Assembly (NCBI GenBank): GCA_963978095.1
Contig: CAXBQP010000001.1
Coordinates: forward strand, 89,095-153,094
Length of the DNA stretch: 64,000 bases
Source: an uncultured bacterium
Lineage (GTDB): Bacteria > Gemmatimonadota > Gemmatimonadetes > Gemmatimonadales > Gemmatimonadaceae
Direction of reading: 5' to 3'
Shown: one piece after another, positions 1 through 64,000 of the stretch
Layout: each line of letters begins with the position of its first letter
Position numbering within the stretch: position 1 is the stretch's first letter
Position numbers and translations under genes: made by a program
Notes under the pieces: model-generated
What the model was told of the DNA's origin: nothing
The model's database searches: none
The model's input: only the letters and a program-made list of their open reading frames with translations

Positions 1-237
1 GTCTCGCTGCAGGTGGATCACATCCTCACCAGCGGCGCCGGCAAGACGGCGATGGACGGAGCGGATCGGCTCCACGCGCTCGTGGAGCGGGCCGGCGATC
101 GGGTCGAGATCATCGCTGGCGGATCGGTGTCGGCGGAGAATGTCGTGGATCTCGTGGCGCGCACCGGTGTGCGCGCCGTGCACGGGCGCGCCTTCCGTGG
201 GGTCCCGCAACGCCTGCGCCCCGTCCATCACTCGTAA
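1..237 (+). CDS. cutC: Copper homeostasis protein CutC, C-terminal fragment (5' end lies outside the window)
   Basis: The frame is open from nt 1. The sequence '..ILTSGAGKTAMDGADRLHALVERAGDRVEIIAGGSVSAENV..TGVRAVHG' matches the CutC C-terminal TIM-barrel pattern as I recall it. Confidence 0.6.
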   Translation, partial: VSLQVDHILTSGAGKTAMDGADRLHALVERAGDRVEIIAGGSVSAENVVDLVARTGVRAVHGRAFRGVPQRLRPVHHS

Positions 238-243
238 CCACGC

Positions 244-1194
244 ATGCGTCGTACGCTGGTCATACTGCTCGGAGCGCTGGTGCTCACCACGGGCGGGTTC
301 ATCGCTGCCACCTGGGCGCCGGACAGGACGGTCGCCGAGTTGCAACCCAAATGGGCCCCCGCCCCATCGCGCTTCATTGCGATCCGCGGGATGCAGGCGC
401 ATGTTCGCGACGAGGGACCGCGCGAGGATCCCGAACCGATCGTGTTGCTGCACGGAACGTCGTCGAGCCTTCACACCTGGGACGGATGGGCCGACGCACT
501 GCGATCGACGCGCCGCGTGATTCGCATGGATCTTCCAGGCTTCGGGCTGACAGGTCCGGCGCCGGACCAGGACTACACGATCGGATCCTACGTGCGTTTC
601 GTCCAAGCCGTCCTCGACTCGCTGGGCGTCACCCGATCCGTGCTGATCGGCAACTCACTCGGCGGACAGATCGCCTGGAATCTCGCCCTCGCCGATCGCG
701 CGCGCGTCACGAGGCTCGTGCTGGTTGACGCAGCGGGTTTCCCCATCAACTCGACGTCGGTGCCCATCGGATTCCGCCTCGCGCGGAGTGCCGTCGGGGG
801 AAAGTTGATGCGCTACCTGCTTCCGCGCTTCATTGTCGAGTCGAGCGTGCGGAATGTGTTTGGCGACCCCGCGAAGGTCACGCCGGAGTTGGTCGATCGC
901 TATTACGATCTGACCTTGCGCGCGGGGAACCGCGCCGCCATCGTGGCCCGTTTCCAGCAATCGAGTGCACCGTCACCGGTGGACCGGTTACCTGAGCTTC
1001 TGATGCCGACGCTGATTCTCTGGGGGGACCGCGACCGGTTGATTGCCCCTGCGACGGCCGAACGCTTTCGGCAATCGATCCCGGGAAGCCGCGTCATCCG
1101 GTTCGCGGCGCTGGGACATGTTCCCCACGAGGAGGATCCCGTGTCCACGTTGCCGCCGCTCCGGGAATTCCTCGCATCGGCCCTCACGCATTAG
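244..1194 (+). CDS. alpha/beta-fold hydrolase with N-terminal membrane anchor
   Basis: 316-aa ORF with a hydrophobic N-terminus, 'LLHGTSSSLHTWD', the nucleophile elbow 'GNSLGG' and a C-terminal 'GHVPHEE'. Confidence 0.8.
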   Translation: MRRTLVILLGALVLTTGGFIAATWAPDRTVAELQPKWAPAPSRFIAIRGMQAHVRDEGPREDPEPIVLLHGTSSSLHTWDGWADALRSTRRVIRMDLPGFGLTGPAPDQDYTIGSYVRFVQAVLDSLGVTRSVLIGNSLGGQIAWNLALADRARVTRLVLVDAAGFPINSTSVPIGFRLARSAVGGKLMRYLLPRFIVESSVRNVFGDPAKVTPELVDRYYDLTLRAGNRAAIVARFQQSSAPSPVDRLPELLMPTLILWGDRDRLIAPATAERFRQSIPGSRVIRFAALGHVPHEEDPVSTLPPLREFLASALTH

Positions 1195-1415
1195 GATCTC
1201 CCTCGCGGAAACGGTCGGCCCGTTGGCCGGACGCGCGCACCAGGGGACTGCGGCGTCACCGGCGCGGACGCTGTCTGGTGCGATTCTTGCGGTATTTCCC
1301 TGCAACCGGGTACAGCGGTCGGCACCCGCACCTCGACCGCACCGCCAAGAATCCTTTCAAGTCATTGATTTGCAATGTTTTACGGAAACATCACTCGAAT
1401 CGGGACTGTCCGCTC

Positions 1416-3479
1416 GTGACCCCGCACCTCCAAGACATACTGAAGGACGGCGGTCATATTGCGGCGGATCCGCGGGCAGCGGCGGCCGAAACGGCGCTCC
1501 GCGTCCAGTCGCGGCACATTCATCTCCTGTACTTTTCCGACCCGCTCTGCTCCTCCTGCCGAGTCGTCGATCCGTACCTCGCGAGCTTGGTGGAGTTGTA
1601 TGACGGGTTGGTGAAGATTGACGTCAAACTCGGCGGCATGGTCAAGTCGTGGGATGCCCTGCCCCCGATGGACCCGAACTGCGGCAACGGCGAGTCGGTG
1701 GCCTGCCTGTGGGAGCGCCTCAGTGCGGAGCATGGGGTGCAGATGGACAGCGCCATCTGGCGGCGCCGCCCCGTGAAATCGTCCTACCCCGCGTCGATCG
1801 CGTACCACGCGGCGATGGCGCAGGACCCCAAGAACAGTTTCCGATTCCTGCAGATCATCCGCGACCTCCTGTTCCTCGAGGGCAAGGACATCAGCGAGGA
1901 GCGCATCCTCGTCACCGCGGCGATTCGGAGTGGACTCAATGTGCCGCGATTCGTGCGCGCGCTGCGCGATGGCTCGGCTGCCGACGCGTTCGCCCGTGAC
2001 ATTCGCGACGCCGAAAAATGGAAGGTGCGCCGCTTCCCGACGCTGGTCTTCATCAACGACCAAGGGGACAGCATCACCGACACCTCGTTCCTCAACGAGA
2101 CGTCGGCTGACGATGCCTTGGCCCATTGGGGCGGGATCATCCGCGAGCTCACCCATGTCGACGCACCAGACGTCAAGCCGCGCGCCGATCTGATTGAACT
2201 GCTGGAGGAGTTCCCGGGCTTGTCGTCACGAGAGATCGCCATTCGTTGCGGCATCCCCGTGGAACGCGCCGAGGCCCGCCTCGCGACCCTCTGGAAGCAT
2301 GGGCGCGTCATTCGTGAGGATCTCGCGCACGCGGAACACTGGAGGTCCAACAGCACGCCCTATCGCATCCGTCGTGATCATGCCCCGGTGCGAACCGCGG
2401 CGATCATCGGGGGCGGCATTGCCGGATATGCCGCGGCCCGCAGCCTCGCGCAGCAAGGCGTCGATGTCCGGGTGTTCGACCGGCAGCGTCGTTCCGCGAG
2501 CCAGGGGTTCGGGTTCCTTCTGCTCAAGAACGGCATCGATGCGATCGACGCGCTCGGCCTCCGCTCCGACCTGTTGCGACGCGGCAATCCGATCAATCGA
2601 TTCCGCGCGATCCTGCCGAGCGGCGAGGAGGCCTATCAGCGCCAGTTGGACGACTGCCTGAGCATGCGGCGTGAGGATTTGGTGGACATGTTGCGGGAGT
2701 CGAGTGGCGCCCGAGAGATCCGGCATGATGCGGCGTTCGCCGGCTTCCTGCACGCCGACGACGACCGCATCTCGGGCGTTCGCTTCGTCGATGGCACCAG
2801 CGTGGAAGCCGATATCGTGCTCGCGAGTGACGGGGTGCGCTCGTCCGTGCGTCATGCGCTCTTCCCGCAGCACCGCCTCGTCCCTGTGGGAGAACGGGAG
2901 ATCGTGGGAATGGTGTATCTGCCCGACCTCGACGTGCCGCAGGACGAATTCGTGAAGGTGGTCGACGCCACCGGCGGCAAGTGCATGGGGATGATCCCGA
3001 TGGGCGACGGTCACTACATCTGGTTCCTGCAGTTCAATCAGCTGGAGGATCCGCTGGAAGACGGATCGGGCGAGTCGATGCGAGCCTTCCTCACGCGGGC
3101 CGGGCGCGACTATCCCCACGCGTTCGCGCAGATCATCGCACACAACGATTTTTCAACGAGCTTCCTCTGGATCTCGGAGCGCATGGACCTGTTGCCCGCC
3201 TTCTCGTTCGGCTCCGTCGCGCTGCTGGGCGACGCGGCGCACCCCTTGCTGGCCTTCACCAGCCAAGGGGCGAACTCCGCGCTCGAGGACGCCGCATGCC
3301 TGGCCGCGCTCCTCTCGAGGAAACAAGAGGAGGAGCCGGCCTCGGAGATCTTCCATCGCTACTACCGCAAGCGCGAGCCCAACATCCGGCGCTACATTGC
3401 CGAGGGCGACCAGCTGGTCGAGCAGTTCATGAATCTGAAGCGCGACCGGAACTTCCAGCTTCCCCTCTCGCTCCATTGA
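1416..3479 (+). CDS. Fusion protein: DsbA-like thioredoxin fold (CSSC), winged-helix segment and FAD-dependent monooxygenase
   Basis: Single uninterrupted ORF. It contains 'LLYFSDPLCSSCR' (DsbA/SpxH-like CxxC), 'IIGGGIAGYAAARSL' (FAD GxGxxG), 'DGVRSSVR' and 'GDAAHP'. The longest ORF begins at GTG 1278, but an AT-rich promoter-like island at 1360-1400 argues for the downstream in-frame GTG 1416. The start is uncertain. Confidence 0.6.
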   Translation: MTPHLQDILKDGGHIAADPRAAAAETALRVQSRHIHLLYFSDPLCSSCRVVDPYLASLVELYDGLVKIDVKLGGMVKSWDALPPMDPNCGNGESVACLWERLSAEHGVQMDSAIWRRRPVKSSYPASIAYHAAMAQDPKNSFRFLQIIRDLLFLEGKDISEERILVTAAIRSGLNVPRFVRALRDGSAADAFARDIRDAEKWKVRRFPTLVFINDQGDSITDTSFLNETSADDALAHWGGIIRELTHVDAPDVKPRADLIELLEEFPGLSSREIAIRCGIPVERAEARLATLWKHGRVIREDLAHAEHWRSNSTPYRIRRDHAPVRTAAIIGGGIAGYAAARSLAQQGVDVRVFDRQRRSASQGFGFLLLKNGIDAIDALGLRSDLLRRGNPINRFRAILPSGEEAYQRQLDDCLSMRREDLVDMLRESSGAREIRHDAAFAGFLHADDDRISGVRFVDGTSVEADIVLASDGVRSSVRHALFPQHRLVPVGEREIVGMVYLPDLDVPQDEFVKVVDATGGKCMGMIPMGDGHYIWFLQFNQLEDPLEDGSGESMRAFLTRAGRDYPHAFAQIIAHNDFSTSFLWISERMDLLPAFSFGSVALLGDAAHPLLAFTSQGANSALEDAACLAALLSRKQEEEPASEIFHRYYRKREPNIRRYIAEGDQLVEQFMNLKRDRNFQLPLSLH

Positions 3480-3481
3480 CC

Positions 3482-4657
3482 GTGACGTTCTTCGACAGCG
3501 ACAACGTTCGACTCGACCTCCTCCGCCAGCGGGCGTACAACTACCGCTGGGCGGTGCATCCGGCGGACGTCATCCCGTTGACGGCGGCTGATCCGGACTT
3601 CGCGGTCGCGCCGCCGATCACCGAGGCATTGGTGCGGCATGTCACCGACGGCTACCACTCCTATGGCCCGCCCCGTGGACTTCCGGAGTTCCGCGAGGCG
3701 ATTGCCGCCTGGTACACGCGCACGAAGCTGTCGCCGGTGGACGTCGCCCACGTTCTGCCCGTCAACAGTGCCGCGGGCGGACTCTTCGTCGCGGCGCGGA
3801 CGATCCTCGGTCCCGGCGACAACGCCATCATTCCGGACCCGGTCGATTTCCTGTTCCGCCGATCCATCGAAGCGGCTGGCGCGACCGTACGCACCTGCCC
3901 GCTCCCCGAGCACTCCGCCGAGTTCGATCTGGACTCCCTGACGTCGCTGATCGATGACCGGACGCGGGCCATCTTCATTTGCAATCCGCACAATCCGCGC
4001 GGGCGCATGCTCTCCGCGGCGCATCTGCTCGCCGTCGTGACACTCGCCGAGCGGCACGGGCTGTGGGTGGTGAGCGACGAGATCTGGGCCGACATCTCGT
4101 ACGCGACGCCCTTCGTCAGCATCTTGGACCGCGCACTCCCGGTGTATCCCAAGACGATCGTCGTGTCAGGGCTCTCCAAGAATTTCGCGTTGGCCGCCAT
4201 GCGCATCGGCTATCTGATCGCCCGCACCGACGAGATCACCACGCGCCTCTTCGATGCCTCGCAGCATGCGACGACCGCCGCGGGGATTCCTGTGCTCTCG
4301 CAGGTGGCCGGCACGGCCGCGCTGACCGCGTGCGATGCCTGGCTGGGGGAGTTCCGGGCGCATCTGGCTGCTCGACGCGCGCAGACGCTCGCGTTCATCG
4401 CCGAGATGCCTTTTCTCGCCCCGGTGGACACGAATGCCACCTATCTGGCATTTCCGCGTCTGGTGGGCGTCCGCGACACGGCAGACGCATTCGTCGCGCG
4501 GGTGCTCGCGGAGAGCCGCGTCGCGCTCGTGCCGGGTGGTCGCGACTGGTTCGAGGCAGGCTCGGAAGGGCATCTGCGCATCTGCTTCGCGACATCCGAA
4601 GACATCCTCAAGGTCGCCTTCGATCGCATCACCTGCGCCCTGCCGAAACTCACGTAG
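3482..4657 (+). CDS. PLP-dependent aminotransferase, class I/II
   Basis: In-frame GTG 2 nt after the upstream stop. Motifs 'NPHNPRG' and 'SGLSKNFALAAMRIGY' (PLP lysine). The ORF-track N-terminal extension from 2981 overlaps the previous gene and is rejected. Confidence 0.8.
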   Translation: MTFFDSDNVRLDLLRQRAYNYRWAVHPADVIPLTAADPDFAVAPPITEALVRHVTDGYHSYGPPRGLPEFREAIAAWYTRTKLSPVDVAHVLPVNSAAGGLFVAARTILGPGDNAIIPDPVDFLFRRSIEAAGATVRTCPLPEHSAEFDLDSLTSLIDDRTRAIFICNPHNPRGRMLSAAHLLAVVTLAERHGLWVVSDEIWADISYATPFVSILDRALPVYPKTIVVSGLSKNFALAAMRIGYLIARTDEITTRLFDASQHATTAAGIPVLSQVAGTAALTACDAWLGEFRAHLAARRAQTLAFIAEMPFLAPVDTNATYLAFPRLVGVRDTADAFVARVLAESRVALVPGGRDWFEAGSEGHLRICFATSEDILKVAFDRITCALPKLT

Positions 4658-4687
4658 CGCGGGGACGCGTCGCCCGCCTGCCCCAGG

Positions 4688-5617
4688 TCACCCCGGCAGC
4701 ATCGACCGCACGACGAACCAGACGTTCGCGGGCCGTTCGGCAAGGCGACGCATGTACCACTTGTACCACGAGCTGCCGTAGCTGATCAACGTCTTCACCG
4801 TGCGCCCGTCGCGCACGAGCCGGGCTTGGTCGGCATCGCGGATCCCGTACAGCATGTGGATCTCGTACTTGCCATCGGCCACGCCGATCTCCTTGGCCGC
4901 GGCGACAATGCGGTCGACGAGCGGAATGTCGTGCGTGCCGAAGATGGGGAAACAGTTGCCCTTGGCCGCCTGCTGCAGCATCGTCACGGCCACCTCGTAA
5001 TACGCACGGTCCGTATCGGCTTTGACCGGGAACGCGATATGCGCGGGCTCGGCATATGCCCCTTTCACGAGCCGGACGATCGGTTGGACCGCCATCAGGC
5101 GCTCGATATCCTGCGGCGTGCGCAGCAGGTACGCTTGAATGGCGAGACCGCAGTTGGGATAGGCGCGCTTCACGTTCTCATAGAGCGCCAGCGTGCGGTC
5201 CACGTAACTCGAGTCCTCCATGTCGATCCACAGGATCGAGCCGCATGCCGCGGCCTTTGCCGCCAGCACATCGAGATGCGTCGCGCAGGTCTCCGGTGAG
5301 AGATCGAGACCAAGCTGGGTCGGCTTCACCGACACATGGCCGTCGATGCCGCGCGCCTGGATCATGTCGTAAAACGTCAGATAGTGGTCGCGGACGGCAT
5401 CAGCCTCGTCGAGACGGGTGAGGTTCTCCCCGAGTTTCGTGAACACGGTCCCCCGTCCGCCGCGCCCCAAGACCTGCGCGGCATCCAACGCGTCCTCCGG
5501 CGCTTCGCCCGGCATGAACTTCTTGACGGCACGCTTCACGAACCCGCGATGCAACGCCTGATCGTTCAAGAAGGCGCTCTTGGACATCGCCAACAAAATG
5601 CTTCGACCGATTCCCAT
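4688..5617 (-). CDS. Proline dehydrogenase family protein
   Basis: 309-aa ORF with a monofunctional PutA-like/ProDH pattern: 'VSVKPTQLGL', 'IDMEDSSYVD', 'VRLVKGAY', 'FGTHD'. Confidence 0.8.
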   Translation of the reverse strand: MGIGRSILLAMSKSAFLNDQALHRGFVKRAVKKFMPGEAPEDALDAAQVLGRGGRGTVFTKLGENLTRLDEADAVRDHYLTFYDMIQARGIDGHVSVKPTQLGLDLSPETCATHLDVLAAKAAACGSILWIDMEDSSYVDRTLALYENVKRAYPNCGLAIQAYLLRTPQDIERLMAVQPIVRLVKGAYAEPAHIAFPVKADTDRAYYEVAVTMLQQAAKGNCFPIFGTHDIPLVDRIVAAAKEIGVADGKYEIHMLYGIRDADQARLVRDGRTVKTLISYGSSWYKWYMRRLAERPANVWFVVRSMLPG

Positions 5618-5682
5618 GACCTAGTCTCCTGGTGGCGCGCCCTGCACAGGCGCCAGTCCTTCGATCCCCTGAGGCGAGAGGC

Positions 5683-6915
5683 TCAGGGCGTCCACTTCCC
5701 CTTCGCGACCGCCGGCACGAACGTGTCGACGCCGCGCGGCGGGAACGACAGCGTCTTCTCCTGCTCGGCGCTCTGATAGGCGGCCATCAACATTTTCACG
5801 ACGTCGACGCCGTCATCCCACGTGAGCAGCGGCGTCTCCTTGCCCTGGAACACCCGCACGAAGTGGCGATCCTCGCCGGTATAGCCGTACGCACTGTACT
5901 CCTCCGGCACGACGGGCATGACCCCCTGCTCGGCGTTCTGCTTCTCCACCAGATCCTCGCCGGCACGCCCCGTGACTTCGCGGCTGAAGAACAGCTGCAG
6001 GCCACTGTCGAGCGAATTCCATTTCATCGAATACTCGGGACCGAGCAGTTCGGCGGAGAGACGCAACCCCGCGCCGACGAAGCTCCAACTCGTGCTCGCC
6101 TCACCGATGGCGCGTCCGCCGGGCGTGTCGAACTCGATCATGACGCTCGCGAAGTCCTCGCTCGGCGTCTTCGCGTAGTCCACCCCCATGCGTTTCTTGA
6201 GCTGCTTGGTGTAGTGCGGACGAGACCACTTCAGACTCGCGATGTGTCCCGTGACCTTGACCGGTTTCACCGTGGCCAGGGCCTCGCCGGGCTTGCAGAG
6301 CAGATAGCGGACGACGAGCGCCGAATGGCACATCATGTCGTTGAGCACACCGCCGCCCTGCAAGCGGCCGTTCCAGAACCAAGGCATGTGGGGGCCACTG
6401 TGCTCCTCCGCGGCGCGCGCCAGATATGGACGCCCGGTGGTGGCAGCGCCGCGTGCCCACAGCAAGTTCTTGCCGGCCTCCACATGCGGAGCCCAGAGCT
6501 GGTTCTCCAGATACCCGTGGGCGAGCCCGACACTCTTGACCAGTTTGGTGATGTACGTCGCTTCCGCGACGTTTCGCGCCAGCGGTTTTTCGCAGGCGAT
6601 CCCCTTGAGCGTCCCCTTCCCTCCGCGGATCGCATGGACGATCTCCTCCACATTCTCGATCCGGGCTTGGTTCGGCCCCGTCAGCCAGATCGCCTCGATG
6701 GCCGGATCGGCCACCATGGCGGTGATGCTCGTGTACGCCTTCGCCGGCCCGATGTCGAGGGAACGGGCGAACGCGGCCGCCGATGCCGCGTTCTTGGCGT
6801 TGGGGCTCCACACGCCGAGGACATCGGCGTCACGCACGCCGCGCCATCCCAGCATGTGAAACCGGGCGTTGAAGCCGGAACCGATGAAGCCTACGCCAAG
6901 TCGGGAGTTGGACAT
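5683..6915 (-). CDS. Gfo/Idh/MocA family oxidoreductase
   Basis: Start 'MSNSRLGVGFIGSGFNARFH' carries the Rossmann GxGxxG and uses ATG 6915. The Arg-rich upstream extension of the ORF track is rejected. Confidence 0.8.
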   Translation of the reverse strand: MSNSRLGVGFIGSGFNARFHMLGWRGVRDADVLGVWSPNAKNAASAAAFARSLDIGPAKAYTSITAMVADPAIEAIWLTGPNQARIENVEEIVHAIRGGKGTLKGIACEKPLARNVAEATYITKLVKSVGLAHGYLENQLWAPHVEAGKNLLWARGAATTGRPYLARAAEEHSGPHMPWFWNGRLQGGGVLNDMMCHSALVVRYLLCKPGEALATVKPVKVTGHIASLKWSRPHYTKQLKKRMGVDYAKTPSEDFASVMIEFDTPGGRAIGEASTSWSFVGAGLRLSAELLGPEYSMKWNSLDSGLQLFFSREVTGRAGEDLVEKQNAEQGVMPVVPEEYSAYGYTGEDRHFVRVFQGKETPLLTWDDGVDVVKMLMAAYQSAEQEKTLSFPPRGVDTFVPAVAKGKWTP

Positions 6916-7006
6916 GGTCGGAAGAGATCGAGGAGGTGGTGACTGCCGTTGAAAACTATGAGACGGCACGCACGTCCAGAAGCGTCCATGAGGCGTGCTC
7001 GCGTCG

Positions 7007-7234
7007 TCACGCCTCGCGCTTGGGATACACCGTGCGTCCGCCGGTGACGGTCCGGACGACCTTGATGTCCTTGATGGTGTTCGGGTCCACGTCGTGGGGA
7101 TCCTTCTCGAGCAACACGAAATCCGCGAGCTTCCCCGCCGTGATCGAACCCTTGGCCAGTGGTGGCGCCGCGGCAGCACCGGCGATTAGCGCACTCATCC
7201 CCAGGAAATCCTTCCGCGTCACCTTCCTGCTCAT
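7007..7234 (-). pseudogene. Amidohydrolase remnant: Tat-like signal peptide fused in frame to the last ~45 aa of a metal-dependent amidohydrolase
   Basis: The 75-aa ORF begins '[24 protein letters not shown]' (signal). It continues directly with '[42 protein letters not shown]', the typical C-terminal strand of ~500-aa amidohydrolases. The catalytic barrel is missing. Confidence 0.55.
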
Positions 7235-7252
7235 CGCTGCACCCCCGGAGAG

Positions 7253-8608
7253 TTAGTGCCCCTCGCCGACGATCGCCGAGTAGACCAGGTCAGGGAACCT
7301 GGCGCGGATGTCGGCGCCACTGTTCGGCAGCATCTGCATCATGAACACGATGACCAAGCGTTCTTTGGGATCGACCCGGTACACGGTTCCGTAGGCGCCG
7401 CCCCACCCGAAGGCGCCGGGGTTCGCGAACCCGTTGGCCCCGAGGCGCTCCACGGTCTCGAATCCGAGTCCGAAGCCCATGGCACCATCGCCCGAGTACA
7501 AGGTGCCGAGCATGTTGTTCGTCATCAGCCGCACGGACGCTGGCGCAAGGATGCGCACATTCCCCGTGGCGCCTCCGCTCCGGATGCACTCCAGGAACTT
7601 CGCATAATCGAAGGCGGTGCTGACGAGTCCCGCGCCACCGGAATAATTCGCGCGCGGGCCATCGACATAATGTCCTTGGCCCTTGGCCCCGTCCGGGGCA
7701 CGACGGACACGCCCCGTGGAATCCGTGGTGTACACGGCCGTTAACCGTTCACGTTTGCCGCGGGGGAGGAAGAAATAGGTGTCCCGCATCCCGAGTGGGC
7801 GCGTGATGTGGTGCTCCAGGTACACCTCGAGGGGCTCGTGCGACACACGCTCGACCACACAGCCGAGGATGTCGAGGCTGTAGCCATACACGAACCCTTG
7901 CCCCGGTTGGGCCACGGCCGGGAGTGTCGCGAGCCGTTCCATCGTGGTACAGATCGGTTCCTCCTTGTCGGCCGTGTACCAACCGAACCCCGCGGCAGGA
8001 CCGAGCCCCTTGGCGGCGTAGAGCGGAGCGACGAGTTCGTCCGTACCGTAGGAATATCCCGATGTGTGCGTCAACAGGTCACGGATCGTGATCCGTCGCT
8101 TGGCCGGAACAATGACTCGGCCGCTGTCGGTCCGCATGGCGACGGTCGTGCGGTCGAAGGCCGGAATGAATCGACCGACAGGATCGCTCAGGGAGATCTT
8201 TCCCTGCTCGACCAGCTGCAGGATCGCCGCGCTCACGATCGACTTGGATTGCGAGGCGATCCGGAAGATCGCATCGCTCGTCATTTGACGGCCGATCTCC
8301 TTGTCGGCCCAGCCGACGGCGTGCTGGTACACGACCTTGCCGTCCCGCAGCACCAGCCCCACGGCACCGCTGATCCGTTGCTCATCGACGTACCGCTGCA
8401 TGAACGTGTCGATGCGCGCCAGCCGGTCGGTCGCAAAGCCGTTGTCGAGCGTCGTCCCGCCCTCGTCGCCGGCTGCTTTGCCGGTGCGAGTGACCGCGAT
8501 CTTCGCGGCCGGTTTTTTGGGTGCCGTCTTCTTCTGCCCCTGGACCGCCACGGCGGGAACGAGCGCGGCGAGCAGACCGAGCAGCAGTCGGCGGGATGAC
8601 CGCATCAC
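7253..8608 (-). CDS. Secreted serine hydrolase, beta-lactamase/PBP-like family
   Basis: Signal peptide 'MMRSSRRLLLGLLAALVPAVAVQG' and SxxK motif 'ASQSKS'. 451 aa. Confidence 0.8.
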   Translation of the reverse strand: MMRSSRRLLLGLLAALVPAVAVQGQKKTAPKKPAAKIAVTRTGKAAGDEGGTTLDNGFATDRLARIDTFMQRYVDEQRISGAVGLVLRDGKVVYQHAVGWADKEIGRQMTSDAIFRIASQSKSIVSAAILQLVEQGKISLSDPVGRFIPAFDRTTVAMRTDSGRVIVPAKRRITIRDLLTHTSGYSYGTDELVAPLYAAKGLGPAAGFGWYTADKEEPICTTMERLATLPAVAQPGQGFVYGYSLDILGCVVERVSHEPLEVYLEHHITRPLGMRDTYFFLPRGKRERLTAVYTTDSTGRVRRAPDGAKGQGHYVDGPRANYSGGAGLVSTAFDYAKFLECIRSGGATGNVRILAPASVRLMTNNMLGTLYSGDGAMGFGLGFETVERLGANGFANPGAFGWGGAYGTVYRVDPKERLVIVFMMQMLPNSGADIRARFPDLVYSAIVGEGH

Positions 8609-8614
8609 ACGCCG

Positions 8615-9238
8615 CTAGAACCGCGAAGGGATGCGCGTCTTCATCACATCATGGTCGACGCCCAGATGCTGCATTGCGGCCGGCGGGCAGCCGGGCCACG
8701 CAGGCAGCGCGACGTTGCCCATGTACTGCAGGTCCTTGACCCCCATCTGACTCGAGAAGAAACCGCTGGCCGTGAAGTCGCGCAGCCGATTGAAGTGCGC
8801 CACTCCTTCTGCCAGCTCCTTCTTGGCCGTCTTCGGCCACGCGATCTGGTCGAGCAGCTGCTTGCGCTGCTCGACCGAGCACTTGGCGAATGATTTGCTG
8901 AACGAGTTGTAGGCAAAGCCGTCGATCCAGCGCAGCGCCTCACGGGTGTTTTGATACGACGGATACTCGATGCAGATCCAATCCATGAACTCCGGCACGC
9001 CAGCCTCGGTCGCGCTGCCGGAGCGGGCATCCCGCGGGATGATCAAGTCCACGAGGATGCGCAGCGCCTGCCATTCATCCGGCTTGAAGAACTTGGGTAC
9101 GTACGGCGCGCCAAGCCCTGCGTTCTCCAGTGCGGCGGTCGCGTGGAGCGACGCTTTCATGGCGTCGACATTGGAGATCGGCACGAACGCGAGCGGCGCC
9201 ACCGCCGCCGCCTTGAGCATGTCACGACGCGTGGTCAT
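8615..9238 (-). CDS. Gluconate 2-dehydrogenase subunit 3 family protein (Tat signal)
   Basis: 'MTTRRDMLKAAAV' Tat signal. It overlaps the upstream GMC oxidoreductase by 4 bp, the typical small-subunit partner arrangement. Confidence 0.75.
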   Translation of the reverse strand: MTTRRDMLKAAAVAPLAFVPISNVDAMKASLHATAALENAGLGAPYVPKFFKPDEWQALRILVDLIIPRDARSGSATEAGVPEFMDWICIEYPSYQNTREALRWIDGFAYNSFSKSFAKCSVEQRKQLLDQIAWPKTAKKELAEGVAHFNRLRDFTASGFFSSQMGVKDLQYMGNVALPAWPGCPPAAMQHLGVDHDVMKTRIPSRF

Positions 9239-10929
9239 ACCGAGCCCTCCTTGACGGCTTTCGCGAGGTATTCACTGGTCTTCCAGGCCAGCGCCAGGAT
9301 GGTCCAGGTCGGATTCTTGTCGGCTTGCGTCACGAACGGCGACCCGTCGACCGCGAACAGATTCTTGCAATCGTGGGCCTGGCAGTTGGCGTTCAGCGCT
9401 GAGGATTTGGCATCGTGCCCCATGCGCACACCGCCCACTTCGTGAATGATCGAACCGCCGTTCGCGATGCCATACCCCCGCTCCTTGCTTGGCATGGGCG
9501 ACGAGATCTCCCCGCCCATCTCGGTCAGCAGTGCGCGGAATGTCTCCTGCATGTGCTTCACCTGGTTCAACTCGTAATCCGTCCATTTCCAGTGGAAGCG
9601 CAGCACGGGAATCCCATAGCGATCCTTCTTGGATGGGTCGATCTCGCAATAGGAGCCATCATTGGGCAACATCTCGCCCCGGCCGTCGAAGCCAATGGTC
9701 GTCCCCCAGTACTTCCGGTAGTCGGCCTTCAGATCGGCGCCATACCCGCCGCCGCCGGGATACCGGTGAATGCCGCCCATGAAGCCGTTGCTCGGCTGTC
9801 CCTTGCCGCCCCACACCTCGATGTGGTAGCCGCGCGGGAAGTCCAGCTTCTTGTTGTCCTCCCACCACGGCATGTACACATGCATCCCCCCGACACCGTC
9901 GCAGTTGTGGTTCGGCTGGCCAACGAGCCCCGGAATGAACGCGGAGACCCCCGCGCCGACCGTGTCGGTGATGTACCGGCCCACGACACCACTCGAGTTC
10001 GCCAGGCCATTCGGGTGAACCGACGACTTGGAGTTGAGCAGCAGACGGGCGGACTCGCACGCGCTCGCCGCGAGGACGACCACGCGCGCCTTCACATGAC
10101 GGTCCTCGCCACTGTGCTTGTCGACATAGCTCACGCCGGTCGCGAGCCCTTGGGCGTCCGTCGTGATCTCGCGCGCCATGGCATTGGTGATGAGCGTCAG
10201 CTTGCCGGTCTTCATCGCGGGGTAGATCAGCACGTTGGGCGACGTGAAGTTCGCATTCATCGTGCAACCGCGATTGCACTGCCCGCAATAGTGGCAGGCG
10301 GCCCGGCCGTGGATCGGCTTCGTGATGATCGAGAGGCGACTCGGGATGCACGTGATGTTGAGCGTGTCACTCGCCTTCTTCACCAGCAACTCGCGACAGC
10401 GCGGCTTCGGTGCAGGCAGGAAGTTGCCGTCGGGATGGTTGCGCAAACCCTCATTGGATCCGAAGATGCCGACGTAGTCGTCGACCTTGTCGTAGTAGGG
10501 CTTGATGTCGTCGTACGAGATGGGCCAATCGTCGCCGAGTCCATCGATCGACTTGTGCTTGAAATCATCAGGGCCGAAGCGGAGCGAGATGCGCCCCCAG
10601 TGATTCGTGCGACCGCCCACCATGCGGGCACGCCACCAATCGAACTTGGTGCCTTCTGCCTTGGTGTAGGGCTCACCGTCGATCTCCCATCCGCCGATGC
10701 AGGCATCAAACTCGCCAAAGGGTCGTTCCTTCGTGCTCGCCCCGCGCCGCGGCGTCTCGTACGGCATCGTCAGCATCTTGGAGTCCTTGGTGTTGTCCCA
10801 GGGACCACCAGCCTCCAGCATCACGACGTTCGCGCCCGCTTTGGTGAGCACATGGGCGGCCATGCCGCCACCGGCCCCTGAGCCGATGATGGCCACGTCG
10901 TAGGTCACGCGCTTGGGTTGGGTCTGCAT
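9235..10929 (-). CDS. GMC family FAD-dependent oxidoreductase
   Basis: 'YDVAIIGSGAGGGMAAHVL' FAD fold and a C-terminal 'HEVGGVRMG'. 564 aa. Confidence 0.85.
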   Translation of the reverse strand: MQTQPKRVTYDVAIIGSGAGGGMAAHVLTKAGANVVMLEAGGPWDNTKDSKMLTMPYETPRRGASTKERPFGEFDACIGGWEIDGEPYTKAEGTKFDWWRARMVGGRTNHWGRISLRFGPDDFKHKSIDGLGDDWPISYDDIKPYYDKVDDYVGIFGSNEGLRNHPDGNFLPAPKPRCRELLVKKASDTLNITCIPSRLSIITKPIHGRAACHYCGQCNRGCTMNANFTSPNVLIYPAMKTGKLTLITNAMAREITTDAQGLATGVSYVDKHSGEDRHVKARVVVLAASACESARLLLNSKSSVHPNGLANSSGVVGRYITDTVGAGVSAFIPGLVGQPNHNCDGVGGMHVYMPWWEDNKKLDFPRGYHIEVWGGKGQPSNGFMGGIHRYPGGGGYGADLKADYRKYWGTTIGFDGRGEMLPNDGSYCEIDPSKKDRYGIPVLRFHWKWTDYELNQVKHMQETFRALLTEMGGEISSPMPSKERGYGIANGGSIIHEVGGVRMGHDAKSSALNANCQAHDCKNLFAVDGSPFVTQADKNPTWTILALAWKTSEYLAKAVKEGSV

Positions 10930-10987
10930 CTCGGAAACCGGAAGGTTGGGAATGCCATCGCGCCGCCGACCTGCGCGGCGCGTTGCC

Positions 10988-11923
10988 TCAGAACTCGAGC
11001 GTGCTCAAATACCGATAGCTGGCGGTGATGCTCGCGAACACGTCCTTCGGTTGATCGTGCTCGACGATGAAGTGCTGGAAGCCGGCCTGCTTCGACTCCC
11101 GAAAGATGGCCGTCCAGTTGATGACGCCCGCCCCGACGTCGCGCATTTCATGCTGCGGGGCGCCGCCGGAGTCCTTGACGTGCGCCAGCCGGAACCGCCC
11201 CGGATACTTCTTGAAGTACGCGAGGGGATCCTGGCCGGCGTTGGTGATCCAGTACAGGTCCATCTCGAAATCCACCAGCGCCGGATCCGTTTCGCCGAGC
11301 AGCACGTCAAGCGGCATCACGCTCCCCGTCGGCGCGCCGACCGGCTTGAACTCGGCGTTGTGGTTGTGGTAGGCAAAACGCATCCCCGCATCGCGGCAGC
11401 GGGCACCGGCTTCGTTGAACCGCTTCGCGAGATCCTTCAGCCCCTCGATCGACGCCAGCGATTTCCCGGGTACGGACGCCACGATCACCCACTGGTGGCC
11501 GAGGGCCTTCGCAGCAGCGGCGGTGGTCGCCCACTGCGCCTCGACTTGGGGCATCCCGACATGACAGGAGGGCGCGGTCAGGGCGAGGGAGTCGAGCTTG
11601 GCGCGCAACGCGCCGGGGTCCCGATCGAAATAGCCGGCAAACTCGACGTCGCGATACCCGATCGCCGCGACCTTTTCGAGTGTTGCCTCGACGCTCTTGG
11701 CCATCTCGGACCGGGCGGTGTAGAGCTGAAGGCCGACGCGACCGAGTCGCGTGCGCAGACGATCGGAGAGGGCGCTGTGCGGCACCTGTGCGGCGCGCAC
11801 GGCACCGGGCATCAGGCCGACGGCCGCGGCCGCAGCGGCGGTCGTGAGGAAGTCGCGGCGAGTGGTCACCACAAGAGATTGGCTGAGGGACCCGAACTTC
11901 GCAACTGTATAGGGGCTGACCAC
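10988..11923 (-). CDS. Sugar phosphate isomerase/epimerase (xylose-isomerase-like TIM barrel), Tat-exported
   Basis: 'TTRRDFLTTAAAAAAVG' signal and the 'AYHNHNAEF' and 'HVKD' motifs. The true start may be an internal GTG. Confidence 0.75.
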   Translation of the reverse strand: MVSPYTVAKFGSLSQSLVVTTRRDFLTTAAAAAAVGLMPGAVRAAQVPHSALSDRLRTRLGRVGLQLYTARSEMAKSVEATLEKVAAIGYRDVEFAGYFDRDPGALRAKLDSLALTAPSCHVGMPQVEAQWATTAAAAKALGHQWVIVASVPGKSLASIEGLKDLAKRFNEAGARCRDAGMRFAYHNHNAEFKPVGAPTGSVMPLDVLLGETDPALVDFEMDLYWITNAGQDPLAYFKKYPGRFRLAHVKDSGGAPQHEMRDVGAGVINWTAIFRESKQAGFQHFIVEHDQPKDVFASITASYRYLSTLEF

Positions 11924-11936
11924 CGCGCCCCCCCGC

Positions 11937-13271
11937 TCAGAACGCGGCGTCCACCTTCAACAACGTGTGCAGCAGAACGTTGGCGCCGTTCGTGATGTCC
12001 TCCGGCGACGAGAACTCGGTCGGCGCATGACTGATCCCCTTCAGGCTCGGCACGAAGACCATTCCCACCGGGCAGATCTGGGCCAGGTCCTGAGCGTCGT
12101 GCCCCGCGCCACTCGGCAACGTGATGTGGGAGAGCCCCAATTCCCGAGCTGACGCAGCGACCATCGCCCGGATGCGCAGATCGGTGGGCGCCGGGATGTT
12201 GTCCGTGAACTGGTGGAACTCGAACGTGGTGTCGTTCATCGCCCCCACCTTCGCCGACTCGGTTTTGATTCGGGCGAATAACGTGTCGATCTTCTTGCCG
12301 TCGAGGTCGCGAATCTCCAACGTGAGGACGACCTTCCCGGGAATCACGTTCGGAGCGCCGGGGAAGGCCTGGATGCGTCCGACGGTGCCAACCTGGCGCC
12401 CGGGGGTCGCGCGGATCACGCGGTTCACCATCTCCGTGAATCGCGCCGCGCTGAGCATCGCGTCCCGTCGCTCGGCCATCGCGGTCGTCCCGGCATGATT
12501 GGCGAAGCCGCTGATGGTGACTTCCCACTGCTTGATCCCCACGATCCCCTCGACCACGCCGATCTGCTTCTTCTGCTGGTCGAGGGTTCCCCCCTGTTCG
12601 ATATGCAGCTCGAGATACGCGGCGACCGAACCCTTGGCACGCCGCGTGCGCTCCAGATGCGCGGGGTCACCGCCAAGGAAGGCGATGCCCTCGCGGATCG
12701 TCTTGCCGCTGCGGCTGACGGTGTTGAGCTCCGCCTCCGTGAGCACCGCCGTGGCCGCATGACTTCCCCACAGCCCGCCCTCCTCGTTCTGCCAGATCAC
12801 GACCTCGAGGGGATGCCGCGTCGTGATGCCAGCCTCACCCAACGTCTGCGCGACTTCGATCGCGCCCATCGAGCCGACCTGCCCGTCGTAGTTCCCGCCT
12901 TCGGGGACCGAATCGATATGAGAGCCGATGATGATGCTCGGACGCGACGGATCCGAACCGGCGCGCCGACCGATGATGTTGCCAGCGGCGTCGATCGAGA
13001 CGTCGAGCTTCGCATCACGGAGCATCTGCTGTACGAGCACCCGGGCATCACGGTCGGCATCGCTGTACGCGAGTCGCGAGACCCCGCCCTGCGGGTTCCT
13101 CCCGAACGCATGCAGTTGCTCGAGATGTGCATTGAGCCTGCCACCGTTCACGGTCGGTACCGCCCACCGCGGGAACGGCTCCGCGTGCATGTGACGCGGC
13201 AGGAGCGCCGCACCAAGGACACCTGCGACCGCAGTTCCGAACTCACGGCGGGACCAGTGATGTGATGACAT
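11937..13271 (-). CDS. M20 family Zn-dependent amidohydrolase (allantoate amidohydrolase / N-carbamoyl-amino-acid hydrolase type)
   Basis: Start at ATG 13271 gives 'MSSHHWSRREFGTAVAG' (Tat-like). Also 'GSHIDSVPEGGNYDGQVG' and 'SGAGHDAQ'. The 56-aa upstream extension is rejected. Confidence 0.75.
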   Translation of the reverse strand: MSSHHWSRREFGTAVAGVLGAALLPRHMHAEPFPRWAVPTVNGGRLNAHLEQLHAFGRNPQGGVSRLAYSDADRDARVLVQQMLRDAKLDVSIDAAGNIIGRRAGSDPSRPSIIIGSHIDSVPEGGNYDGQVGSMGAIEVAQTLGEAGITTRHPLEVVIWQNEEGGLWGSHAATAVLTEAELNTVSRSGKTIREGIAFLGGDPAHLERTRRAKGSVAAYLELHIEQGGTLDQQKKQIGVVEGIVGIKQWEVTISGFANHAGTTAMAERRDAMLSAARFTEMVNRVIRATPGRQVGTVGRIQAFPGAPNVIPGKVVLTLEIRDLDGKKIDTLFARIKTESAKVGAMNDTTFEFHQFTDNIPAPTDLRIRAMVAASARELGLSHITLPSGAGHDAQDLAQICPVGMVFVPSLKGISHAPTEFSSPEDITNGANVLLHTLLKVDAAF

Positions 13272-13336
13272 GAAGCGGCACTCGATGACGGTTAGGGTTC
13301 GAAACTCGCGGCCAATGTGCGGCACAGGCCTCGGGC

Positions 13337-14422
13337 TCAGGGAACGATCAACGCCTTCACGACCTCGCGATGGGCCACTGCCGCCAGCGCCTCGTTGGCT
13401 TGCTCCAATCCGAAGCGCGCCGTGATGGCATCGGCCCACGGCAGGCGTTGTCCCTGATGGGCCAACAGCTGCAGCGCCCGGTGCACATGCGAGTAATCAC
13501 ACCCCCAGCAGCCGCGAAGCTCGACATGCTTGCGATTGATGGCAAGGTGCGGATTGATGGTGACGTCCCCGGCGTTCGTGTATTGTCCGGCGATCACGAC
13601 GCGCCCGCCGTCGCGTACGAGTTCCAGCGCCTGCGGGACCGCGCGAGGATCCCCCGCGGCCTCGATCACCACGTCGACGCCGCGCCCCCCGGTCCAAGCC
13701 CGCACCTGTGCGGCGCGCTCGGACTCCGGCACGTCGAGACCGAGCGTGTGAGTCGCCCCCATCTGCCTCGCAAATTCCAAGCGGGAGGCCGGAGCACCGA
13801 TGGCGATCACGGGGTACGCGCCGCTCAGGCGACTGAGCGCGACCGCGGCCTGCCCCACCGGCCCAGCACCGAGTACCGCAACGGCATCGCCCAACGCCAC
13901 CTGCCCCCGCTCGACCGCGTGGACGGAGGTCACCAGTCCGCACCCGCCGGCGATGAAGGTCACGGGATCCACACCAGCCGGGATCCGCAGCATCTTCACG
14001 CCAGGCTTCATCCAGATGTGGGTGGCCCATCCGCCGAGCGGCCCGTCGTTCATGCCGTACGTGATGCCGTACACCTTCCGCTTGGGACACCGCGTCGTCT
14101 GCTTGGTGACCAAGCACTCGTAGCATCGGCCGCACGTTTCATGCACATCGAGAAAGGTCACCAGATCACCTTCCCGAAACGGCTCGCCGTCGATATCCGT
14201 CACCACGCCACGGATCTCCTCGAGATGACCGATCGACACATGCCCGGGAATCAGCGGATACGGGACGCCACTCAGCTTCCCCTGCTGCAAATGGACATCG
14301 GTGCCGCACACTTCGGAGTAGAGCGTGCGCAGGAGCGCGGCGCCCGGCTCCAAGGTGGGGCGCGGCAGCTCCCGAAGCTCTACGGGAGCGCCAGCATGCG
14401 GAATCACGGCGGCACGTATCAT
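13337..14422 (-). CDS. Zinc-binding medium-chain alcohol dehydrogenase family protein
   Basis: 'MIRAAVI..' start overlaps the msrA stop (ATGA). Structural-zinc motif 'CGRCYEC' and 'GAGPVG' NAD fold. Confidence 0.8.
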   Translation of the reverse strand: MIRAAVIPHAGAPVELRELPRPTLEPGAALLRTLYSEVCGTDVHLQQGKLSGVPYPLIPGHVSIGHLEEIRGVVTDIDGEPFREGDLVTFLDVHETCGRCYECLVTKQTTRCPKRKVYGITYGMNDGPLGGWATHIWMKPGVKMLRIPAGVDPVTFIAGGCGLVTSVHAVERGQVALGDAVAVLGAGPVGQAAVALSRLSGAYPVIAIGAPASRLEFARQMGATHTLGLDVPESERAAQVRAWTGGRGVDVVIEAAGDPRAVPQALELVRDGGRVVIAGQYTNAGDVTINPHLAINRKHVELRGCWGCDYSHVHRALQLLAHQGQRLPWADAITARFGLEQANEALAAVAHREVVKALIVP

Positions 14423-14973
14423 GGCGTCAGCAGATCGAGGAAATGCTTGCGCAGCTTGGCGACCTTCGGCTCGATCGTCACGGCGCAATATGCGTTGTGC
14501 GGATTCCGCGCGTAGTAATCCTGATGATAGGCCTCTGCCGGATAGTAGTTCGTCAGCGGCGTGACCTCGGTGACGATCGTGCCGCTCCAGATCCCCGCCG
14601 CGGTGAAATCAGCGATGGTGGCGCGCGCCGTGGCGGCCTGATCCATGGAATGCGTGAACACGGCCGACCGATACTGTGTCCCAACGTCGCCACCCTGTCG
14701 ATTCAGCGTCGTCGGATCGTGTACGGTGAAAAAGACCTCGAGCAACTGCCGATAGCTGATTTGCGCCGAATCGAACTCGACGCGGATGACCTCGGCGTGT
14801 CCTGTGACGCCAGTACACACCTGCTCGTAGGTCGGATTCGGACGACGCCCGCCGCTGTAGCCGTTCTCCACATGATGCACGCCACGAAGCAGGCGAAACA
14901 CGGCTTCGACGCACCAGAAACAGCCGCCCGCGAGCGTGGCGCTCTCGCGTGTGGAAGGTGGGCGGTCCGTCAC
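14419..14973 (-). CDS. msrA: Peptide-methionine (S)-S-oxide reductase MsrA
   Basis: '[15 protein letters not shown]' active site. GTG 14973 overlaps the msrB stop (GTGA). Confidence 0.85.
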
Positions 14974-15425
14974 GCGCCCTCCCGGGAGAAGAGGGACACA
15001 TACTGCGCATATCCTTCCGCCTCGAGCCGTTCCCGCGGGACGAACCGCAACGACGCCGAGTTGATGCAATAGCGAAGCCCCGTCGTGCCGGGACCGTCAG
15101 GAAAGAGATGTCCCAGATGCGAGTCGGCGCCCGCTGACCGGACTTCGATGCGTCGCATGCCGTAGCTGTGGTCACTGTGCTCCGTGATGTTCGCGGGCTC
15201 GATCGGACGGTCGAAACTCGGCCACCCGGTGCCACTGTCGAACTTGTGTACCGACGAGAACAGCGGCTCCCCGGACACGATGTCCACGTAGATCCCGTCT
15301 TCGTGGTGGTTCCAGAACGCGTTATTGAACGGCGGCTCGGTGGCACTGCACTGCGTGACTTGGTACTGCGTCTCGCTCAGCCGCGCCTTCAGTTCAGGAT
15401 TCTCTGGTCTGGTCTTGTGCATCAA
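14970..15425 (-). CDS. msrB: Peptide-methionine (R)-S-oxide reductase MsrB (form lacking the Zn CxxC pairs)
   Basis: 'GTGWPSFD', '[10 protein letters not shown]' and 'RYCINSASL' motifs. Confidence 0.9.
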
Positions 15426-15515
15426 AGTTGCCTCCGGGCGAGCGTGGCGTCGAGTGACTATTCTACGAAGCGCTCTCCGTTGGCGTCACCCCCACGCGTC
15501 CTCCCTGTCCGCCCC

Positions 15516-16505
15516 ATGATTGTCCCCGCACCGCTCTCCCCGCTCGACCTGCAGGATATTCAGGACGCCGCCGACCGGATTGCCGGCACCGCCGTGCGCA
15601 CCCCGCTTCTTCGATTGTCCACCGATACCGGGACCCACAACGAGACCGAGATCTGGCTCAAGCTCGAGTCGCTCCAGCCGATCGGATCGTTCAAGCTCCG
15701 TGGAGCGCTCAGCGCCGTCCGTGCCCTGCCGCCATCCGATCTGGCGGCCGGCGTACACACGACGAGCGCCGGCAACTTCGCGCAGGGACTCGCGTGGGCC
15801 GCCCGCGAGGCCGGCGTACCGTGCGCGATCTTCGCACCGGACCACGCCCCGGCGACGAAGATCGAGGCCATCCGACGGCTTGGCGCCGAGGTCACGCTCG
15901 TGCCGTTCGCCCAATGGTGGCACTGGCTACAACAGCATCAGGTCGACGGCGCCGCCGGCACCTATGTCCACCCGGGCGCCGACCGGCGAGTGATGGCGGG
16001 CAACGCGACCATCGGTCGGGAGATTCTGGCCGATCTGCCGGACACGGATGCCATCCTGGTGCCCTATGGTAGCGGCGGGTTGGCCTGCGGAATTGCCTGC
16101 GCCGTTCGGCTGCTGCGCCCGACCGCACGGATCTTTCCGGTCGAACGCGCCGGCGTCGCCCCCTATGGCGCGGCGCGGGCCGCGGAACGGCCGGTGACGA
16201 TCCCCTACACCCCGAGCTTCATCGACGGAATGGGCGGCACGACCGTGCTTCCCGAGATGTTCCCGCTCGCCCAGCAGCTGTTGGCTGAGTCGCTCGACGT
16301 CACGATCGACGAAGTCGCCAGCGCCGTGCGATGGCTCGCCGAGCGCAATCGCATCGTCGCCGAGGGGGCAGGTGCCGCCCCGGTCGCGGCCGCGTTGCGG
16401 CATGCGCGCGCCATCGGGGTTCGTCGCCTCGTCTGTGTCGTGTCCGGCGGCAACATCGACACCCCGACGCTCGCGACCATTCTGGCCGGCACCACACCGT
16501 CGTAG
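15516..16505 (+). CDS. Threonine/serine dehydratase (PLP fold type II)
   Basis: ATG 15516 begins 'MIVPAPLSPLDLQDI'. 'SFKLRGA' carries the PLP lysine. The upstream part of the track ORF is antisense to msrB and is rejected. Confidence 0.8.
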   Translation: MIVPAPLSPLDLQDIQDAADRIAGTAVRTPLLRLSTDTGTHNETEIWLKLESLQPIGSFKLRGALSAVRALPPSDLAAGVHTTSAGNFAQGLAWAAREAGVPCAIFAPDHAPATKIEAIRRLGAEVTLVPFAQWWHWLQQHQVDGAAGTYVHPGADRRVMAGNATIGREILADLPDTDAILVPYGSGGLACGIACAVRLLRPTARIFPVERAGVAPYGAARAAERPVTIPYTPSFIDGMGGTTVLPEMFPLAQQLLAESLDVTIDEVASAVRWLAERNRIVAEGAGAAPVAAALRHARAIGVRRLVCVVSGGNIDTPTLATILAGTTPS

Positions 16506-16549
16506 CGCCTCACCCGCCCCGGTCTCTCGGGGGCGCGGATCTGCCTCCG

Positions 16550-17956
16550 CTACGGCTTGGCGAGGCGCGTTTTGGTCCAGATCGCGATCGTCGGGCAGAC
16601 GACCGCGTTCACCGTGAACTCGGTGGGGATCGAGTTCAACGCCGTGTACGTTTCGATGGCCGCGACGATCTTCACTGGCAAGGCGCGATCCAGATCCCCC
16701 GACTCCATCTGCTCGAAGCGCGCGCGATCCACGAAAATGGTCACGCACCCCGCGGTCGTCCCCGCCGCCGAGCGCGTGGACTCGATCACGCGCCCGGACG
16801 CCGAGGACGAGACCTTGAAGCCAGGAAGCTGACGCAGGAGATCGGTGACCAGGATCGGATGCAAATCCTCGATCTCCTTCGGTCCCATGAAGCGGCTCCC
16901 CTGCGTCAACCGCTTGCGATCATTGAAACCGACGCGCTCCAATCCCTCGTCGAACTCGCCGGCCACCTTGACGGTGGGCAGCGCCTGCGCAGCATCGGCC
17001 ATCGCCACCACGACCTCCGCCACGCGCTTGGGTGAGAGCTCCACCGGAATCGCATACACCGAATAGCCGACTTTGCGTACCTGCAACATCTGCGTGCCCG
17101 ACGGTAATCCATCGAGCGCAAAACGACCCTCGGCATCCGTGATTCCGCGCGCCGCCGTACCCGCCACCGTAACCTCGGCCCCGGCCACTGCCGCACCGGA
17201 GCGCGCCGCAACGCGCCCTCGCAGCGCGGAAACGGATGGCCCCGTCCCCACCACGAACCGCACCGCCGCGATGGGCGCACTCTCCGCCGCATGCTTCACC
17301 TGGATCTCGGCTTTGGCCGGCGAGCCGTTGCTCGAGAACGCGACCTCCAGCGAGCCCGCCAATGCATCCGGCAACCCGCAGATCGCGAACGCCCCTTTGG
17401 CATTCGTCCGCGCCTGCCGCACCCGCTCCGGCGCGGTCGCCCCGTTCGCGGCATCCCGGTACACGAACGACAGGGCCGCGCCTTCCACCGGCCGGTCGTC
17501 GTCCGCGTTGATGACCCGGCCGAACACGATCGTCGGACCAGCGTTCGCAGCGGCACTCCGACTGCAGTTCGTGGCGCGGAACTCAGCGAGCGTCGGCGTG
17601 GACGCCGATACATCCACGCGCTGCCCCGCGGGGAAATCGATCGGAGGACTGATCACGGCGATCCCCAGCGAGTCGAGGAAGGGATGCTCGATCGATACTT
17701 GAAACTGGCCGGCGGGGACGCTGTCGAGCACGTACTGCCCGCGCATGTTCGTGACCGTTTCGCGAGCGGTGCTCAACACGCGCACCCGCGCGCCTGCCAA
17801 TGGGCCGCCTCGCAGGGAATCGCCGATGATTCCGAACATCGTTGCGACCCGACGTCCGGCCGACACGGACGACGGATCCTGCGCCCCCAGCGCAGCGGAC
17901 GCGCCAGCAAGCCCCAGTGCGAGCACCACCCATGCCCGACAAATCCGGATGCGCAT
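16550..17956 (-). CDS. Secreted protein with carboxypeptidase-regulatory-like repeats and a plug-like C-terminus (no barrel)
   Basis: Signal 'MRIRICRAWVVLALGLAGASAALGA'. Repeated 'G.V......P..GA.V.V.........TD..G.F.L..LP.G' units. The ATGA overlap with the upstream SDR stop fixes the start at 17956. Confidence 0.6.
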   Translation of the reverse strand: MRIRICRAWVVLALGLAGASAALGAQDPSSVSAGRRVATMFGIIGDSLRGGPLAGARVRVLSTARETVTNMRGQYVLDSVPAGQFQVSIEHPFLDSLGIAVISPPIDFPAGQRVDVSASTPTLAEFRATNCSRSAAANAGPTIVFGRVINADDDRPVEGAALSFVYRDAANGATAPERVRQARTNAKGAFAICGLPDALAGSLEVAFSSNGSPAKAEIQVKHAAESAPIAAVRFVVGTGPSVSALRGRVAARSGAAVAGAEVTVAGTAARGITDAEGRFALDGLPSGTQMLQVRKVGYSVYAIPVELSPKRVAEVVVAMADAAQALPTVKVAGEFDEGLERVGFNDRKRLTQGSRFMGPKEIEDLHPILVTDLLRQLPGFKVSSSASGRVIESTRSAAGTTAGCVTIFVDRARFEQMESGDLDRALPVKIVAAIETYTALNSIPTEFTVNAVVCPTIAIWTKTRLAKP

Positions 17957-18747
17957 CAGAGCAGCGTGTTGGTCCACCCGCCATCGGCGGCGATGGCCTG
18001 CCCCGTCACGAAGCCCGCGCGATCGCTCGCCAGAAACGCGATGACGGCGGAGACTTCGTTGGGCTCCCCCAGGCGACGCGCCGGCGTTTGTGCCGACCAG
18101 TTCGCATACACGTCCTCGCGCGTCCCGCCGGTCCGCGCCACGGTGTCGTCCGCGAGTTGCTTGAGGCGATCCGTCGCCGTGTAGCCTGGAAGTACGGTGT
18201 TCGCGGTCACGCCATCCGCCGCAATCTCGTCAGCCAAGGAACGGAAATACCCCGTGACCGCCGCCCGCAGCGTGTTGGAGAGCGCGAGATTCGTGATCGG
18301 CCGCTTCACTGCCATCGAGGTGATGCCGATCACGCGCCCCCACTTGCGAGCGCGCATCCCGGGCACGAAGGCACGACACAGCTCGACCGCGCTGCGCAAC
18401 AGGAGCGCGGTCGCCTGGTCCCACTCCGCCCACGAGTGTTGCGTGGCCGGGCCGGGGGTCGGCCCTCCGGTATTCGTGATGAGAATATCGACGCGACCGT
18501 CGAACTGTTCCTGCATCGTCCTCACCACGACGTCGATGCCCGCGGCCGTCGACACATCCGCCGCGATCGTCGCCGCGACGCCGCCAACGGCGCGGAGCGC
18601 CTCCGCAGCGCGCGCGAGCGAGCCGGCATCCCTCGCGCAGATCACGACACGCGCGCCCTCCCGGACCAGATCTTCTGCGGCGGCAAAGCCGATCCCGCGG
18701 CTCCCGCCACACACCAAGGCGACTTTGTCGCGAAGGCCGAGCTCCAT
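17956..18747 (-). CDS. SDR family oxidoreductase
   Basis: 'KVALVCGGSRGIGFA' TGxxxGxG motif with the start at ATG 18747. Confidence 0.85.
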   Translation of the reverse strand: MELGLRDKVALVCGGSRGIGFAAAEDLVREGARVVICARDAGSLARAAEALRAVGGVAATIAADVSTAAGIDVVVRTMQEQFDGRVDILITNTGGPTPGPATQHSWAEWDQATALLLRSAVELCRAFVPGMRARKWGRVIGITSMAVKRPITNLALSNTLRAAVTGYFRSLADEIAADGVTANTVLPGYTATDRLKQLADDTVARTGGTREDVYANWSAQTPARRLGEPNEVSAVIAFLASDRAGFVTGQAIAADGGWTNTLL

Positions 18748-18748
18748 T

Positions 18749-19135
18749 CTACTTCTGCTCGCGGATGTAGGCGTCCGACCCGTCAAGCCAGTCGGCACGG
18801 GGCGGCGTGAAGAAATCGAGATCGAGCGTATCCTCGAGCGCGTGAGCCTCATGCCGCACGTTCCCCGGAATCAGCAACACTTCTCCCGCCCGCACGTCAA
18901 CGTACGGCGCGTCGGGTGCCTTGTCCGCGTTCTCCCCCACCCAGAACCGTAGCGCCCCCTCGAGGATGTACGTCACCTGCTCATTGTGATGCTCATGCGC
19001 CTTCACGATCGAGCCCTTCTTGAGGAAGACCTGCGCCACCATCGCGCGGTCGCCGGTCAGCACCTTGCGCGACAGCAACGGCGTGAGTTGCTCCAGACGA
19101 ACATCGCTCCACGCGTGATGAGTGGCCTCGGCCAT
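18749..19135 (-). CDS. Cupin domain protein
   Basis: 128 aa with 'HEHHNEQVTYILEG' and 'PGNVRHEA' cupin motifs. There is a 1-nt gap to the SDR start. Confidence 0.75.
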   Translation of the reverse strand: MAEATHHAWSDVRLEQLTPLLSRKVLTGDRAMVAQVFLKKGSIVKAHEHHNEQVTYILEGALRFWVGENADKAPDAPYVDVRAGEVLLIPGNVRHEAHALEDTLDLDFFTPPRADWLDGSDAYIREQK

Positions 19136-19177
19136 ACGGTCCTCGAAATCGATGAAGGGTTGTGTTGCGAAAAATAC

Positions 19178-20581
19178 TCAACGGCTACCACTGCGCGGCC
19201 CCGTGGGACCGCCGCTCGGCCCACCAGGCCGGCGCCCACCACCTCGCCTGCCAGACCCGCCACTGCCGCCGGAACCACCGCCACTGCGTCCACCACCGGC
19301 GCCTGCCCCGGAGCGACCAGATGGGAGACGCCCGCCACCACCGCTCTGTTCACGGCGCTTCGCCTTCTCCGCCGCCCGCGCCCGCTCCTGCGCCTTCCGG
19401 GCACGAATCTCCGCGATACGCTCGGCGAGCGGCACCTCCAGCTTCGCCGCAGGTTTTGCCGTGTAGTCGAAATCCGGTACGGTCACGCGCGGCAGGCGCT
19501 TGCCGATGGCTTTCTCGATGCTCCGCAGATCGTTCTCTTCGTCCGGCGCCACGAACGTGAACGCCTCGCCCGTGAGTTCCGCACGGGCGGTACGTCCGAC
19601 GCGATGGATGTAGTCTTCCGGCGCCGCCGGAACGTCGAGATTCACCACATGGCCGAGCGCTTCCACATCGATGCCGCGCGCGGCGATGTCGGTCGCCACC
19701 AGCACCCGATACGTGCCGTCCTTGAACCCGGCGAGCGCTGCGGTGCGAGCACTCTGCGAGCGGTTGCCATGGATGCGCTCGGCCTTGATGCCGTGCGTGA
19801 CCAGATACGAGGCGAGCCGATTCGCGCGATGCTTGGTCCGCGTGAAGACCAACGCCTCTTTCATGTCGCCGCGCTTGAGCAGCTCGAGCAACAGGGCCGA
19901 CTTCAGCTCGGCCGCCACCGGATAGACCGCCTGCGTGATGCCGACCGCCGGCGCTGACTGGCGTTCCACGTTGATCGTGGCCGGATTCAGCAACATCTCG
20001 CGCGAGAGTTGCGCGATGGCCGGCGGCATGGTGGCACTGAAGAACATCGTCTGCCGCTTGGCGGGAATGTGCCGGAGCACGCGGCGGATGTCGGGAAGGA
20101 AACCCATGTCGAGCATGCGGTCGGCTTCGTCGAGCACCAGGTACTCGAGCTTGTCGAGCTTGGCGTACGGCATTCGGAAATGGTCGAGCAGACGCCCCGG
20201 CGTCGCGACGAGAATGTCCACGCCACTCCGGAACGCATGCTCCTGCGGCCCCATCCCGACTCCGCCATAGACCGCGGCCGCCGTGAGCGGAGTGTGCAGC
20301 GAAACGTCCTGGATGTTCGCGAGCACCTGCGCCGCGAGTTCTCGCGTCGGGACCAGTACGAGCGCGCGCGTCGCGCCTCGGGGTCCCGTCATGAGGCGAT
20401 GGAGGATCGGAAGGGTGAACGCGGCCGTCTTGCCGCTGCCCGTCATGGCGCAGGCGAGCACGTCGCGGCCACCGATCGCCGGCGGGATGGCATCCTGCTG
20501 GATCTGCGTCGGCTTCACATAACCGACTTCCTTGATTCCACGAAGCAAATCGGGGTGCAACGACCACTGGGAGAACGACAA
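19178..20581 (-). CDS. DEAD-box ATP-dependent RNA helicase (RhlE-like) with RGG-rich C-terminal tail
   Basis: Q-motif 'YVKPTQIQ', 'AMTGSGKTAAF', 'VLDEADRMLDMGF', 'SAT' and 'HRVGRTARA'. The tail is 'GGGRSGGGSGGSGGSGRRGGGRRPGG'. The proposed start is TTG 20581 (LSFSQWSL..) behind GGAG. The longer track ORF to 21193 is antisense to the kinase gene. The start is uncertain. Confidence 0.8.
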   Translation of the reverse strand: MSFSQWSLHPDLLRGIKEVGYVKPTQIQQDAIPPAIGGRDVLACAMTGSGKTAAFTLPILHRLMTGPRGATRALVLVPTRELAAQVLANIQDVSLHTPLTAAAVYGGVGMGPQEHAFRSGVDILVATPGRLLDHFRMPYAKLDKLEYLVLDEADRMLDMGFLPDIRRVLRHIPAKRQTMFFSATMPPAIAQLSREMLLNPATINVERQSAPAVGITQAVYPVAAELKSALLLELLKRGDMKEALVFTRTKHRANRLASYLVTHGIKAERIHGNRSQSARTAALAGFKDGTYRVLVATDIAARGIDVEALGHVVNLDVPAAPEDYIHRVGRTARAELTGEAFTFVAPDEENDLRSIEKAIGKRLPRVTVPDFDYTAKPAAKLEVPLAERIAEIRARKAQERARAAEKAKRREQSGGGGRLPSGRSGAGAGGGRSGGGSGGSGGSGRRGGGRRPGGPSGGPTGPRSGSR

Positions 20582-20829
20582 CGGCAACTCCGGTCCTGGG
20601 CGCTGGCTTTCACCGGGAGGGGACCGCGGCGCCGCGCGGAATCCTCCTCCGTGAAGTATAGCCCCGTGCAGTCCTACGGTCGCGGTGCGCCGCGCGACGG
20701 TGGTCCTCCGCGTGGAGCCCCCCCTCCCCGCGTGCGAGACGGCAGAACCTGCTGCATCAGTCCCTCGGATCGTTCGGGAGGAAACCCTGCCCATCGGATT
20801 CCCGCAGGGGAGGGGGCCCATCAGTCGCG

Positions 20830-20847
20830 CCCAACGTCGACGTTGGG
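20830..20847. promoter_or_regulatory. Perfect 18-bp palindrome CCCAACGTCGACGTTGGG abutting a TAGTAT -10-like hexamer
   Basis: Read directly from the sequence. It lies in the helicase / kinase-regulator divergent intergenic region, 18 nt upstream of the proposed kinase start. Confidence 0.4.
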
Positions 20848-20864
20848 TAGTATTTCGAACGACC

Positions 20865-21578
20865 GTGTCCCATTCGCCTCTGCCACCCTCCGTCTCCCCC
20901 GATCCGGAAATCTCCGGACGACGCCTCCTCGCCGTGACCGAGGAGGAACTGCAACGGCTCGTGCTCGACGTGCACGACGGTCCGGTGCAGCACATCTTCG
21001 CGTCCCTGAGCCAACTCTCGCTCGTCCGCGCGCGGATCGCCGCCGTGCCCGAAGCGCTCGCGGCGGCCGAGCCGGGACTCGGGCATGCCGTGCACATGCT
21101 GGAACTCGCGCTGCTGGACCTGCGCGCCATGCTCACGGCGTTCCACGCCCCGGAGTTCGCCGACAAAGCTGTCGCGGAGATCGCCGAGGACATCGTGGTG
21201 CATCACGAGACACTGACGGGCGGCACCATCGAACTCCACATCAGTGACGAGGTGTCGGATCGCCCGATTCCCGTCATCGTCAAGATCGCCCTGTATCGGA
21301 TCCTGCAAGAAGCGCTCTCCAACATCCGCCGGCATGCCGGCGTGAACGATGGCGTCGTGCGCCTCACGCAGCAGAACGACCGGTTGCAGGTGCAGATCAC
21401 CGATGCCGGACGTGGCTTCGACCCGCCACCGCTCGCCGGACCGGACGCCACCGAACGGCAGACCCACATCGGACTCCGCGGCATGCGCGAACGTGCCGCC
21501 ATGGTCAACGGCAGCATCGCCGTGCGCTCACGCCGCGGCGAGGGCACGCAGGTCACCGTCACCCTTCCCCTCGCATGA
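20865..21578 (+). CDS. Sensor-less histidine kinase (HisKA_3 + HATPase_c)
   Basis: 'LVLDVHDGPVQHIFASL' H-box, 'LQEALSNIRRHA' N-box and 'GLRGMRERA'. Only ~25 aa precede the dimerisation domain. The start is proposed at in-frame GTG 20865 and is uncertain. Confidence 0.7.
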   Translation: MSHSPLPPSVSPDPEISGRRLLAVTEEELQRLVLDVHDGPVQHIFASLSQLSLVRARIAAVPEALAAAEPGLGHAVHMLELALLDLRAMLTAFHAPEFADKAVAEIAEDIVVHHETLTGGTIELHISDEVSDRPIPVIVKIALYRILQEALSNIRRHAGVNDGVVRLTQQNDRLQVQITDAGRGFDPPPLAGPDATERQTHIGLRGMRERAAMVNGSIAVRSRRGEGTQVTVTLPLA

Positions 21579-22198
21579 CTGCCCCCGCACCCATTCGCGT
21601 CGTCCTGGCGGACGACCATGCGCTCGTTCTCGAGGGACTCCGCAACCTTCTGGCTGCCGAACCGGGCGTCGAGATCCTCGCCACCGCCACCGACGGCGCC
21701 GAAGCGCTGGACGCCGTGCGCCGCTATGCACCGGACGTCCTGATCCTGGATTACCAGATGACGGTCATGGGGGGCATCGCCTGCCTGCACCGCATCCGCG
21801 AAGAACAACTCCCGGTCCGCGTCCTGATGCTCTCCGCCTTCGGTGACGCCCACGCCATGCGCACGGCGGTCGAGGGAGGTGCCGACGGCTTCGCCCTCAA
21901 GACCGATTCACCGATCGCGACCATCGCCGCCATACGGCAGGTCGCCGCGGGACAGCTGGTCTTCCCGCAAGCGGCCCGTCGGTGGCTCTCCCCTTCAGCG
22001 CCGCCGGAAAACGACGCGCTCACCGAACGCGAGGAGAAAGTGCTCGCGCTGGTCGCCGAGGGCGCCGGCAATGCGCATATCGCCAAGACGCTCCACCTCA
22101 GCGAGAGCACGGTAAAGTTCCACCTCCGCAATCTGTTCGCGAAACTCGGCGTGTCCAACCGCACCGAGGCCGCTGCCCGATACCATCGTCGCGGCTGA
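21575..22198 (+). CDS. NarL/LuxR family response regulator
   Basis: 'IRVVLADDHALV' receiver and a C-terminal 'LTEREEKVLALVAEGAGNAHIAKTLHLSESTVKFHLRN' HTH. ATGA overlap with the kinase stop. Confidence 0.9.
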   Translation: MTAPAPIRVVLADDHALVLEGLRNLLAAEPGVEILATATDGAEALDAVRRYAPDVLILDYQMTVMGGIACLHRIREEQLPVRVLMLSAFGDAHAMRTAVEGGADGFALKTDSPIATIAAIRQVAAGQLVFPQAARRWLSPSAPPENDALTEREEKVLALVAEGAGNAHIAKTLHLSESTVKFHLRNLFAKLGVSNRTEAAARYHRRG

Positions 22199-22223
22199 CG
22201 GACCGCGTCCCGTCAGCGCCCCG

Positions 22224-23051
22224 TCAGCGCCCCGCCCGCGCGGCCAGGAACGGATCCCAGAACCCGGGATCGATGCGCACCGACAGGATCGCCAGCTCCA
22301 ACACCGCGAGTGCACAGAGCACCGCGAGCATCGCCGCCTCCTGCCGCGCCGCCTCGGTCGCCGCGATGCGCGAGCGCCGCACCAGCATCGCGCTGCCGAC
22401 CGCGCAACCGGCCATGCCCACGAACACGAACGGCGCGTTGTGAGGCGGACCGAAGAACTGACGCAAATGCGCGAGATGCGGTGGCAGGAAGTTCCCCGCC
22501 GGATTCTCCACACCGAAGAAGACCGCCAACTTCGCGATTTGCTGCATTCCCCAGAACGTGAGCACGCCGTTCGCCCCGGCCTTGTTCGGGGCCCGAACCA
22601 CCACGAGGTAGGCCAGCGCGATGCACGCCAGCGCCGTCAGGTCGCTGAAGATCGTCGCGCGGACGGCGAGCAGGGCTGATGCCCACGAGGGGACGAGGAA
22701 CGGGGACACCGCATCCGCCGTCGGCGCGATGCCGATGATCCACCCGCCATAGAACGTCACCGACACCCACCCCCAGATGACCGCCCCGCCAAGAAAGCTG
22801 CGCCGCGCCGACAGCGCACGGGTGTCGTGCCGGCCGCTCCAGATTTCCCAATAGCCGGCACACATGAGCCACGTCGCGGTCATCAGCGCGAGAAACCGCG
22901 TCGGTGCGCTGCGCTGCATGGCGATGATCAGACCCGTCGCCAACCACCAGAACCCGACGACCGTCCCGATCGCCCGCACGAAGAGGCTGCGCCCACCGGC
23001 CGGTACGACGCCCGAAACCTCATGCGCCGCCCCACGCGCCTCCGTCGTCAC
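22224..23051 (-). CDS. puhE: Putative photosynthetic complex assembly protein PuhE (DUF3623-like polytopic membrane protein)
   Basis: 275-aa multi-TM protein. 'VGFWWLATGLII' resembles the PuhE N-terminal signature as I recall it. GTGA overlap with the bchD stop. The call rests on recollection and context. Confidence 0.55.
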   Translation of the reverse strand: MTTEARGAAHEVSGVVPAGGRSLFVRAIGTVVGFWWLATGLIIAMQRSAPTRFLALMTATWLMCAGYWEIWSGRHDTRALSARRSFLGGAVIWGWVSVTFYGGWIIGIAPTADAVSPFLVPSWASALLAVRATIFSDLTALACIALAYLVVVRAPNKAGANGVLTFWGMQQIAKLAVFFGVENPAGNFLPPHLAHLRQFFGPPHNAPFVFVGMAGCAVGSAMLVRRSRIAATEAARQEAAMLAVLCALAVLELAILSVRIDPGFWDPFLAARAGR

Positions 23052-24799
23052 GCCCCCGCCCCCCCGGGCAACACGCCGGACCCGCGCACCGCATGGCTGA
23101 TGGCCCGCGCGTCGCTATTCGGCAACGGCACATACCGCGCGCGCATCGCCTCAGCCAAGGTGGCCGCAAACGCCGAGGGACGGGGCGAGGTGTCCAGCAG
23201 GATCGCCGGTACGCTCATCGTCGTGAACGCGCGCGCCGACGCCAGCGCATCCTGCTCCGCCAACGGCCGCCCACCACTGCCATCGCGCGCGACATTGGCA
23301 CGCGCATCGGTCAGGAAGACGACCGCCGCCTCCTGACCCGAGCGCCGCGCGAGCAACGCCTGCTCCCGCGCGACATCGATCGCCGTCGCCAGCGGCGTAC
23401 CACCGCCACCCGGCAACGCGGCCAAGGCCCGCTTGGCCGCGGCGATCGCACGCGTCGGGGCGAGCAACACGTCTGCCGTCTTGCCGCGAAACGCGATCAA
23501 ACTCACCAAATCCCGGCGCGCATACGACTCGCCCAAGAGCAGTTCCACCGCCCCTTTCGCCTCGGCCAACCGGTTCAGCGCCGACGAACCCGACGCATCG
23601 ACGACGAATATCACCGTCGTGCCGTTGCGTTCGACATAGCGTCGCAGCCGAAAATCGTCGGGACGTATCTGCAAGCTCGTTCGTGACGCCGACGGCACCA
23701 ACCGCCGCCGGACCTCTTGCCAAGGCGCGGCAGCACGGACCGTCTCCAGTACGTCCAGACGTCCCCCGCTCCGCGGATCGCCGCGTCGGGTCCCCACGCG
23801 TCGGCCACGCTGCTGCGTCGCCCGCTCGGCGCCCGCCTTCCCCGAACTCGCCGCGGCCTGGCGATCCCGGCGGTCCTGCATCGCGAGCAAGGCCGCGGGC
23901 AGCACCGCTGCCATGACCTCCACGGTCAGGTCATCGAGCTCCCGGACGTCGTGGTCCCCCTCCGCCGGCTCCTCCGGTGGCGTGTCCGCATCGGGCGGCG
24001 GCGGGGGCTCTGAAGGAGGGGGCGGGGGCAACGGATCGTCCGCCGGGATCCGTGTCGCGCGTGGCCCGATCACCAGCGCGCAGGCGAGTTCGAGATCCTC
24101 CGGCGACACTCGCGTCCGACCGTCCAGGGCGGCCGCTGCGCGCGCGGCGCGCACGGCGAACACCATCGCCCGCATCGAATCCACCCCGTGCGCGAGTGCC
24201 ACCTGTACCACCGCCCCCGGCATCGCGGGGTCCATCGTGACCTGCTTCAGCGCCGCGCGTGCCGTCAGGACCTCGGCGCGCGTGAGCAGCGCGTCCGACG
24301 GTGTGTCGCCGACTATGTGATGAAACGCGAGACGGTCGGCCAGCGCTGCCAGCACGGGCTCGTCGGGCTCCCCTTCGTCGATCGCGATCAGGAGCAACTC
24401 CGCGGGCGCCCCGGTGCCGAACGATCGCGGCGTCATCACGCGTCCCGAGTCGAGCACCGCCGACAGCCGCGACACGAGCCCTGACGATGCCCGCTCCGCC
24501 ATCGGCAGCACCACCACGCCCCCATGCGCCGATGCGAGCACCCCCCGCTCCTCGACCGGCCGCGATGCCGCAAGCGTTGCCGCCAGATCGAGACCGCCGA
24601 GCAAGCGATCATCGCCGATGGTCACGGGCAGCCGTCGCACGGGGGCGCCCTCCGGCAACAACGCGGCCAACAGCGACACCCACCGACGCGCATGGTCCGG
24701 GGACGGCGCCCGCACCAGGGCACCGCCCAGCCCGACGGGGTCCACCGCCAACAGCGCCGCGACCGTCACGCCGCGCGTGTCCACATCGTCGCCGCGCAC
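23048..24799 (-). CDS. bchD: Magnesium chelatase subunit D
   Basis: N-terminal degenerate AAA module, Pro/acidic linker 'PPPPPSEPPPPPDADTPPEEPAEGD' and a C-terminal VWA with 'VIFVVDASGS'. GTG start 3 nt after the bchI stop. Confidence 0.9.
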   Translation of the reverse strand: MRGDDVDTRGVTVAALLAVDPVGLGGALVRAPSPDHARRWVSLLAALLPEGAPVRRLPVTIGDDRLLGGLDLAATLAASRPVEERGVLASAHGGVVVLPMAERASSGLVSRLSAVLDSGRVMTPRSFGTGAPAELLLIAIDEGEPDEPVLAALADRLAFHHIVGDTPSDALLTRAEVLTARAALKQVTMDPAMPGAVVQVALAHGVDSMRAMVFAVRAARAAAALDGRTRVSPEDLELACALVIGPRATRIPADDPLPPPPPSEPPPPPDADTPPEEPAEGDHDVRELDDLTVEVMAAVLPAALLAMQDRRDRQAAASSGKAGAERATQQRGRRVGTRRGDPRSGGRLDVLETVRAAAPWQEVRRRLVPSASRTSLQIRPDDFRLRRYVERNGTTVIFVVDASGSSALNRLAEAKGAVELLLGESYARRDLVSLIAFRGKTADVLLAPTRAIAAAKRALAALPGGGGTPLATAIDVAREQALLARRSGQEAAVVFLTDARANVARDGSGGRPLAEQDALASARAFTTMSVPAILLDTSPRPSAFAATLAEAMRARYVPLPNSDARAISHAVRGSGVLPGGAGA

Positions 24800-24802
24800 G
24801 CG

Positions 24803-25831
24803 CTAGGCGCCGTAGCAGTCCGCGATCGCCCGCAGCACGCGAGCCGTCGAGCCGACATCGTCCAAAGGGTTCCGCCGCAACCGATGCCGCAGCGCTTCCG
24901 GCGCGATCGCGCGCAGATGCTCCAAGGTCACCTCTTTCTTTCCCTCCAGCGCGGCCCATGCCCGCGACGCCCGGAGCAGGGAGAGCTCGCCTCGCAGCCC
25001 GTCGGTGCCCAGTCGCGTGCACAACTCCGCCGCCCGCGCGAGCACCGCATCGGGCACCGCGACGTCGTGCACGCGCTTCCGCGCCCGCTCGAGGTGACGG
25101 CGGACCTTGCCATCCTCCTCCGCCCACTGCGCCACGAACCCCTCCGGGTCCCGGTCGAAGGCATCGCGACGACGCACCACCTCGATGCGCTGCGCGACCT
25201 CGTTGACCGTGCTCACCTCGCACGACAAGCCGAAGCGATCGAGCAACTGTGGACGCAGATCCCCCTCCTCGGGATTTCCGCTGCCCACGAGCACGAACCG
25301 CGCCGGATGCCGGATCGAGATCCCTTCCCGCTCCACGACGTTCTCCCCGGTCGCGGCCACGTCGAGCAGGAGGTCCACCAGGTGGTCCTCCAGCAGGTTG
25401 ATCTCATCCACGTACAGAAACCCGCGATGGGCGCGCGCCAGGAGGCCCGGCTCGAAGGCTTTTTCGCCCCGCGTCAGCGCGCGCTCCAAATCCAGTGCGC
25501 CCACCACCCGATCCTCCGTGGCTCCGAGGGGCAAGTCCACGACCGGCACCGGCACCTTCGACGCCCGGAGGCGCTCGCCGGCGGCGAGCTGGGCGCGGCA
25601 GTCGACGCACGCCGATCCTCCGGCATCCGGCGCACAGCCGTAGCGACACCCCTCGACCACCGCCATCGATGGGAGCAAGGCCGGCAGCGCGCGCACCACC
25701 GTCGACTTCGCCGTGCCACGGTGGCCGAGGATCAGGACGCCACCGATCGCGGGATCCACGGTCGCGAGCAGGATCGCCCGCTTCATCGCTTCCTGCCCTA
25801 CGATCGCCGAAAACGGAAAAACCGGTCGCAC
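24803..25831 (-). CDS. bchI: Magnesium chelatase ATPase subunit I
   Basis: '[15 protein letters not shown]', Walker A 'GHRGTAKST', 'LYVDEINLL' and '[17 protein letters not shown]'. Start proposed at GTG 25831, preceded by GGAAGGGG. The in-frame ATGs at 25912 and 25957 would place coding sequence across the PpsR operators and both divergent promoters. The start is uncertain. Confidence 0.85.
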
Positions 25832-25880
25832 TGGCCCCTTCCGGTTGAAGTCGAAGTCACAGTCCGTGAGTTGGTGGGTT

Positions 25881-25967
25881 AGTCTATAGTTGAGGCGGCG
25901 GTGTCGCAACATCCTGACACTTTCTTTGTCCCTCTCTCTTGACACAACGCGCGCCATGCCCTAATCT
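25881..25967. promoter_or_regulatory. Back-to-back bchI / crtF promoters with a tandem PpsR/CrtJ-type operator pair
   Basis: Operators TGTCGCAACATCCTGACA (25902-25919) and TGTCCCTCTCTCTTGACA (25927-25944) are separated by 7 bp. The plus strand reads TTGACA(25939-44)-N17-TAATCT(25962-67). The minus strand reads TTGCGA (complement of 25904-09)-N17-TAGACT (complement of 25881-86). Confidence 0.65.
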
Positions 25968-26032
25968 CGGTCGAGACTACGCGGGCCCACGTTCCACGCC
26001 CTCCACTCTGCACCTGAGAGTTCTTGACCGCG

Positions 26033-27208
26033 ATGGGCGTCCGGGAGTCGATGCTTAATGGCGTAAGCGTCAGCATTCCAAGCGCTGACCTGCCACTGAC
26101 CTTGTCCGACCGCTGGCTGGCGTGGCGGGACCGGATTCAAGGCAGCGAGCGATTTCAGCGATGGGCCGCGTCGTTCCCCCTGACCCGCCCCATCGCGCTC
26201 GCCCGCTCGCGCGCCCTCTTCGATCTCACCGCTGGGTTCGTCTACACACAGACGCTCACCGCCTGCGTCCAGATCGGACTGTTCGAGTTCCTCGCGGAAA
26301 AGCCCCGGACCTTGGCCGAGGTGGCCAACCACGCCAGCCTCCCGCTTGAGGAGACGGGGCGTCTGCTGCGGGCCGCCATGGCCCTCAAGCTGGTCCAGGA
26401 GCGCTCGCATAAGCGATTCGGCAACGGCCCGCTGGGCGCGCCGATGATCGGGAACACGGCGCTCCACCGGATGATCGAACACAACGCGCTCCTCTACAAC
26501 GATCTGCGCAACCCGGTCGAGATGCTCCGGAGCGCCGGCCCGCGCAATCGGCTCGTGCTCGATGCCTTTCCCTACACGAGCGTTGCCAACCCCGAGACCT
26601 TCCAGCGCAGCGTCGTCGAAGAATACTCGCGGCTTATGGCCGACACCGTCGAGCCGATCGCGCGCGAACTCCTCGACACCTACCCGCTGGACGGGGTCAC
26701 CTCACTGCTCGACATCGGCGGAGGCGAAGGGTCCTTCTGCGCCGCGGTCGCCGCTCGGTACCTGGACATCAAACTCGGCCTCTTCGACCTCCCCGCCGTC
26801 ATCGAGGGGGCCCGGCCTCGACTCGAGAAGCTGGGCGTCGAAGGTCGGGTCACCTGCCATGGCGGGAACTTTCACGCCGATACGCTTCCGCAAGGGCACC
26901 AGATCATCACCCTGCTGCGCGTGCTGCTGGACCACGACGACACCGCGGTCCTCAAGCTCTTGCAGAAGGTGCGTGGCGCGGTCGCGCGTGGGGGGCGAGT
27001 CCTGATCGTCGAGCCGTTCGCCGGCGTCCCCGGCGCCGAAGTGGTGGGTGACGTCTATTTCGGCTTCTACCTGCGGGCCATGGGACGCGGGCGGGCGCGG
27101 ACCATCGACGAACTCCGCACCCTGCTGTCCGCGGCTGGCTTCTCGTCGGTCCGGGTGGTGAAAACACGCTATCCCGTCTACGCGGGCATGTTGGTGGCGG
27201 AGCCCTAG
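26033..27208 (+). CDS. crtF: Carotenoid O-methyltransferase CrtF (hydroxyneurosporene/demethylspheroidene type)
   Basis: 'FQRWAASFPLTRPIALARSRALFDLTAGFVY' is a CrtF-type N-terminus. SAM motif 'LLDIGGGEG'. It sits in the canonical position upstream of bchC. TTG 26024 is an alternative start. Confidence 0.8.
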   Translation: MGVRESMLNGVSVSIPSADLPLTLSDRWLAWRDRIQGSERFQRWAASFPLTRPIALARSRALFDLTAGFVYTQTLTACVQIGLFEFLAEKPRTLAEVANHASLPLEETGRLLRAAMALKLVQERSHKRFGNGPLGAPMIGNTALHRMIEHNALLYNDLRNPVEMLRSAGPRNRLVLDAFPYTSVANPETFQRSVVEEYSRLMADTVEPIARELLDTYPLDGVTSLLDIGGGEGSFCAAVAARYLDIKLGLFDLPAVIEGARPRLEKLGVEGRVTCHGGNFHADTLPQGHQIITLLRVLLDHDDTAVLKLLQKVRGAVARGGRVLIVEPFAGVPGAEVVGDVYFGFYLRAMGRGRARTIDELRTLLSAAGFSSVRVVKTRYPVYAGMLVAEP

Positions 27209-27279
27209 CCCCGCGCGACTCGCCACCCGCTGATCTCGGCTCTAGCACGCTCCACCAGAACGACGTAGTATTGAATGTC

Positions 27280-27323
27280 TGTCAGCTTTTTGAGACGATT
27301 TTTATTGTAAGCGTTTGTTTACA
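27280..27323. promoter_or_regulatory. Tandem PpsR/CrtJ-type operators in an AT-rich island upstream of bchC
   Basis: TGTCAGCTTTTTGAGACG (27280-97, imperfect) is followed after 8 bp by TGTAAGCGTTTGTTTACA (27306-23, a perfect TGT-N12-ACA with TGTAA/TTACA arms). -35-like TTGAAT and TTGAGA hexamers lie nearby. Confidence 0.65.
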
Positions 27324-27346
27324 TCGCTCGCCCATCCAGGAGTGCT

Positions 27347-28294
27347 TTGGAAGCTCTCGCCGTCGTTTTCGATCAACCCGAACACCTGTCACTGCGTCGA
27401 CTGCCCCTCACGGCAGCCGCGGAGACGGACGTGGTCGTGCAGGTCGATTACACGAGCATCAGCGCGGGCACGGAGCGCATGTTCTGGCGCGGGCGCATGC
27501 CCCCGTTCCCCGGCTTCGGGTACCCCCTCGTCCCAGGCTACGAGGCGGTCGGTCGCATCATCCAAGCGGGACCGCAGTCGGGACGCCACGAGGGCGAGTT
27601 GGTCTTCGTCCCGGGCTCCAGCGGCTTCGACGGGGTGCGCGGCCTCTTTGGCGCCGCCGCCTCGCGACTCGTCGTCCCGGGACGTCGCGTCATTGCGATC
27701 GAAGATTCGCTCGGGGAGCGCGCCGTTTTGCTCGCGCTCGCCGCGACCGCGTACCACGGCTTGGCGGGCCCTGCCGCCAAACGGCTTCCGGATCTCATCA
27801 TCGGCCACGGCACCTTCGGTCGCCTCGCCGCGCGATTGTGTCGTGCCCTCGATCCGTCCATCAATCCGGTGGTGTGGGAGCGTGATCCGCGTCGTGCCGC
27901 GGGCGCCGACGGCTATCGCGTCATCAGCGCCGAACAGGATGAGCGGCGTGACTACGCCTGCATCTTCGAGGCCAGCGGAGACGCCAGCCTCATGGAACCC
28001 ATGATCGGCCGCCTGCGCCGAAACGGGGAGATCGTCCTCGCCGGCTTCTACTGCGATCCGATCACGTTCGGATTCCTGTCGGCCTTTCACAAAGAGATCG
28101 AGATGCGGATCACGGCCGAGTGGGGAGCGAACGACCTGCAAGCGGTCACCCAACTCCTCAAGGACGGCCGCCTCTCCTTCGAAGGGCTCATCACCCATCA
28201 GCGTGATGCGCAACAGGCCACCGAAGCGTACGGGATGGCCTTTGACGATCCGAACTGCATCAAGATGATCCTCGACTGGAGGCAGTCCGCGTGA
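27347..28294 (+). CDS. bchC: Bacteriochlorophyllide a dehydrogenase BchC
   Basis: TTG start behind AGGAG gives 'MEALAVVFDQPEHLSLRRL', as in BchC homologues. 'GYPLVPGYEAVGRI' MDR fold. Confidence 0.9.
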   Translation: MEALAVVFDQPEHLSLRRLPLTAAAETDVVVQVDYTSISAGTERMFWRGRMPPFPGFGYPLVPGYEAVGRIIQAGPQSGRHEGELVFVPGSSGFDGVRGLFGAAASRLVVPGRRVIAIEDSLGERAVLLALAATAYHGLAGPAAKRLPDLIIGHGTFGRLAARLCRALDPSINPVVWERDPRRAAGADGYRVISAEQDERRDYACIFEASGDASLMEPMIGRLRRNGEIVLAGFYCDPITFGFLSAFHKEIEMRITAEWGANDLQAVTQLLKDGRLSFEGLITHQRDAQQATEAYGMAFDDPNCIKMILDWRQSA

Positions 28295-29307
28295 GCCAGA
28301 AGAACCCCGCTGGACCGGAAGCGCTGGTGCAGCTCCACCGGAACATGCGCGCCGAAGCGGCGAGCGAGCCGCGGGCGGTCCACACCTCGCCGGCAACGAA
28401 AGAAACACAGATCATCGCCATCTACGGAAAAGGCGGGATCGGCAAGAGCTTCACGCTCGCCAATCTCTCGTACATGATGGCGCAGCAGGGGAAGAAGGTC
28501 CTCCTCATCGGCTGCGATCCCAAGAGCGACACGACCTCGTTGCTCTTCGGCGGACGCGCCTGCCCCACGATCATCGAGACCTCGAGCAAGAAGAAACTCG
28601 CGGGTGAAGAAGTCTCGATCGGTGATGTCTGCTTCAAGCGCGACGGCGTGTTCGCCATGGAGCTCGGCGGCCCGGAAGTCGGACGCGGGTGTGGCGGACG
28701 CGGCATCATCCACGGCTTCGAACTGCTCGAGAAGCTGGGCTTCCACGAGTGGGGCTTCGACTACGTACTCCTCGACTTCCTGGGCGACGTCGTCTGCGGC
28801 GGATTCGGCTTGCCGATCGCGCGCGACATGTGCCAGAAGGTCATCGTCGTCGGATCCAACGACCTGCAGTCGCTGTACGTCGCGAACAACGTGTGCTCTG
28901 CGGTCGAATATTTCCGCAAGCTCGGTGGCAACGTCGGCGTGGCCGGCATGGTCATCAACAAGGACGACGGCACCGGCGAGGCGGCCGCCTTCGCCGAGAG
29001 GGTGGGCATCCCGGTGCTCAGCGCGATCCCGGCGCACGAGGACATCCGTCGCAAGAGCGCGAACTACGAGATCATCGGCAAGCCCGGAACGATGTGGGCG
29101 CCGGTGTTCGAGACGTTGGCGCGCAACGTCGCCGACGCCCCTCCGGTGCGCCCCAGACCGCTCGCCCAGGACGATCTGCTCGGACTCTTCGCCGGCGACG
29201 TCGTCGGGCGCCATGTCATTTTGACGCCGGCCACGACCTTCGACATGGTCGGGCGCAATGATGTCGCGAAGCCCACGCTCGAAGTCGTCTACGACGCGGC
29301 GGTCTGA
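28291..29307 (+). CDS. bchX: Chlorophyllide a reductase iron protein subunit X
   Basis: '[40 protein letters not shown]' NifH-like P-loop and Fe-S Cys ligands. GTGA overlap with the bchC stop. Confidence 0.95.
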   Translation: MSQKNPAGPEALVQLHRNMRAEAASEPRAVHTSPATKETQIIAIYGKGGIGKSFTLANLSYMMAQQGKKVLLIGCDPKSDTTSLLFGGRACPTIIETSSKKKLAGEEVSIGDVCFKRDGVFAMELGGPEVGRGCGGRGIIHGFELLEKLGFHEWGFDYVLLDFLGDVVCGGFGLPIARDMCQKVIVVGSNDLQSLYVANNVCSAVEYFRKLGGNVGVAGMVINKDDGTGEAAAFAERVGIPVLSAIPAHEDIRRKSANYEIIGKPGTMWAPVFETLARNVADAPPVRPRPLAQDDLLGLFAGDVVGRHVILTPATTFDMVGRNDVAKPTLEVVYDAAV

Positions 29308-29309
29308 AC

Positions 29310-30842
29310 GTGGCGTCCTCTTCCCTTCCCATTCTCGGTCAGGACCCGACACTCGCGGTCGGGACCGACGGCCGGGGGTGCCACGCCGGCGCCGCCGAGC
29401 TGCACGCGGCGGCGAAGGCCGCGGGGAAGAGTGACACACTGCACCAGTACGCCAAGGACTACCCCAAGGGGCCGCACGATCAGCCCCAATCGATGTGCCC
29501 GGCCTTCGGCTCCTTGCGGGTGGGACTCCGCATGCGGCGCACCGCGACCGTCCTCAGCGGATCGGCCTGCTGCGTGTACGGCCTGACCTTCACCTCGCAT
29601 TTCTACGGGGCGCGACGCACCGTGGGATACGTCCCCTTCAACTCCGAGACTTTGGTCACCGGCAAGTTGTTCGAGGATATCCGCGAGGCGGTGTACAAGC
29701 TCGCCGACCCGGCGGACTACGACGCCATCGTGATCACGAACCTCTGCGTGCCGACCGCCAGCGGCGTACCGCTCCAGTTGCTCCCCAAGGAGATCAACGG
29801 CGTACGCATCATCGGCATCGACGTGCCGGGATTCGGCGTGCCGACGCACGCCGAGGCCAAGGACGTGCTGGCCGGCGCGATGCTCAAGTACGCCAGAACG
29901 GAAGCGGAACTCGGTCCGGTCGCTGCGCCGCGCGGCGGCAAGTCCCAGAAGCCCACGATCACGCTCTTGGGTGAGATGTTCCCCGCGGACCCGGTCGGCA
30001 TCGGCATGATGCTTGAACCGCTCGGGCTCGCGGCCGGCCCGGTCGTCCCGACGCGCGAGTGGCGTGAGCTGTATGCGGCCCTGGACTGCGCGGCGGTCGC
30101 CGCGATTCATCCGTTCTACGCCGCGAGTATTCGTGAGTTCCAGGGCGCGGGACGCCGCGTGGTGGGCTCTGCGCCGGTCGGACACGAAGGCACGGATGCA
30201 TGGTTGCAGTCGATCGGCAACGCCGCCGGGGTTCCCCAACGGCAGGTGGACGCCGCCCGGAATCGGTTCTTGCCCGCCATCAAAGCCGCCCTCACGGCGA
30301 CGCCGATTCGCGGCCGCATCACGATGAGCGGCTACGAAGGCTCGGAGTTGTTGGTCGCGCGCCTCTTGGTGGAAAGTGGCGCCGACGTCCGCTACGTGGG
30401 CACCGCGACTCCACGCGCGGAGTGGAGCGACACGGATCGCGCGTGGCTCGAGGCGAACGGCGTGCATGTCCAGTTCCGGGCGTCGCTCGAGCAGGACCTC
30501 GCGGCGATGCACGAGTTTTCGCCCGACTTGGCGATCGGGACCACGCCGGTGGTGCAGGCCGCCAAAGAGCGCTCCATTCCTGCGCTCTACTTCACCAATC
30601 TCATCTCGGCACGTCCGCTGATGGGCCCGGCAGGCGCTGGCTCGCTGGCCACGGTCATTAACGCCGCGATGGCGAACAAGTCGCGATTCCAGGAGATGAA
30701 GGCGTTCTTCGGCGACGTCGGTGAAGGTGCGAGTGCCGGGATCTGGGAGGATGTGCCGACCCCTCACCCGGAGTTCCGCGAGCACTACAAGCGGCATCTC
30801 AGCAAGGCCGCCAAGAAGCGGAAAGCCGAGGAGATGGTCTGA
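29310..30842 (+). CDS. bchY: Chlorophyllide a reductase subunit Y
   Basis: 510-aa NifD-like protein between bchX and bchZ, with '[38 protein letters not shown]'. Confidence 0.9.
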
Positions 30843-30894
30843 TGTCGCATCGCCACGGACGCGCTCTCACCCACCTCATCAGCGGAGGTCCCGG

Positions 30895-32349
30895 ATGCTA
30901 GTCCTGGATCACGACCGCGCGGGTGGGTACTGGGGCGCCGTGTACGTCTTCACGGCCATCAAGGGGCTCCAGGTGGTGATCGACGGCCCCGTGGGCTGCG
31001 AGAACCTCCCGGTGACCTCGGTGTTGCACTACACCGACGGTCTGCCGCCCCATGAGTTGCCGATCGTCGTCACCGGTCTTGGCGAGGAACAGCTCGGCCG
31101 CGAAGGGACCGAAGGATCGATGAAGCGCGCCCACGCGGTACTCGACCCCGAGTTGCCGGCGGTCGTCGTCACCGGATCCATCGCCGAAATGATCGGTGGC
31201 GGCGTGACGCCCGAGGGGACCAACATCCAGCGGTTCCTCCCGCGCACGATCGACGAAGACCAGTGGCAGTGTGCCAATCGGGCGATGTACTGGCTGTGGA
31301 CCGAGTACGGCCTCAAGCGCGGCCAGGCGCCGGAGCGCGAGGCCAAGAAGCCGGGCGACAAGCCGCGGGTGAACATCATCGGCCCCGCGTACGGAACCTT
31401 CAACGTGCCCAGTGACCTGGCCGAGATCCGCCGCTTGGTCGAGGGGATCGGCGCCGAGGTCAATCTGGTCTTCCCGCTCACCAGTCACTTGGCCGACGTG
31501 CCGAAGCTGGTGAACGCCGACGTGAACATCTGCATGTACCGCGAGTTCGGTCGCATGCTGTGTGAAGCGCTCGACCGTCCGTACCTGCAGGCGCCGATCG
31601 GCCTCCACAGCACGACCAAGTTCCTGCGCGCACTCGGCGAGTTGCTCGGTCTCGATCCGGAGCCGTTCATCGAGAAGGAGAAGCACACCACCATCAAACC
31701 GGTGTGGGACCTGTGGCGCTCGGTGACGCAGGACTTCTTCGGTACCGCCACGTTCGCCATCGTCGCGAACGAGACCTATGCCCGTGGCGTGCGGAACTTT
31801 CTCGAGGTGGAACTCGGACTCCCCTGCACCTTCAGCGTGTCACGAAAGCCCGGGCAGAAGACCGACAACGACGCGGTACGCACGCTCGTGAAGGAGAAGC
31901 CGCCGCTGATCCTGTTCGGGTCGTACAATGAACGGATGTACCTGGCGGAAGCCGGCGGTCGCGGGATGTACATCCCGGCGTCGTTCCCTGGCGCGATCAT
32001 CCGGCGCCATACCGGCACGCCGTTCATGGGCTACTCCGGCGCCACGTATCTGGTGCAGGAAGTGTGCAATGCGCTGTTCGACGCGCTCTTCCACATCCTG
32101 CCGCTCGGCACCGAACTCGACAAGGTGGATGCGACGCCGTCGCGCCTGCACCGCGAGATGCCCTGGGCGGATGATGCGAAAGTGACGCTGGACGAGATGG
32201 TGGACGGGCAGCCGGTACTCATTCGCATTTCCGTCGCGAAGCGCCTGCGCGACGCGGCGGAGAGTGACGCGCGGGAACTCGGCGACACCGTCGTGACCCG
32301 CGATCATGTCCTGGCCTCACGGCGTGCGCTGGTGGGAACCAATGGCTGA
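30895..32349 (+). CDS. bchZ: Chlorophyllide a reductase subunit Z
   Basis: ATG 30895 behind GGAGG gives '[39 protein letters not shown]'. NifK-like. Confidence 0.9.
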
Positions 32350-33222
32350 GCGTCCGCTCCGCGTCAACGCCTCCCGGACCGCCGTGACGGCGACCATCGG
32401 CAACTCCTCGTGCAGGAGATGCCCCGCGTCCGGCACGACCGTCAGCGCCGCGCTGGGGATCCGTGACACCGCGGTGCGAATCGCCGCCAGCGGGATATAT
32501 CCGTCCTGCGATCCGTGGAGCAGCGTGAGCGGAACGGCGAGCGTCGGCACGTCACGCAACAACGCCGGCAACTCGAAGTTCGCCATCATGACGAGTGCCG
32601 CGCGCACATGGGGCTCGGAGCGCATGAATCGCTCGTACCAGGAGAGCGCGATGGCATCCACCCGTGAACCCGTCGCTGTCAGCAGGATGCGTGCGATGCC
32701 GGGGACTCGCGCCAGCGACGTTGCCGTCCGGGCCGCCAGCGGCGACGTGATGAGCGGATTCACGATCGGTGCGGCGATCGTCAGGTACGATGCGTGCGGA
32801 GGCACGAGCGACGCACCGAAACCAACGAGCTCGCGCGCGCCGGGCAGCATCCCGTCGAGGGCCATGCGCAGCATGACCGCCGCACCAGCCGAATGGCCCG
32901 CGACAACCACTGGCTCGAGCTGCAGGGTATCGAGCAGCGCGCGCACGGCATGGACCATCCCCGGTAATGACAGCGCGTCCTCGCTCGCCACGGTGAAGCC
33001 GTGTCCCGGAAGATCCGGCGCCACCACCGTGGCCGACGGCGCGAGCGCCGGCAGCACCTGCCGCCAGGTATGGGTCGCGGCCGCGGTCCCGTGCAAGAGC
33101 AGGACGACAGGTCCCGTGCCCGTGATCTGGACGTGGAAATCGATGCCCGCCGCCCGGACGATGCGACTCGCGTCGACGTTCGGCAGGTCGGTGGGAATGG
33201 AAGCAGGGCGCGCGGTCGGCAT
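32317..33222 (-). CDS. bchO: alpha/beta hydrolase, BchO-like (Mg-chelatase accessory protein family)
   Basis: ATG 33222. '[46 protein letters not shown]' and 'GHSAGAA' match my recollection of BchO. It is convergent with bchZ and overlaps it by 33 bp. Confidence 0.6.
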
Positions 33223-33372
33223 TGGAGGTCGCGTGTCGGGCGGGATGAGGAATAGTACACCGTCGTCGCGTTTCCGGGTGCAAGCGACGACGAACCATCG
33301 GCACCCCGGGAGTGTTGCACTCCCCCCTGTCCGCGAGGGCGCGTTCGCGGAATCACTTTGCTCGGAGGAGCT

Positions 33373-33507
33373 ATGTCGCAGAACAACGGTATGACGGAAG
33401 AGGACGCAAAAGCGTTCCACGGCTACTTCATCATGATGATGAGCGTGTTCGTGGGTACGGCGATTGCGGCGCATCTGCTGATGTGGAGCTGGCGGCCCTG
33501 GTTCTGA
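33373..33507 (+). CDS. pufB: Light-harvesting 1 beta polypeptide
   Basis: Absent from the ORF track because it is under 60 aa. My translation is MSQNNGMTEEDAKAFHGYFIMMMSVFVGTAIAAHLLMWSWRPWF. It has the conserved 'AxxFH' and 'A(A)H..xWxWRPW' BChl-His motifs. GGAGGAG lies 3 nt upstream. Confidence 0.9.
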   Translation: MSQNNGMTEEDAKAFHGYFIMMMSVFVGTAIAAHLLMWSWRPWF

Positions 33508-33546
33508 TCGCCACTTCATCAATCACCTGAGACCTGAGGTTTCATT

Positions 33547-33711
33547 ATGCATCGAATTTGGGTTGGACTCGACCCGCGCGTGGTCCTGTCCTGCGTCGGA
33601 TCATTCCTGACGATCACGGTTCTCGTGATGCACCTGTTTGCATTCAAGGCGCTGAACTGGCCGGGATCGATTTCGCAGAAGTATCCGGCTTACCACGCGC
33701 AGGCCAAGTAA
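33547..33711 (+). CDS. pufA: Light-harvesting alpha polypeptide, copy 1
   Basis: Absent from the ORF track. My translation is MHRIWVGLDPRVVLSCVGSFLTITVLVMHLFAFKALNWPGSISQKYPAYHAQAK. It has the 'MHRIW..DPR' N-terminus and His29 in the TM helix. GAGG lies upstream. Confidence 0.85.
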   Translation: MHRIWVGLDPRVVLSCVGSFLTITVLVMHLFAFKALNWPGSISQKYPAYHAQAK

Positions 33712-33812
33712 GCCGACCGTGACGCGATGGAACTTGGAGAGAGTCTCGGGGGGTCCGAGACGGGCCACCCGGCCTCTCCGGTTCCTCCGCCAAACAATCA
33801 GAGGAGACAAGC

Positions 33813-34028
33813 ATGCATCGCATTTGGCTGGCCTTTGACCCGCGCAGGGTTCTGATCGCGCTGTTCGGGTTCCTCGGAGTGCTGGCGTTCCTGATCCACT
33901 TCATCCTGCTCAGCTCGAGCCGGTACTCGTGGATCGAGAATGGGACTCTCACGCCGGAGCAGCTCAAGCCGGCGGCGAGCGCTCCAGCAGCGACGGCCGA
34001 AATGGCCCCGTTGCCGCCCGGGCGGTAA
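33813..34028 (+). CDS. pufA: Light-harvesting alpha polypeptide, copy 2, with Ala/Pro-rich C-terminal tail
   Basis: The 71-aa protein '[44 protein letters not shown]..' has His29. Its tail is '[19 protein letters not shown]'. AGAGGAG lies upstream. Confidence 0.85.
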
Positions 34029-34044
34029 GTGGTCGTATGTGACT

Positions 34045-34094
34045 GACGGAGGGACGGCGTACGTGGTGGTGCCGCCGTTCGCCTTCCCTCCGTC
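34045..34094 (+). other. Intercistronic stem-loop between pufA copy 2 and pufL
   Basis: GACGGAGGGA (34045-54) pairs with TCCCTCCGTC (34085-94). An inner ACGGCG / CGCCGT pairing follows. Read directly from the sequence. Confidence 0.55.
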
Positions 34095-34154
34095 GGTCCC
34101 GCTCTACCTCCACCGCGCAGTGCAGGCGGGGATCCGACTTTCGGAGACTGACTC

Positions 34155-34979
34155 ATGGCAATGCTAAGTTTCGAGAAGAAGTACCGGGTACGCGGGGGCA
34201 CGCTGATCGGAGGCGACCTGTTCGATTTCTGGTTCGGGCCGTTCTACGTCGGCTTCTTCGGCGTCACTGCCGTCTTCTTCATCACACTTGGGACCCTACT
34301 CTGCGTCTATGCCGCCGCAATCGGCCCGACGTGGAACATCTGGCAGATCAACATCGCACCGCCCGACCTGAAATACGGTCTGGGGTTCGCGCCGCTCAAG
34401 GAGGGTGGGCTCTGGCAGCTCATCACCCTCTGCGCGACTGGCGCGTTCGTCAGCTGGGCGCTGCGGCAGGCGGAGATCGCGCGCAAGCTGGGCATGGGCA
34501 TGCACATCCCGTGGGCCTACGGCGTCGCGGTATTCGCCTACGTCACACTTGTCATCATTCGTCCGGTTCTCCTGGGCGCGTGGGGACACGGGTTCCCGTA
34601 CGGCATCTTCAGTCATCTCGACTGGGTGTCGAATGTCGGGTATCAGTATCTCCATTTCCATTACAACCCGGCTCACATGCTGGGCGTGACTTTCTTCTTC
34701 ACCACGTGCCTCGCGCTCGCGATGCACGGGTCACTCATCCTGTCGGTGACCAACCCGCCGAAGGGTGAACCGGTGAAGACCAGTGAGCACGAAAACGTGT
34801 TCTTCCGCGACTTGGTCGGATACTCGATCGGCGCGATCGGCATCCACCGCCTCGGTCTCTTCCTGGCGCTGTCTGCCGGCATCTGGAGCGCGATCTGCAT
34901 CGTGATCTCCGGGCCGCTGTGGACCAAGGGATGGCCGGAATGGTGGTCCTGGTGGCTCAACCTTCCCATCTGGCGCTAA
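34155..34979 (+). CDS. pufL: Photosynthetic reaction centre L subunit
   Basis: '[36 protein letters not shown]' and a 274-aa five-TM pattern. Confidence 0.95.
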
Positions 34980-34991
34980 GGGGACTGACCC

Positions 34992-36233
34992 ATGCTTGAA
35001 TACCAGAACCTCTTTACCCGCGTCCAGGTTCGGACGGCGCCCGACCCGGGCTTGCCCATCGACGAAGGCCTTGGCATGCGCCTCGGCAAGGGCGGTTACG
35101 GCGTGCTCGGCTATTGGCTCGGCAAGCTCGGCGACGCCCAGCTTGGCCCGATCTATCTCGGCCTCGAAGGAGCCGCCTCGCTGTTCTTCGGCTTTCTTGC
35201 CATCGAGATCATCGGACTGAACATGTGGCGCTCCGTGGGGTGGAGCCCCGTCCAGTTCGTCCGCCAGCTGCCCTGGCTCGCCCTCGAGCCGCCATCGCCG
35301 GAGTACGGCCTGCATATTCCACCGCTCGACAAAGGCGGGTGGTATCTCATTGCCGGCTTCTTCCTGACCGCGGCCATCTTCTTGTGGTGGATGCGCACCT
35401 ACAAGCGCGCCAAGGCCCTGAAGATGGGGATGCATCTCTGCTGGGCGTTCGGTTCGGCCATCTTCCTGTACATGGCCTTCTTCCTGCAGCCTGTCCTCGT
35501 CGGGTCGTACAGCGAGATGGTCCCATTCGGGCTCTTCCCCCATCTGGACTGGACGTCGGCCTTCTCGATCCGCTACGGGAACCTGTATTACAATCCGTTT
35601 CACGCGCTGTCGATCGTCTTCCTGTATGGATCGGCGCTGCTGTGGGCGATGCACGGCGCCACCATTCTGGCGGTCAGTCGCTACGGCGGTGAACGCGAGA
35701 TCGAGCAGATCACGGATCGTGGTACAGCCGCGGAGCGCTCACAGCTGTTCTGGCGCTGGTGCATGGGGTGGAACGCCACCATGGAATCGATTCACCGTTG
35801 GGCGTGGTGGTTCGCCGTGCTGACCACCTTCACGGGAGGGATTGGCATCCTGCTGACGGGAACGGTCGTTGACAACTGGTATCTCTGGGCCGTCAAGCAT
35901 CATGTCGCACCCGAGTATCCCAAGCAGAACACGCTCAGTGCACAGGAACTCGAACGCCTCCGCGGACGGTACGCCGGACGCATGAAGGGCGGGTATCCCA
36001 GCTACACTGTTCCGCAGACGGCGACCCCGATGGATGCACCGGCCGCACCAGGCACGCCGTCCGTCGTCGGCGCGCCGACCGCATCGCCGAACGCATCGCC
36101 GAGCATCGCGACACCAGCGGCAGCACCAGCCGCTGCGGCTCCTGCCGCGCAGTTGCCGGCATCGAAGCCTGCCGGCGGCGCTCCTGCTCCGAACCCCGCA
36201 GCGCCGGCGACACCGGCCGGGAGGAAGCCGTGA
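34992..36233 (+). CDS. pufM: Photosynthetic reaction centre M subunit with ~100-aa C-terminal extension
   Basis: The canonical core runs to '..[17 protein letters not shown]' (about aa 310). The same ORF then continues through an Ala/Pro-rich tail to aa 413. Its stop overlaps the pufC start. Confidence 0.9.
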
Positions 36234-37354
36234 TGAAGCGCTCGTTCCTGATGCCACTGCGCAACAGTGCGCTGCTGGTGGCCACCCTCGCACTCGGCGC
36301 GTGTCGGTTCATCGACAACCGTGAGACTTCCCAACGCGGATATCGCGGGACGGGCATGCAGGTGGTGTATCCCTACAAGGCGACGGCGCACGCGTTCCAG
36401 GCAACGCGGTTGCCCAGCGTGCCGCCACCAGCCGGCGAGTCCCCGCCGGGTCCGCTGCCGTGGAAGAACGTCCAGGTGCTCAACGACGTGAGCGTCGCGG
36501 AGTTCAACCGGACGATGATCTCCATGGCGGAATGGGTCGCCGGGCCTGGCAACTGCCAGTACTGCCACAACGTGGCCAACTTCGCCTCGGATACCGCGAA
36601 CAACGGCAAACCGCTCTACACCAAGCTGGTGGCGCGTCGCATGTTGCAGATGACCCGCAACATCAACGGCAACTGGCAGGCCCACGTCGCGAACACCGGA
36701 GTCACCTGCTACACCTGTCACCGTGGGAAGCCGCTGCCGAACGGCCTGTGGTTCTACAGCAGCGAAACCCAGTACCTGCGGCATTATCTCGATTCCACGG
36801 GCGCACGCGTGGTCTCGCACCAGATCTCGCCGAGCAACGCCAACCGGTCGAGCGTCAAGCAAACCGAGTGGACGTACGCCCTGATGATCTCGCAGGCTCG
36901 CTCGCTTGGGGTGAACTGCACGTACTGCCACAACACGCGTCAGTTCGCCAGCTGGGAACAAGCCCCGCCGCAGCGCGTCAAGGCGTATGACGGCATTCAG
37001 ATGTTGCGCGATGTCAATCGCAACTACTTGGCACCGTTGCAGCCGGTGTTTCCCGCGGTGCGGCTCGGTGCCAAGGGTGATGCCCCCAAGGCCCAGTGCT
37101 TGACCTGTCACAACGGGGTCTACAAGCCCCTGTACGGGGCTCAGATGGTCAAGAACTACCCCGCGCTATGGGGACGTGACGCGTGGGCCGGGGTACCGTT
37201 CCCGGGCATCCACGGCCCGGCCAAACCGGACAGCGGCAAGAAGGTGGCCTCCGGGCAAACGACGGTCACGGGCCCCGTCACCGTCCCCACTCCGATGGCG
37301 AAGGCGACGGCACCGGTCGCAAAGCCGACCCGGAGTGTACAGGAGCACCAGTAA
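36233..37354 (+). CDS. pufC: Reaction-centre tetraheme cytochrome c subunit (lipoprotein-type N-terminus)
   Basis: Four CxxCH motifs (CQYCH, CYTCH, CTYCH, CLTCH). Lipobox-like 'LALGAC'. GTG 36230 and ATG 36233 are in the same frame. Confidence 0.9.
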   Translation: MKRSFLMPLRNSALLVATLALGACRFIDNRETSQRGYRGTGMQVVYPYKATAHAFQATRLPSVPPPAGESPPGPLPWKNVQVLNDVSVAEFNRTMISMAEWVAGPGNCQYCHNVANFASDTANNGKPLYTKLVARRMLQMTRNINGNWQAHVANTGVTCYTCHRGKPLPNGLWFYSSETQYLRHYLDSTGARVVSHQISPSNANRSSVKQTEWTYALMISQARSLGVNCTYCHNTRQFASWEQAPPQRVKAYDGIQMLRDVNRNYLAPLQPVFPAVRLGAKGDAPKAQCLTCHNGVYKPLYGAQMVKNYPALWGRDAWAGVPFPGIHGPAKPDSGKKVASGQTTVTGPVTVPTPMAKATAPVAKPTRSVQEHQ

Positions 37355-37388
37355 CAACTGATTCACGCGACACCTGCCTTGAGTCGGC

Positions 37389-37430
37389 AAGAAAGCGGGG
37401 GTTCCCGGTACCGGGAACCCCCGCTTTCTT
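37389..37430. terminator. Bidirectional intrinsic terminator: perfect 20-bp-arm palindrome
   Basis: AAGAAAGCGGGGGTTCCCGG-TA-CCGGGAACCCCCGCTTTCTT has a T-rich run after the stem on both strands. It lies between convergent pufC and puhC. Confidence 0.8.
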
Positions 37431-37483
37431 GTGGCGACGCGATCGCGGTGAACGATCTGCTGACGGAGTCGCTCGGAAAAGCG

Positions 37484-37966
37484 TTACTTCCCGGCGAGCA
37501 GCAGGACGCGGAACGACTCGACTTGGGTCGGACCGAATGAGCTGATGGACACGCGTTCGCCGGTGGAGGGATCGTCCAACGTCATGCGCCCATTTTCCCA
37601 TTGCGTGAGGATAAAGGGCTCCGACGGCTCGACATGTGCAGCCCGACGCGACCGCGCGAGACTCCGGATGGCACCGCGCAAGAACTGATCACTGTTCGGC
37701 GGCACCTGGAAGACGTTCCGGTGCGCGATCGCGTCATAGACGTCAATGCCACCATTCGTGGCGTCACTGAACACCAAGGACCGTGACCCGACCATGGGCC
37801 CGTCGGGCTCATCGTACGCGCCTCGCCCGAACCGCGTGGCGGAGATGGCGAACCAAAGCGTTGCAGCGACGATCACGAGTGCCACGACCAAGAATGGACG
37901 CGGGGGCGTCAGGTCCTGCATGGCCGACTGCTGCCCTGGCTCGCGTTCGAAATGAATCTGCGTCAT
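37484..37966 (-). CDS. puhC: Photosynthetic complex assembly protein PuhC
   Basis: 160 aa with a single N-terminal TM ('PFLVVALVIVAATLWFAI'). ATGA overlap with the puhB stop. It sits in the canonical position after puhB. Confidence 0.75.
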   Translation of the reverse strand: MTQIHFEREPGQQSAMQDLTPPRPFLVVALVIVAATLWFAISATRFGRGAYDEPDGPMVGSRSLVFSDATNGGIDVYDAIAHRNVFQVPPNSDQFLRGAIRSLARSRRAAHVEPSEPFILTQWENGRMTLDDPSTGERVSISSFGPTQVESFRVLLLAGK

Positions 37967-38616
37967 ACGGTAACCGCGGAGAACCCGGTGATGCTGCCCG
38001 CGGCAGCGCCAGACGCTGGTGCAGCAGCCTCCGGTGCCGCTCCCTCGACGGCCAACGCGGCCGTCCGGAGGATCGCGCCGACGGCTGCGGCATCCCGCAG
38101 TCCGCGCAGGACCGGCTGCGGATTCTTGAGGTGCCAGGCTCTCACATGCGGCCACAGAATCAGCCACGCGAGTCGATCCGCCGATTGGACTTCGATCGCG
38201 ATTTGCCCGGTCCCATCGCGGAACATGCGCGTCGCAGCCCCCCGGATCGACCGGAGTGGAAGATTCAGGGTCATCGGCAGTACGATGCCGATGCGCATCA
38301 CCACGCGACGATCCGTGATGATGTACCGCGTCGTCCGCGCGCAAGCCACCGCCAGCACGAACGCGATGAGGATGGCGAACGCGGCGCTCCCGAGTTGCAG
38401 GCCCAGCATCTCTCGGAACTCGGCACTGCCGAGCGCCGATCGGGTGTTGAACGCCCACGCCCCGATCACCACGGCGAAATAGACGGTCAGCGCCCACACG
38501 TGGAACGCGTGCCGCGCGAGCGCCGCTCGATCAGGCTGTTCCTCCCACAGCACCCGCTCCCCGACCGGAAGAGGTTCAGGGGCGCCAGGGATAAACCTCC
38601 GCTCGTCCACGACCAT
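37963..38616 (-). CDS. puhB: Photosynthetic complex assembly protein PuhB
   Basis: 217 aa containing 'RYIITDRRVVMRIGI' and 'WPHVR'. ATGA overlap with the stop of the puhA C-terminal ORF. Confidence 0.75.
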   Translation of the reverse strand: MVVDERRFIPGAPEPLPVGERVLWEEQPDRAALARHAFHVWALTVYFAVVIGAWAFNTRSALGSAEFREMLGLQLGSAAFAILIAFVLAVACARTTRYIITDRRVVMRIGIVLPMTLNLPLRSIRGAATRMFRDGTGQIAIEVQSADRLAWLILWPHVRAWHLKNPQPVLRGLRDAAAVGAILRTAALAVEGAAPEAAAPASGAAAGSITGFSAVTV

Positions 38617-39161
38617 CAGAGCAGCGGTTGCGAGCGATCCGGCGTGGCGTACAGGTGACCGCCACCGTAGTACGCGCAAATCTTGTCTTCCTCCAAAAGG
38701 GTAATCTCGGTGCGGCTCTTCGTCCCCGGCACCTCGGAGAACTGGGCCGCCGTGATCGCCTTGACGCGCACATGATCCAACCCGAACAACCCCAAGTTCG
38801 GCCACGCCACGAACGTCACCGGGAGCAGAACGTGTCGTCCGCCCGTCGCGAGCGTCACCTCGTAATACCGGACCTGCGGCTCCGACCGATCGACCCACAG
38901 ATCGGAGATCGTACCGGCGACGACGCCGTCACAGGCGCGTACCGGCAATCCACGCGGATCCGGATCCCCTTCGGCGATCGAGAAATCCGTGGCCACCTGC
39001 ATCGGCACGATCTTCGGCTTGCCATGGGCGGTCAGATCCGGCACATCCGCTCGCTGTGCCCAGGAGGCAGGGCCCACCCCGTCGATCATCGGATTGCCCG
39101 TCGGAACGAACGGCGATCCATTGAACCCGTCGACGGGTTCCATTTTCAAATCCTGACTCAT
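38616..39161 (-). CDS. puhA: Reaction-centre H subunit, cytoplasmic domain, encoded as a separate ORF
   Basis: '[88 protein letters not shown]' is collinear with the C-terminal ~70% of canonical PuhA. ATG 39161 overlaps the upstream ORF stop (ATGA). GGGAGG lies upstream. Confidence 0.85.
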
Positions 39162-39364
39162 GCGTGTCCGCCTCCCTGCGTATGATCGGGGTGAATGAAC
39201 GTCTTCGGTTCCGGGACCGTGGGCCACCCTTCACGGGGACCCTGGGGCGACTCGAGCGGATATCCCTCGCGCTTGTCCTCACGGCGGAGATACACGATCA
39301 ACCCGAAGAAAAAGAGCCAGAAACAGTACAGCGCGATTTGCGCAGCGTCGAAATAGTGTGTCAT
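39158..39364 (-). CDS. puhA: Reaction-centre H subunit, N-terminal transmembrane segment, encoded as a separate ORF
   Basis: The 68-aa protein '[38 protein letters not shown]..' is the canonical PuhA TM helix with the [11 protein letters not shown] motif. It ends at a TGA in a different frame from the cytoplasmic-domain ORF. Confidence 0.85.
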
Positions 39365-39394
39365 GCCTCCTCCTGAGAATGCGCCGAAGCCCGG

Positions 39395-40846
39395 TCAGGC
39401 TGGAAGATCAGCGAGACCAAACTCTTGTTGCCGGCGAATCGCGCCGGCGCGAACCATCGAAACCAGTGGCCCCAACGCCACCAACGTGGCGAAGAGGGTG
39501 ACAATCTCCATCGCATACACGACGCTGTACGGCATCGCGGGATTGCGGAGCACGGCACTGACACGCCCCTCGGCGATCATGCGGGCCAACTCATCGCGGA
39601 TCGCTCCCGAGCTGGCCAGGGCGAGCCCTTCGGTCGTCGCGAACACCGCGCCCCAGGCGCCGAGCGCGATACCATGCTGCGTCGAGTCGCGAAGCCCCAT
39701 CGCCGCACTCAGCGTGCCCACGCCGAACAATCCCTCGCCGGTGCCGATCAGGAAGGTGCCGCACTGGAACAGCATGGCGGAATGCAGCGGCGCGGCGAGG
39801 ATGACGCAGGCGAACGCCACAATGCCGGTAGCAACGCCCAGCGCTGCGAGGCGGATCGGGTCCAATCCCCGTTCCAGCAAGAGTGCGGCAACCATGAAGG
39901 CGAAAATGCCGCCGACGGCCATGACACCCGTCAAACCCGTCGTTTGCGACACGGAAAAGCCGAGGATCTCGCCGCCGTAGGGTTCGAGAAGTACATCCTG
40001 CATGTTGAAGGCGAAAAAGCCGCATCCCACGGCCACGAGCAGACGGACCGCGGCACCACCCTCCGCGAAGGTCCGCCACGCCTCACGGAAGAGCGGACGG
40101 CGCTCTCCCTTCTGGTACGGCGTCACTCCCCGTACGCGCGCCTCCTGCCGCCACATGGAATAGGTGTTCACGACGACCGTGAACACGGCCGTCGCCTGGA
40201 TGACCTGGATGAGTTTGCCTTCCGTGAATCCCTGCAGCGCAACGCCGAGGACCAGAGAACTCAACACGGTCCCGATCAGCAGCATCAGATACATCAGCGC
40301 GATGATGCGGGGCCGTTTGGCCTCCGGTGCAATGTCGCTCGCCAGCGCGAGTCCCGCGGTCTGAATGGTATGCGCACCTGCGCCCACGAGAAAGAATGCC
40401 ACGCCGCTGCCCACATAGCCGATGAAACGGGGGCCCCAGTGTTGATCACCGCCCAGAACGATCAGGGCGAACGGCATGATGGTCAGCCCTGCGAACTGCA
40501 TCATGGATCCAGCCCAGACGAACGGCACGCGCTTCCAGCCCAGCACCGACCGGTGCGTGTCGGAGCGAAAGCCGATCAGTGCCCGGAATGGCGCGACCAG
40601 CAACGGAATCGCGATCATGACCGAGACGATGGTCGCACTGAGCTTCAACTCGAGGATCATCACGCGATTCAGCGTGCCGAAGAACAGCGTCTGCACCATG
40701 CCGCACGTCAACTGAAAAAGGCTGAGGCGAAGCAGACGCGACAGCGGCATCTCCGGCGTCGCGATATCCGCGAAAGGCCGCCACTTGGAAACAATCCCCA
40801 AGGTGAAGCGCTGAAGCCGCAAGAGCAGTGCGCGCAAGAAGCTCAT
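39395..40846 (-). CDS. lhaA: LH1 assembly factor LhaA (PucC/BCD family MFS protein)
   Basis: 'LRLSLFQLTCGMVQTLFFGTLNRVMILEL' and 'FRSDTHRSVLGWKRVPF' are PucC-family signatures. ATG 40846 lies 1 nt after the acsF stop. 40864 is an alternative start. Confidence 0.8.
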   Translation of the reverse strand: MSFLRALLLRLQRFTLGIVSKWRPFADIATPEMPLSRLLRLSLFQLTCGMVQTLFFGTLNRVMILELKLSATIVSVMIAIPLLVAPFRALIGFRSDTHRSVLGWKRVPFVWAGSMMQFAGLTIMPFALIVLGGDQHWGPRFIGYVGSGVAFFLVGAGAHTIQTAGLALASDIAPEAKRPRIIALMYLMLLIGTVLSSLVLGVALQGFTEGKLIQVIQATAVFTVVVNTYSMWRQEARVRGVTPYQKGERRPLFREAWRTFAEGGAAVRLLVAVGCGFFAFNMQDVLLEPYGGEILGFSVSQTTGLTGVMAVGGIFAFMVAALLLERGLDPIRLAALGVATGIVAFACVILAAPLHSAMLFQCGTFLIGTGEGLFGVGTLSAAMGLRDSTQHGIALGAWGAVFATTEGLALASSGAIRDELARMIAEGRVSAVLRNPAMPYSVVYAMEIVTLFATLVALGPLVSMVRAGAIRRQQEFGLADLPA

Positions 40847-40847
40847 C

Positions 40848-41915
40848 TCACCAGACCGGTTCAAGACGGAAGTTCACAGGCAGTTCCGCGTGCTTGGCCG
40901 GCAAGAGGAACATGCGGGCGAAAATCACGGCATTGGACGCCTTCGCCACTGCCCCACGCAACACACCACCGAGGCCGCCCGTCTTCTCCGCCTCGGCGAT
41001 AGCCAGCGTGTTCTGGTACATGGACTCCATCAAGGCCCACAACTTGGGATTGTCCACGTCGATCGTCACCGGGAAGACTTGGCGGCTGATCTCATTGGTC
41101 AAGGCGATCACGCGACGATCGAAATCGTTGACATCGAATCCCAACTGCTTGAAGAAATCCGCGCGCAGATGGTCACGGACATACATCGTCGCAAACACCG
41201 CCAAGAGGAAGAAGCGGATCCACAGCTTGTTGCCGCCGCGCAGGAACTGCGGGTTGGCACGCATCAGAATGGCGAACGCCTCACCATGCCGGAACTCATC
41301 ATGGCACCAGTTCTCGAACCACTTGAAGATCGGGTGGAACCGGAACTCGGGATGGGCTTCGAGCTGCCGATAGATCGTGATGTAGCGGGCGTATCCGATC
41401 TTCTCGGAGAGATAGGTGGCGTAATAGATGTACTTCGGCTTGAAGTACGTGTACTTCTTGGCCCTGGTCAGGAAGCTCAGATCCACCGCGACGTTGAAAT
41501 CATTCAACGTATGGTTGATGAATCCGGCGTGCCGCCCTTCGTCGCGGCTCATGAAACCGAACAACTCGCGGATATCCTTGTTCTTCACCCGCTTCTTGAT
41601 CTCCGCGTACAGGATGCAGCCCGAGAACTCCGCCGTGACCGAGCTCGTCAAGAACTCGATGAAGGAGCGCTGCAGCTCGAGTGGCCATCCGGTCCAATCC
41701 AAGTCGAAGTCGGCGTTGCGCTTGAAGTGGTCCTTGTTGGGATCGCGCCGGAACTCATCCACCATTGCATCCCACATCTCACGCATCGACTCCACGTTCA
41801 AGCGGTCGAGTTCGTCGAAATCCGTGGTGTAGAAGCGCGGATTCAGCGCGGCATCCTCACGCGCGGCCTTCGTCGTCTCGTTGATGGGCGCTGCCGTCGT
41901 CGCGTCGTACATCAT
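40848..41915 (-). CDS. acsF: Aerobic Mg-protoporphyrin IX monomethyl ester oxidative cyclase
   Basis: Di-iron motifs 'SRDEGRHAGF' and 'CHDEFRHGEAF'. 'FYTTDF' N-terminus. 355 aa. Confidence 0.95.
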   Translation of the reverse strand: MMYDATTAAPINETTKAAREDAALNPRFYTTDFDELDRLNVESMREMWDAMVDEFRRDPNKDHFKRNADFDLDWTGWPLELQRSFIEFLTSSVTAEFSGCILYAEIKKRVKNKDIRELFGFMSRDEGRHAGFINHTLNDFNVAVDLSFLTRAKKYTYFKPKYIYYATYLSEKIGYARYITIYRQLEAHPEFRFHPIFKWFENWCHDEFRHGEAFAILMRANPQFLRGGNKLWIRFFLLAVFATMYVRDHLRADFFKQLGFDVNDFDRRVIALTNEISRQVFPVTIDVDNPKLWALMESMYQNTLAIAEAEKTGGLGGVLRGAVAKASNAVIFARMFLLPAKHAELPVNFRLEPVW

Positions 41916-42244
41916 CAGCCCTCGAACCCCACTTCGTACAGGTCGGTGATTCCACTCGTGCCGAGCACACGCACCAGCACGCGCCGCGGCCAGCTCACCT
42001 GCGTGACGGTCGCGCGGGAGGTCATGATGGCCTTGGTCCCGATCGGGATCTTCGATGGTGCCGCATGCACCAGCACTTCATCGCCCTCGTTCACGTCGAT
42101 GCCGTCGAGCTCCACATGCGCGTGGAAGTGATCCTGCGTGGCCTCAAGATCGATGGTACACGGGACTTCCGAGCGGCGTCGGGCCAGCATCCAGGCCCCG
42201 AGCACCACCACGGTTCCCAGTCCTGCGAGGAGGGACGTGTTCAT
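41915..42244 (-). CDS. Small membrane-anchored protein of unknown function, translationally coupled to acsF
   Basis: The 109-aa protein begins 'MNTSLLAGLGTVVVLGAWMLARRR', a TM anchor, and continues into a soluble His/Asp-rich domain. GAGG lies upstream. Its stop overlaps the acsF ATG (ATGA). Confidence 0.6.
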   Translation of the reverse strand: MNTSLLAGLGTVVVLGAWMLARRRSEVPCTIDLEATQDHFHAHVELDGIDVNEGDEVLVHAAPSKIPIGTKAIMTSRATVTQVSWPRRVLVRVLGTSGITDLYEVGFEG

Positions 42245-42254
42245 CGTGACGACC

Positions 42255-43046
42255 TCATGCGCCCACTCCGAGGACCACCTCGTCATCATCCGACGACGTC
42301 GTCCGCACGAGTTCAAGCGCTTGTGAGATGTAGAAGGCGCTCTGCACGCGGGTCGTGCGAGCGGGGGTCCAGTCGCCGAGCGTCGGCGACGTCGCGATTG
42401 CCTCGTACAGCAATCGCCGGCGCAACGGCTCGATGGCCGGCGCGCGGTTCGTGTGCTCGGTATGCGGCACAAGCCGTCCCACGGCGTGCATCAGCTCGAG
42501 CAACGGCGTACTCGGGGCGTACGTCGCCACGATCGAACCGCGGGTCCGCGCCGCCAGCGCGGATACGGCATGCATGACGTCCTCGAGCCGATAGTGGATC
42601 AGCGAATCCATCGCAAACACGTGATCGAACTCGCCGAACTCCGGGGACAACATGTCACCGGCGGAAAACTCGATGCGGCCCGACAGAGGCTCCTCGGCCA
42701 TGCGCGCCAGGCCGACCTCCACCGCCGACGGCGCCAGATCGATCGCCACCACGTCCGCGCCGCGGCGCGCGAGCTCGATCGATGCCGTGCCCGTGCCGCA
42801 CCCGGCATCGAGAACGCGCTTCCCGGTCAGGTCGGCGGGTAACCACGAGAGCAACGTGTCGCGCATGTTCGCGCGTCCCGCGCGAACCGTCGCCCGGATC
42901 CTGCTCACCGGAGCATCCGAGGTCAGCGCCTTCCATCCATCGGAGGCCGTCCGGTCGAAATACTCCGTCAGCCACGACCGCCGTTCGGCATACGTGGAGG
43001 GAATCGATTCGCCGGCGCCCCGCACCGCGTGACTGGATGATGTCAC
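42255..43046 (-). CDS. bchM: Mg-protoporphyrin IX methyltransferase
   Basis: 'KRVLDAGCGTGTASIELARRGADVVAIDL' SAM fold. GTG 43046 lies 2 nt after the bchL stop. The longer track ORF overlaps bchL. Confidence 0.9.
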   Translation of the reverse strand: MTSSSHAVRGAGESIPSTYAERRSWLTEYFDRTASDGWKALTSDAPVSRIRATVRAGRANMRDTLLSWLPADLTGKRVLDAGCGTGTASIELARRGADVVAIDLAPSAVEVGLARMAEEPLSGRIEFSAGDMLSPEFGEFDHVFAMDSLIHYRLEDVMHAVSALAARTRGSIVATYAPSTPLLELMHAVGRLVPHTEHTNRAPAIEPLRRRLLYEAIATSPTLGDWTPARTTRVQSAFYISQALELVRTTSSDDDEVVLGVGA

Positions 43047-43048
43047 GG

Positions 43049-47592
<4,544 letters not shown>

Positions 47593-47603
<11 letters not shown>

Positions 47604-49185
47604 AATGCGCCTTGGCCTCGTACAGCGTATCAACGGTGATCTGCAGGATCCCCTGGGCGGCGGCGAATTTCTCGGTGTTGCGCCGCGCCTTGCCGCGGAC
47701 GAAGAACGGGATCTTCCCGAGCTCCTTTTCGCCGTCGGGCGTCCAAACGGGAGGGGTGAATGCGCCGACCGATGCCGTCTTCGCCACCGGCTGTTCGACC
47801 ACCCGCTGCGTGGCGCTGTCCGCGACACCGGACGTCTCCGCACGCGCTGGCGCGTGCAGATGGCTCGGCGCCGCATCACCGTGGAACTCGAAATCATCGC
47901 GGAACATGTGCAGCAAATGTTCCTCGAGCCCCATCATCAACGGATGCACCCACGCATCGAAGATCACATTCGACCCTTCCCACCCCATCTGGGGCGAATG
48001 CCGGGCCGGAACATCCTGCACATGGAAGGGTCCCGAGATCACGGCGCAGGGCACTCCAAGACGCTTGGCGATGTGCCGCTCCATCTGCGTGCCGAGCACC
48101 AACTCGGGGGCGGCCGCGCCGATCGCGGCCTCCACCTCGAGGTAATCATCGGTGATCAACGGGTCGATCCCCAGGGCCGTCGCGGCGGCGCGCACGTCAC
48201 GCGCCATCTCGCGGGCATAGGTACCGATCCCCACCACCCGGAAGCCCAGTTCTTCCGTGGCGATGCGAGCCGCACTGATCACATGGGTGCCGTCGCCAAA
48301 GATGTAGACCCGCTTGCCGGTCAGGTATGTCGAGTCGACGCTGCGCGAATACCACGGAAGCCGCGACGCACCCTCCTCGACGGCGGCCGTGACATCCACC
48401 CCCGCGATCGCTCCCACCTCGCGGAGAAAATCACGGGTCGCACCGACACCGATCGGCACCGTCTTCACGTACGGCATCCCGTGATTGCGCTGCAGCCATC
48501 CGGCCGTGGTCTGCGAAATCTCCGGATACAGCGACACATTGAAGTCCGCCTCCGGCAAGCGCACGAGATCGGCCGGTGACGCGCCCCACGGCGCGATCAC
48601 GTGCACGTCGACCCCGACGGACTCCAGCAAGGCGCGCACCTCGCGCACGTCGTCGCGGCTGCGAAAGCCGAGCGCCGTGGGGCCCAGGATGTTCGCCGTG
48701 GGGCGACGACCCTCGCGCGGCGCACGCACCACCGGCGTTGTCCGGGTGCCGACCATCGTGCGCACCAGATGATAGAACGTCTCCGACGCCCCCCAGTTCT
48801 CCTTCTTGGAGTACGAGGGCAGTTCGAGCGGCACGACCGGCACCGGGAGCTTGAGCCCCATGGCCAGCGCCCCGGGTTGATCTTGGATCAGCTCGGCCGT
48901 GCACGATTCCCCGACCAGCAGCGCCTGCGGCGTGAATCGCTCATAGGCATCCTGAATGGCGGTGATGACCAGGTTGGCCGTATCTCCGCCCAAGTCGCGC
49001 GCCTGGAAGGTGGTGTACGTCACCGGTGGACGGCGGTCGCGGCGCTCGATCATCGTGAAGAGCAGATCGGCGTACGTGTCCCCCTGCGGTGCGTGCAGCA
49101 CGTAATGCACGCCGGTCATCGAAGTCGCGATCCGCATCGCGCCGACGTGCGGCGGTCCCTCGTACGTCCAGAGCGTGAGCTGCAT
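47593..49185 (-). CDS. bchB: Light-independent protochlorophyllide reductase subunit B
   Basis: '[38 protein letters not shown]'. ATG 49185 lies 2 nt after the bchN stop. Confidence 0.95.
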
Positions 49186-49187
49186 CG

Positions 49188-51148
<1,961 letters not shown>

Positions 51149-51255
51149 GCCTCCGCAACTTCCGGATACCTTGCGCGTACGGGATTCGTGACACACCGTG
51201 TCAGGACTCCCGTACGCTTGCAAGCACATTCATCAGGGACTGAGCATCGGCCGTC

Positions 51256-52074
51256 ATGCGTCCAGAAGAGAGCCGCGAACCGCACGGCGCCGGAGCGCCG
51301 GAGACGTCGCATCGGGCGCGTGAGGGGGACCGCGCGTATCACGCGGTCGCGCACGAGACGGCTGCCACCCAAGCGACCGCTCCGGTGGATCCGTCGTTGA
51401 GCACTCGTCACATCACGACCGACGACCTCCACACCTTCGTCCGGTCGCTGCGCTCCTCGGACGAGGGGGAGTGCACCGCCTGCGTCAATGCCCTCATCGC
51501 GCGCGGCATTACGGCCGAGACCATCTACCTCGACCTGCTGGACAACGCTGCGTTGCAGTTTGGCGAAATGTGGAATGACGACAGCTGCGACTTCGTCGAT
51601 GTCACCGTCGCCTTGGGCCGCCTCCAGCGGATCTTGCGGGACCTCAGCCATAAGTTCCTCGCGGATCGAGCCGCGCCGGATTCCATTGGTCGAGTCCTAC
51701 TTTCGTCTATCCCTGGAGAGCACCACACATTAGGTTTATTCATGGTCGCGGAGTTCTTCATCCGCGAAGGCTGGGACGTCAGGCTTGGCGCGCCCCTGAC
51801 ATCAGCCGAACTGGGGTCGCTTCTCCGGGAAACCCGCTTCGATGTCGTCGGCTTCTCGGTCGCGTCGTCCGAACGGCTCTCCCATGTCAAACGCACGATA
51901 CGTCAACTTCGGCGTGATTCGCAGAATAGAGCCCTCGCGGTGATGGTCGGAGGGCCGGTGTTCCGCGAACGCCCATCGTTGGCCGCCCATGTCGGAGCCG
52001 ATGGCACTGCACCTGATGCCCGCACTGCACCCGCGCTTGCTCGCCGTCTCATCACTCAAGGGGATCCGTGCTGA
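51256..52074 (+). CDS. ppaA: Cobalamin-binding antirepressor PpaA/AerR
   Basis: B12-binding domain with 'GEHHTLG' (D/E-x-H-x-x-G) and 'MVGG'. It lies immediately upstream of ppsR, as in proteobacterial PGCs. Confidence 0.8.
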   Translation: MRPEESREPHGAGAPETSHRAREGDRAYHAVAHETAATQATAPVDPSLSTRHITTDDLHTFVRSLRSSDEGECTACVNALIARGITAETIYLDLLDNAALQFGEMWNDDSCDFVDVTVALGRLQRILRDLSHKFLADRAAPDSIGRVLLSSIPGEHHTLGLFMVAEFFIREGWDVRLGAPLTSAELGSLLRETRFDVVGFSVASSERLSHVKRTIRQLRRDSQNRALAVMVGGPVFRERPSLAAHVGADGTAPDARTAPALARRLITQGDPC

Positions 52075-52100
52075 CCCGCCCGTTGGTCGGCACCGCCTAA

Positions 52101-53537
52101 ATGCCAAGCTCCCGCTCCAAACCCAGCGCTCCACCCGCTGATCTCGCCAGCTACGCGCCTGACTGGGCGGCGAAGCTGATCGCCGCGAGCAGCGAGGTCA
52201 CGCTCGTGCTGGACGCGAACGGCGTGATCCGGAGCGTGTCGTTCGGCGGTGGAGAACCGGTCACGGACGACACGACCAGTTGGACGGGGCAGTCGTGGAT
52301 CGATACCGTGACGACCGAGACGCGCGGCAAGGTCGACCAGATGATGCGCGAGGTCCGCCAGACGGGGGCTTCGCGCCGGCGGCAGATCAACCATCGCTCG
52401 TCCAACGGCAGTGATGTGCCGGTGGCGTACACGGCGGTCAAACTGGACGACGATCACATCATTGCCGTCGGGCGTGACCTGCGCGCGATCTCGTCGCTGC
52501 AGCAACGCCTCGTCGACACCCAGCAGGCGATGGAGCGCGACTACTGGCGCCTGCGCCACGTGGAGACGCGGTATCGCCTGCTCTTCCAGCTTTCGACGGA
52601 CGCGATCGTGGTGGTCGACGCGGATACGATGAAGATCGTGGACGCGTCCGGTGCCGCCGGCCGACTGTTCGACATTCCGGCGGAAAAGCTGCTGGGCCGT
52701 GCCTTCCCCTACGGCATCGCGGCGGGGAGCGTGCGCGCCATGGATGACCTTGCGGCCTCGGCACGTACCACCGGCCACGCGTCGGATGTGCGGATCGAAC
52801 TGGCGGACGCTCGTGGTCGAGCCCACGTGAGTGCCAGCTGCTTCCGCCAGGAGAACATGACGCTCCTGCTCGTCCGCATCGCCCCCGAGGGAAGCACGAC
52901 GTCGAACGTGCCGGCCTCTCGCGGCCGGATCCAGGACCTCGTGGAACATGCCCCCGACTGCTTCGTCGTCACGACGACCAGCGGCGACATCGTGATGGCG
53001 AATCGCGCCTTCCTCGACTTGGCGCAGCTCGGGAGCGAAGAGCAGTGCAAGGGACGTTCGCTCAGCAACTGGGTCGGCCGGCCGGCGGCGGACATCGACC
53101 TGTTTCTCACCGTGCTGCGGGAACACGGCGTCGTGCGCTTGGCATCGTCCGCCTTGCGCGGCGAACATGGACTGATCACGGAAGTGGAGATCTCCGCGGT
53201 GGCGGAGCCGGACGGAGAGTCCCCCTGCTACGGGTTCATCCTGCGCGACGTCGGCCGCCGCCTCGCCGGCGGGCCGCGCGGGGCGCGCGACCTGACCAAG
53301 GCGGTGGAGGAGCTCACGGGCTTGGTGGGCAAGGTGTCGTTGCCGAAGCTGGTCCGTGATACCACGGACATGGTCGAGCGGCACTTCATCGACGCCGCCT
53401 TGGAGCTCACGAATGACAACAGGACGACGGCAGCTGAGGTCCTGGGGTTGTCGCGCCAGACGCTCTATGTGAAGCTGCGCCGTCATGGGATCGCGGTGAG
53501 CGGCGACGCCGCCGACAGCACCCCCAAGGCCGGCTAA
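52101..53537 (+). CDS. ppsR: Photosynthesis gene repressor PpsR/CrtJ
   Basis: Multiple PAS segments and a C-terminal Fis-type HTH 'TAAEVLGLSRQTLYVKLRRHGI'. 478 aa. Confidence 0.9.
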   Translation: MPSSRSKPSAPPADLASYAPDWAAKLIAASSEVTLVLDANGVIRSVSFGGGEPVTDDTTSWTGQSWIDTVTTETRGKVDQMMREVRQTGASRRRQINHRSSNGSDVPVAYTAVKLDDDHIIAVGRDLRAISSLQQRLVDTQQAMERDYWRLRHVETRYRLLFQLSTDAIVVVDADTMKIVDASGAAGRLFDIPAEKLLGRAFPYGIAAGSVRAMDDLAASARTTGHASDVRIELADARGRAHVSASCFRQENMTLLLVRIAPEGSTTSNVPASRGRIQDLVEHAPDCFVVTTTSGDIVMANRAFLDLAQLGSEEQCKGRSLSNWVGRPAADIDLFLTVLREHGVVRLASSALRGEHGLITEVEISAVAEPDGESPCYGFILRDVGRRLAGGPRGARDLTKAVEELTGLVGKVSLPKLVRDTTDMVERHFIDAALELTNDNRTTAAEVLGLSRQTLYVKLRRHGIAVSGDAADSTPKAG

Positions 53538-53580
53538 GACCGCCATTTCGATGGGCCGCCGGGGACCCGCGCCCGTGACA

Positions 53581-53624
53581 TGTCAACTAGGGTTGACATA
53601 TAGTGGTGTAACGCCGACAATACA
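53581..53624. promoter_or_regulatory. bchG promoter with a tandem PpsR/CrtJ-type operator pair
   Basis: The perfect TGTCAACTAGGGTTGACA (53581-98) is followed after 8 bp by TGTAACGCCGACAATACA (53607-24). TTGACA(53593-98)-N17-GACAAT(53616-21) is embedded in the two sites. Confidence 0.7.
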
Positions 53625-53628
53625 CCCT

Positions 53629-54519
53629 ATGTCTTCTCTTGCGCGGACGACCCCCGAGCCGTCGGCGCTCCTCGAGTTACTGAAGCCAGTCACGTGGTTC
53701 CCGCCGATTTGGGCCTTCACCTGCGGCGTGATCTCCACCGGGATTCCCGTCGGGAACCACTGGCGCGCAGTGATCACGGGAGCGTTGGTCGCGGGCCCGC
53801 TGGTTTGCGGCGCAAGTCAAGCCGTCAATGACTGGTATGACCGTCACGTTGATGCCATCAATGAACCGAAGCGGCCGATCCCCTCGGGTCGAGTCCCGGG
53901 TCGCTGGGGCTTCTACGTCGCCATCGGCTGGAGCCTGCTCTCCGCCGCCGTCGCATCCACGCTCGGTGGACGCGCGCTCTTGGCCACGCTGCTCGGCCTC
54001 GCGATGGCGTGGATGTACAGCATGCCGCCCTTCCGACTGAAGGAAAACGGGTGGTGGGGAAATCTCGCCGTCGGCCTCTCGTACGAAGGGCTCGCGTGGA
54101 TCACCGGCACCGCCGTCATGCTGGACTCCCTGGCCCCTGCCCCACCAACGATTTGGATGGCGGTGCTCTACAGTCTCGCGGCGCACGGCATCATGACGCT
54201 CAACGACTTCAAAGCCATCGGCGGCGACATCCAGTGTGGGGTTCGGTCGCTCCCGGTGCAACTCGGCGTCACACGTGCAGCATGGGTGTCGAGCGGCGTG
54301 ATGCTGGCCCCCCAGTTCGTGGTGGCCGGTCTGCTGGGGATGTGGGGAAAGCCCGCGGCTGCGCTCGGTATCGTGGGTCTCATCGCGGCCCAGATGATCA
54401 TGATGCGCTGGTTCATCGCCAAGCCGGTCGAACGGGCGCTGTACATGAGCGCCTTCGGCGTCCCCATTGAAGTGGCCGGCATGGTGCTGTCGGCGTTTGC
54501 CATCCGGGGGGTCGCATGA
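53629..54519 (+). CDS. bchG: Bacteriochlorophyll synthase (UbiA prenyltransferase family)
   Basis: ATG 53629. 'NDWYDRHVDAINEPKRPIPSGR' and polytopic TM segments. Confidence 0.9.
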   Translation: MSSLARTTPEPSALLELLKPVTWFPPIWAFTCGVISTGIPVGNHWRAVITGALVAGPLVCGASQAVNDWYDRHVDAINEPKRPIPSGRVPGRWGFYVAIGWSLLSAAVASTLGGRALLATLLGLAMAWMYSMPPFRLKENGWWGNLAVGLSYEGLAWITGTAVMLDSLAPAPPTIWMAVLYSLAAHGIMTLNDFKAIGGDIQCGVRSLPVQLGVTRAAWVSSGVMLAPQFVVAGLLGMWGKPAAALGIVGLIAAQMIMMRWFIAKPVERALYMSAFGVPIEVAGMVLSAFAIRGVA

Positions 54520-55847
54520 CCGCCGCGCGCGCCCTGTCGTGGAGCGGGATCTTCCGACTGGGGCTCGTCCAGCTGGCGCTGGGCGCGGTCGTGGTGCTGA
54601 TGACCTCCACGCTGAACCGGGTCATGACCGTCGAGCTGGCGCTCCCTGCGATCGTGCCCGGAGCGTTGGTCGGCTTCCACTTCCTCGTACAGGCCGTGCG
54701 CCCGTGGATGGGGCACGGTTCCGATCGCTCGGGGCGACGCGGGCCGTGGATCATCGGCGGCATGGTGGTGTTGGCGACGGGCGGGGTCGCGGCGGCCGCC
54801 GCAACGGCGTGGGTGGCGACGAATCGCGCGGCCGGGCTGACGGCTGCGGTGCTCGCGTACGCGATGATCGGTGCGGGAGTGAGTGCGGTCGGCACCCCGT
54901 TGCTCGCCATGGTCGCCGAGCGCGTCGCCCCCGCGCGGCGCGCGGCCGCGGCCGCGATTACGTGGTTGATGATGATCGTGGGATTCATTCTCACGACGGC
55001 GATCGGCGGAAACGCGCTCGATCCGTTCTCGATGCGTCGTTTGGTGGAAGTCTCGATGTGGGTCGGGGGCATCGCCGTGTTGCTGACCGTGGTCGCACTC
55101 TGGGGGATGGAGCGGGACGCGAGCGGGCAGGCGCCGGTGGCGGTGGCGTCGCCCGATGGCGATTTCCGCCGTGCACTCGCCACGATCTGGCGTGATCCTG
55201 CCGCGCGGCGCTTTTCGTGCTTCGTGTTCGTCGCCATGCTCGCCTTCTCGGCGCAAGACCTGATTCTTGAGCCCTTCGCCGGACTGGTGTTCGGTCTGAC
55301 GCCCGGAGGATCGACGCGCATTTCGTCGATGCAGAACGGCGGGATGCTCGCCGGGATGTTGACGGCCGCGCTCGTGGCACACCGATTCGGCACGTTGCGA
55401 CAGTGGGCGGTTGCGGGATGCGTTGCCTCCGCCGTCGCGTTCGCCGCACTGGCGATGGTGCCGAGTGTCGGCTCGCTGTGGGTGTTCAAGAGTGTGGTAT
55501 TCGGCCTCGGTGCGTCGAACGGCGTCTTTGCGGTGGGAGCGATCGGCTCGATGATGGGTGTGATCACGGAGGCGGGGGATGCGCGGACCGGGGCACGCAT
55601 GGGTGTGTTCGGCGCGGCGCAGGGACTGGCCTATGGGATCGGCGGGTTCGCGGGTGCCTGGATGAGCGATCTGGCACGTGGATGGTTCGGGTCGCCGTCC
55701 AGCGGCTACGCATCGGTGTTCGCGGTCGAAGCCATGCTGTTCGCACTCTCCGGTTGGCTCGCGGCCACGAGCGCGCCCGCCGTGCGGGGCGAGACGTTGC
55801 GTTCGCGCCACGGAAGCGGTGACGCCTTGCTGGGAGCACTCCGCTGA
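54516..55847 (+). CDS. PucC/BCD family MFS protein (the bchG-bchP 'orf428'-type)
   Basis: 'FRLGLVQLALGAVVVLMTSTLNRVMTVEL' and 'GHGSDRSGRRGPW' are PucC-family signatures. ATGA overlap with bchG. Confidence 0.8.
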   Translation: MTAARALSWSGIFRLGLVQLALGAVVVLMTSTLNRVMTVELALPAIVPGALVGFHFLVQAVRPWMGHGSDRSGRRGPWIIGGMVVLATGGVAAAAATAWVATNRAAGLTAAVLAYAMIGAGVSAVGTPLLAMVAERVAPARRAAAAAITWLMMIVGFILTTAIGGNALDPFSMRRLVEVSMWVGGIAVLLTVVALWGMERDASGQAPVAVASPDGDFRRALATIWRDPAARRFSCFVFVAMLAFSAQDLILEPFAGLVFGLTPGGSTRISSMQNGGMLAGMLTAALVAHRFGTLRQWAVAGCVASAVAFAALAMVPSVGSLWVFKSVVFGLGASNGVFAVGAIGSMMGVITEAGDARTGARMGVFGAAQGLAYGIGGFAGAWMSDLARGWFGSPSSGYASVFAVEAMLFALSGWLAATSAPAVRGETLRSRHGSGDALLGALR

Positions 55848-57106
55848 TGGCGTCAACCGCGTTGCCCATCCTTGCCGTCTCCCCGGATCTCTCGGGTGCT
55901 GCCCCACACCGCGACCTGTGCACCGATTGCGGCGTCTCGCGCATGTCGGCGCCACACCGTTGCGGGCAGGTGTGCCAGTTCATCAATCCCCAGCACACGC
56001 GCCTCGAACGGCAGGTGCACGGTCGTGCGCGGGACGCGCAGCGTGGGGACGAGCTGTACTTCGGGCCGTACATCGCGATGCATCGGGCCCGGCTCATCCG
56101 CCCGCTCGAGGGCGCGCAGTGGTCCGGCATCACGACGCGGATCAGCGAGCGGCTGCTGGAGACGGGGGCGGTGGACGCGGTGATCGCCACGGCGGCCGAC
56201 CCGCACGACAAATGGACACCACGGCCGGCGCTGATCACGCGTGCCGAGGAGATGCAGCAGGCCCGCGGCATGAAGATGGGGTACTCCCCCGTGCTGGCAT
56301 TGCTCGAGGAGGCCAAGGCGATGGGGTACCGACGCGTGGCCTTGCACGGAGTGGCATGTCAGGTGCATGCGCTTCGGGCGCTCGAACAGGAACTTGGCTT
56401 CGACGCGCTCTACGTGATCGGCACGCCGTGCAGCGACAACACGACGACCGAGAAATTCCACGACTTCCTCGCGTTGCTCGCCGACCGCCCCCAGGACGTG
56501 ACCTATCTGGAGTTCATGCCGGATTATCACGTGGAGTTGCGCTTCGTGGACGGGGCCGTCACGCGTATTCCCTTCATTCAGCTCCCGATCGCGCAGCTGC
56601 CCAAGGACTTCATTCCGCTGACCTGTCGTTCGTGCTTCGACTACACGAATGCCCTGTCCGACATCACCGTGGGCTACATGGGCGGCGACGGGGAGCAGTG
56701 GTTGCTGGTGCGCAACGCACGCGGTGCGGCGATGCTCGATCTGTTGCGTGGCGAAGTCGAGCTCTCGGAGCCCGGATCACGGGGCAACCGTGAGAAGCCG
56801 CTGCGGACGTTCGTGTCGGTGCTCTCCAAGCAGGCGGGGGGGATGCCGGTGCGTCGCCCGCCGCGGTGGATCAAGCCGGTGATCGGATGGGCGCAGGCGA
56901 CCTTCGGCCCGAAGGGATTGGAGTTCGCCCGCACACGCGTCGAGATGAAAGCCGCGGAGGGGATCATCAACCTTCGGGCGGAGCGTCCGCGGAGGGTACG
57001 TCGGTTGGTCCCGGATTTCGCGTGGGCGGTGGTCGCGCGATACGGGTTGGTGCGCCGTGCCGCTGAAGAGCCGTTCTTGGCTCCTACACCCGGGAGGAAC
57101 GGATGA
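55847..57106 (+). CDS. FrhB-like Fe-S flavoprotein; candidate BciB-type 8-vinyl reductase
   Basis: Cys clusters 'CTDCG..CGQVC', 'GTPCSDN' and 'CRSCFDY', with FrhB-like 'VALHGVACQVHALR'. It sits between the pucC-like gene and bchP with overlapping junctions. The functional assignment is inference. Confidence 0.55.
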   Translation: MASTALPILAVSPDLSGAAPHRDLCTDCGVSRMSAPHRCGQVCQFINPQHTRLERQVHGRARDAQRGDELYFGPYIAMHRARLIRPLEGAQWSGITTRISERLLETGAVDAVIATAADPHDKWTPRPALITRAEEMQQARGMKMGYSPVLALLEEAKAMGYRRVALHGVACQVHALRALEQELGFDALYVIGTPCSDNTTTEKFHDFLALLADRPQDVTYLEFMPDYHVELRFVDGAVTRIPFIQLPIAQLPKDFIPLTCRSCFDYTNALSDITVGYMGGDGEQWLLVRNARGAAMLDLLRGEVELSEPGSRGNREKPLRTFVSVLSKQAGGMPVRRPPRWIKPVIGWAQATFGPKGLEFARTRVEMKAAEGIINLRAERPRRVRRLVPDFAWAVVARYGLVRRAAEEPFLAPTPGRNG

Positions 57107-58296
57107 CCTCGCACATCTATGACGTGGTGGTCGTCGGGGGTGGGCCCGCGGGGGCGACGGCCGCGCACGAACTCGCGCAGCGCGGACGCTCGGTGCTGTT
57201 GCTGGACCGCGCGTGGCGCACCAAGCCGTGCGGCGGTGCGGTGCCACCGCAGCTCCTGGAAGATTTCCAGGTACCTCAGTCGTTGTTGGTCGCACGCATC
57301 GCGTCGGCGCGCATGATCGCGCCGAGTGATCGCTCGGTGGATATCCCCGTGGGGGACGGCTTCGTCGGGATGGTGGACCGCGACGTCTTTGATGAATGGC
57401 TCCGGGCACGGGCGGCGGTGGCAGGCGCTGTTCGCGTGACGGGTGCGTTCACGGCGCTCGACCGTGACGCGGACGGCACGGTGACGGTTCGCTATACCGC
57501 GGGGCGGTCACGACAGGGTGGCGCGCGGAGCGTGCGCGCCCGTTACGTCGTCGGTGCCGACGGGGCACTCTCGCCCGTCGCGCGGGCGTGCATCCCCGCA
57601 TCCAAGGATGCCCGGTTCGTGTTCGCGTATCACGAGATCGTGAAATCACCCGCACAGGATACGTCGGCGTTCGCGGCGACGCGGTGCGACGTGTACTACC
57701 AGGACCGGGTCTCTCCGGATTTCTACGCGTGGGTCTTCCCGCACGGCACGACGACGAGCATCGGGACCGGGTCGTTGCAGCAAGGGTACGGGCTGAAGCA
57801 GTCGGTCGCGGCGTTGCGGGCACGCACCGGGCTGGATCAGGTCGAGACGATCCGTCGTGAAGGGGCTCCGATTCCGCTCGAGCCGCTCAAGCGCTGGGAT
57901 GACGGCCGGAATGTCGTGCTCGCAGGCGACGCCGCAGGCGTGGTGGCGCCCTCGTCGGGGGAAGGCATTTTCTACGCCATGACCGGCGGACGGCTCGCGG
58001 CGGCCGCCGTCGAGTTGGCGATCGCGACCGGCGATGCGCGCGCCCTGGCGACGGCGCGCCGCCGCTTCATGCGCGTGCATGGACACACCTTCTGGATCCT
58101 CGGCGTGATGCAGCGCTATTGGTACTCGAGCGATGTGCGTCGCGAACGATTCGTCACGATCTGCCGGGACCGCGATGTCCAGCGTCTCACCTTCGAAGCC
58201 TACATGCGGAAGCGTTTGGTCGTCGCGAAGCCGTTGTCGCACCTGAAAATCTTCGTGAAGAATCTCGCGCATCTCACGGGGCTGGTGCCCGCGTGA
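57103..58296 (+). CDS. bchP: Geranylgeranyl (bacterio)chlorophyll reductase
   Basis: 'YDVVVVGGGPAGATAAHELA' and 'GDAAGVVAPSSGEGIFYAM'. Confidence 0.9.
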   Translation: MTSHIYDVVVVGGGPAGATAAHELAQRGRSVLLLDRAWRTKPCGGAVPPQLLEDFQVPQSLLVARIASARMIAPSDRSVDIPVGDGFVGMVDRDVFDEWLRARAAVAGAVRVTGAFTALDRDADGTVTVRYTAGRSRQGGARSVRARYVVGADGALSPVARACIPASKDARFVFAYHEIVKSPAQDTSAFAATRCDVYYQDRVSPDFYAWVFPHGTTTSIGTGSLQQGYGLKQSVAALRARTGLDQVETIRREGAPIPLEPLKRWDDGRNVVLAGDAAGVVAPSSGEGIFYAMTGGRLAAAAVELAIATGDARALATARRRFMRVHGHTFWILGVMQRYWYSSDVRRERFVTICRDRDVQRLTFEAYMRKRLVVAKPLSHLKIFVKNLAHLTGLVPA

Positions 58297-58778
58297 TGCT
58301 TTCCCGGGCGCCGATGGCCATCAGCATCGCCAGCTACGTGTCGCTCGCGTTGGCCGGGGCATGGCTCACGGAGATCGGCCCGTGGTATCGGACATTGCGC
58401 AAGCCGTCCTGGCAGCCGCCTGACCTGGCGTTCGGACCGGTGTGGAGCAGCATCTTCGCCTTGGCCGGCTGGGCAGCCGTGCGCGGCTGGAACGCACCCG
58501 GGAGCACGGGACAACGCCTGATGCTGGTCGCGGCATTCGTCACGAACGGCGCAGGCAACATGCTCTGGAGTTATCTGTTCTTCCGCCGTCGGCGCCCGGA
58601 CTGGGCGCTGATCGAAGTCGTTCCGTTCTGGGGAACGATCGTGTGGATGATCGTGGCAGTGCGGCCCCTCGATCCTTCGGCCGTGTGGATGCTGGTTCCA
58701 TATCTGTGTTGGGTCACGTTCGCCTCGGTGTTGAATACGGCGATCGTGCGTCTCAACCGGCCATTCGGGGGACAATGA
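58296..58778 (+). CDS. tspO: Tryptophan-rich sensory protein TspO
   Basis: 'WYRTLRKPSWQPPDLAFGPVWSSIF' and 'PYLCWVTFASVLN'. The ATG overlaps the bchP stop (TGATG). Confidence 0.9.
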   Translation: MLSRAPMAISIASYVSLALAGAWLTEIGPWYRTLRKPSWQPPDLAFGPVWSSIFALAGWAAVRGWNAPGSTGQRLMLVAAFVTNGAGNMLWSYLFFRRRRPDWALIEVVPFWGTIVWMIVAVRPLDPSAVWMLVPYLCWVTFASVLNTAIVRLNRPFGGQ

Positions 58779-58782
58779 TCCT

Positions 58783-60225
58783 ATGCTGATCTCGATTGCC
58801 GTTGATTTCCGTCACGCGAACGTCGCCACACGCGAGCGTTTCCACCTCACGCCGGAGCGGATTGCCCGCATGTACGAGTGCGACGGGGATCTGGTCCGCG
58901 AGCTGGTCTGCGTGGCGACGTGCAACCGTTCCGAGGTGTATGCGTGGACGGGGTCCTCAGACCCCTCATCCCCGGTGACCTTCGATCACACCGTGACGGC
59001 GCTGGCGCGGCGGTGGATGCCGGGGCGCAACGATGCCAAGACCCTGCTCTCGGTGGCACGCCGTCAGTCGGGTCTCGATGTCGCGCGCCGGTTGATGCGG
59101 ATCGCCGCCGGACTGGAGTCGCAAGTCGTGGGCGACGGCCAAATCCTGGGACAGTTGAAGGACTCCTACCGGTCAGCTGCGGATGCGGGGGCCGCCGGCT
59201 CCGTCCTGCATCGGCTGTTCGAAACGTCGCTGCGTACCGGCAAGCGGGTCCAGACGGAGACCAGTTTGACGGCGGGGCGCCGTTCGATCGGCGCCGAGGC
59301 CGCGGCCGTCGCGCATCGCCGATTCGGGAACCTCGAGCATGCGCGCGTCGTCATCATCGGCTGCGGCAAGACGGGACTCAACGTGGCGCGACAGGTGACC
59401 AAGCTCGGCGCGCGCGATGTCGTGATGGTCAACCGCACGATCGACCGCGCGCAGCAGGTGGCCGAGGAGGTTGGCGGGCGGTGGGCCGCGTGGGAAGCAC
59501 TGCACGTCGAGGTGGCGATGGCCGACATCGCGATTGTCGCCACGGCGGCACTGGAACCGATTGTCCGGTACCAGGACTTGCAGCAGGCCCGGGAGAACTG
59601 CGGGACGAGCACGTATCCGCTCATGCTGGTGGATCTCGCGATGCCGCGCAACATCGACCCCGCGCTCACCGGAGCTCCCGGGGTGACCCTCGTGGATCTC
59701 GACGCGCTGCACATTCCCGTGTTGGCCGCCGAGGAATCCCGGCGGTCGGCGGCGCCCGCCGCCGATGCGATCGTGGAGGCGGAACTGCAGAGTTTCGTGG
59801 AATGGGTGGCGGCCGCCGCGGCCCGCGATGCGATCCGCCCGCTGCGCGAGGCCCTGGAGGAGATCTGCCGTCGCGAGTTGACGTACGCGGCGGGCGAGGA
59901 GCTCGCCGGCCGGACGACGGAGCGCATCGTGGCCAAGATCCTCGCGCGACCGATGGTCAAACTGCGCACGGCGCTCGCCCATGGCGAGGCGCTGCATGCG
60001 TTCAGCTCCACGCTGGACTCGCTCTTCACGGGCCCGGTGACGGACCGCGAAGCGCGCGAAGAGGTACGTCCCGCCCCCCGCAAGCGGAAGGCCGGTCGTG
60101 CCGGAGCGCTCGCCGCGCCGAACGTATCCCACGCGTCGGAGACGACCGGCGTTGGCACCCCGTTGCATGCGCCGCCGCAACGTCCGATGGTCCACCCTGA
60201 TCCCGGAATGCTCCGCACCGTATGA
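58783..60225 (+). CDS. hemA: Glutamyl-tRNA reductase
   Basis: 'ATCNRSEVY' active-site Cys and 'VVIIGCGKTG' NADPH fold. C-terminal Arg/Ala-rich extension. Confidence 0.9.
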   Translation: MLISIAVDFRHANVATRERFHLTPERIARMYECDGDLVRELVCVATCNRSEVYAWTGSSDPSSPVTFDHTVTALARRWMPGRNDAKTLLSVARRQSGLDVARRLMRIAAGLESQVVGDGQILGQLKDSYRSAADAGAAGSVLHRLFETSLRTGKRVQTETSLTAGRRSIGAEAAAVAHRRFGNLEHARVVIIGCGKTGLNVARQVTKLGARDVVMVNRTIDRAQQVAEEVGGRWAAWEALHVEVAMADIAIVATAALEPIVRYQDLQQARENCGTSTYPLMLVDLAMPRNIDPALTGAPGVTLVDLDALHIPVLAAEESRRSAAPAADAIVEAELQSFVEWVAAAAARDAIRPLREALEEICRRELTYAAGEELAGRTTERIVAKILARPMVKLRTALAHGEALHAFSSTLDSLFTGPVTDREAREEVRPAPRKRKAGRAGALAAPNVSHASETTGVGTPLHAPPQRPMVHPDPGMLRTV

Positions 60226-61286
60226 GTGATCTGTTCCTCCGCGCCTGTCGGCGCGAACCCGTCGAACGGCCCCCCGTCTGGATGATGCGCCAGGCGGGGC
60301 GGTATCTGCCGGAGTATCGCGCCGTGCGTGCGAAGTCCGACTTCTTGTCGATGTGCCGGACACCGGAACTCGCGGTGGAGGTGACGTTGCAACCCGTGGA
60401 CATCCTGTCCGTGGATGCAGCGATCATTTTCAGCGACATCCTCGTGATTCCCGAGGCGATGGGCATGCACCTGATCATGGACGAGGGCAAGGGACCACAG
60501 TTCCCGTCCCCGCTCCGGAGCGCGGCCGATGTCCGGGGGCTGCACGACGTGGATCCGAACACCGATCTGCGCTATGTGATGGATGCGTTGACCCTCGCGC
60601 GGCGTGAGCTCAACGGTCGCGTGCCGCTGATCGGGTTCGCCGGCGCGCCGTGGACGCTCGCCTCCTACATGGTGGAAGGCAAAGGGACCAAGCAGTTTGC
60701 GGTCGCGAAGAAGCTCCTGTACGAAGATCCGGCGACGGCGCACCTGTTGCTCGGACGGATCGCCGTGGCCGTGGGGCACTACATGAAGGCGCAGATTGCG
60801 GCCGGGGCGCAGGCACTGCAACTGTTCGACTCGTGGGCCGGCGCGTTGGGCCCTGAGCTGTTCCGCGAGTTCGGGCTGCGGTACTTGGCGCAAGTCGCGG
60901 ACATCGCGCGGACGCCCGGGGTGCCGTTCATCGTCTTCGCTCCGGGCGCGGGGTGGGCCTTCGAGGAGATCGCGCGCGCGACCAATGCCGATGTCGTGGG
61001 CGTGGACTGGCACATGGACGCGACCGCTGCCCGTACGGCCGCGGATCGGTGCGGAGTGGCCGTGCAGGGCAATCTGGATCCGTGCGCCCTCTACGGCTCT
61101 CCGGCGTCGATCCGTGCGCGGACCCAGGCGATGCTCCGCGCGTTCGGCGGACGAGGGCATATCGCGAATCTCGGGCATGGGATTCTCCCCGACGTTCCGG
61201 TCGAACATGCACGCACCTTCGTGGATACCGTGCGCGAGTGGTCCAACGTGCCGGCCGTTCCGCCCGTCGGAGCCGCGGCGCGATGA
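60222..61286 (+). CDS. hemE: Uroporphyrinogen decarboxylase
   Basis: 'PPVWMMRQAGRYLPEYR' signature. ATGA overlap with hemA. Confidence 0.95.
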   Translation: MSDLFLRACRREPVERPPVWMMRQAGRYLPEYRAVRAKSDFLSMCRTPELAVEVTLQPVDILSVDAAIIFSDILVIPEAMGMHLIMDEGKGPQFPSPLRSAADVRGLHDVDPNTDLRYVMDALTLARRELNGRVPLIGFAGAPWTLASYMVEGKGTKQFAVAKKLLYEDPATAHLLLGRIAVAVGHYMKAQIAAGAQALQLFDSWAGALGPELFREFGLRYLAQVADIARTPGVPFIVFAPGAGWAFEEIARATNADVVGVDWHMDATAARTAADRCGVAVQGNLDPCALYGSPASIRARTQAMLRAFGGRGHIANLGHGILPDVPVEHARTFVDTVREWSNVPAVPPVGAAAR

Positions 61287-62245
61287 CCGTCCCCGCGTCG
61301 GGCGCCCCCATGCGCGAGCGTGCGGGGCCGTGGATCGCGTCGATCCATGATGATCTGACCGCGCTCTTCGAACGCCTCGATGCGGGGACGCGCTTCACCG
61401 AGGACCGGTGGGACCGTGCGGGAGGGGGCGGCGGCGTCACGCGCGTGATGGTCGACGGCGCCACATTCGAGAAAGCCGGGATCAATCGTTCCGAAGTCTT
61501 CGGCGTGCTGGCTCCGGCCGCAGCCGCTCGACTTGGCGGGATCGGCGTGTCACAGGGCGAGACGCATTTCTACGCCACCGGCGTGAGCCTGGTGATTCAT
61601 CCGCGCAGTCCGATGATTCCCACCGTGCACTTGAACGTGCGCTACTTCGAGCTGAGCGACGCGCACGGCCATGTCACCGATGCCTGGTTCGGCGGTGGAA
61701 CCGACCTGACGCCGATGTACCCGCATCCGGAGGATCCCGCGCATTTCCATCGGGCCCTCAAGACGATCTGTGACGCGCATCATCCGACCTTCCACCCACG
61801 TTTCAAGGCGTGGTGTGACGAATACTTCACGAACAAGCACCGCGAGGGCGAGGCGCGCGGGTGCGGCGGGATATTCTTCGATCACATGCGCGCCGACACC
61901 GATGCGAGCGGCCTCGCGCTCGCGCCGCTGCAGGCCTTCGTGGATGCGGTGGGACGCTCGCTGCACACGGCGTACGCGCCGATCGTCGAGCAGCGCCGCG
62001 GCGAGCCGTGGGGAGACGCCGAACGCCAGTACCAACTGCTCCGTCGCGGCCGGTATGTGGAGTTCAATCTGCTGCACGACCGCGGTACGATTTTCGGCCT
62101 GCAGACCGACGCACGGGTGGAAAGCGTGCTGATGAGCCTCCCGCCGCTGGCGGCGTGGGAGTATGCGCCGCACTACGAGGAGGGCTCGTTCCAAGCGCGA
62201 CTCCTGACGATGCTCCGCCCGCGCGATTGGTGCGCGGGCGCGTAG
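61283..62245 (+). CDS. hemF: Oxygen-dependent coproporphyrinogen III oxidase
   Basis: 'FEKAGINRSEVFG', 'RRGRYVEFNLLHDRGTIFGL' and 'RGCGGIFFD'. The ATG overlaps the hemE stop (ATGA). Confidence 0.9.
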   Translation: MTVPASGAPMRERAGPWIASIHDDLTALFERLDAGTRFTEDRWDRAGGGGGVTRVMVDGATFEKAGINRSEVFGVLAPAAAARLGGIGVSQGETHFYATGVSLVIHPRSPMIPTVHLNVRYFELSDAHGHVTDAWFGGGTDLTPMYPHPEDPAHFHRALKTICDAHHPTFHPRFKAWCDEYFTNKHREGEARGCGGIFFDHMRADTDASGLALAPLQAFVDAVGRSLHTAYAPIVEQRRGEPWGDAERQYQLLRRGRYVEFNLLHDRGTIFGLQTDARVESVLMSLPPLAAWEYAPHYEEGSFQARLLTMLRPRDWCAGA

Positions 62246-62246
62246 C

Positions 62247-62909
62247 GTGGATCGGGTGCGGCCATTCGAGGGTGCCTCCGACACGCTGTCGGCACAGCTG
62301 CGCGACCGCACCAAGGACGCGCATCACGCCGCCGAACGCAGCGGCGTGATGGCGGCGTTGTTGCGCGGCCAGATGACGCGCAGCACCTACGCCCTGTTGC
62401 TGCGCAGCCTGCATCCGATCTATGACGCGCTCGAGCGGGGCCTGGCGAGCGCGGCGCACGATCCGTGGATCGCTCCGATCCACGCCCCGCGGGTCTGGCG
62501 CACGGCCGCCCTCGAGCGGGATCTGGTGTATTTCGCCGGCCCCGCGTGGGCTGCGTTGCCGATCGCGCCGGCGGCCATGGGTTACGCACAGCGGCTGGAC
62601 GCGCTCCGGCGCGAGCACCCGGGGCAGCTCGTCGCCCACGCCTATGTCCGGTATCTCGGTGACCTCAATGGCGGACAGATCCTCGCCCGGGTGGTGCGAA
62701 AGGCGCTCGGGTTGACTGACGCGGCCGGGACGGCGTTCTACGAGTTCGCGGAGATCGACGACCTGCGCGCGGAGTCCGGCCGGTGGCGGGCCGCGCTGGA
62801 CGCGGTGCCGGCCGACCTGGAAGGCCGCGCGCGCCTCGCCGACGAGGCACTCGTCGGGTTCGACTTGCACATCCGGATGTTCGCCGAGATCGCGGCGCTG
62901 GCAGCGTAG
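62247..62909 (+). CDS. Biliverdin-producing heme oxygenase (BphO/HmuO type)
   Basis: 'LRDRTKDAHHAAE' carries the proximal His, and 'YVRYLGDLNGGQ' is the distal helix. GTG start 1 nt after the hemF stop. Confidence 0.8.
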   Translation: MDRVRPFEGASDTLSAQLRDRTKDAHHAAERSGVMAALLRGQMTRSTYALLLRSLHPIYDALERGLASAAHDPWIAPIHAPRVWRTAALERDLVYFAGPAWAALPIAPAAMGYAQRLDALRREHPGQLVAHAYVRYLGDLNGGQILARVVRKALGLTDAAGTAFYEFAEIDDLRAESGRWRAALDAVPADLEGRARLADEALVGFDLHIRMFAEIAALAA

Positions 62910-62920
62910 GGCCGTCGGCG

Positions 62921-64000
62921 CTACGGCGCGCCGTCGGGACCGATGTAGCTCGACAGGATACTGGTCAGATGCGCGGCGTGCCGGGTGGAATCCTCCACTT
63001 CCCGCAGCAGCGGTGCGACGGAGGCCACCGTGACGGCGTCGGCGATCTCGCTCACGGCGACGCCCGCGTTGGCCCAGATGGCGGCCATGAGTCCCTGCAG
63101 GTCCGGGGGGAGATCGCGGGCGCCAGGGAGGGCCGGTTGCTGCGCGCGCAGAATTGCATGTTGGAGTCGCAGGCGCGCGGCCTCGGTCGCCTTCCGTGCG
63201 GTGAGGTCCGTCAGCATCACGATGAATCCGAGCGCCGTGCCGTGCGGGCCCGGGACTTGGTCGGCGCGCACGGCGACCGGCACCGACACGCCGTCGCCAG
63301 CCACGAGCGCGAGTTCGCCGCGCCACGGCCGTCGTTCGTTGCGGACGCCGTGCACCATCTGCAGGAACCGCTGGGGCTCCGTGAAATGCGGCGCGAGATC
63401 GACCAGCGATTCCCAGGCACGGTGCGGACGCCGGATCATGCCGCCGAGCGCATCGTTCGCGATCAGGATGCGACCGTTGGCGTCGGCGATGATGACCGGC
63501 TCGGTGGAGCGTTCGACCGCCGTACGCACGCGTTGGAGCTGGTTTTCGGCGATCAGGACGCGCACTGCGCGGATTTGCAGGATCAGATCCGTCAGTGAGG
63601 CTCCGACGGCGCGCGCCAGCGCGAGCTCCCTCGGCTCCCAGGGCGACGCCGTGTCGCGCACGATCTGGTGCCACTCGGCGAACGAGCGGCGGGGTGACAG
63701 CTCCCGGGGATCGTTCCCCATGACCACCTTGTGGGGATCACCGCCCCAGACGACGTCGTGCAGCTGCTCCTTGCGGAACCACGCGAAATATTCGCCAGTG
63801 CCCGGCGCCAATTCGATGGCCAGCACGCCGCTCGCCAGCGGCGAGAGCGACGCCAGTCCGGGATTCAGCCGCGAGATGGCGTTGCTCTGAAAGAGCGAGC
63901 CATCGTTGCGTCCCTGCAGCCAGGCAAAGAGCGCGCGCAGTTCGACCGTGGAGGGGACATCGCCGGCCGTCATGAGTTCGCCCTCATACATGAGCGCGGC
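62921..64000 (-). CDS. Bacteriophytochrome, C-terminal part only (PHY tongue + PAS + helical output; no kinase domain); 5' end outside the window
   Basis: PHY-tongue motifs 'WGGDP' and 'PRRSFAEW' are followed by the PAS segment 'EPVIIADANGRILIANDA..' and a ~95-aa helical C-terminus. No H-box or HATPase motifs are present. The frame is open to the window edge. Confidence 0.75.
   Translation of the reverse strand, partial: AALMYEGELMTAGDVPSTVELRALFAWLQGRNDGSLFQSNAISRLNPGLASLSPLASGVLAIELAPGTGEYFAWFRKEQLHDVVWGGDPHKVVMGNDPRELSPRRSFAEWHQIVRDTASPWEPRELALARAVGASLTDLILQIRAVRVLIAENQLQRVRTAVERSTEPVIIADANGRILIANDALGGMIRRPHRAWESLVDLAPHFTEPQRFLQMVHGVRNERRPWRGELALVAGDGVSVPVAVRADQVPGPHGTALGFIVMLTDLTARKATEAARLRLQHAILRAQQPALPGARDLPPDLQGLMAAIWANAGVAVSEIADAVTVASVAPLLREVEDSTRHAAHLTSILSSYIGPDGAP

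Follow-up and report, generated by a model that had tools for sequence, protein, structure and literature searches.

An intact type-2 photosynthesis gene cluster, very probably of the published phototrophic group 1 type, in an uncultured Gemmatimonadota

The window considered here, i.e. the whole 64-kb stretch of DNA analysed, comprises a flank of ordinary metabolic genes and an intact type-2 photosynthesis gene cluster (PGC; 22224-64000). Genes were identified by NCBIfam and Pfam profile searches, and start codons were refined for the 42255-51076 block (bchF, N, B, H, L and M). These six genes match NCBIfam equivalogs, bchC, bchX, bchY and bchZ do so above cut-off, and bchP and everything to its right were assigned by NCBIfam/Pfam. 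The flank was described from Pfam and gene calls on near-identical contigs. The features are:

1-22198: host flank, in order CutC fragment, alpha/beta hydrolase, DsbA-FAD protein, aminotransferase, proline dehydrogenase, GFO/IDH/MocA, beta-lactamase-fold, gluconate-2-dehydrogenase subunit 3, GMC oxidoreductase, TIM barrel, M20 peptidase, Zn-ADH, MsrA, MsrB, PALP enzyme, CarboxypepD_reg protein, SDR, cupin, RhlE helicase and the next two genes
About 20865-21578: histidine kinase, flank end
21575-22198: LuxR-type response regulator, flank end, abutting puhE
22224-23051, minus: puhE, left end of the PGC (PuhE 107.2 bits, below the NCBIfam cut-off; Pfam DUF3623)
23048-24799, minus: bchD (NCBIfam BchD, 636.3 bits)
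24803-25786, minus: bchI (NCBIfam BchI, 507.7 bits), in an operon with bchD and puhE (22224-25786)
25902-25944: putative PpsR operator, a pair of TGT-N12-ACA palindromes separated by 7 nt, between the divergent bchI and crtF-like genes
26033-27208, plus: crtF-like O-methyltransferase (Pfam Methyltransf_2 and Dimerisation)
27306-27323: one TGT-N12-ACA palindrome upstream of bchC
27347-28294, plus: bchC
28291-29307, plus: bchX
29310-30842, plus: bchY
30895-32349, plus: bchZ
32317-33222, minus: bchO, alpha/beta hydrolase (TIGR03056, 202 bits; cut-off 172.55)
33373-33507, plus: pufB, 44 aa
33547-33711, plus: alpha polypeptide, 54 aa, LHh outer-ring type, pufA2 in the literature (PDB 7O0U LHh-alpha, E 8.8e-15)
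33813-34028, plus: alpha polypeptide, 71 aa, LH1 inner-ring type, pufA1 in the literature (PDB 7O0U chain aa, E 6e-29)
34155-34979, plus: pufL (NCBIfam)
34992-36233, plus: pufM, 413 aa (NCBIfam)
36233-37354, plus: pufC, tetrahaem cytochrome (NCBIfam)
37484-37966, minus: puhC (TIGR03054)
37963-38616, minus: puhB (bPH_2 domain)
38616-39161, minus: puhA2 (Hc), 181 aa (PDB 7O0U H2, E 6.4e-77)
39158-39364, minus: puhA1 (Ht), 68 aa (PDB 7O0U H1, E 1.5e-28)
39395-40846, minus: lhaA (PUCC domain, E 1.4e-127)
40848-41912, minus: acsF (AcsF, 464 bits)
41915-42244, minus: orf109, BciE-like
42255-43046, minus: bchM
43049-43942, minus: bchL
43986-47603, minus: bchH
47593-49185, minus: bchB
49188-50468, minus: bchN
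50465-51076, minus: bchF
51256-52074, plus: ppaA/aerR-like B12-binding protein (Pfam B12-binding)
52101-53537, plus: ppsR (TIGR02040 PpsR-CrtJ, 466 bits)
53581-53624: putative PpsR operator, a pair of TGT-N12-ACA palindromes separated by 8 nt, in the gap from ppsR to the likely bchG start
53629-54519, plus: bchG (NCBIfam; likely start ATG at 53629)
54516-55847, plus: PucC-like MFS protein ('bch2')
55847-57106, plus: FrhB_FdhB_N+C protein, BciB-like (Pfam)
57103-58296, plus: bchP
58296-58778, plus: tspO
58783-60225, plus: hemA (glutamyl-tRNA reductase)
60222-61286, plus: hemE
61283-62245, plus: hemF
62247-62909, plus: heme oxygenase
62921 to beyond 64000, minus: bacteriophytochrome; its visible C-terminal 356 aa contain PHY then PAS, with no kinase domain detected in them

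Every gene named in the original prediction of a near-complete type-2 PGC at about 22.2-64 kb was recovered in place by these profiles, although bchI, bchD and bchO, given there as bchIDO, do not form one block here. PufL, PufM and PuhA all score above their cut-offs (427.9, 502.1 and 252.9 bits, respectively) and are accompanied by LHC-domain antenna ORFs, while bchHDI, bchM, acsF, bchLNB, bchF, bchXYZ, bchC, bchG and bchP all lie within 22224-58296. The cluster would encode a bacteriochlorophyll (BChl) a pathway from protoporphyrin IX via BchHDI, BchM, AcsF with a BciE-like partner, and BchLNB, followed by a BciB-like 8-vinyl reductase, BchF, BchXYZ, BchC, BchG and BchP. The predicted type-2 reaction centre would comprise L, M, the tetrahaem C and an H subunit split as Ht and Hc, with LhaA and PuhB, C and E as probable assembly factors. 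The crtF-like methyltransferase, the second PucC-like gene and the FrhB/BciB-like gene had gone unremarked in the earlier description, as had the division of puhA into two ORFs and the identity of hemA as a glutamyl-tRNA reductase, not an ALA synthase.

The minus-strand run from bchF to puhC (37484-51076) consists of 13 ORFs, with successive junctions of -4, 2, -11, 43, 2, 10, 2, 1, 30, -4, -1 and -4 nt; the tight joining attributed to it is thus borne out by overlaps or gaps of at most 2 nt at nine of the 12 junctions. Of the nine TGT-N12-ACA sites, five lie within three promoter regions of the PGC totalling about 475 bp, and together with the clear PpsR match these palindromes are candidates for operators of a PpsR/PpaA repressor pair. 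A passage in PMC11406998 reports a single PpsR site for G. phototrophica, located where the bchID-puhE operon begins. That crtF is the sole carotenoid gene in the cluster might suggest a silent or decaying relic in an organism that is not phototrophic. We consider this highly unlikely: every listed PGC ORF that the window contains in full is intact and has coding-type GC3, the 13-ORF run has kept its translational coupling, the putative PpsR-type operators are retained, several metagenomes contain the same population at 99% identity or more, and PMC8547001 mentions that limnic Gemmatimonadota actively express pufM. We infer that the present cluster is likewise expressed.

The coordinates uphold three positional peculiarities that had been pointed out, namely acsF and a small ORF between bchM and lhaA, puhE after bchD, and bchO inverted between bchZ and pufB. 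The description of this order as non-canonical, differing from the Rhodobacter and Rubrivivax layouts, holds relative to Proteobacteria, but within the phototrophic Gemmatimonadota it is the canonical published order. Alphaproteobacterial PGCs (Roseobacter litoralis pRLO149_94 and a Novosphingobium capsulatum plasmid) contain the same gene families, including a small ORF directly upstream of acsF, and their bchM-lhaA-puhABC and pufBALMC blocks are recognisable here. However, they are arranged as bchM-lhaA-puhA-puhB-puhC-ORF-acsF-puhE-hemA, with a single puhA and an ALA synthase as HemA, whereas the window has ORF-acsF between bchM and lhaA, puhE after bchD, puhA in two parts, an additional alpha gene and a hemA for glutamyl-tRNA reductase. 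The suggested synteny comparison sets the cluster apart from alphaproteobacterial PGCs and equates it with the published order in Gemmatimonadota metagenome-assembled genomes (MAGs): convergent bchFNBHLM-... and crtF-bchCXYZ-puf superoperons, a bchID-puhE operon and a hypothetical gene with acsF between bchM and lhaA. From bchP to puhE the genes stand in exactly the order of the phototrophic group 1 (PG1) MAG RH-9nov16-179 (Mujakić 2021, PMC8547001, Table S4); from bchO to puhE it is common to two Gemmatimonas MAGs (L002 and L003), and from the B12-binding protein to bchZ to a 3.5-Mb relative (L019). The position and orientation of the inverted bchO are kept in the Gemmatimonas MAGs, in L019 and in the published MAGs.

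With G. phototrophica AP64 and G. groenlandica the cluster shares the bchID-puhE operon, convergent superoperons, split puhA1/puhA2, pufB with two alpha genes, an extended PufM and a hem operon adjoining the PGC; for G. phototrophica, the bchID-puhE operon and the neighbouring hem operon are noted in a passage of PMC11406998. G. phototrophica differs in that an insert of hypothetical genes splits its PGC and its bchP-bchG operon has no frhB-like gene (PMC8547001). Compared by gene order and content, the window instead resembles the PG1 MAGs (RH-9nov16-179): no insert separates puhC from pufC (a gap of 129 nt), and the FrhB_FdhB_N+C protein is encoded in the bchP-bchG operon, where the published PG1 order is P-FrhB-hp-G (PMC8547001, Table S4). 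PMC8547001 describes frhB as replacing bch2, whereas both are present here, the 'hp' being a clear PucC family member (E 1.3e-84). Further marks of PG1 are nucleotide identities to G. phototrophica of about 72% for pufM and 71% for acsF, and a place among the PG1 MAGs in phylogenomics (PMC8547001). Relative to the Gemmatimonas MAGs, identity in the window is 84-86% for BchX, 82-83% for BchZ, 69-71% for BchI, about 50% for BchC, 46-48% for BchD and about 40% for PuhE; among GTDB species representatives, PuhE relatives reach only 39-40%. The locus is very probably a chromosomal PGC of the published PG1 type from an uncultured freshwater member of the Gemmatimonadota (order Gemmatimonadales). As such, it is of a known type, a correct rediscovery of the ancient transfer from purple bacteria already proposed, and not a new system.

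Three lineage hallmarks are present. First, puhA is split into ORFs of 68 and 181 aa overlapping by 4 bp (207 and 546 bp, versus 204 and 546 bp in G. phototrophica), which match H1 and H2 of 7O0U. Second, a single pufB is accompanied by two distinct alpha genes, one for LH1-alpha and one for LHh-alpha. In the literature, including a passage of PMC8849296, the split puhA and second alpha gene are treated as Gemmatimonadota-specific and reported from that phylum only. The best solved-structure matches of the hallmark proteins are the Gemmatimonas double-ring photosystems 7O0U and 9H19. Third, PufM is long, its last 100 aa or so forming a C-terminal tail rich in Ala and Pro, and in the PDB it is matched best by RC-M chains of Gemmatimonas whose C-termini are long (G. 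phototrophica 7O0U, E 3e-186); the best non-Gemmatimonas PDB chain scores 512 bits. A PufM-OmpA fusion was seen in a related genome. In Gemmatimonas, one beta and two alpha polypeptides make up an inner LH1 and an outer LHh ring, and the predicted product here would be a comparable double-ring RC-dLH photosystem for aerobic photoheterotrophy. Counting against our favoured interpretation, Trp31 of the two solved Gemmatimonas complexes is replaced by Phe31 in the outer-ring alpha. So does the absence of RC-S and RC-U, additional subunits in Gemmatimonas, from the listed PDB matches of the small ORFs, which were queried as a concatenate.

The purple-bacterial character of the gene set and operon blocks, and the few helicase matches labelled Proteobacteria, could be taken to mean that the window derives from a proteobacterium with a simply rearranged PGC. 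This is extremely unlikely in view of the hallmarks, the order identical to published Gemmatimonadota MAGs and the nearest relatives: all taxon-named AcsF and orf109 matches are from Gemmatimonadota (one AcsF match is labelled only "[bacterium]"), and AcsF is just 50-56% identical to the alphaproteobacterial plasmid PGC copies found. The suggested taxonomic check, made by matches for the RhlE flank protein and AcsF, gives Gemmatimonadota as the nearest relatives of both. The expectation of a Gemmatimonadota- or Acidobacteria-like, non-proteobacterial flank is borne out by this one flank protein, whose taxon-named matches are mostly MAGs of Gemmatimonadaceae/Gemmatimonadales with 75-82% identity; a few are labelled as Proteobacteria, Nitrospiria or Dormibacteraeota MAGs, which could reflect mis-binning or the conserved helicase core. 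The GMC oxidoreductase, gluconate-2-dehydrogenase subunit 3, TIM-barrel and CarboxypepD_reg genes described for the flank were also found, the Tat match of the TIM-barrel protein being weak and below threshold.

The junction of flank and PGC comes from a metagenomic assembly, and one 53.9-kb contig begins near it, as might occur at an assembly or binning chimera. The probability of this is negligible: six independent assemblies (L013-L018), which come from several samples and whose contig names follow more than one assembler style, run across 22.2 kb at 99.2-99.8% identity with the same adjacency of response regulator and puhE. Somewhat more credible, yet still very improbable, is that the PGC is a genomic island recently acquired in this lineage. 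In its favour, the left neighbours are unlike those in Gemmatimonas: a two-component system abuts puhE here, as against MCP and MacB/FtsX ABC genes there. This difference is explained equally well by rearrangement after an old acquisition, and the same internal order persists in different genera despite differences of 15-60% between their PGC proteins. As had been stated, the left boundary shows no mobile-element mark, with no tRNA and no integrase, transposase or IS domain in the scanned flank proteins or recorded flank Pfam hits; the right boundary lies outside the window. The proposed composition check found flank and PGC identical, with no compositional trace of foreign origin: GC3 is 0.823 in both, the tetranucleotide correlation is 0.94 within and between them, and codon usage correlates at r 0.99.

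An ancient transfer of the PGC from a purple proteobacterium to an ancestor of phototrophic Gemmatimonadota is proposed in passages of PMC8849296, PMC11406998 and PMC12817894. An affinity to Proteobacteria shows in the identity of AcsF to the alphaproteobacterial plasmid copies and in the 512 bits of PufM against the best PDB chain outside Gemmatimonas. After such a transfer the PGC would be inherited within the phylum, which would account for its host composition and lack of mobile-element scars; the composition and junction data fit an acquisition that is old and has been fully ameliorated. Flank and PGC genes alike have their nearest relatives in Gemmatimonadota, so the proteobacterial origin indicated by the published phylogenies would be ancient.

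The small ORF directly upstream of acsF is conserved at 105-110 aa, and orf109 is homologous to the ORF at the bciE position, between puhC and acsF, in alphaproteobacteria. From this homology and position, orf109 may be a true BciE orthologue, such that phototrophic Gemmatimonadota would use a BciE-dependent form of the O2-dependent Mg-protoporphyrin monomethyl ester cyclase; we regard this as plausible but lean slightly against it. To our knowledge, reviews assign the BciE-dependent cyclase class to Alphaproteobacteria only. The PGC donor is usually likened to the betaproteobacterium Rubrivivax, whose AcsF works alone. Thus, if orf109 does act as BciE, it would bear on the identity of the donor of the Gemmatimonadota PGC.

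Genes in the window, whose GC content is about 64-70%, were called by their codon-position GC pattern, and their starts were then adjusted to those recorded for genes of near-identical metagenomic contigs. In a sequence this rich in GC (66%), naive ORF calling yields many shadow ORFs on the opposite strand; examples are 24524-25882 (+), 49263-50597 (+) and 51091-51651 (-), which were discarded on the basis of this pattern and their having no family match. Profile searches then identified the components of the photosynthesis gene cluster (PGC) and its immediate surroundings.

Genes of the PGC and adjoining region identified by profile searches
22224-25786 (-): puhE, bchD, bchI
26033-32349 (+): crtF-like gene, bchC, bchX, bchY, bchZ
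32317-33222 (-): bchO
33373-37354 (+): pufB, 54-aa alpha, 71-aa alpha, pufL, pufM, pufC
37484-51076 (-): puhC, puhB, puhA2, puhA1, lhaA, acsF, orf109, bchM, bchL, bchH, bchB, bchN, bchF
within 51256-62909 (+): gene for a B12-binding PpaA-like protein, ppsR, bchG, PucC-like gene, FrhB-like gene, bchP, tspO
within 51256-62909 (+), after tspO: hemA, hemE, hemF, heme oxygenase gene
from 62921, running past the end of the window (-): bacteriophytochrome gene

Every gene named in the original prediction was thus recovered, except that puhA, read there as one gene, is two ORFs, and that crtF, a second PucC-like gene and the FrhB-like gene, all three of which are present, had been passed over. The proposed tight packing of the 13-ORF minus-strand run is borne out by its junctions of -4, 2, -11, 43, 2, 10, 2, 1, 30, -4, -1 and -4 nt. 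Likewise, the three departures from the usual order were read correctly: acsF and a small ORF lie between bchM and lhaA, puhE follows bchD, and bchO is inverted between bchZ and pufB.

This order recurs in other Gemmatimonadota. Two Gemmatimonas MAG contigs agree with the window in how bchO, bchZYXC, crtF and bchI-bchD-puhE are ordered and oriented relative to one another. A related 3.5-Mb contig, whose AcsF is 70% identical to that of the window, carries on one strand the gene for the B12 protein, bchFNBHLM, a 108-aa ORF, acsF, lhaA, a split puhA (67 and 180 aa), puhB and puhC, exactly as in the window, and on the converging strand pufC, M, L, a 71-aa alpha, a 53-aa alpha and a 43-aa beta, followed by bchO and bchZ. 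The order in Table S4 of Mujakić et al. (PMC8547001) matches the window gene for gene from 58296 down to 22224; the same study reports that the convergent superoperons are kept in all phototrophic Gemmatimonadota and that an frhB-like gene is a marker of their phototrophic group 1. In G. phototrophica, too, a bchID-puhE operon and a hem operon adjoining the PGC are described (PMC11406998). A cluster of this kind, with this very gene order, has been described before. One Gemmatimonadales MAG contig (positions 1-8270) has another local order, namely puhE, crtF, bchCXYZ, pufB and then an alpha gene, with no bchI/bchD between puhE and crtF and no bchO before pufB; thus, the 'conserved' Gemmatimonadota order has exceptions.

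Gene order and taxon-named matches alike support the proposal of a purple-bacterial-type cluster that differs in order from those of Rhodobacter and Rubrivivax and lies in a genome reminiscent of Gemmatimonadota or Acidobacteria. The flank RhlE helicase finds its taxon-named matches mostly in Gemmatimonadaceae, Gemmatimonadales and Gemmatimonadota MAGs (75-82% identity), a few bearing other phylum labels, while all taxon-named matches of AcsF are Gemmatimonadales or Gemmatirosa (71-77% identity); a proteobacterial host was rejected. When the GTDB species genomes were scanned with PuhE, four loci came back, all at 39-40% identity; three are labelled Gemmatimonas/Gemmatimonadales, the fourth only "bacterium". 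Since the scan demands exact 8-residue words, closer relatives may have escaped it. By exact look-up, many metagenomic contigs carry proteins identical to those of the window. Contigs from several samples are 99.2-99.8% identical to it, and six of them cross the junction between the response regulator and puhE at 22.2 kb, so that the juxtaposition of flank and PGC is not an assembly artefact and a chimera can be rejected.

The original prediction had also proposed GC3 and tetranucleotide profiles as a possible signal of a foreign PGC, and here no difference emerged: GC3 is 0.823 both in 21 flank genes and in 40 PGC-region genes (Mann-Whitney p = 0.81), tetranucleotide profiles correlate as well between flank and PGC (0.94) as inside either of them (flank 0.94, PGC 0.93), and synonymous codon usage correlates at r = 0.99. 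The PGC is compositionally indistinguishable from its host. The window holds no tRNA genes, and no integrase or transposase domains were found in the flank proteins scanned or the recorded Pfam hits. A recent genomic island, which would be expected to carry such marks, was rejected on this combination of like composition, no tRNA and no mobile-element domain in the flank proteins scanned. Further, puhE is also the last PGC gene in two Gemmatimonas MAGs, where its neighbours are MCP and MacB/FtsX ABC-transporter genes; it is a conserved end of the PGC, with a chromosomal neighbourhood that varies between genera. These findings agree with a cluster that was acquired long ago and has since been passed on inside the phylum, which is the published view (PMC8849296, PMC11406998, PMC12817894, PMC11194577). 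The proteobacterial origin of the PGC is taken from the literature, and the only direct support offered here is strong similarity to proteobacterial proteins: AcsF shares 50-56% identity with copies on alphaproteobacterial plasmids, and PufM reaches 512 bits with its best non-Gemmatimonas PDB chain.

In G. phototrophica the H subunit comes from two ORFs, 204 and 546 bp long, that lie upstream of lhaA, and the antenna from one pufB and two alpha genes, serving an inner LH1 and an outer LHh ring (PMC8849296); in the view of a 2025 paper, the split puhA and the second alpha gene are innovations later than the transfer but earlier than the divergence of the genera. Both features are found in the window. 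Its puhA ORFs (207 and 546 bp) match chains H1 (E 1.5e-28) and H2 (E 6.4e-77) of the Gemmatimonas RC-dLH structure 7O0U, the 71-aa alpha matches a chain of equal length in 7O0U and in a second such structure, 9H19, and the 54-aa alpha matches "LHh-alpha". PufM (413 aa) has as its top PDB matches two RC-M chains that are likewise long, 367 aa in 7O0U and 392 aa in 9H19, and these outrank every other RC-M chain in its match list. From this gene content, the predicted product would be a double-ring RC-dLH complex.

No domain is recognised in the last 103 aa of the window PufM, a tail rich in Ala and Pro. On the related 3.5-Mb contig, PufM (15689-17110, -; 473 aa) bears a full OmpA domain at its C-terminus (Pfam E 5e-22), which suggests that this M subunit is anchored to peptidoglycan at its periplasmic face. 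The outer-ring (LHh-type) alpha (33547-33711, +) can be aligned gap-free with those of G. phototrophica and G. groenlandica; it keeps Ser15 and His29 but has Phe31 where both of these have Trp31. Trp31 has been discussed for spectral tuning and connected with the difference between 816 and 860 nm; with Phe in its place, outer-ring absorption in this organism may differ.

Directly upstream of acsF lies orf109 (41915-42244, -), a 109-aa ORF with no Pfam or NCBIfam family match. Its family is tightly conserved in phototrophic Gemmatimonadota: among the 120 of 235 matches listed, and setting aside four at 88-99%, more distant relatives show 57-76% identity, and the taxon-named ones are Pseudogemmatithrix spongiicola and Gemmatimonadales/Gemmatimonadota MAGs. 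In tblastn searches it also matched nine PGC-bearing alphaproteobacterial plasmids just upstream of acsF; on the two inspected, the match is an unnamed ORF between puhC and acsF. With the Novosphingobium copy it shares 41% identity (pairwise E 2e-21), the invariant residues comprising P-C, H-A-H and G-D-x-V-x-V-H. Judged by these alignments, orf109 is homologous to the ORF between puhC and acsF of alphaproteobacterial PGCs, i.e. to the occupant of the bciE position. A paper on Myxococcota places bciE there, in an operon puhA-puhBC-bciE-acsF-puhE, and reviews assign BciE to Alphaproteobacteria; literature searches turned up nothing explicit on either BciB or BciE in Gemmatimonadota.

The FrhB-like protein (55847-57106, +), encoded between the PucC-like gene and bchP, combines FrhB_FdhB_N and C domains, which would fit the architecture of the BciB-type 8-vinyl reductase. 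In a bchG-bchP operon, a BciB would make better sense than a subunit of an F420 hydrogenase. The group 1 gene was called frhB (F420 hydrogenase) and said to replace bch2 (PMC8547001); the window also has a PucC-like 'bch2' (54516-55847; PUCC domain E 1.3e-84), and the FrhB-like gene sits beside the PucC-family gene, not in its place. The predicted hemA is present at 58783-60225 (+), adjoining the PGC, and can be specified as glutamyl-tRNA reductase of the C5 pathway, so the hem operon beside the PGC uses the C5 route and not ALA synthase, whereas the hemA after puhE in the two inspected alphaproteobacterial PGCs is an ALA synthase. The stretch 62247-64000 holds the heme oxygenase gene and then, converging on it, the bacteriophytochrome gene. 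Of the phytochrome, the window shows the C-terminal 356 aa, which comprise PHY and then PAS, with no histidine-kinase domain detected in this part; in this it resembles the non-kinase phytochromes acting on PpsR in Rhodopseudomonas.

The PpsR-type palindrome TGT-N12-ACA occurs nine times in the window against 6.0 ± 2.6 expected, which is not above chance, but five of the nine fall in three promoter regions of about 475 bp in total.

TGT-N12-ACA palindromes in promoter regions
25902-25944: two palindromes with a 7-nt spacing, in the bchI-crtF interval
27306-27323: single palindrome, upstream of bchC
53581-53624: two palindromes with an 8-nt spacing, after ppsR and ahead of the likely bchG start (53629)

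Only this clustering is meaningful, not the window-wide count. The bchI/crtF position is that of the single PpsR site reported for G. phototrophica (PMC11406998); as that species is reported to have only one such site and the window has five in promoter regions, this lineage may retain more PpsR control.

The original observation is confirmed and its interpretation supported. The passage of a whole PGC from one phylum to another is a landmark among horizontal gene transfers; it was reportedly described in 2014 by Zeng et al., and the account of the G. phototrophica PGC used here is drawn from later papers. The exact gene order of the window was published in 2021 (PMC8547001), and photosystems of the type encoded here were solved structurally in 2022 and 2025. 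With transfer, order and structures already published, the value of the window is confirmatory: in one unbroken 64-kb stretch, it connects 22 kb of host chromosome with a complete PGC of the group 1 type. Possible leads for specialists in bacteriochlorophyll biosynthesis and photosystem architecture are the BciE-like ORF, the BciB-like gene annotated as an F420 hydrogenase subunit and, on the related contig, the PufM-OmpA fusion.

What the first reader, a model, noticed from the sequence alone, without database searches (positions are those of the whole stretch)
33373..34028. One pufB followed by two strongly diverged pufA genes
I hand-translated two ORFs that are missing from the ORF track: pufB (44 aa) and a first pufA (54 aa). 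A second pufA (71 aa) follows.

Both alpha proteins start MHRIW..DPR and place the BChl-ligating His at residue 29. They diverge completely after that: 'VMHLFAFKALNWPGSISQKYPAYHAQAK' against '[45 protein letters not shown]'.

There is only one beta gene and no puc (LH2) genes in the window. A 1-beta / 2-alpha arrangement predicts two spectrally or structurally distinct alpha-beta rings sharing one beta. That fits the double-ring (LH1 + outer ring) photosystem reported for G. phototrophica, as far as I remember.
Basis: partly seen in the sequence, partly recalled or inferred. Interest (0 to 1): 0.7.

Follow-up and report, generated by a model that had tools for sequence, protein, structure and literature searches.

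The report
Gemmatimonas-type double-ring antenna genes
The three small genes are real and match the published antenna gene set of phototrophic Gemmatimonadota, in which one beta subunit pairs with two different alpha subunits to build two concentric light-harvesting rings; this is a further, uncultured example of a known system.

Summary
pufB is at 33373-33507 (44 aa), a 54-aa alpha at 33547-33711 and a 71-aa alpha at 33813-34028. All three sit directly upstream of pufLMC inside a contiguous photosynthesis gene cluster.

The 54-aa protein's best solved-structure match is LHh-alpha, the outer 24-mer ring subunit of the G. phototrophica RC-dLH complex (7O0U, E 9e-15). The 71-aa protein matches the inner-ring LH1-alpha of G. 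phototrophica and G. groenlandica (E 1e-31). The beta matches their single shared beta.

The literature (Qian 2022, Gardiner 2025) already describes this arrangement: one pufB serving pufA1 (LH1) and pufA2 (LHh).

All three genes have Shine-Dalgarno sites and dN/dS of about 0.1-0.35. The order B-A2-A1-L recurs in about 10 related metagenomic lineages. The split puhA typical of this group is also present.

The window is not either cultured species (beta 55%, LHh-alpha 50%, LH1-alpha 73% identity).

Small local differences:
- LHh-alpha has Phe31, not the spectral-tuning Trp31.
- Beta has Ala14 and Phe26.
- A hairpin-bearing 101-nt spacer separates pufA2 from pufA1.

The parts
33373..33507 (+). 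pufB: single 44-aa LH beta polypeptide, predicted to serve both rings. Has His34, Arg41, Pro42 and Trp43. Ala14 and Phe26 replace the Arg14 and Tyr26 of G. phototrophica.
   Evidence: Pfam LHC E 1e-08. PDB 7o0u_BA E 5e-13 over the full length. 24/44 identical to the G. phototrophica beta. dN/dS 0.13-0.26 against related loci.
33547..33711 (+). pufA2 in the literature's naming: 54-aa LHh-type alpha, the outer-ring subunit. Has Arg3, Gly7, Ser15, His29 and Trp38. Phe31 replaces Trp31.
   Evidence: PDB best hit is 7o0u_AA 'LHh-alpha', E 8.8e-15. 24/48 identical. No Pfam hit. GAGG lies 8 nt upstream of the ATG. dN/dS 0.22-0.32. Identical protein on 33 public contigs.
33729..33785 (+). Stem-loop in the 101-nt pufA2-pufA1 spacer. 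Candidate mRNA-stability element.
   Evidence: MFE -35.6 kcal/mol for 57 nt. Whole spacer z -1.7 with dinucleotide shuffles and -2.3 with mononucleotide shuffles. L008 has the same architecture with an identical core and a different but still complementary outer stem. Absent from L007 and L009-L011, where the spacer is about 10 nt.
33813..34028 (+). pufA1 in the literature's naming: 71-aa LH1-type alpha, the inner-ring subunit. Has His29, Arg37, Trp40, Asn43 and the conserved C-terminal ..[10 protein letters not shown] extension.
   Evidence: PDB 9h19_Aa E 7.6e-32 and 7o0u_aa E 1.1e-31, both full length. Pfam LHC E 1e-14. 52/71 identical to G. phototrophica. AGAGGAGA lies upstream of the ATG. 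dN/dS 0.13-0.25.
34041..34098 (+). Strong stem-loop in the pufA1-pufL intercistronic spacer, in the position of the classical pufA-pufL hairpin.
   Evidence: The 126-nt spacer folds at -63.6 kcal/mol, z -2.79, with 1 of 200 shuffles folding as well. A strong hairpin of unrelated sequence sits at the same place in L007-L013.
34155..37354 (+). pufL (34155-34979), pufM (34992-36233) and pufC (36233-37354): reaction-centre L and M subunits and the tetrahaem cytochrome.
   Evidence: Pfam Photo_RC E 5e-100 and 3e-100, CytoC_RC E 2e-102. Public gene calls agree.
38616..39364 (-). Split puhA: puhA1 (Ht, 68 aa, 39158-39364) and puhA2 (Hc, 181 aa, 38616-39161), joined by an ATGA stop/start overlap.
   Evidence: PDB 7o0u_H1 E 2e-31 and 9h22_H 'Ht' E 2e-32. 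7o0u_H2 'RC-Hc' E 5e-79. Overlap read directly from the sequence.

Best explanation
These are the antenna genes of a Gemmatimonadota-type RC-dLH photosystem, in the operon order pufB-pufA2-pufA1-pufL-pufM-pufC.

The single 44-aa beta pairs with the 71-aa alpha (PufA1). By analogy with the solved complexes, these form the inner LH1 ring of 16 subunits around the reaction centre. The same beta pairs with the 54-aa alpha (PufA2) to form the outer LHh ring of 24 subunits. Each heterodimer holds two BChl a, ligated by alpha-His29 and beta-His34.

LH1-alpha keeps Trp40, which hydrogen-bonds the BChl acetyl group and red-shifts absorption. LHh-alpha has no equivalent donor. The outer ring should therefore absorb at higher energy and pass excitation inward.

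Shown here: the genes, their orthology to the structurally assigned chains, purifying selection, the conserved gene order and the split puhA.

Inferred: that the two rings assemble in this organism, their 16/24 stoichiometry and their spectra. Because LHh-alpha residue 31 is Phe, the Trp31-BChl hydrogen bond that merges the two absorption bands in G. groenlandica cannot form. I therefore expect a blue-shifted outer band, as in G. phototrophica.

Also inferred: the hairpins after pufA2 and after pufA1 protect the upstream mRNA segments from 3'-5' decay. That would favour antenna over reaction-centre transcripts, as is established for the Rhodobacter puf operon.
For: - PDB sequence searches: 54-aa alpha to 'LHh-alpha' 7O0U, E 8.8e-15; 71-aa alpha to the LH1-alphas of 7O0U and 9H19, E about 1e-31; beta to the shared beta of 7O0U, E 5e-13.
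- Literature: one pufB serves both rings; pufA1 encodes the inner alpha and pufA2 the outer (PMC8849296). pufA2 arose by duplication of pufA1 after the horizontal transfer, and is present in Gemmatimonas and Pseudogemmatithrix (PMC12817894).
- Only three LH-like ORFs in the window.
- Shine-Dalgarno sites before all three genes.
- dN/dS 0.1-0.35 for all three genes across six lineages. All five nucleotide differences in a population variant (L003) are synonymous.
- The B-A2-A1-L order recurs in L001-L015.
- Split puhA, Ht plus Hc.
- Ligand and most hydrogen-bond residues are conserved, by reading the sequence.
- The hairpin after pufA1 is present in every related locus, with unrelated sequences.
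Against: - There are no biochemical, spectral or structural data for this organism.
- Identity to the solved LHh-alpha is only 50% and to the beta 55%.
- Several residues that make contacts in the G. phototrophica structure differ: beta Arg14 to Ala (carotenoid carboxylate), beta Tyr26 to Phe, LHh-alpha Trp31 to Phe and Thr8 to Leu.
- RC-S and RC-U homologues were not found among the unassigned ORFs of the window. They need not be encoded in the cluster.
- The pufA2-pufA1 hairpin is lineage-specific. RNAalifold on the two-sequence MAFFT alignment did not recover its outer stem.
Confidence: 0.9

Rival explanations
1. Both alphas are built into one heterogeneous LH1 ring, as in purple bacteria whose LH1 contains several alpha or beta isoforms (for example Allochromatium or Thiorhodovibrio-type multi-puf LH1). 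There would be no separate outer ring.
For: Multi-isoform LH1 chains appear among the PDB hits (7vrj LH1 alpha1/alpha2/alpha3; 7c9r alpha subunits 1 and 2). Nothing in the sequence alone fixes ring membership.
Against: The 54-aa alpha's best matches by about 10 orders of magnitude are chains assigned to the outer ring in two cryo-EM structures. It lacks the LH1-alpha C-terminal region, including Trp40, Asn43 and the extension that contacts the reaction centre. Multi-isoform LH1 systems have matching multiple betas, whereas here there is one.
Confidence: 0.04
2. The 54-aa alpha forms an accessory antenna that is not the canonical 24-mer concentric LHh. Examples would be a ring of different size, a free LH2-like ring, or one made only under some conditions.
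For: The sequence is only 50% identical to the solved LHh-alpha, with changes at pigment and carotenoid contact residues on both alpha and beta. An extra hairpin separates pufA2 from pufA1 in this lineage, so expression could be uncoupled. Related lineages show further variation, including a locus with two betas and two LHh-type alphas.
Against: pufA2 lies within the same operon, between pufB and pufA1. The inter-subunit residues Arg3 and Trp38 and beta Trp43 are conserved. No LH2-alpha appears among the PDB hits of the 54-aa protein at E <= 0.01. G. phototrophica shows minimal regulation of these genes (PMC11406998).
Confidence: 0.05
3. One of the two alpha genes is a decaying duplicate that is not translated.
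For: The 54-aa ORF fails the Pfam LHC model and is annotated 'hypothetical protein' in public records.
Against: dN/dS is 0.14-0.37 across lineages. The ORF is intact, with a Shine-Dalgarno site, in every locus examined. His29 is conserved. The orthologue is seen in cryo-EM density in the outer ring of the G. phototrophica complex (PMC8849296).
Confidence: 0.01

Closest known systems
Gemmatimonas phototrophica RC-dLH (PDB 7O0U-7O0X; Qian et al. 2022, PMC8849296)
   Same: One pufB plus a 54-aa LHh-alpha (pufA2) and a 71-aa LH1-alpha (pufA1) upstream of pufLMC. Alpha-His29 and beta-His34 ligands. LH1-alpha Arg37, Trp40, Asn43 and the C-terminal PLPPGR tail. LHh-alpha Arg3, Gly7, Ser15 and Trp38. 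puhA split into Ht and Hc.
   Different: Sequence identity is 55% (beta), 50% (LHh-alpha) and 73% (LH1-alpha). Beta has Arg14 to Ala and Tyr26 to Phe. LHh-alpha has Trp31 to Phe and Thr8 to Leu. RC-S and RC-U were not located in the window.
Gemmatimonas groenlandica RC-dLH (PDB 9H19, 9H22; Gardiner et al. 2025, PMC12817894)
   Same: Same gene set and double-ring architecture. LH1-alpha is 75% identical.
   Different: In G. groenlandica the LHh band is red-shifted to about 860 nm by an alpha-Trp31-BChl hydrogen bond. The window's LHh-alpha has Phe31 and cannot make that bond.
Purple-bacterial pufBALM(C) operon with its pufA-pufL intercistronic hairpin (Rhodobacter, Rubrivivax)
   Same: Operon layout, LH1-type alpha and beta, and a stable hairpin between the last antenna gene and pufL. 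From established knowledge, that hairpin stabilises the antenna mRNA segment.
   Different: Purple bacteria have one alpha per beta in this operon. Extra antenna capacity comes from separate pucBA (LH2) operons with their own beta, not from a second alpha sharing the LH1 beta.
Halorhodospira halophila LH1-LH2 double-ring co-complex (PMC11802735)
   Same: It is a double-ring photocomplex.
   Different: By its title and abstract, it is an LH1-LH2 co-complex, not two rings sharing one beta.

Membership tests
Gemmatimonadota RC-dLH antenna gene set (pufB-pufA2-pufA1) | A single beta gene followed by two different alpha genes, immediately upstream of pufLMC | tested here: met
   Searches give the coordinates. 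The six-frame phmmer scan finds only three LH-like ORFs in 64 kb. pufL, pufM and pufC follow.
Gemmatimonadota RC-dLH antenna gene set (pufB-pufA2-pufA1) | The short alpha is homologous to the structurally assigned outer-ring LHh-alpha | tested here: met
   7o0u_AA 'LHh-alpha' E 8.8e-15 and 9h19_AA E 8.9e-10. The next hits are LH1-alphas at E > 1e-4.
Gemmatimonadota RC-dLH antenna gene set (pufB-pufA2-pufA1) | The long alpha is homologous to the inner-ring LH1-alpha, including the C-terminal extension | tested here: met
   Full-length (1-71) matches to 9h19_Aa and 7o0u_aa at E about 1e-31.
Gemmatimonadota RC-dLH antenna gene set (pufB-pufA2-pufA1) | BChl ligands alpha-His29 (both alphas) and beta-His34 | tested here: met
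   Read directly from the translations against PMC8849296 section 8.
Gemmatimonadota RC-dLH antenna gene set (pufB-pufA2-pufA1) | Pigment and subunit hydrogen-bond residues described for 7O0U. LH1: alpha Arg37, Trp40, Asn43. Beta: Arg14, Tyr26, Arg41, Pro42, Trp43. LHh: alpha Arg3, Gly7, Thr8, Ser15, Trp38. | tested here: inconclusive
   Kept: LH1-alpha Arg37, Trp40, Asn43; beta Arg41, Pro42, Trp43; LHh-alpha Arg3, Gly7, Ser15, Trp38. Changed: beta Arg14 to Ala, beta Tyr26 to Phe, LHh-alpha Thr8 to Leu. The related MAG lineages aligned also have Phe at the position of beta 26.
Gemmatimonadota RC-dLH antenna gene set (pufB-pufA2-pufA1) | LHh alpha-Trp31. This is the spectral-tuning residue of the two cultured species and may not be defining for the family. 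| tested here: not met
   The window has Phe31. So do L007-L011, P0001-P0003, P0024, P0025, P0027, P0028 and P0031. Trp31 occurs only in P0029 and P0030 and in the cultured species (PMC12817894).
Gemmatimonadota RC-dLH antenna gene set (pufB-pufA2-pufA1) | RC-H split into Ht (puhA1) and Hc (puhA2) | tested here: met
   68-aa Ht at 39158-39364(-) and 181-aa Hc at 38616-39161(-). PDB hits 7o0u_H1 and 7o0u_H2. ATGA overlap.
Gemmatimonadota RC-dLH antenna gene set (pufB-pufA2-pufA1) | Extrinsic subunits RC-S and RC-U | not testable with these tools
   A PDB search with concatenated unassigned ORFs of the window gave no 7O0U chain. The genes may lie elsewhere in the genome, which is not in the window.
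Gemmatimonadota RC-dLH antenna gene set (pufB-pufA2-pufA1) | Physical complex of a 16-mer LH1 inside a 24-mer LHh, sharing one beta | not testable with these tools
   This needs purification and cryo-EM or mass spectrometry of the complex from this uncultured lineage.
LH2 / LH3 peripheral antenna (pucBA) | A dedicated pucB-pucA pair whose alpha is homologous to LH2 alphas | tested here: not met
   No second beta in the window. No LH2-alpha chain among the PDB hits of the 54-aa alpha at E <= 0.01. The 71-aa alpha hits LH1-alphas at 1e-15 to 1e-9. Chains I take to be LH2-type (7zdi_A, 7ze8_A, named only 'Light-harvesting protein') score no better than 2e-4.
Pfam PF00556 LHC (antenna complex alpha/beta subunit) | Score above the gathering threshold (23 bits) | tested here: inconclusive
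   Beta scores 35.6 bits and the 71-aa alpha 54.5 bits, so both are met. The 54-aa alpha has no hit at E <= 0.01, which fits its reported distance from proteobacterial pufA (PMC8849296).

The most novel reading that the evidence does not exclude
In this lineage and most uncultured LHh-bearing lineages, LHh-alpha carries Phe31 instead of Trp31. The rotamer-switch tuning described for cultured Gemmatimonas would then be a derived speciality, and a permanently blue-shifted outer ring (B816-like or bluer) would be the environmental norm.

In addition, a lineage-specific structured spacer after pufA2 may create three mRNA stability tiers (pufB-A2 > pufA1 > pufLMC). That would help match the 40:24:16:1 subunit demand from one operon.
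Probability: 0.3. Interest if true: 0.35.

Novelty: new member of a known kind. Interest (0 to 1): 0.2.

Why it matters
It adds a divergent, uncultured example of the only photosystem known to build two concentric antenna rings from one beta and two alphas. It also shows that the gene order and the split puhA are conserved well beyond the two cultured Gemmatimonas species.

The residue differences offer natural variants for testing how the outer ring's colour and carotenoid binding are set: Phe31 in LHh-alpha, and Ala14 and Phe26 in beta. The variable hairpin spacer is a lead on how subunit stoichiometry is achieved. None of this changes the current picture of the system.

Tried and rejected
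1. A second beta or any puc-like gene in the window: none at E <= 1 in six frames.
2. Pseudogene status for either alpha: rejected by dN/dS and conservation.
3. LH2 affinity of the short alpha: no LH2-alpha hits.
4. RC-S and RC-U in the window: a concatenated-ORF PDB search found only a CutC-like fragment. This is uninformative about the genome.
5. Formal covariation for the pufA2-pufA1 hairpin: RNAalifold on the two-sequence MAFFT alignment recovered only the invariant core. The outer-stem argument rests on independent folds of the two sequences and n = 2.
6. Rfam, tRNA, sigma-70 promoter and intrinsic-terminator scans: no Rfam family, tRNA or promoter-like site; the terminator scan gave only two weak consensus matches inside pufL, no more than chance.
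7. Exact source genome in the species-representative collection: not found; only relatives at 56-74% LHh-alpha identity. Identical proteins do exist on public metagenome and NCBI contigs.
8. Transcript-level data for pufB, pufA1 and pufA2 in PMC11406998: the main text gives none per gene.
9. P0026, a 723-aa repetitive protein from the representative search, is a spurious hit.

Full report
**Observation**

The region reads as the first-stage reader said.
- pufB runs from ATG 33373 to stop 33507 and encodes MSQNNGMTEEDAKAFHGYFIMMMSVFVGTAIAAHLLMWSWRPWF (44 aa).
- After a 39-nt spacer, a 54-aa ORF (33547-33711) encodes MHRIWVGLDPRVVLSCVGSFLTITVLVMHLFAFKALNWPGSISQKYPAYHAQAK.
- After a 101-nt spacer, a 71-aa ORF (33813-34028) encodes [71 protein letters not shown].
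- pufL starts at 34155.

Each ORF has a purine-rich Shine-Dalgarno motif 2-8 nt upstream: GGAGGAG, GAGG and AGAGGAGA. The two alphas align only over residues 1-29 (13/29 identical), ending at His29.

A six-frame stop-to-stop scan of all 64 kb (phmmer --max, E <= 1) finds no other LH-like ORF.

**Identity of the three proteins**

Sequence searches against all PDB chains are unambiguous.
- The 54-aa protein's best hits are the 'LHh-alpha' chains of 7O0U-7O0X (E 8.8e-15) and the 56-aa chain of 9H19/9H22 (E 8.9e-10). Ordinary LH1-alphas follow only at E > 1e-4, and no LH2-alpha appears at E <= 0.01.
- The 71-aa protein matches the 71-aa inner-ring alphas of 9H19 and 7O0U end to end (E about 1e-31). 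Proteobacterial LH1-alphas follow at 1e-15 to 1e-9.
- The beta matches the 44-aa beta of 7O0U over its full length (E 5e-13).
- Pfam LHC recognises the beta and the long alpha but not the short one. In public gene calls the short alpha carries no Pfam hit and is named 'hypothetical protein'.

**What the literature says**

Qian et al. 2022 (PMC8849296) solved the G. phototrophica photosystem. A 16-subunit LH1 ring is encircled by a 24-subunit LHh ring. [quoted passage not shown]'

Gardiner et al. 2025 (PMC12817894) solved the G. groenlandica complex. They argue that pufA2 arose by duplication of pufA1 after the horizontal transfer of the photosynthesis gene cluster. They note pufA2 and a split puhA in Pseudogemmatithrix as well.

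In the literature's naming, the first alpha in the operon (54 aa) is pufA2 and the second (71 aa) is pufA1.

**Context**

The window carries a contiguous photosynthesis gene cluster from about 22.2 to 61.3 kb.
- Minus strand: a DUF3623 (puhE-like) gene, bchD and bchI.
- Plus strand: crtF, bchC, bchX, bchY and bchZ.
- Minus strand: an alpha/beta-hydrolase.
- Plus strand: pufB, pufA2, pufA1, pufL, pufM and pufC.
- Minus strand: puhC, puhB, puhA2, puhA1, lhaA, acsF, an unassigned ORF, bchM, bchL, bchH, bchB, bchN and probably bchF.
- Plus strand: a B12-binding protein, ppsR, bchG, a pucC-like gene, an FrhB-like gene, bchP, hemA and hemE.

The Gemmatimonadota hallmark of a split H subunit is present. 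Ht is 68 aa at 39158-39364(-) and Hc is 181 aa at 38616-39161(-). They match 7o0u_H1 and 7o0u_H2 (E 2e-31 and 5e-79), and their stop and start codons overlap as ATGA.

RC-S and RC-U homologues were not found among the unassigned ORFs. Nothing requires them to be in the cluster.

**Whose genome**

The window is neither cultured species. Identity to the G. phototrophica chains is 24/44 (beta), 24/48 (LHh-alpha) and 52/71 (LH1-alpha).

Identical proteins occur on 31-43 public contigs from NCBI, JGI, ENA and Logan, and six metagenome loci carry an identical PufL. The nearest species-representative genomes are MAGs labelled Gemmatimonas, Gemmatimonadaceae or Gemmatimonadales, at 56-74% LHh-alpha identity.

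**Are both alphas functional**

Across six lineages, pairwise dN/dS is 0.01-0.27 for the beta, 0.07-0.37 for LHh-alpha and 0.03-0.49 for LH1-alpha. The single high value comes from a near-identical pair with few substitutions. One population variant (L003) differs from the window at five positions across the three genes, and all five are synonymous.

The order B-A2-A1-L holds in every locus with enough sequence (L001-L015). An exhaustive HMMER scan of 1.84 billion representative proteins finds only about seven 50%-identity clusters of the LHh-alpha type, so this is a small, specialised family.

**Residues**

Compared with the contacts listed for 7O0U, the window keeps:
- alpha-His29 in both alphas and beta-His34;
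- LH1-alpha Arg37, Trp40 and Asn43;
- beta Met7, Arg41, Pro42 and Trp43;
- LHh-alpha Arg3, Gly7, Ser15 and Trp38.

It differs at beta-14 (Ala for the Arg that binds the gemmatoxanthin carboxylate), beta-26 (Phe for Tyr), LHh-alpha-8 (Leu for Thr) and LHh-alpha-31 (Phe for Trp).

Trp31 is the residue whose rotamer decides whether the LHh band sits at 816 nm (G. phototrophica) or about 860 nm (G. groenlandica). Phe31 cannot donate that hydrogen bond. Phe31 is also the majority state among the environmental sequences recovered here, and Trp31 appears only in two clusters besides the cultured species. My inference is that the outer ring of this organism is permanently blue-shifted relative to LH1.

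**mRNA structure**

The pufA1-pufL spacer contains a 14-bp-stem hairpin at 34041-34098. The spacer folds at -63.6 kcal/mol with z -2.8. A strong hairpin of unrelated sequence occupies the same position in every related locus.

This corresponds in position to the pufA-pufL hairpin that stabilises the antenna segment of the Rhodobacter puf mRNA. That function is established knowledge from other organisms and was not tested here.

The 101-nt pufA2-pufA1 spacer holds a second hairpin at 33729-33785 (-35.6 kcal/mol). Its closest relative, L008, has the same architecture with an identical core. The outer stem has a different sequence but remains complementary. L013 and L016 also have structured spacers after an LHh-type alpha. 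L007 and L009-L011 have spacers of only about 10 nt.

RNAalifold on the two-sequence alignment did not recover the outer stem, so this evidence is suggestive only.

**Verdict**

The system is already described in the literature. This locus is a new, fairly divergent member with a few residue-level and spacer-level peculiarities.

Interest is low (0.2). Confidence that these genes encode a shared-beta, two-alpha, double-ring antenna is about 0.9.

Noticed in passing
L016 1335-2159 (ENA ERZ1066119 NODE_12409): A related metagenome contig has a different antenna layout: beta (46 aa), an LHh-type alpha (69 aa), a very strong hairpin spacer (-64.7 kcal/mol), a second beta (44 aa) and a second LHh-type alpha (59 aa), then the contig ends. 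That is two betas and two LHh-like alphas rather than one shared beta.
   Followed up: partly
window 33637-33639 (codon 31 of the 54-aa alpha); L007-L011; P0001-P0031: LHh-alpha residue 31 is Phe in the window and in most environmental relatives. It is Trp only in clusters P0029 and P0030 and in the cultured species. The Trp31 rotamer-tuning mechanism published in 2025 cannot operate in the Phe31 lineages.
   Followed up: partly
window 33712-33812; compare L008 3160-3261 and L013 2040-2141 with L007 and L009-L011: The pufA2-pufA1 spacer is either about 100 nt with a stable hairpin or only about 10 nt, depending on lineage. The window and L008 share the hairpin core, but their outer stems have different, still complementary, sequences.
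   Followed up: yes
window 25902-25944 and 53581-53624: Two tandem pairs of TGT-N12-ACA palindromes (PpsR/CrtJ-type sites), with starts 25-26 nt apart. One pair lies in the divergent bchI / crtF-bchC region and one just upstream of bchG. A single site is at 27306, before bchC. None lies in the 150-nt region upstream of pufB. The total count (9) is not above chance (mean 6.0).
   Followed up: partly
window 62247-62909 (+) and 62921-63991 (-): A heme oxygenase gene sits next to a PHY/PAS-domain protein (a bacteriophytochrome that runs off the window end). Both lie immediately beyond the hem genes that flank the photosynthesis gene cluster.
   Followed up: no
window 39158-39161 (-): The puhA1 stop and the puhA2 start overlap as ATGA, with GGAGG upstream. 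This suggests translational coupling of the two halves of the split H subunit.
   Followed up: yes
window 34992-36233; L013 3421-4497: PufM is 413 aa here, and 409-413 aa in the identical-PufL contigs, but 358 aa in the more distant LHh-bearing locus L013. The difference is presumably a variable C-terminal extension beyond the Photo_RC domain, which ends at residue 305.
   Followed up: no
window 41915-42472 (-): The ORF between acsF and bchM has coding-like GC3 but no Pfam hit and no PDB match. Its product has one predicted hydrophobic helix (..LLAGLGTVVVLGAWML..).
   Followed up: partly

Follow-up and report, generated by a model that had tools for sequence, protein, structure and literature searches.

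Does the reaction-center (RC) H subunit of this organism, which is encoded in two short open reading frames (ORFs), represent a genuine two-chain protein or a gene that has been broken by error or by decay? Among the purple bacteria of our comparison this core RC subunit is one chain, with PuhA as the product of one ORF of about 255-260 aa (e.g., Rhodobacter sphaeroides 1AIG_H), and in a phylum with horizontally acquired photosynthesis it consists of two. We analyzed the window, i.e., the whole 64,000-nucleotide stretch of DNA from an uncultured member of the Gemmatimonadaceae, in which a preliminary description made from the letters alone had noticed two ORFs in place of a single puhA; it had taken them for a fixed gene fission rather than decay, and had pointed to a cryo-EM structure from Gemmatimonas phototrophica with separate RC-Ht and RC-Hc chains.

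That structure exists and is as described there. Qian et al. 2022 describe the H subunit of G. phototrophica as consisting of two fragments, Ht of ~7.7 kDa and Hc of ~19.9 kDa, encoded by genes named puhA1 (204 bp) and puhA2 (546 bp) that lie upstream of lhaA, with both polypeptides confirmed by mass spectrometry and cryo-EM density (PMC8849296). The same work reports that puhA had been overlooked by the NCBI pipeline in G. phototrophica, that a six-residue segment of proteobacterial H is absent from its H subunit, that Ht touches LH1-alpha5 within a cardiolipin-rich lipid patch, and that Hc lies on the cytoplasmic face, clamped to LH1 by RC-U (PMC8849296). Gardiner et al. 2025 (PMC12817894) present the solved complex of G. 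groenlandica (9H19/9H22), with Ht and Hc again separate by cryo-EM, and term the split puhA Gemmatimonadota-specific, noting it in Gemmatimonas and Pseudogemmatithrix in a comparison of three genomes; the split is dated there to soon after horizontal transfer, before the genera diverged. Assembly in the new host is the benefit suggested for the split (PMC8849296, PMC12817894). In a limited literature collection we found no paper on puhA1/puhA2 of phototrophs beyond these two, and neither junction forms nor the word “overlap” were found in the available portion of the more recent one (PMC12817894). The split puhA of the window is thus correctly identified but an already published trait, of which it provides one more species-level example. 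What we add is the recurrence of the split in the window and each of the 79 related genomes with both halves, the constant proximity of stop and start across junctions that have been rewritten, with ATGA as a minority form, and in-frame TAG junction variants in more divergent lineages.

The two ORFs and the elements associated with them are arranged on the minus strand as follows:

39158..39364, minus strand: puhA1 (RC-Ht), 68 aa, predicted 7.92 kDa, with an ATG start and a TGA stop (from the ORF listing)
about 39287-39343, minus strand: single transmembrane (TM) helix of puhA1
39254-39286, minus strand: 11-residue motif of puhA1
38616..39161, minus strand: puhA2 (RC-Hc), 181 aa, predicted 19.50 kDa, the cytoplasmic part
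39158..39161, minus strand: puhA1/puhA2 stop/start overlap ATGA, read directly from the sequence
39171..39176, minus strand: GGGAGG, a Shine-Dalgarno (SD)-like sequence for puhA2, 9 nt 5' of its ATG
39366..39374, minus strand: AGGAGGAGG, the SD sequence for puhA1, within the 30-nt gap after lhaA

Ht ends in ...GGGHA and is closed by the TGA at 39160-39158, and the predicted N terminus of Hc is (M)SQDLK; the ATG of puhA2 occupies 39161-39159, and puhA2 runs to 38616 in the Ht frame +2, i.e., one base behind. The GGGAGG element sits within codons of the Gly-rich tail of Ht. These observations confirm the two ORFs, the frame change between them, the ATGA overlap, and the preceding GGGAGG as the preliminary description had given them. 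No continuous ORF for TM helix, linker, and PRC barrel is present at this locus: TGA closes the Ht frame, and Hc lies in a different one. The two adjacent same-strand ORFs carry the TM helix with the N-terminal part of the PRCH domain and then the C-terminal part of PRCH with the PRC barrel, Ht corresponding to positions 3-67 of the 134 in the Pfam PRCH model for the N-terminal region of the RC H chain (E 1e-22) and Hc to positions 81-134 of 134, followed by the PRC barrel (Pfam). Since one PRCH model is divided between both ORFs, the break falls in the linker after the TM helix, which was the position proposed from the letters alone and with which alignment to single-chain H agrees.

Single-chain PuhA (1DXR_H, 3WMM_H, 1AIG_H) contains the same two structural modules in identical order: residues 1-61 of Ht align to 5-72 of Thermochromatium tepidum 3WMM_H, and residues 3-181 of Hc align to 86-258 of Blastochloris viridis 1DXR_H. 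The difference is confined to the connection between them, where the segment x-D-G-x-x-V-x-A-P of single-chain PuhA is absent from the split proteins and is replaced by the Ht tail and the Hc N terminus, making the linker ~4 residues shorter overall.

Comparison with solved structures places both ORFs with the separate chains. Ht is matched best, over essentially its whole length, by three RC-Ht chains, 9H22_H, 9H19_H, and 7O0U_H1 (E 1e-31 to 1e-32), and Hc, end to end, by the RC-Hc chains 7O0U_H2 (E 5e-79) and 9H22_K/9H19_K (E from 1e-73); the single-chain H subunits of purple bacteria rank below all separate RC-Ht/RC-Hc chains among these structures. Compared with their G. phototrophica counterparts, Ht is 71.6% and Hc 67.8% identical. 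As in G. phototrophica AP64 (7O0U-7O0X), two adjacent ORFs lie beside lhaA with an identical break point in the linker, and their sizes are close (67 and 181 aa in AP64, 68 and 181 aa in the window). The closest protein to the Hc of the window in a large protein collection is 86% identical, and the closest genome locus in a scan of species-representative genomes is 80% identical in Hc, with no exact match in either collection. We conclude with high confidence that the pair is puhA1/puhA2 of the type known from phototrophic Gemmatimonadota, a fixed fission of an ancestral puhA in the linker after the TM helix. In this particular organism the products would be two separate chains, judging from homologs that are 68-72% identical: puhA1 would give a membrane anchor, RC-Ht, of ~7.9 kDa and puhA2 a cytoplasmic RC-Hc of ~19.5 kDa, and the two would join the L/M core as separate chains, at the place that the single H chain takes in purple bacteria.

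The surroundings of the pair match this assignment in gene content and order, with three further genes adjoining it directly:

39395..40864, minus strand: lhaA, a PucC-family MFS assembly factor (Pfam PUCC, E 1.5e-127), directly upstream of puhA1
37963..38616, minus strand: puhB, 217 aa, with a bacterial PH domain (Pfam bPH_2)
37484..37966, minus strand: probable puhC, 160 aa, from its ORF, junction sequence, and gene order

The start codon of puhB shares a base with the stop of puhA2 in a TGATG (38614-38618), and the probable puhC, with its ATG at 37966, is joined to the end of puhB by an ATGA overlap. The position of the probable puhC corresponds to that of the PuhC-family gene after puhB in two other contigs (L087 and L089); it gave no Pfam match when scanned as a longer 337-aa ORF. 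The minus-strand order is bchB, bchH, bchM, a 109-aa ORF, acsF, lhaA, puhA1, puhA2, puhB, and probable puhC, and convergent with it on the plus strand are pufB, pufA1, pufA2, pufL, pufM, and pufC. The split RC-H genes therefore lie between lhaA and puhB, in company with a pufA1/pufA2 pair and a C-terminally extended PufM (413 aa in the window vs. 367 aa in 7O0U, from G. phototrophica AP64, and 392 aa in 9H19); both the pairing of pufA genes and the PufM extension are known from the Gemmatimonas photosystem (PMC12817894). The window resembles G. groenlandica (9H19/9H22) and Pseudogemmatithrix spongiicola in its split puhA and its pufA1/pufA2 pair, but differs from Pgt. spongiicola, whose cluster has a large insert, in that its puf and puh operons are contiguous (PMC12817894). 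The GC content of 63-69% is compatible with Gemmatimonadota. lhaA, puhA1, puhA2, puhB, and puhC, in this order, probably form one operon; a scan found no promoter-like sites at 37000-41200 and terminator-like sites at background rate, which does not contradict a single operon and proves nothing.

We surveyed the 80 closest loci from the scan of species-representative genomes, one of which is cut upstream of Hc, leaving 79 usable loci that carry both halves and, with the window, 80 junctions to count. All 80 surveyed loci are labeled Gemmatimonadota, Gemmatimonadaceae, or Gemmatimonas, except one metagenome-assembled genome labeled Candidatus Kuenenia, which is probably mis-binned. H is split in 80/80, Hc is always in the Ht frame +2, and a stop/start overlap of 1 or 4 nt is present in every case, in one of five junction forms:

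TGATG, 62/80
TAATG, 8/80
GTGA, 7/80
ATGA, 2/80 (the window and L054)
TAGTG, 1/80 (L001, the nearest relative)

Whether the ATGA junction itself is conserved, as the preliminary description had asked, thus has a divided answer: a stop/start overlap is universal in this set, and the exact ATGA is found in only 2/80, against 62/80 for TGATG. A common geometry underlies all of these forms, in that the Hc start codon begins on the third base of an Ht-frame codon in 80/80. That Ht-frame codon is a stop in 71 of the 80; the remaining 9 have a sense codon there, followed directly by a stop built from the TG of the start and an A. The window belongs to the latter type; compared with G. phototrophica, its Ht has one additional C-terminal residue, resulting in ATGA, whereas Ht of the clade's common TGATG form ends in His. 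The junctions of the window and of L001 are of equal length and differ by substitutions only (CAC GCA TGA vs. CAC TAG TGG), so the ATGA of the window is obtainable from the common form without an indel. It is a rare, derived, and lineage-specific variant of a conserved, putative coupling junction.

An SD core, defined as GGAG, GAGG, or AGGA with a spacer of 4-13 nt, precedes the Hc start in 70/80 (modal spacer 10 nt), compared with a background of 7.4% at random positions inside Hc genes, and the remaining 10 of the 80 have G-rich runs. Recurrence of the arrangement on this scale is well beyond what chance would give. Across loci the motif is encoded by the Gly/Glu-rich Ht tail. Stop/start proximity and an embedded SD are therefore kept through several rewritings of the junction sequence, and the retention of the overlap in all 80 despite this repeated remodeling speaks for selection on proximity. 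Purifying selection clearly constrains both halves: in pairwise comparisons of the window with nine relatives, Ht has a dN/dS of 0.05-0.15 and Hc one of 0.13-0.30, with dS near saturation. Together with the split in 80/80, these values bear out the earlier reading of the locus as a fixed fission and not as decay.

The anatomy of the junction, in which ATGA at 39161-39158 follows a GGGAGG at 39176-39171 inside the upstream ORF, points to translational coupling of Hc to Ht. Given the overlap and an SD within the final codons of puhA1, a ribosome that completes Ht would be in place to start Hc; ribosomes terminating at the Ht stop may re-initiate, or new ones may be recruited, at the adjacent Hc start, which would tie Hc synthesis to Ht synthesis and favor a roughly 1:1 output. 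The pair resembles coupled operon pairs with ATGA or TGATG junctions in its 4- or 1-nt overlap, in the SD within the upstream ORF, and in having partners in one complex, and it departs from the usual coupled pairs in that the cistrons of the window are halves of a gene that is single elsewhere. A hairpin occluding the SD, as a means of enforcing coupling, was considered and dropped, since no stable RNA structure was found in the 120 nt around the junction (fold z = +1.29, i.e., less structured than shuffled controls).

The data are equally compatible with independent initiation of puhA2 from its own SD, with no dependence on puhA1 and with the overlap reflecting compact operon packing. Nearly every Hc start is preceded by a strong SD at a spacing of 9-10 nt, the weakly structured junction probably leaves that SD accessible without an upstream ribosome, and the overlaps at puhA2/puhB and puhB/puhC suggest that packing is a general habit of this operon. 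The overlap is, moreover, not obligatory, because divergent relatives (see below) have TAGATG and TAG-GGC-ATG junctions in which stop and start do not overlap. Against independent initiation stand the 1- or 4-nt overlap in 80/80 main-clade sequences despite junction remodeling and a 1:1 subunit stoichiometry, the classic setting for translational coupling. On balance we regard independent initiation as possible but rather doubtful, and a coupled Hc start as the preferred reading.

A programmed -1 frameshift or a stop-codon bypass that also yields a full-length, single-chain H is very improbable. Hc does lie in the -1 frame relative to Ht, the Hc frame of the window is open for 23 codons 5' of its ATG, and an SD-like element is present about 10 nt upstream, as it is at the dnaX frameshift site, which carries such an element upstream. 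The last Ht codons of the window, however, contain no slippery heptamer, and in 25 of the 80 loci a stop in the Hc frame 3-6 codons before the Hc start leaves almost no room for a shift site. The masses and cryo-EM models of the homologs, moreover, are those of separate Ht and Hc chains (PMC8849296).

A sequencing or assembly indel that broke a normal single-chain puhA is next to impossible: a single-base error would give just such a frame change, but the identical split and relative frame recur in 79 independent assemblies, the split is also present in further metagenome contigs, homologs are two-chain in three cryo-EM models and by mass spectrometry, and a proper ATG with an SD stands exactly at the break. 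In addition, the 120 closest database homologs of Hc are ~180 aa long, with the exception of fragments and one upstream-extended ORF call; P0063 (209 aa), considered as a fusion, was rejected as an upstream-extended ORF call of this kind. Equally negligible is the decay of puhA to a pseudogene, for which a disrupted frame would ordinarily speak, in a lineage losing phototrophy, given dN/dS values of 0.05-0.30 that show constraint on both halves, the full length of both relative to solved homologs, the presence of start codons and SD sequences for each, and the intact state of the neighboring photosynthesis genes examined. As puhA was missed by annotation in G. phototrophica, genome scans should expect two short ORFs at this position, not a pseudogene.

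We further searched representatives of 50%-identity protein clusters and retrieved the contigs of those that match Hc only. The representatives are mostly single-chain H proteins of 250-290 aa, and several are Hc-only proteins that share 47-57% identity with the Hc of the window and lie outside the tight clade of the 80 Gemmatimonadota loci. The Hc-only proteins on contigs L081-L086 each lie directly downstream of an Ht-type ORF, with the following junctions:

L081: TAGATG, in frame and adjacent
L082 and L083: TAG GGC ATG, in frame, with a 3-nt spacer
L084: ATGA, with GGGAGGAG upstream
L085: ATGA, following a 129-aa Ht whose tail of ~70 residues is acidic and rich in Pro and Thr
L086: TGATG

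In L082 (contig JBBQRH010000022.1 of GCA_038215035.1) the gene order (bchL, bchM, small ORF, acsF, lhaA, puhA1, puhA2, puhB) matches that of the window, and the C-terminal His of Ht and the MSDL at the start of Hc are as in the main clade; this suggests that the L082 junction may be the ancestral junction of the main clade with a 4-nt spacer difference. A frameshifting indel as the original event, an idea that arose from the one frame shared by 80/80, was dropped because the L081 and L082 junctions are in frame. Alignment of concatenated Ht and Hc with single-chain proteins places the break at the identical linker position in all split lineages, between a P-x-P-K-x-[FY] motif and a K-A-x-P...G-A-P-L-x-P-T-G-N-P segment.

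In a neighbor-joining tree built from 216 columns of the Hc region in 80 sequences, with no support values, 17 main-clade sequences form a tight group with the L081 protein as sister, and the other split forms are scattered among single-chain H on a star-like base, which favors neither a single origin nor several. Fission of the H subunit may on this evidence be older, wider, or more recurrent than published, an idea that we put forward tentatively and consider unlikely. If some of the divergent split lineages lie outside Gemmatimonadota or split independently, fission would be a recurrent event at the H linker, and the in-frame TAG forms could then retain the original nonsense-mutation state. 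Among other candidates from the protein searches, P0132 and P0234 are uninformative as Hc-only proteins, as both are at contig ends, and P0121 (218 aa), considered as a re-fused Gemmatimonadota form, proved to be a genuine single-chain H, its linker short and its gene order of the proteobacterial type.

Stop/start overlaps recur at three further junctions of the gene cluster, each read from the sequence of the window:

38614-38618, puhA2/puhB junction, overlap TGATG
37963-37966, puhB/puhC junction, overlap ATGA
36230-36235, pufM/pufC junction, overlap GTGATG

Such overlap seems to be a general habit of this gene cluster and nothing peculiar to puhA1/puhA2, the Ht (transmembrane-helix) and Hc (cytoplasmic) halves of the split reaction-centre H gene.

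Two other loci bear on the H subunit, one from a divergent split-H lineage (L085) and one with single-chain H (L087):

L085, 351-740, Ht, 129 aa
L087, 2834-3490, puhA, single-chain H of only 218 aa

In L085, the conserved part of Ht is followed by an inserted low-complexity, acidic, Pro/Thr-rich tail of ~70 residues, located before the ATGA junction. The single-chain H of L087 is missing about 40 linker residues, so that this region can also lose long segments while the gene stays unsplit; gene order at this locus is of the proteobacterial type (bchM, lhaA, puhA, puhB, puhC, acsF, puhE). A Gemmatimonadota-type puhA1/puhA2 locus is also found in a metagenome-assembled genome labelled Candidatus Kuenenia stuttgartiensis (L063, CALQGY020000004.1), with a TGATG junction between the two genes and 62% identity to the window in Hc. 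The assignment of this locus to a Kuenenia bin is almost certainly a mistake in the public database.

On the plus strand of the window, pufB comes first and is followed by two pufA-like genes (33358-34028), with pufM further downstream:

33358-33507, plus strand, pufB, 49 aa
33547-33711, plus strand, pufA1, pufA-like, 54 aa
33813-34028, plus strand, pufA2, pufA-like, 71 aa
34992-36233, plus strand, pufM, 413 aa, tail from about 36060

The pufA1/pufA2 pair is tied to the double-ring antenna of Gemmatimonas by Gardiner et al. 2025 (PMC12817894). A Pro/Ala-rich C-terminal tail extends PufM past its conserved core, and the length of this tail differs between species: the window product has 413 aa, compared with 367 aa for the RC-M of G. 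phototrophica and 392 aa for that of G. groenlandica; the purple bacterial subunit measures about 305-330 aa. A longer product, listed as 505 aa, is encoded in a second divergent split-H lineage, L082:

L082 (NCBI GCA_038215035.1, contig JBBQRH010000022.1), 8362-8576, pufM, gene running off the locus

Both Photo_RC and OmpA-family Pfam matches are present in this product, which, as predicted from its sequence, would be a reaction-centre M subunit joined to a periplasmic domain of the peptidoglycan-binding type; no fusion of M with an OmpA-family domain was found in the reaction-centre structures or literature compared here.

Two further minus-strand reading frames lie upstream of acsF:

42255-43466, minus strand, bchM, longest ORF, 403 aa
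41915-42244, minus strand, 109-aa ORF, sequence MNTSLLAGLGTVVVLGAWML..., flanked by bchM and acsF

The methyltransferase domains begin near residue 193 of the bchM frame, and its 5' part shares coordinates with a second minus-strand ORF (43049-44065). The true start is probably internal, giving a product of about 230-250 aa as in L082, and the length of the 403-aa ORF is therefore no anomaly. Judged by coordinates alone, the acsF ATG at 41915 meets the stop of the 109-aa ORF. A 108-aa ORF, with no Pfam match, occupies the equivalent position in L082. The window ORF might encode a protein that assists the oxygen-dependent cyclase in the manner of BciE.
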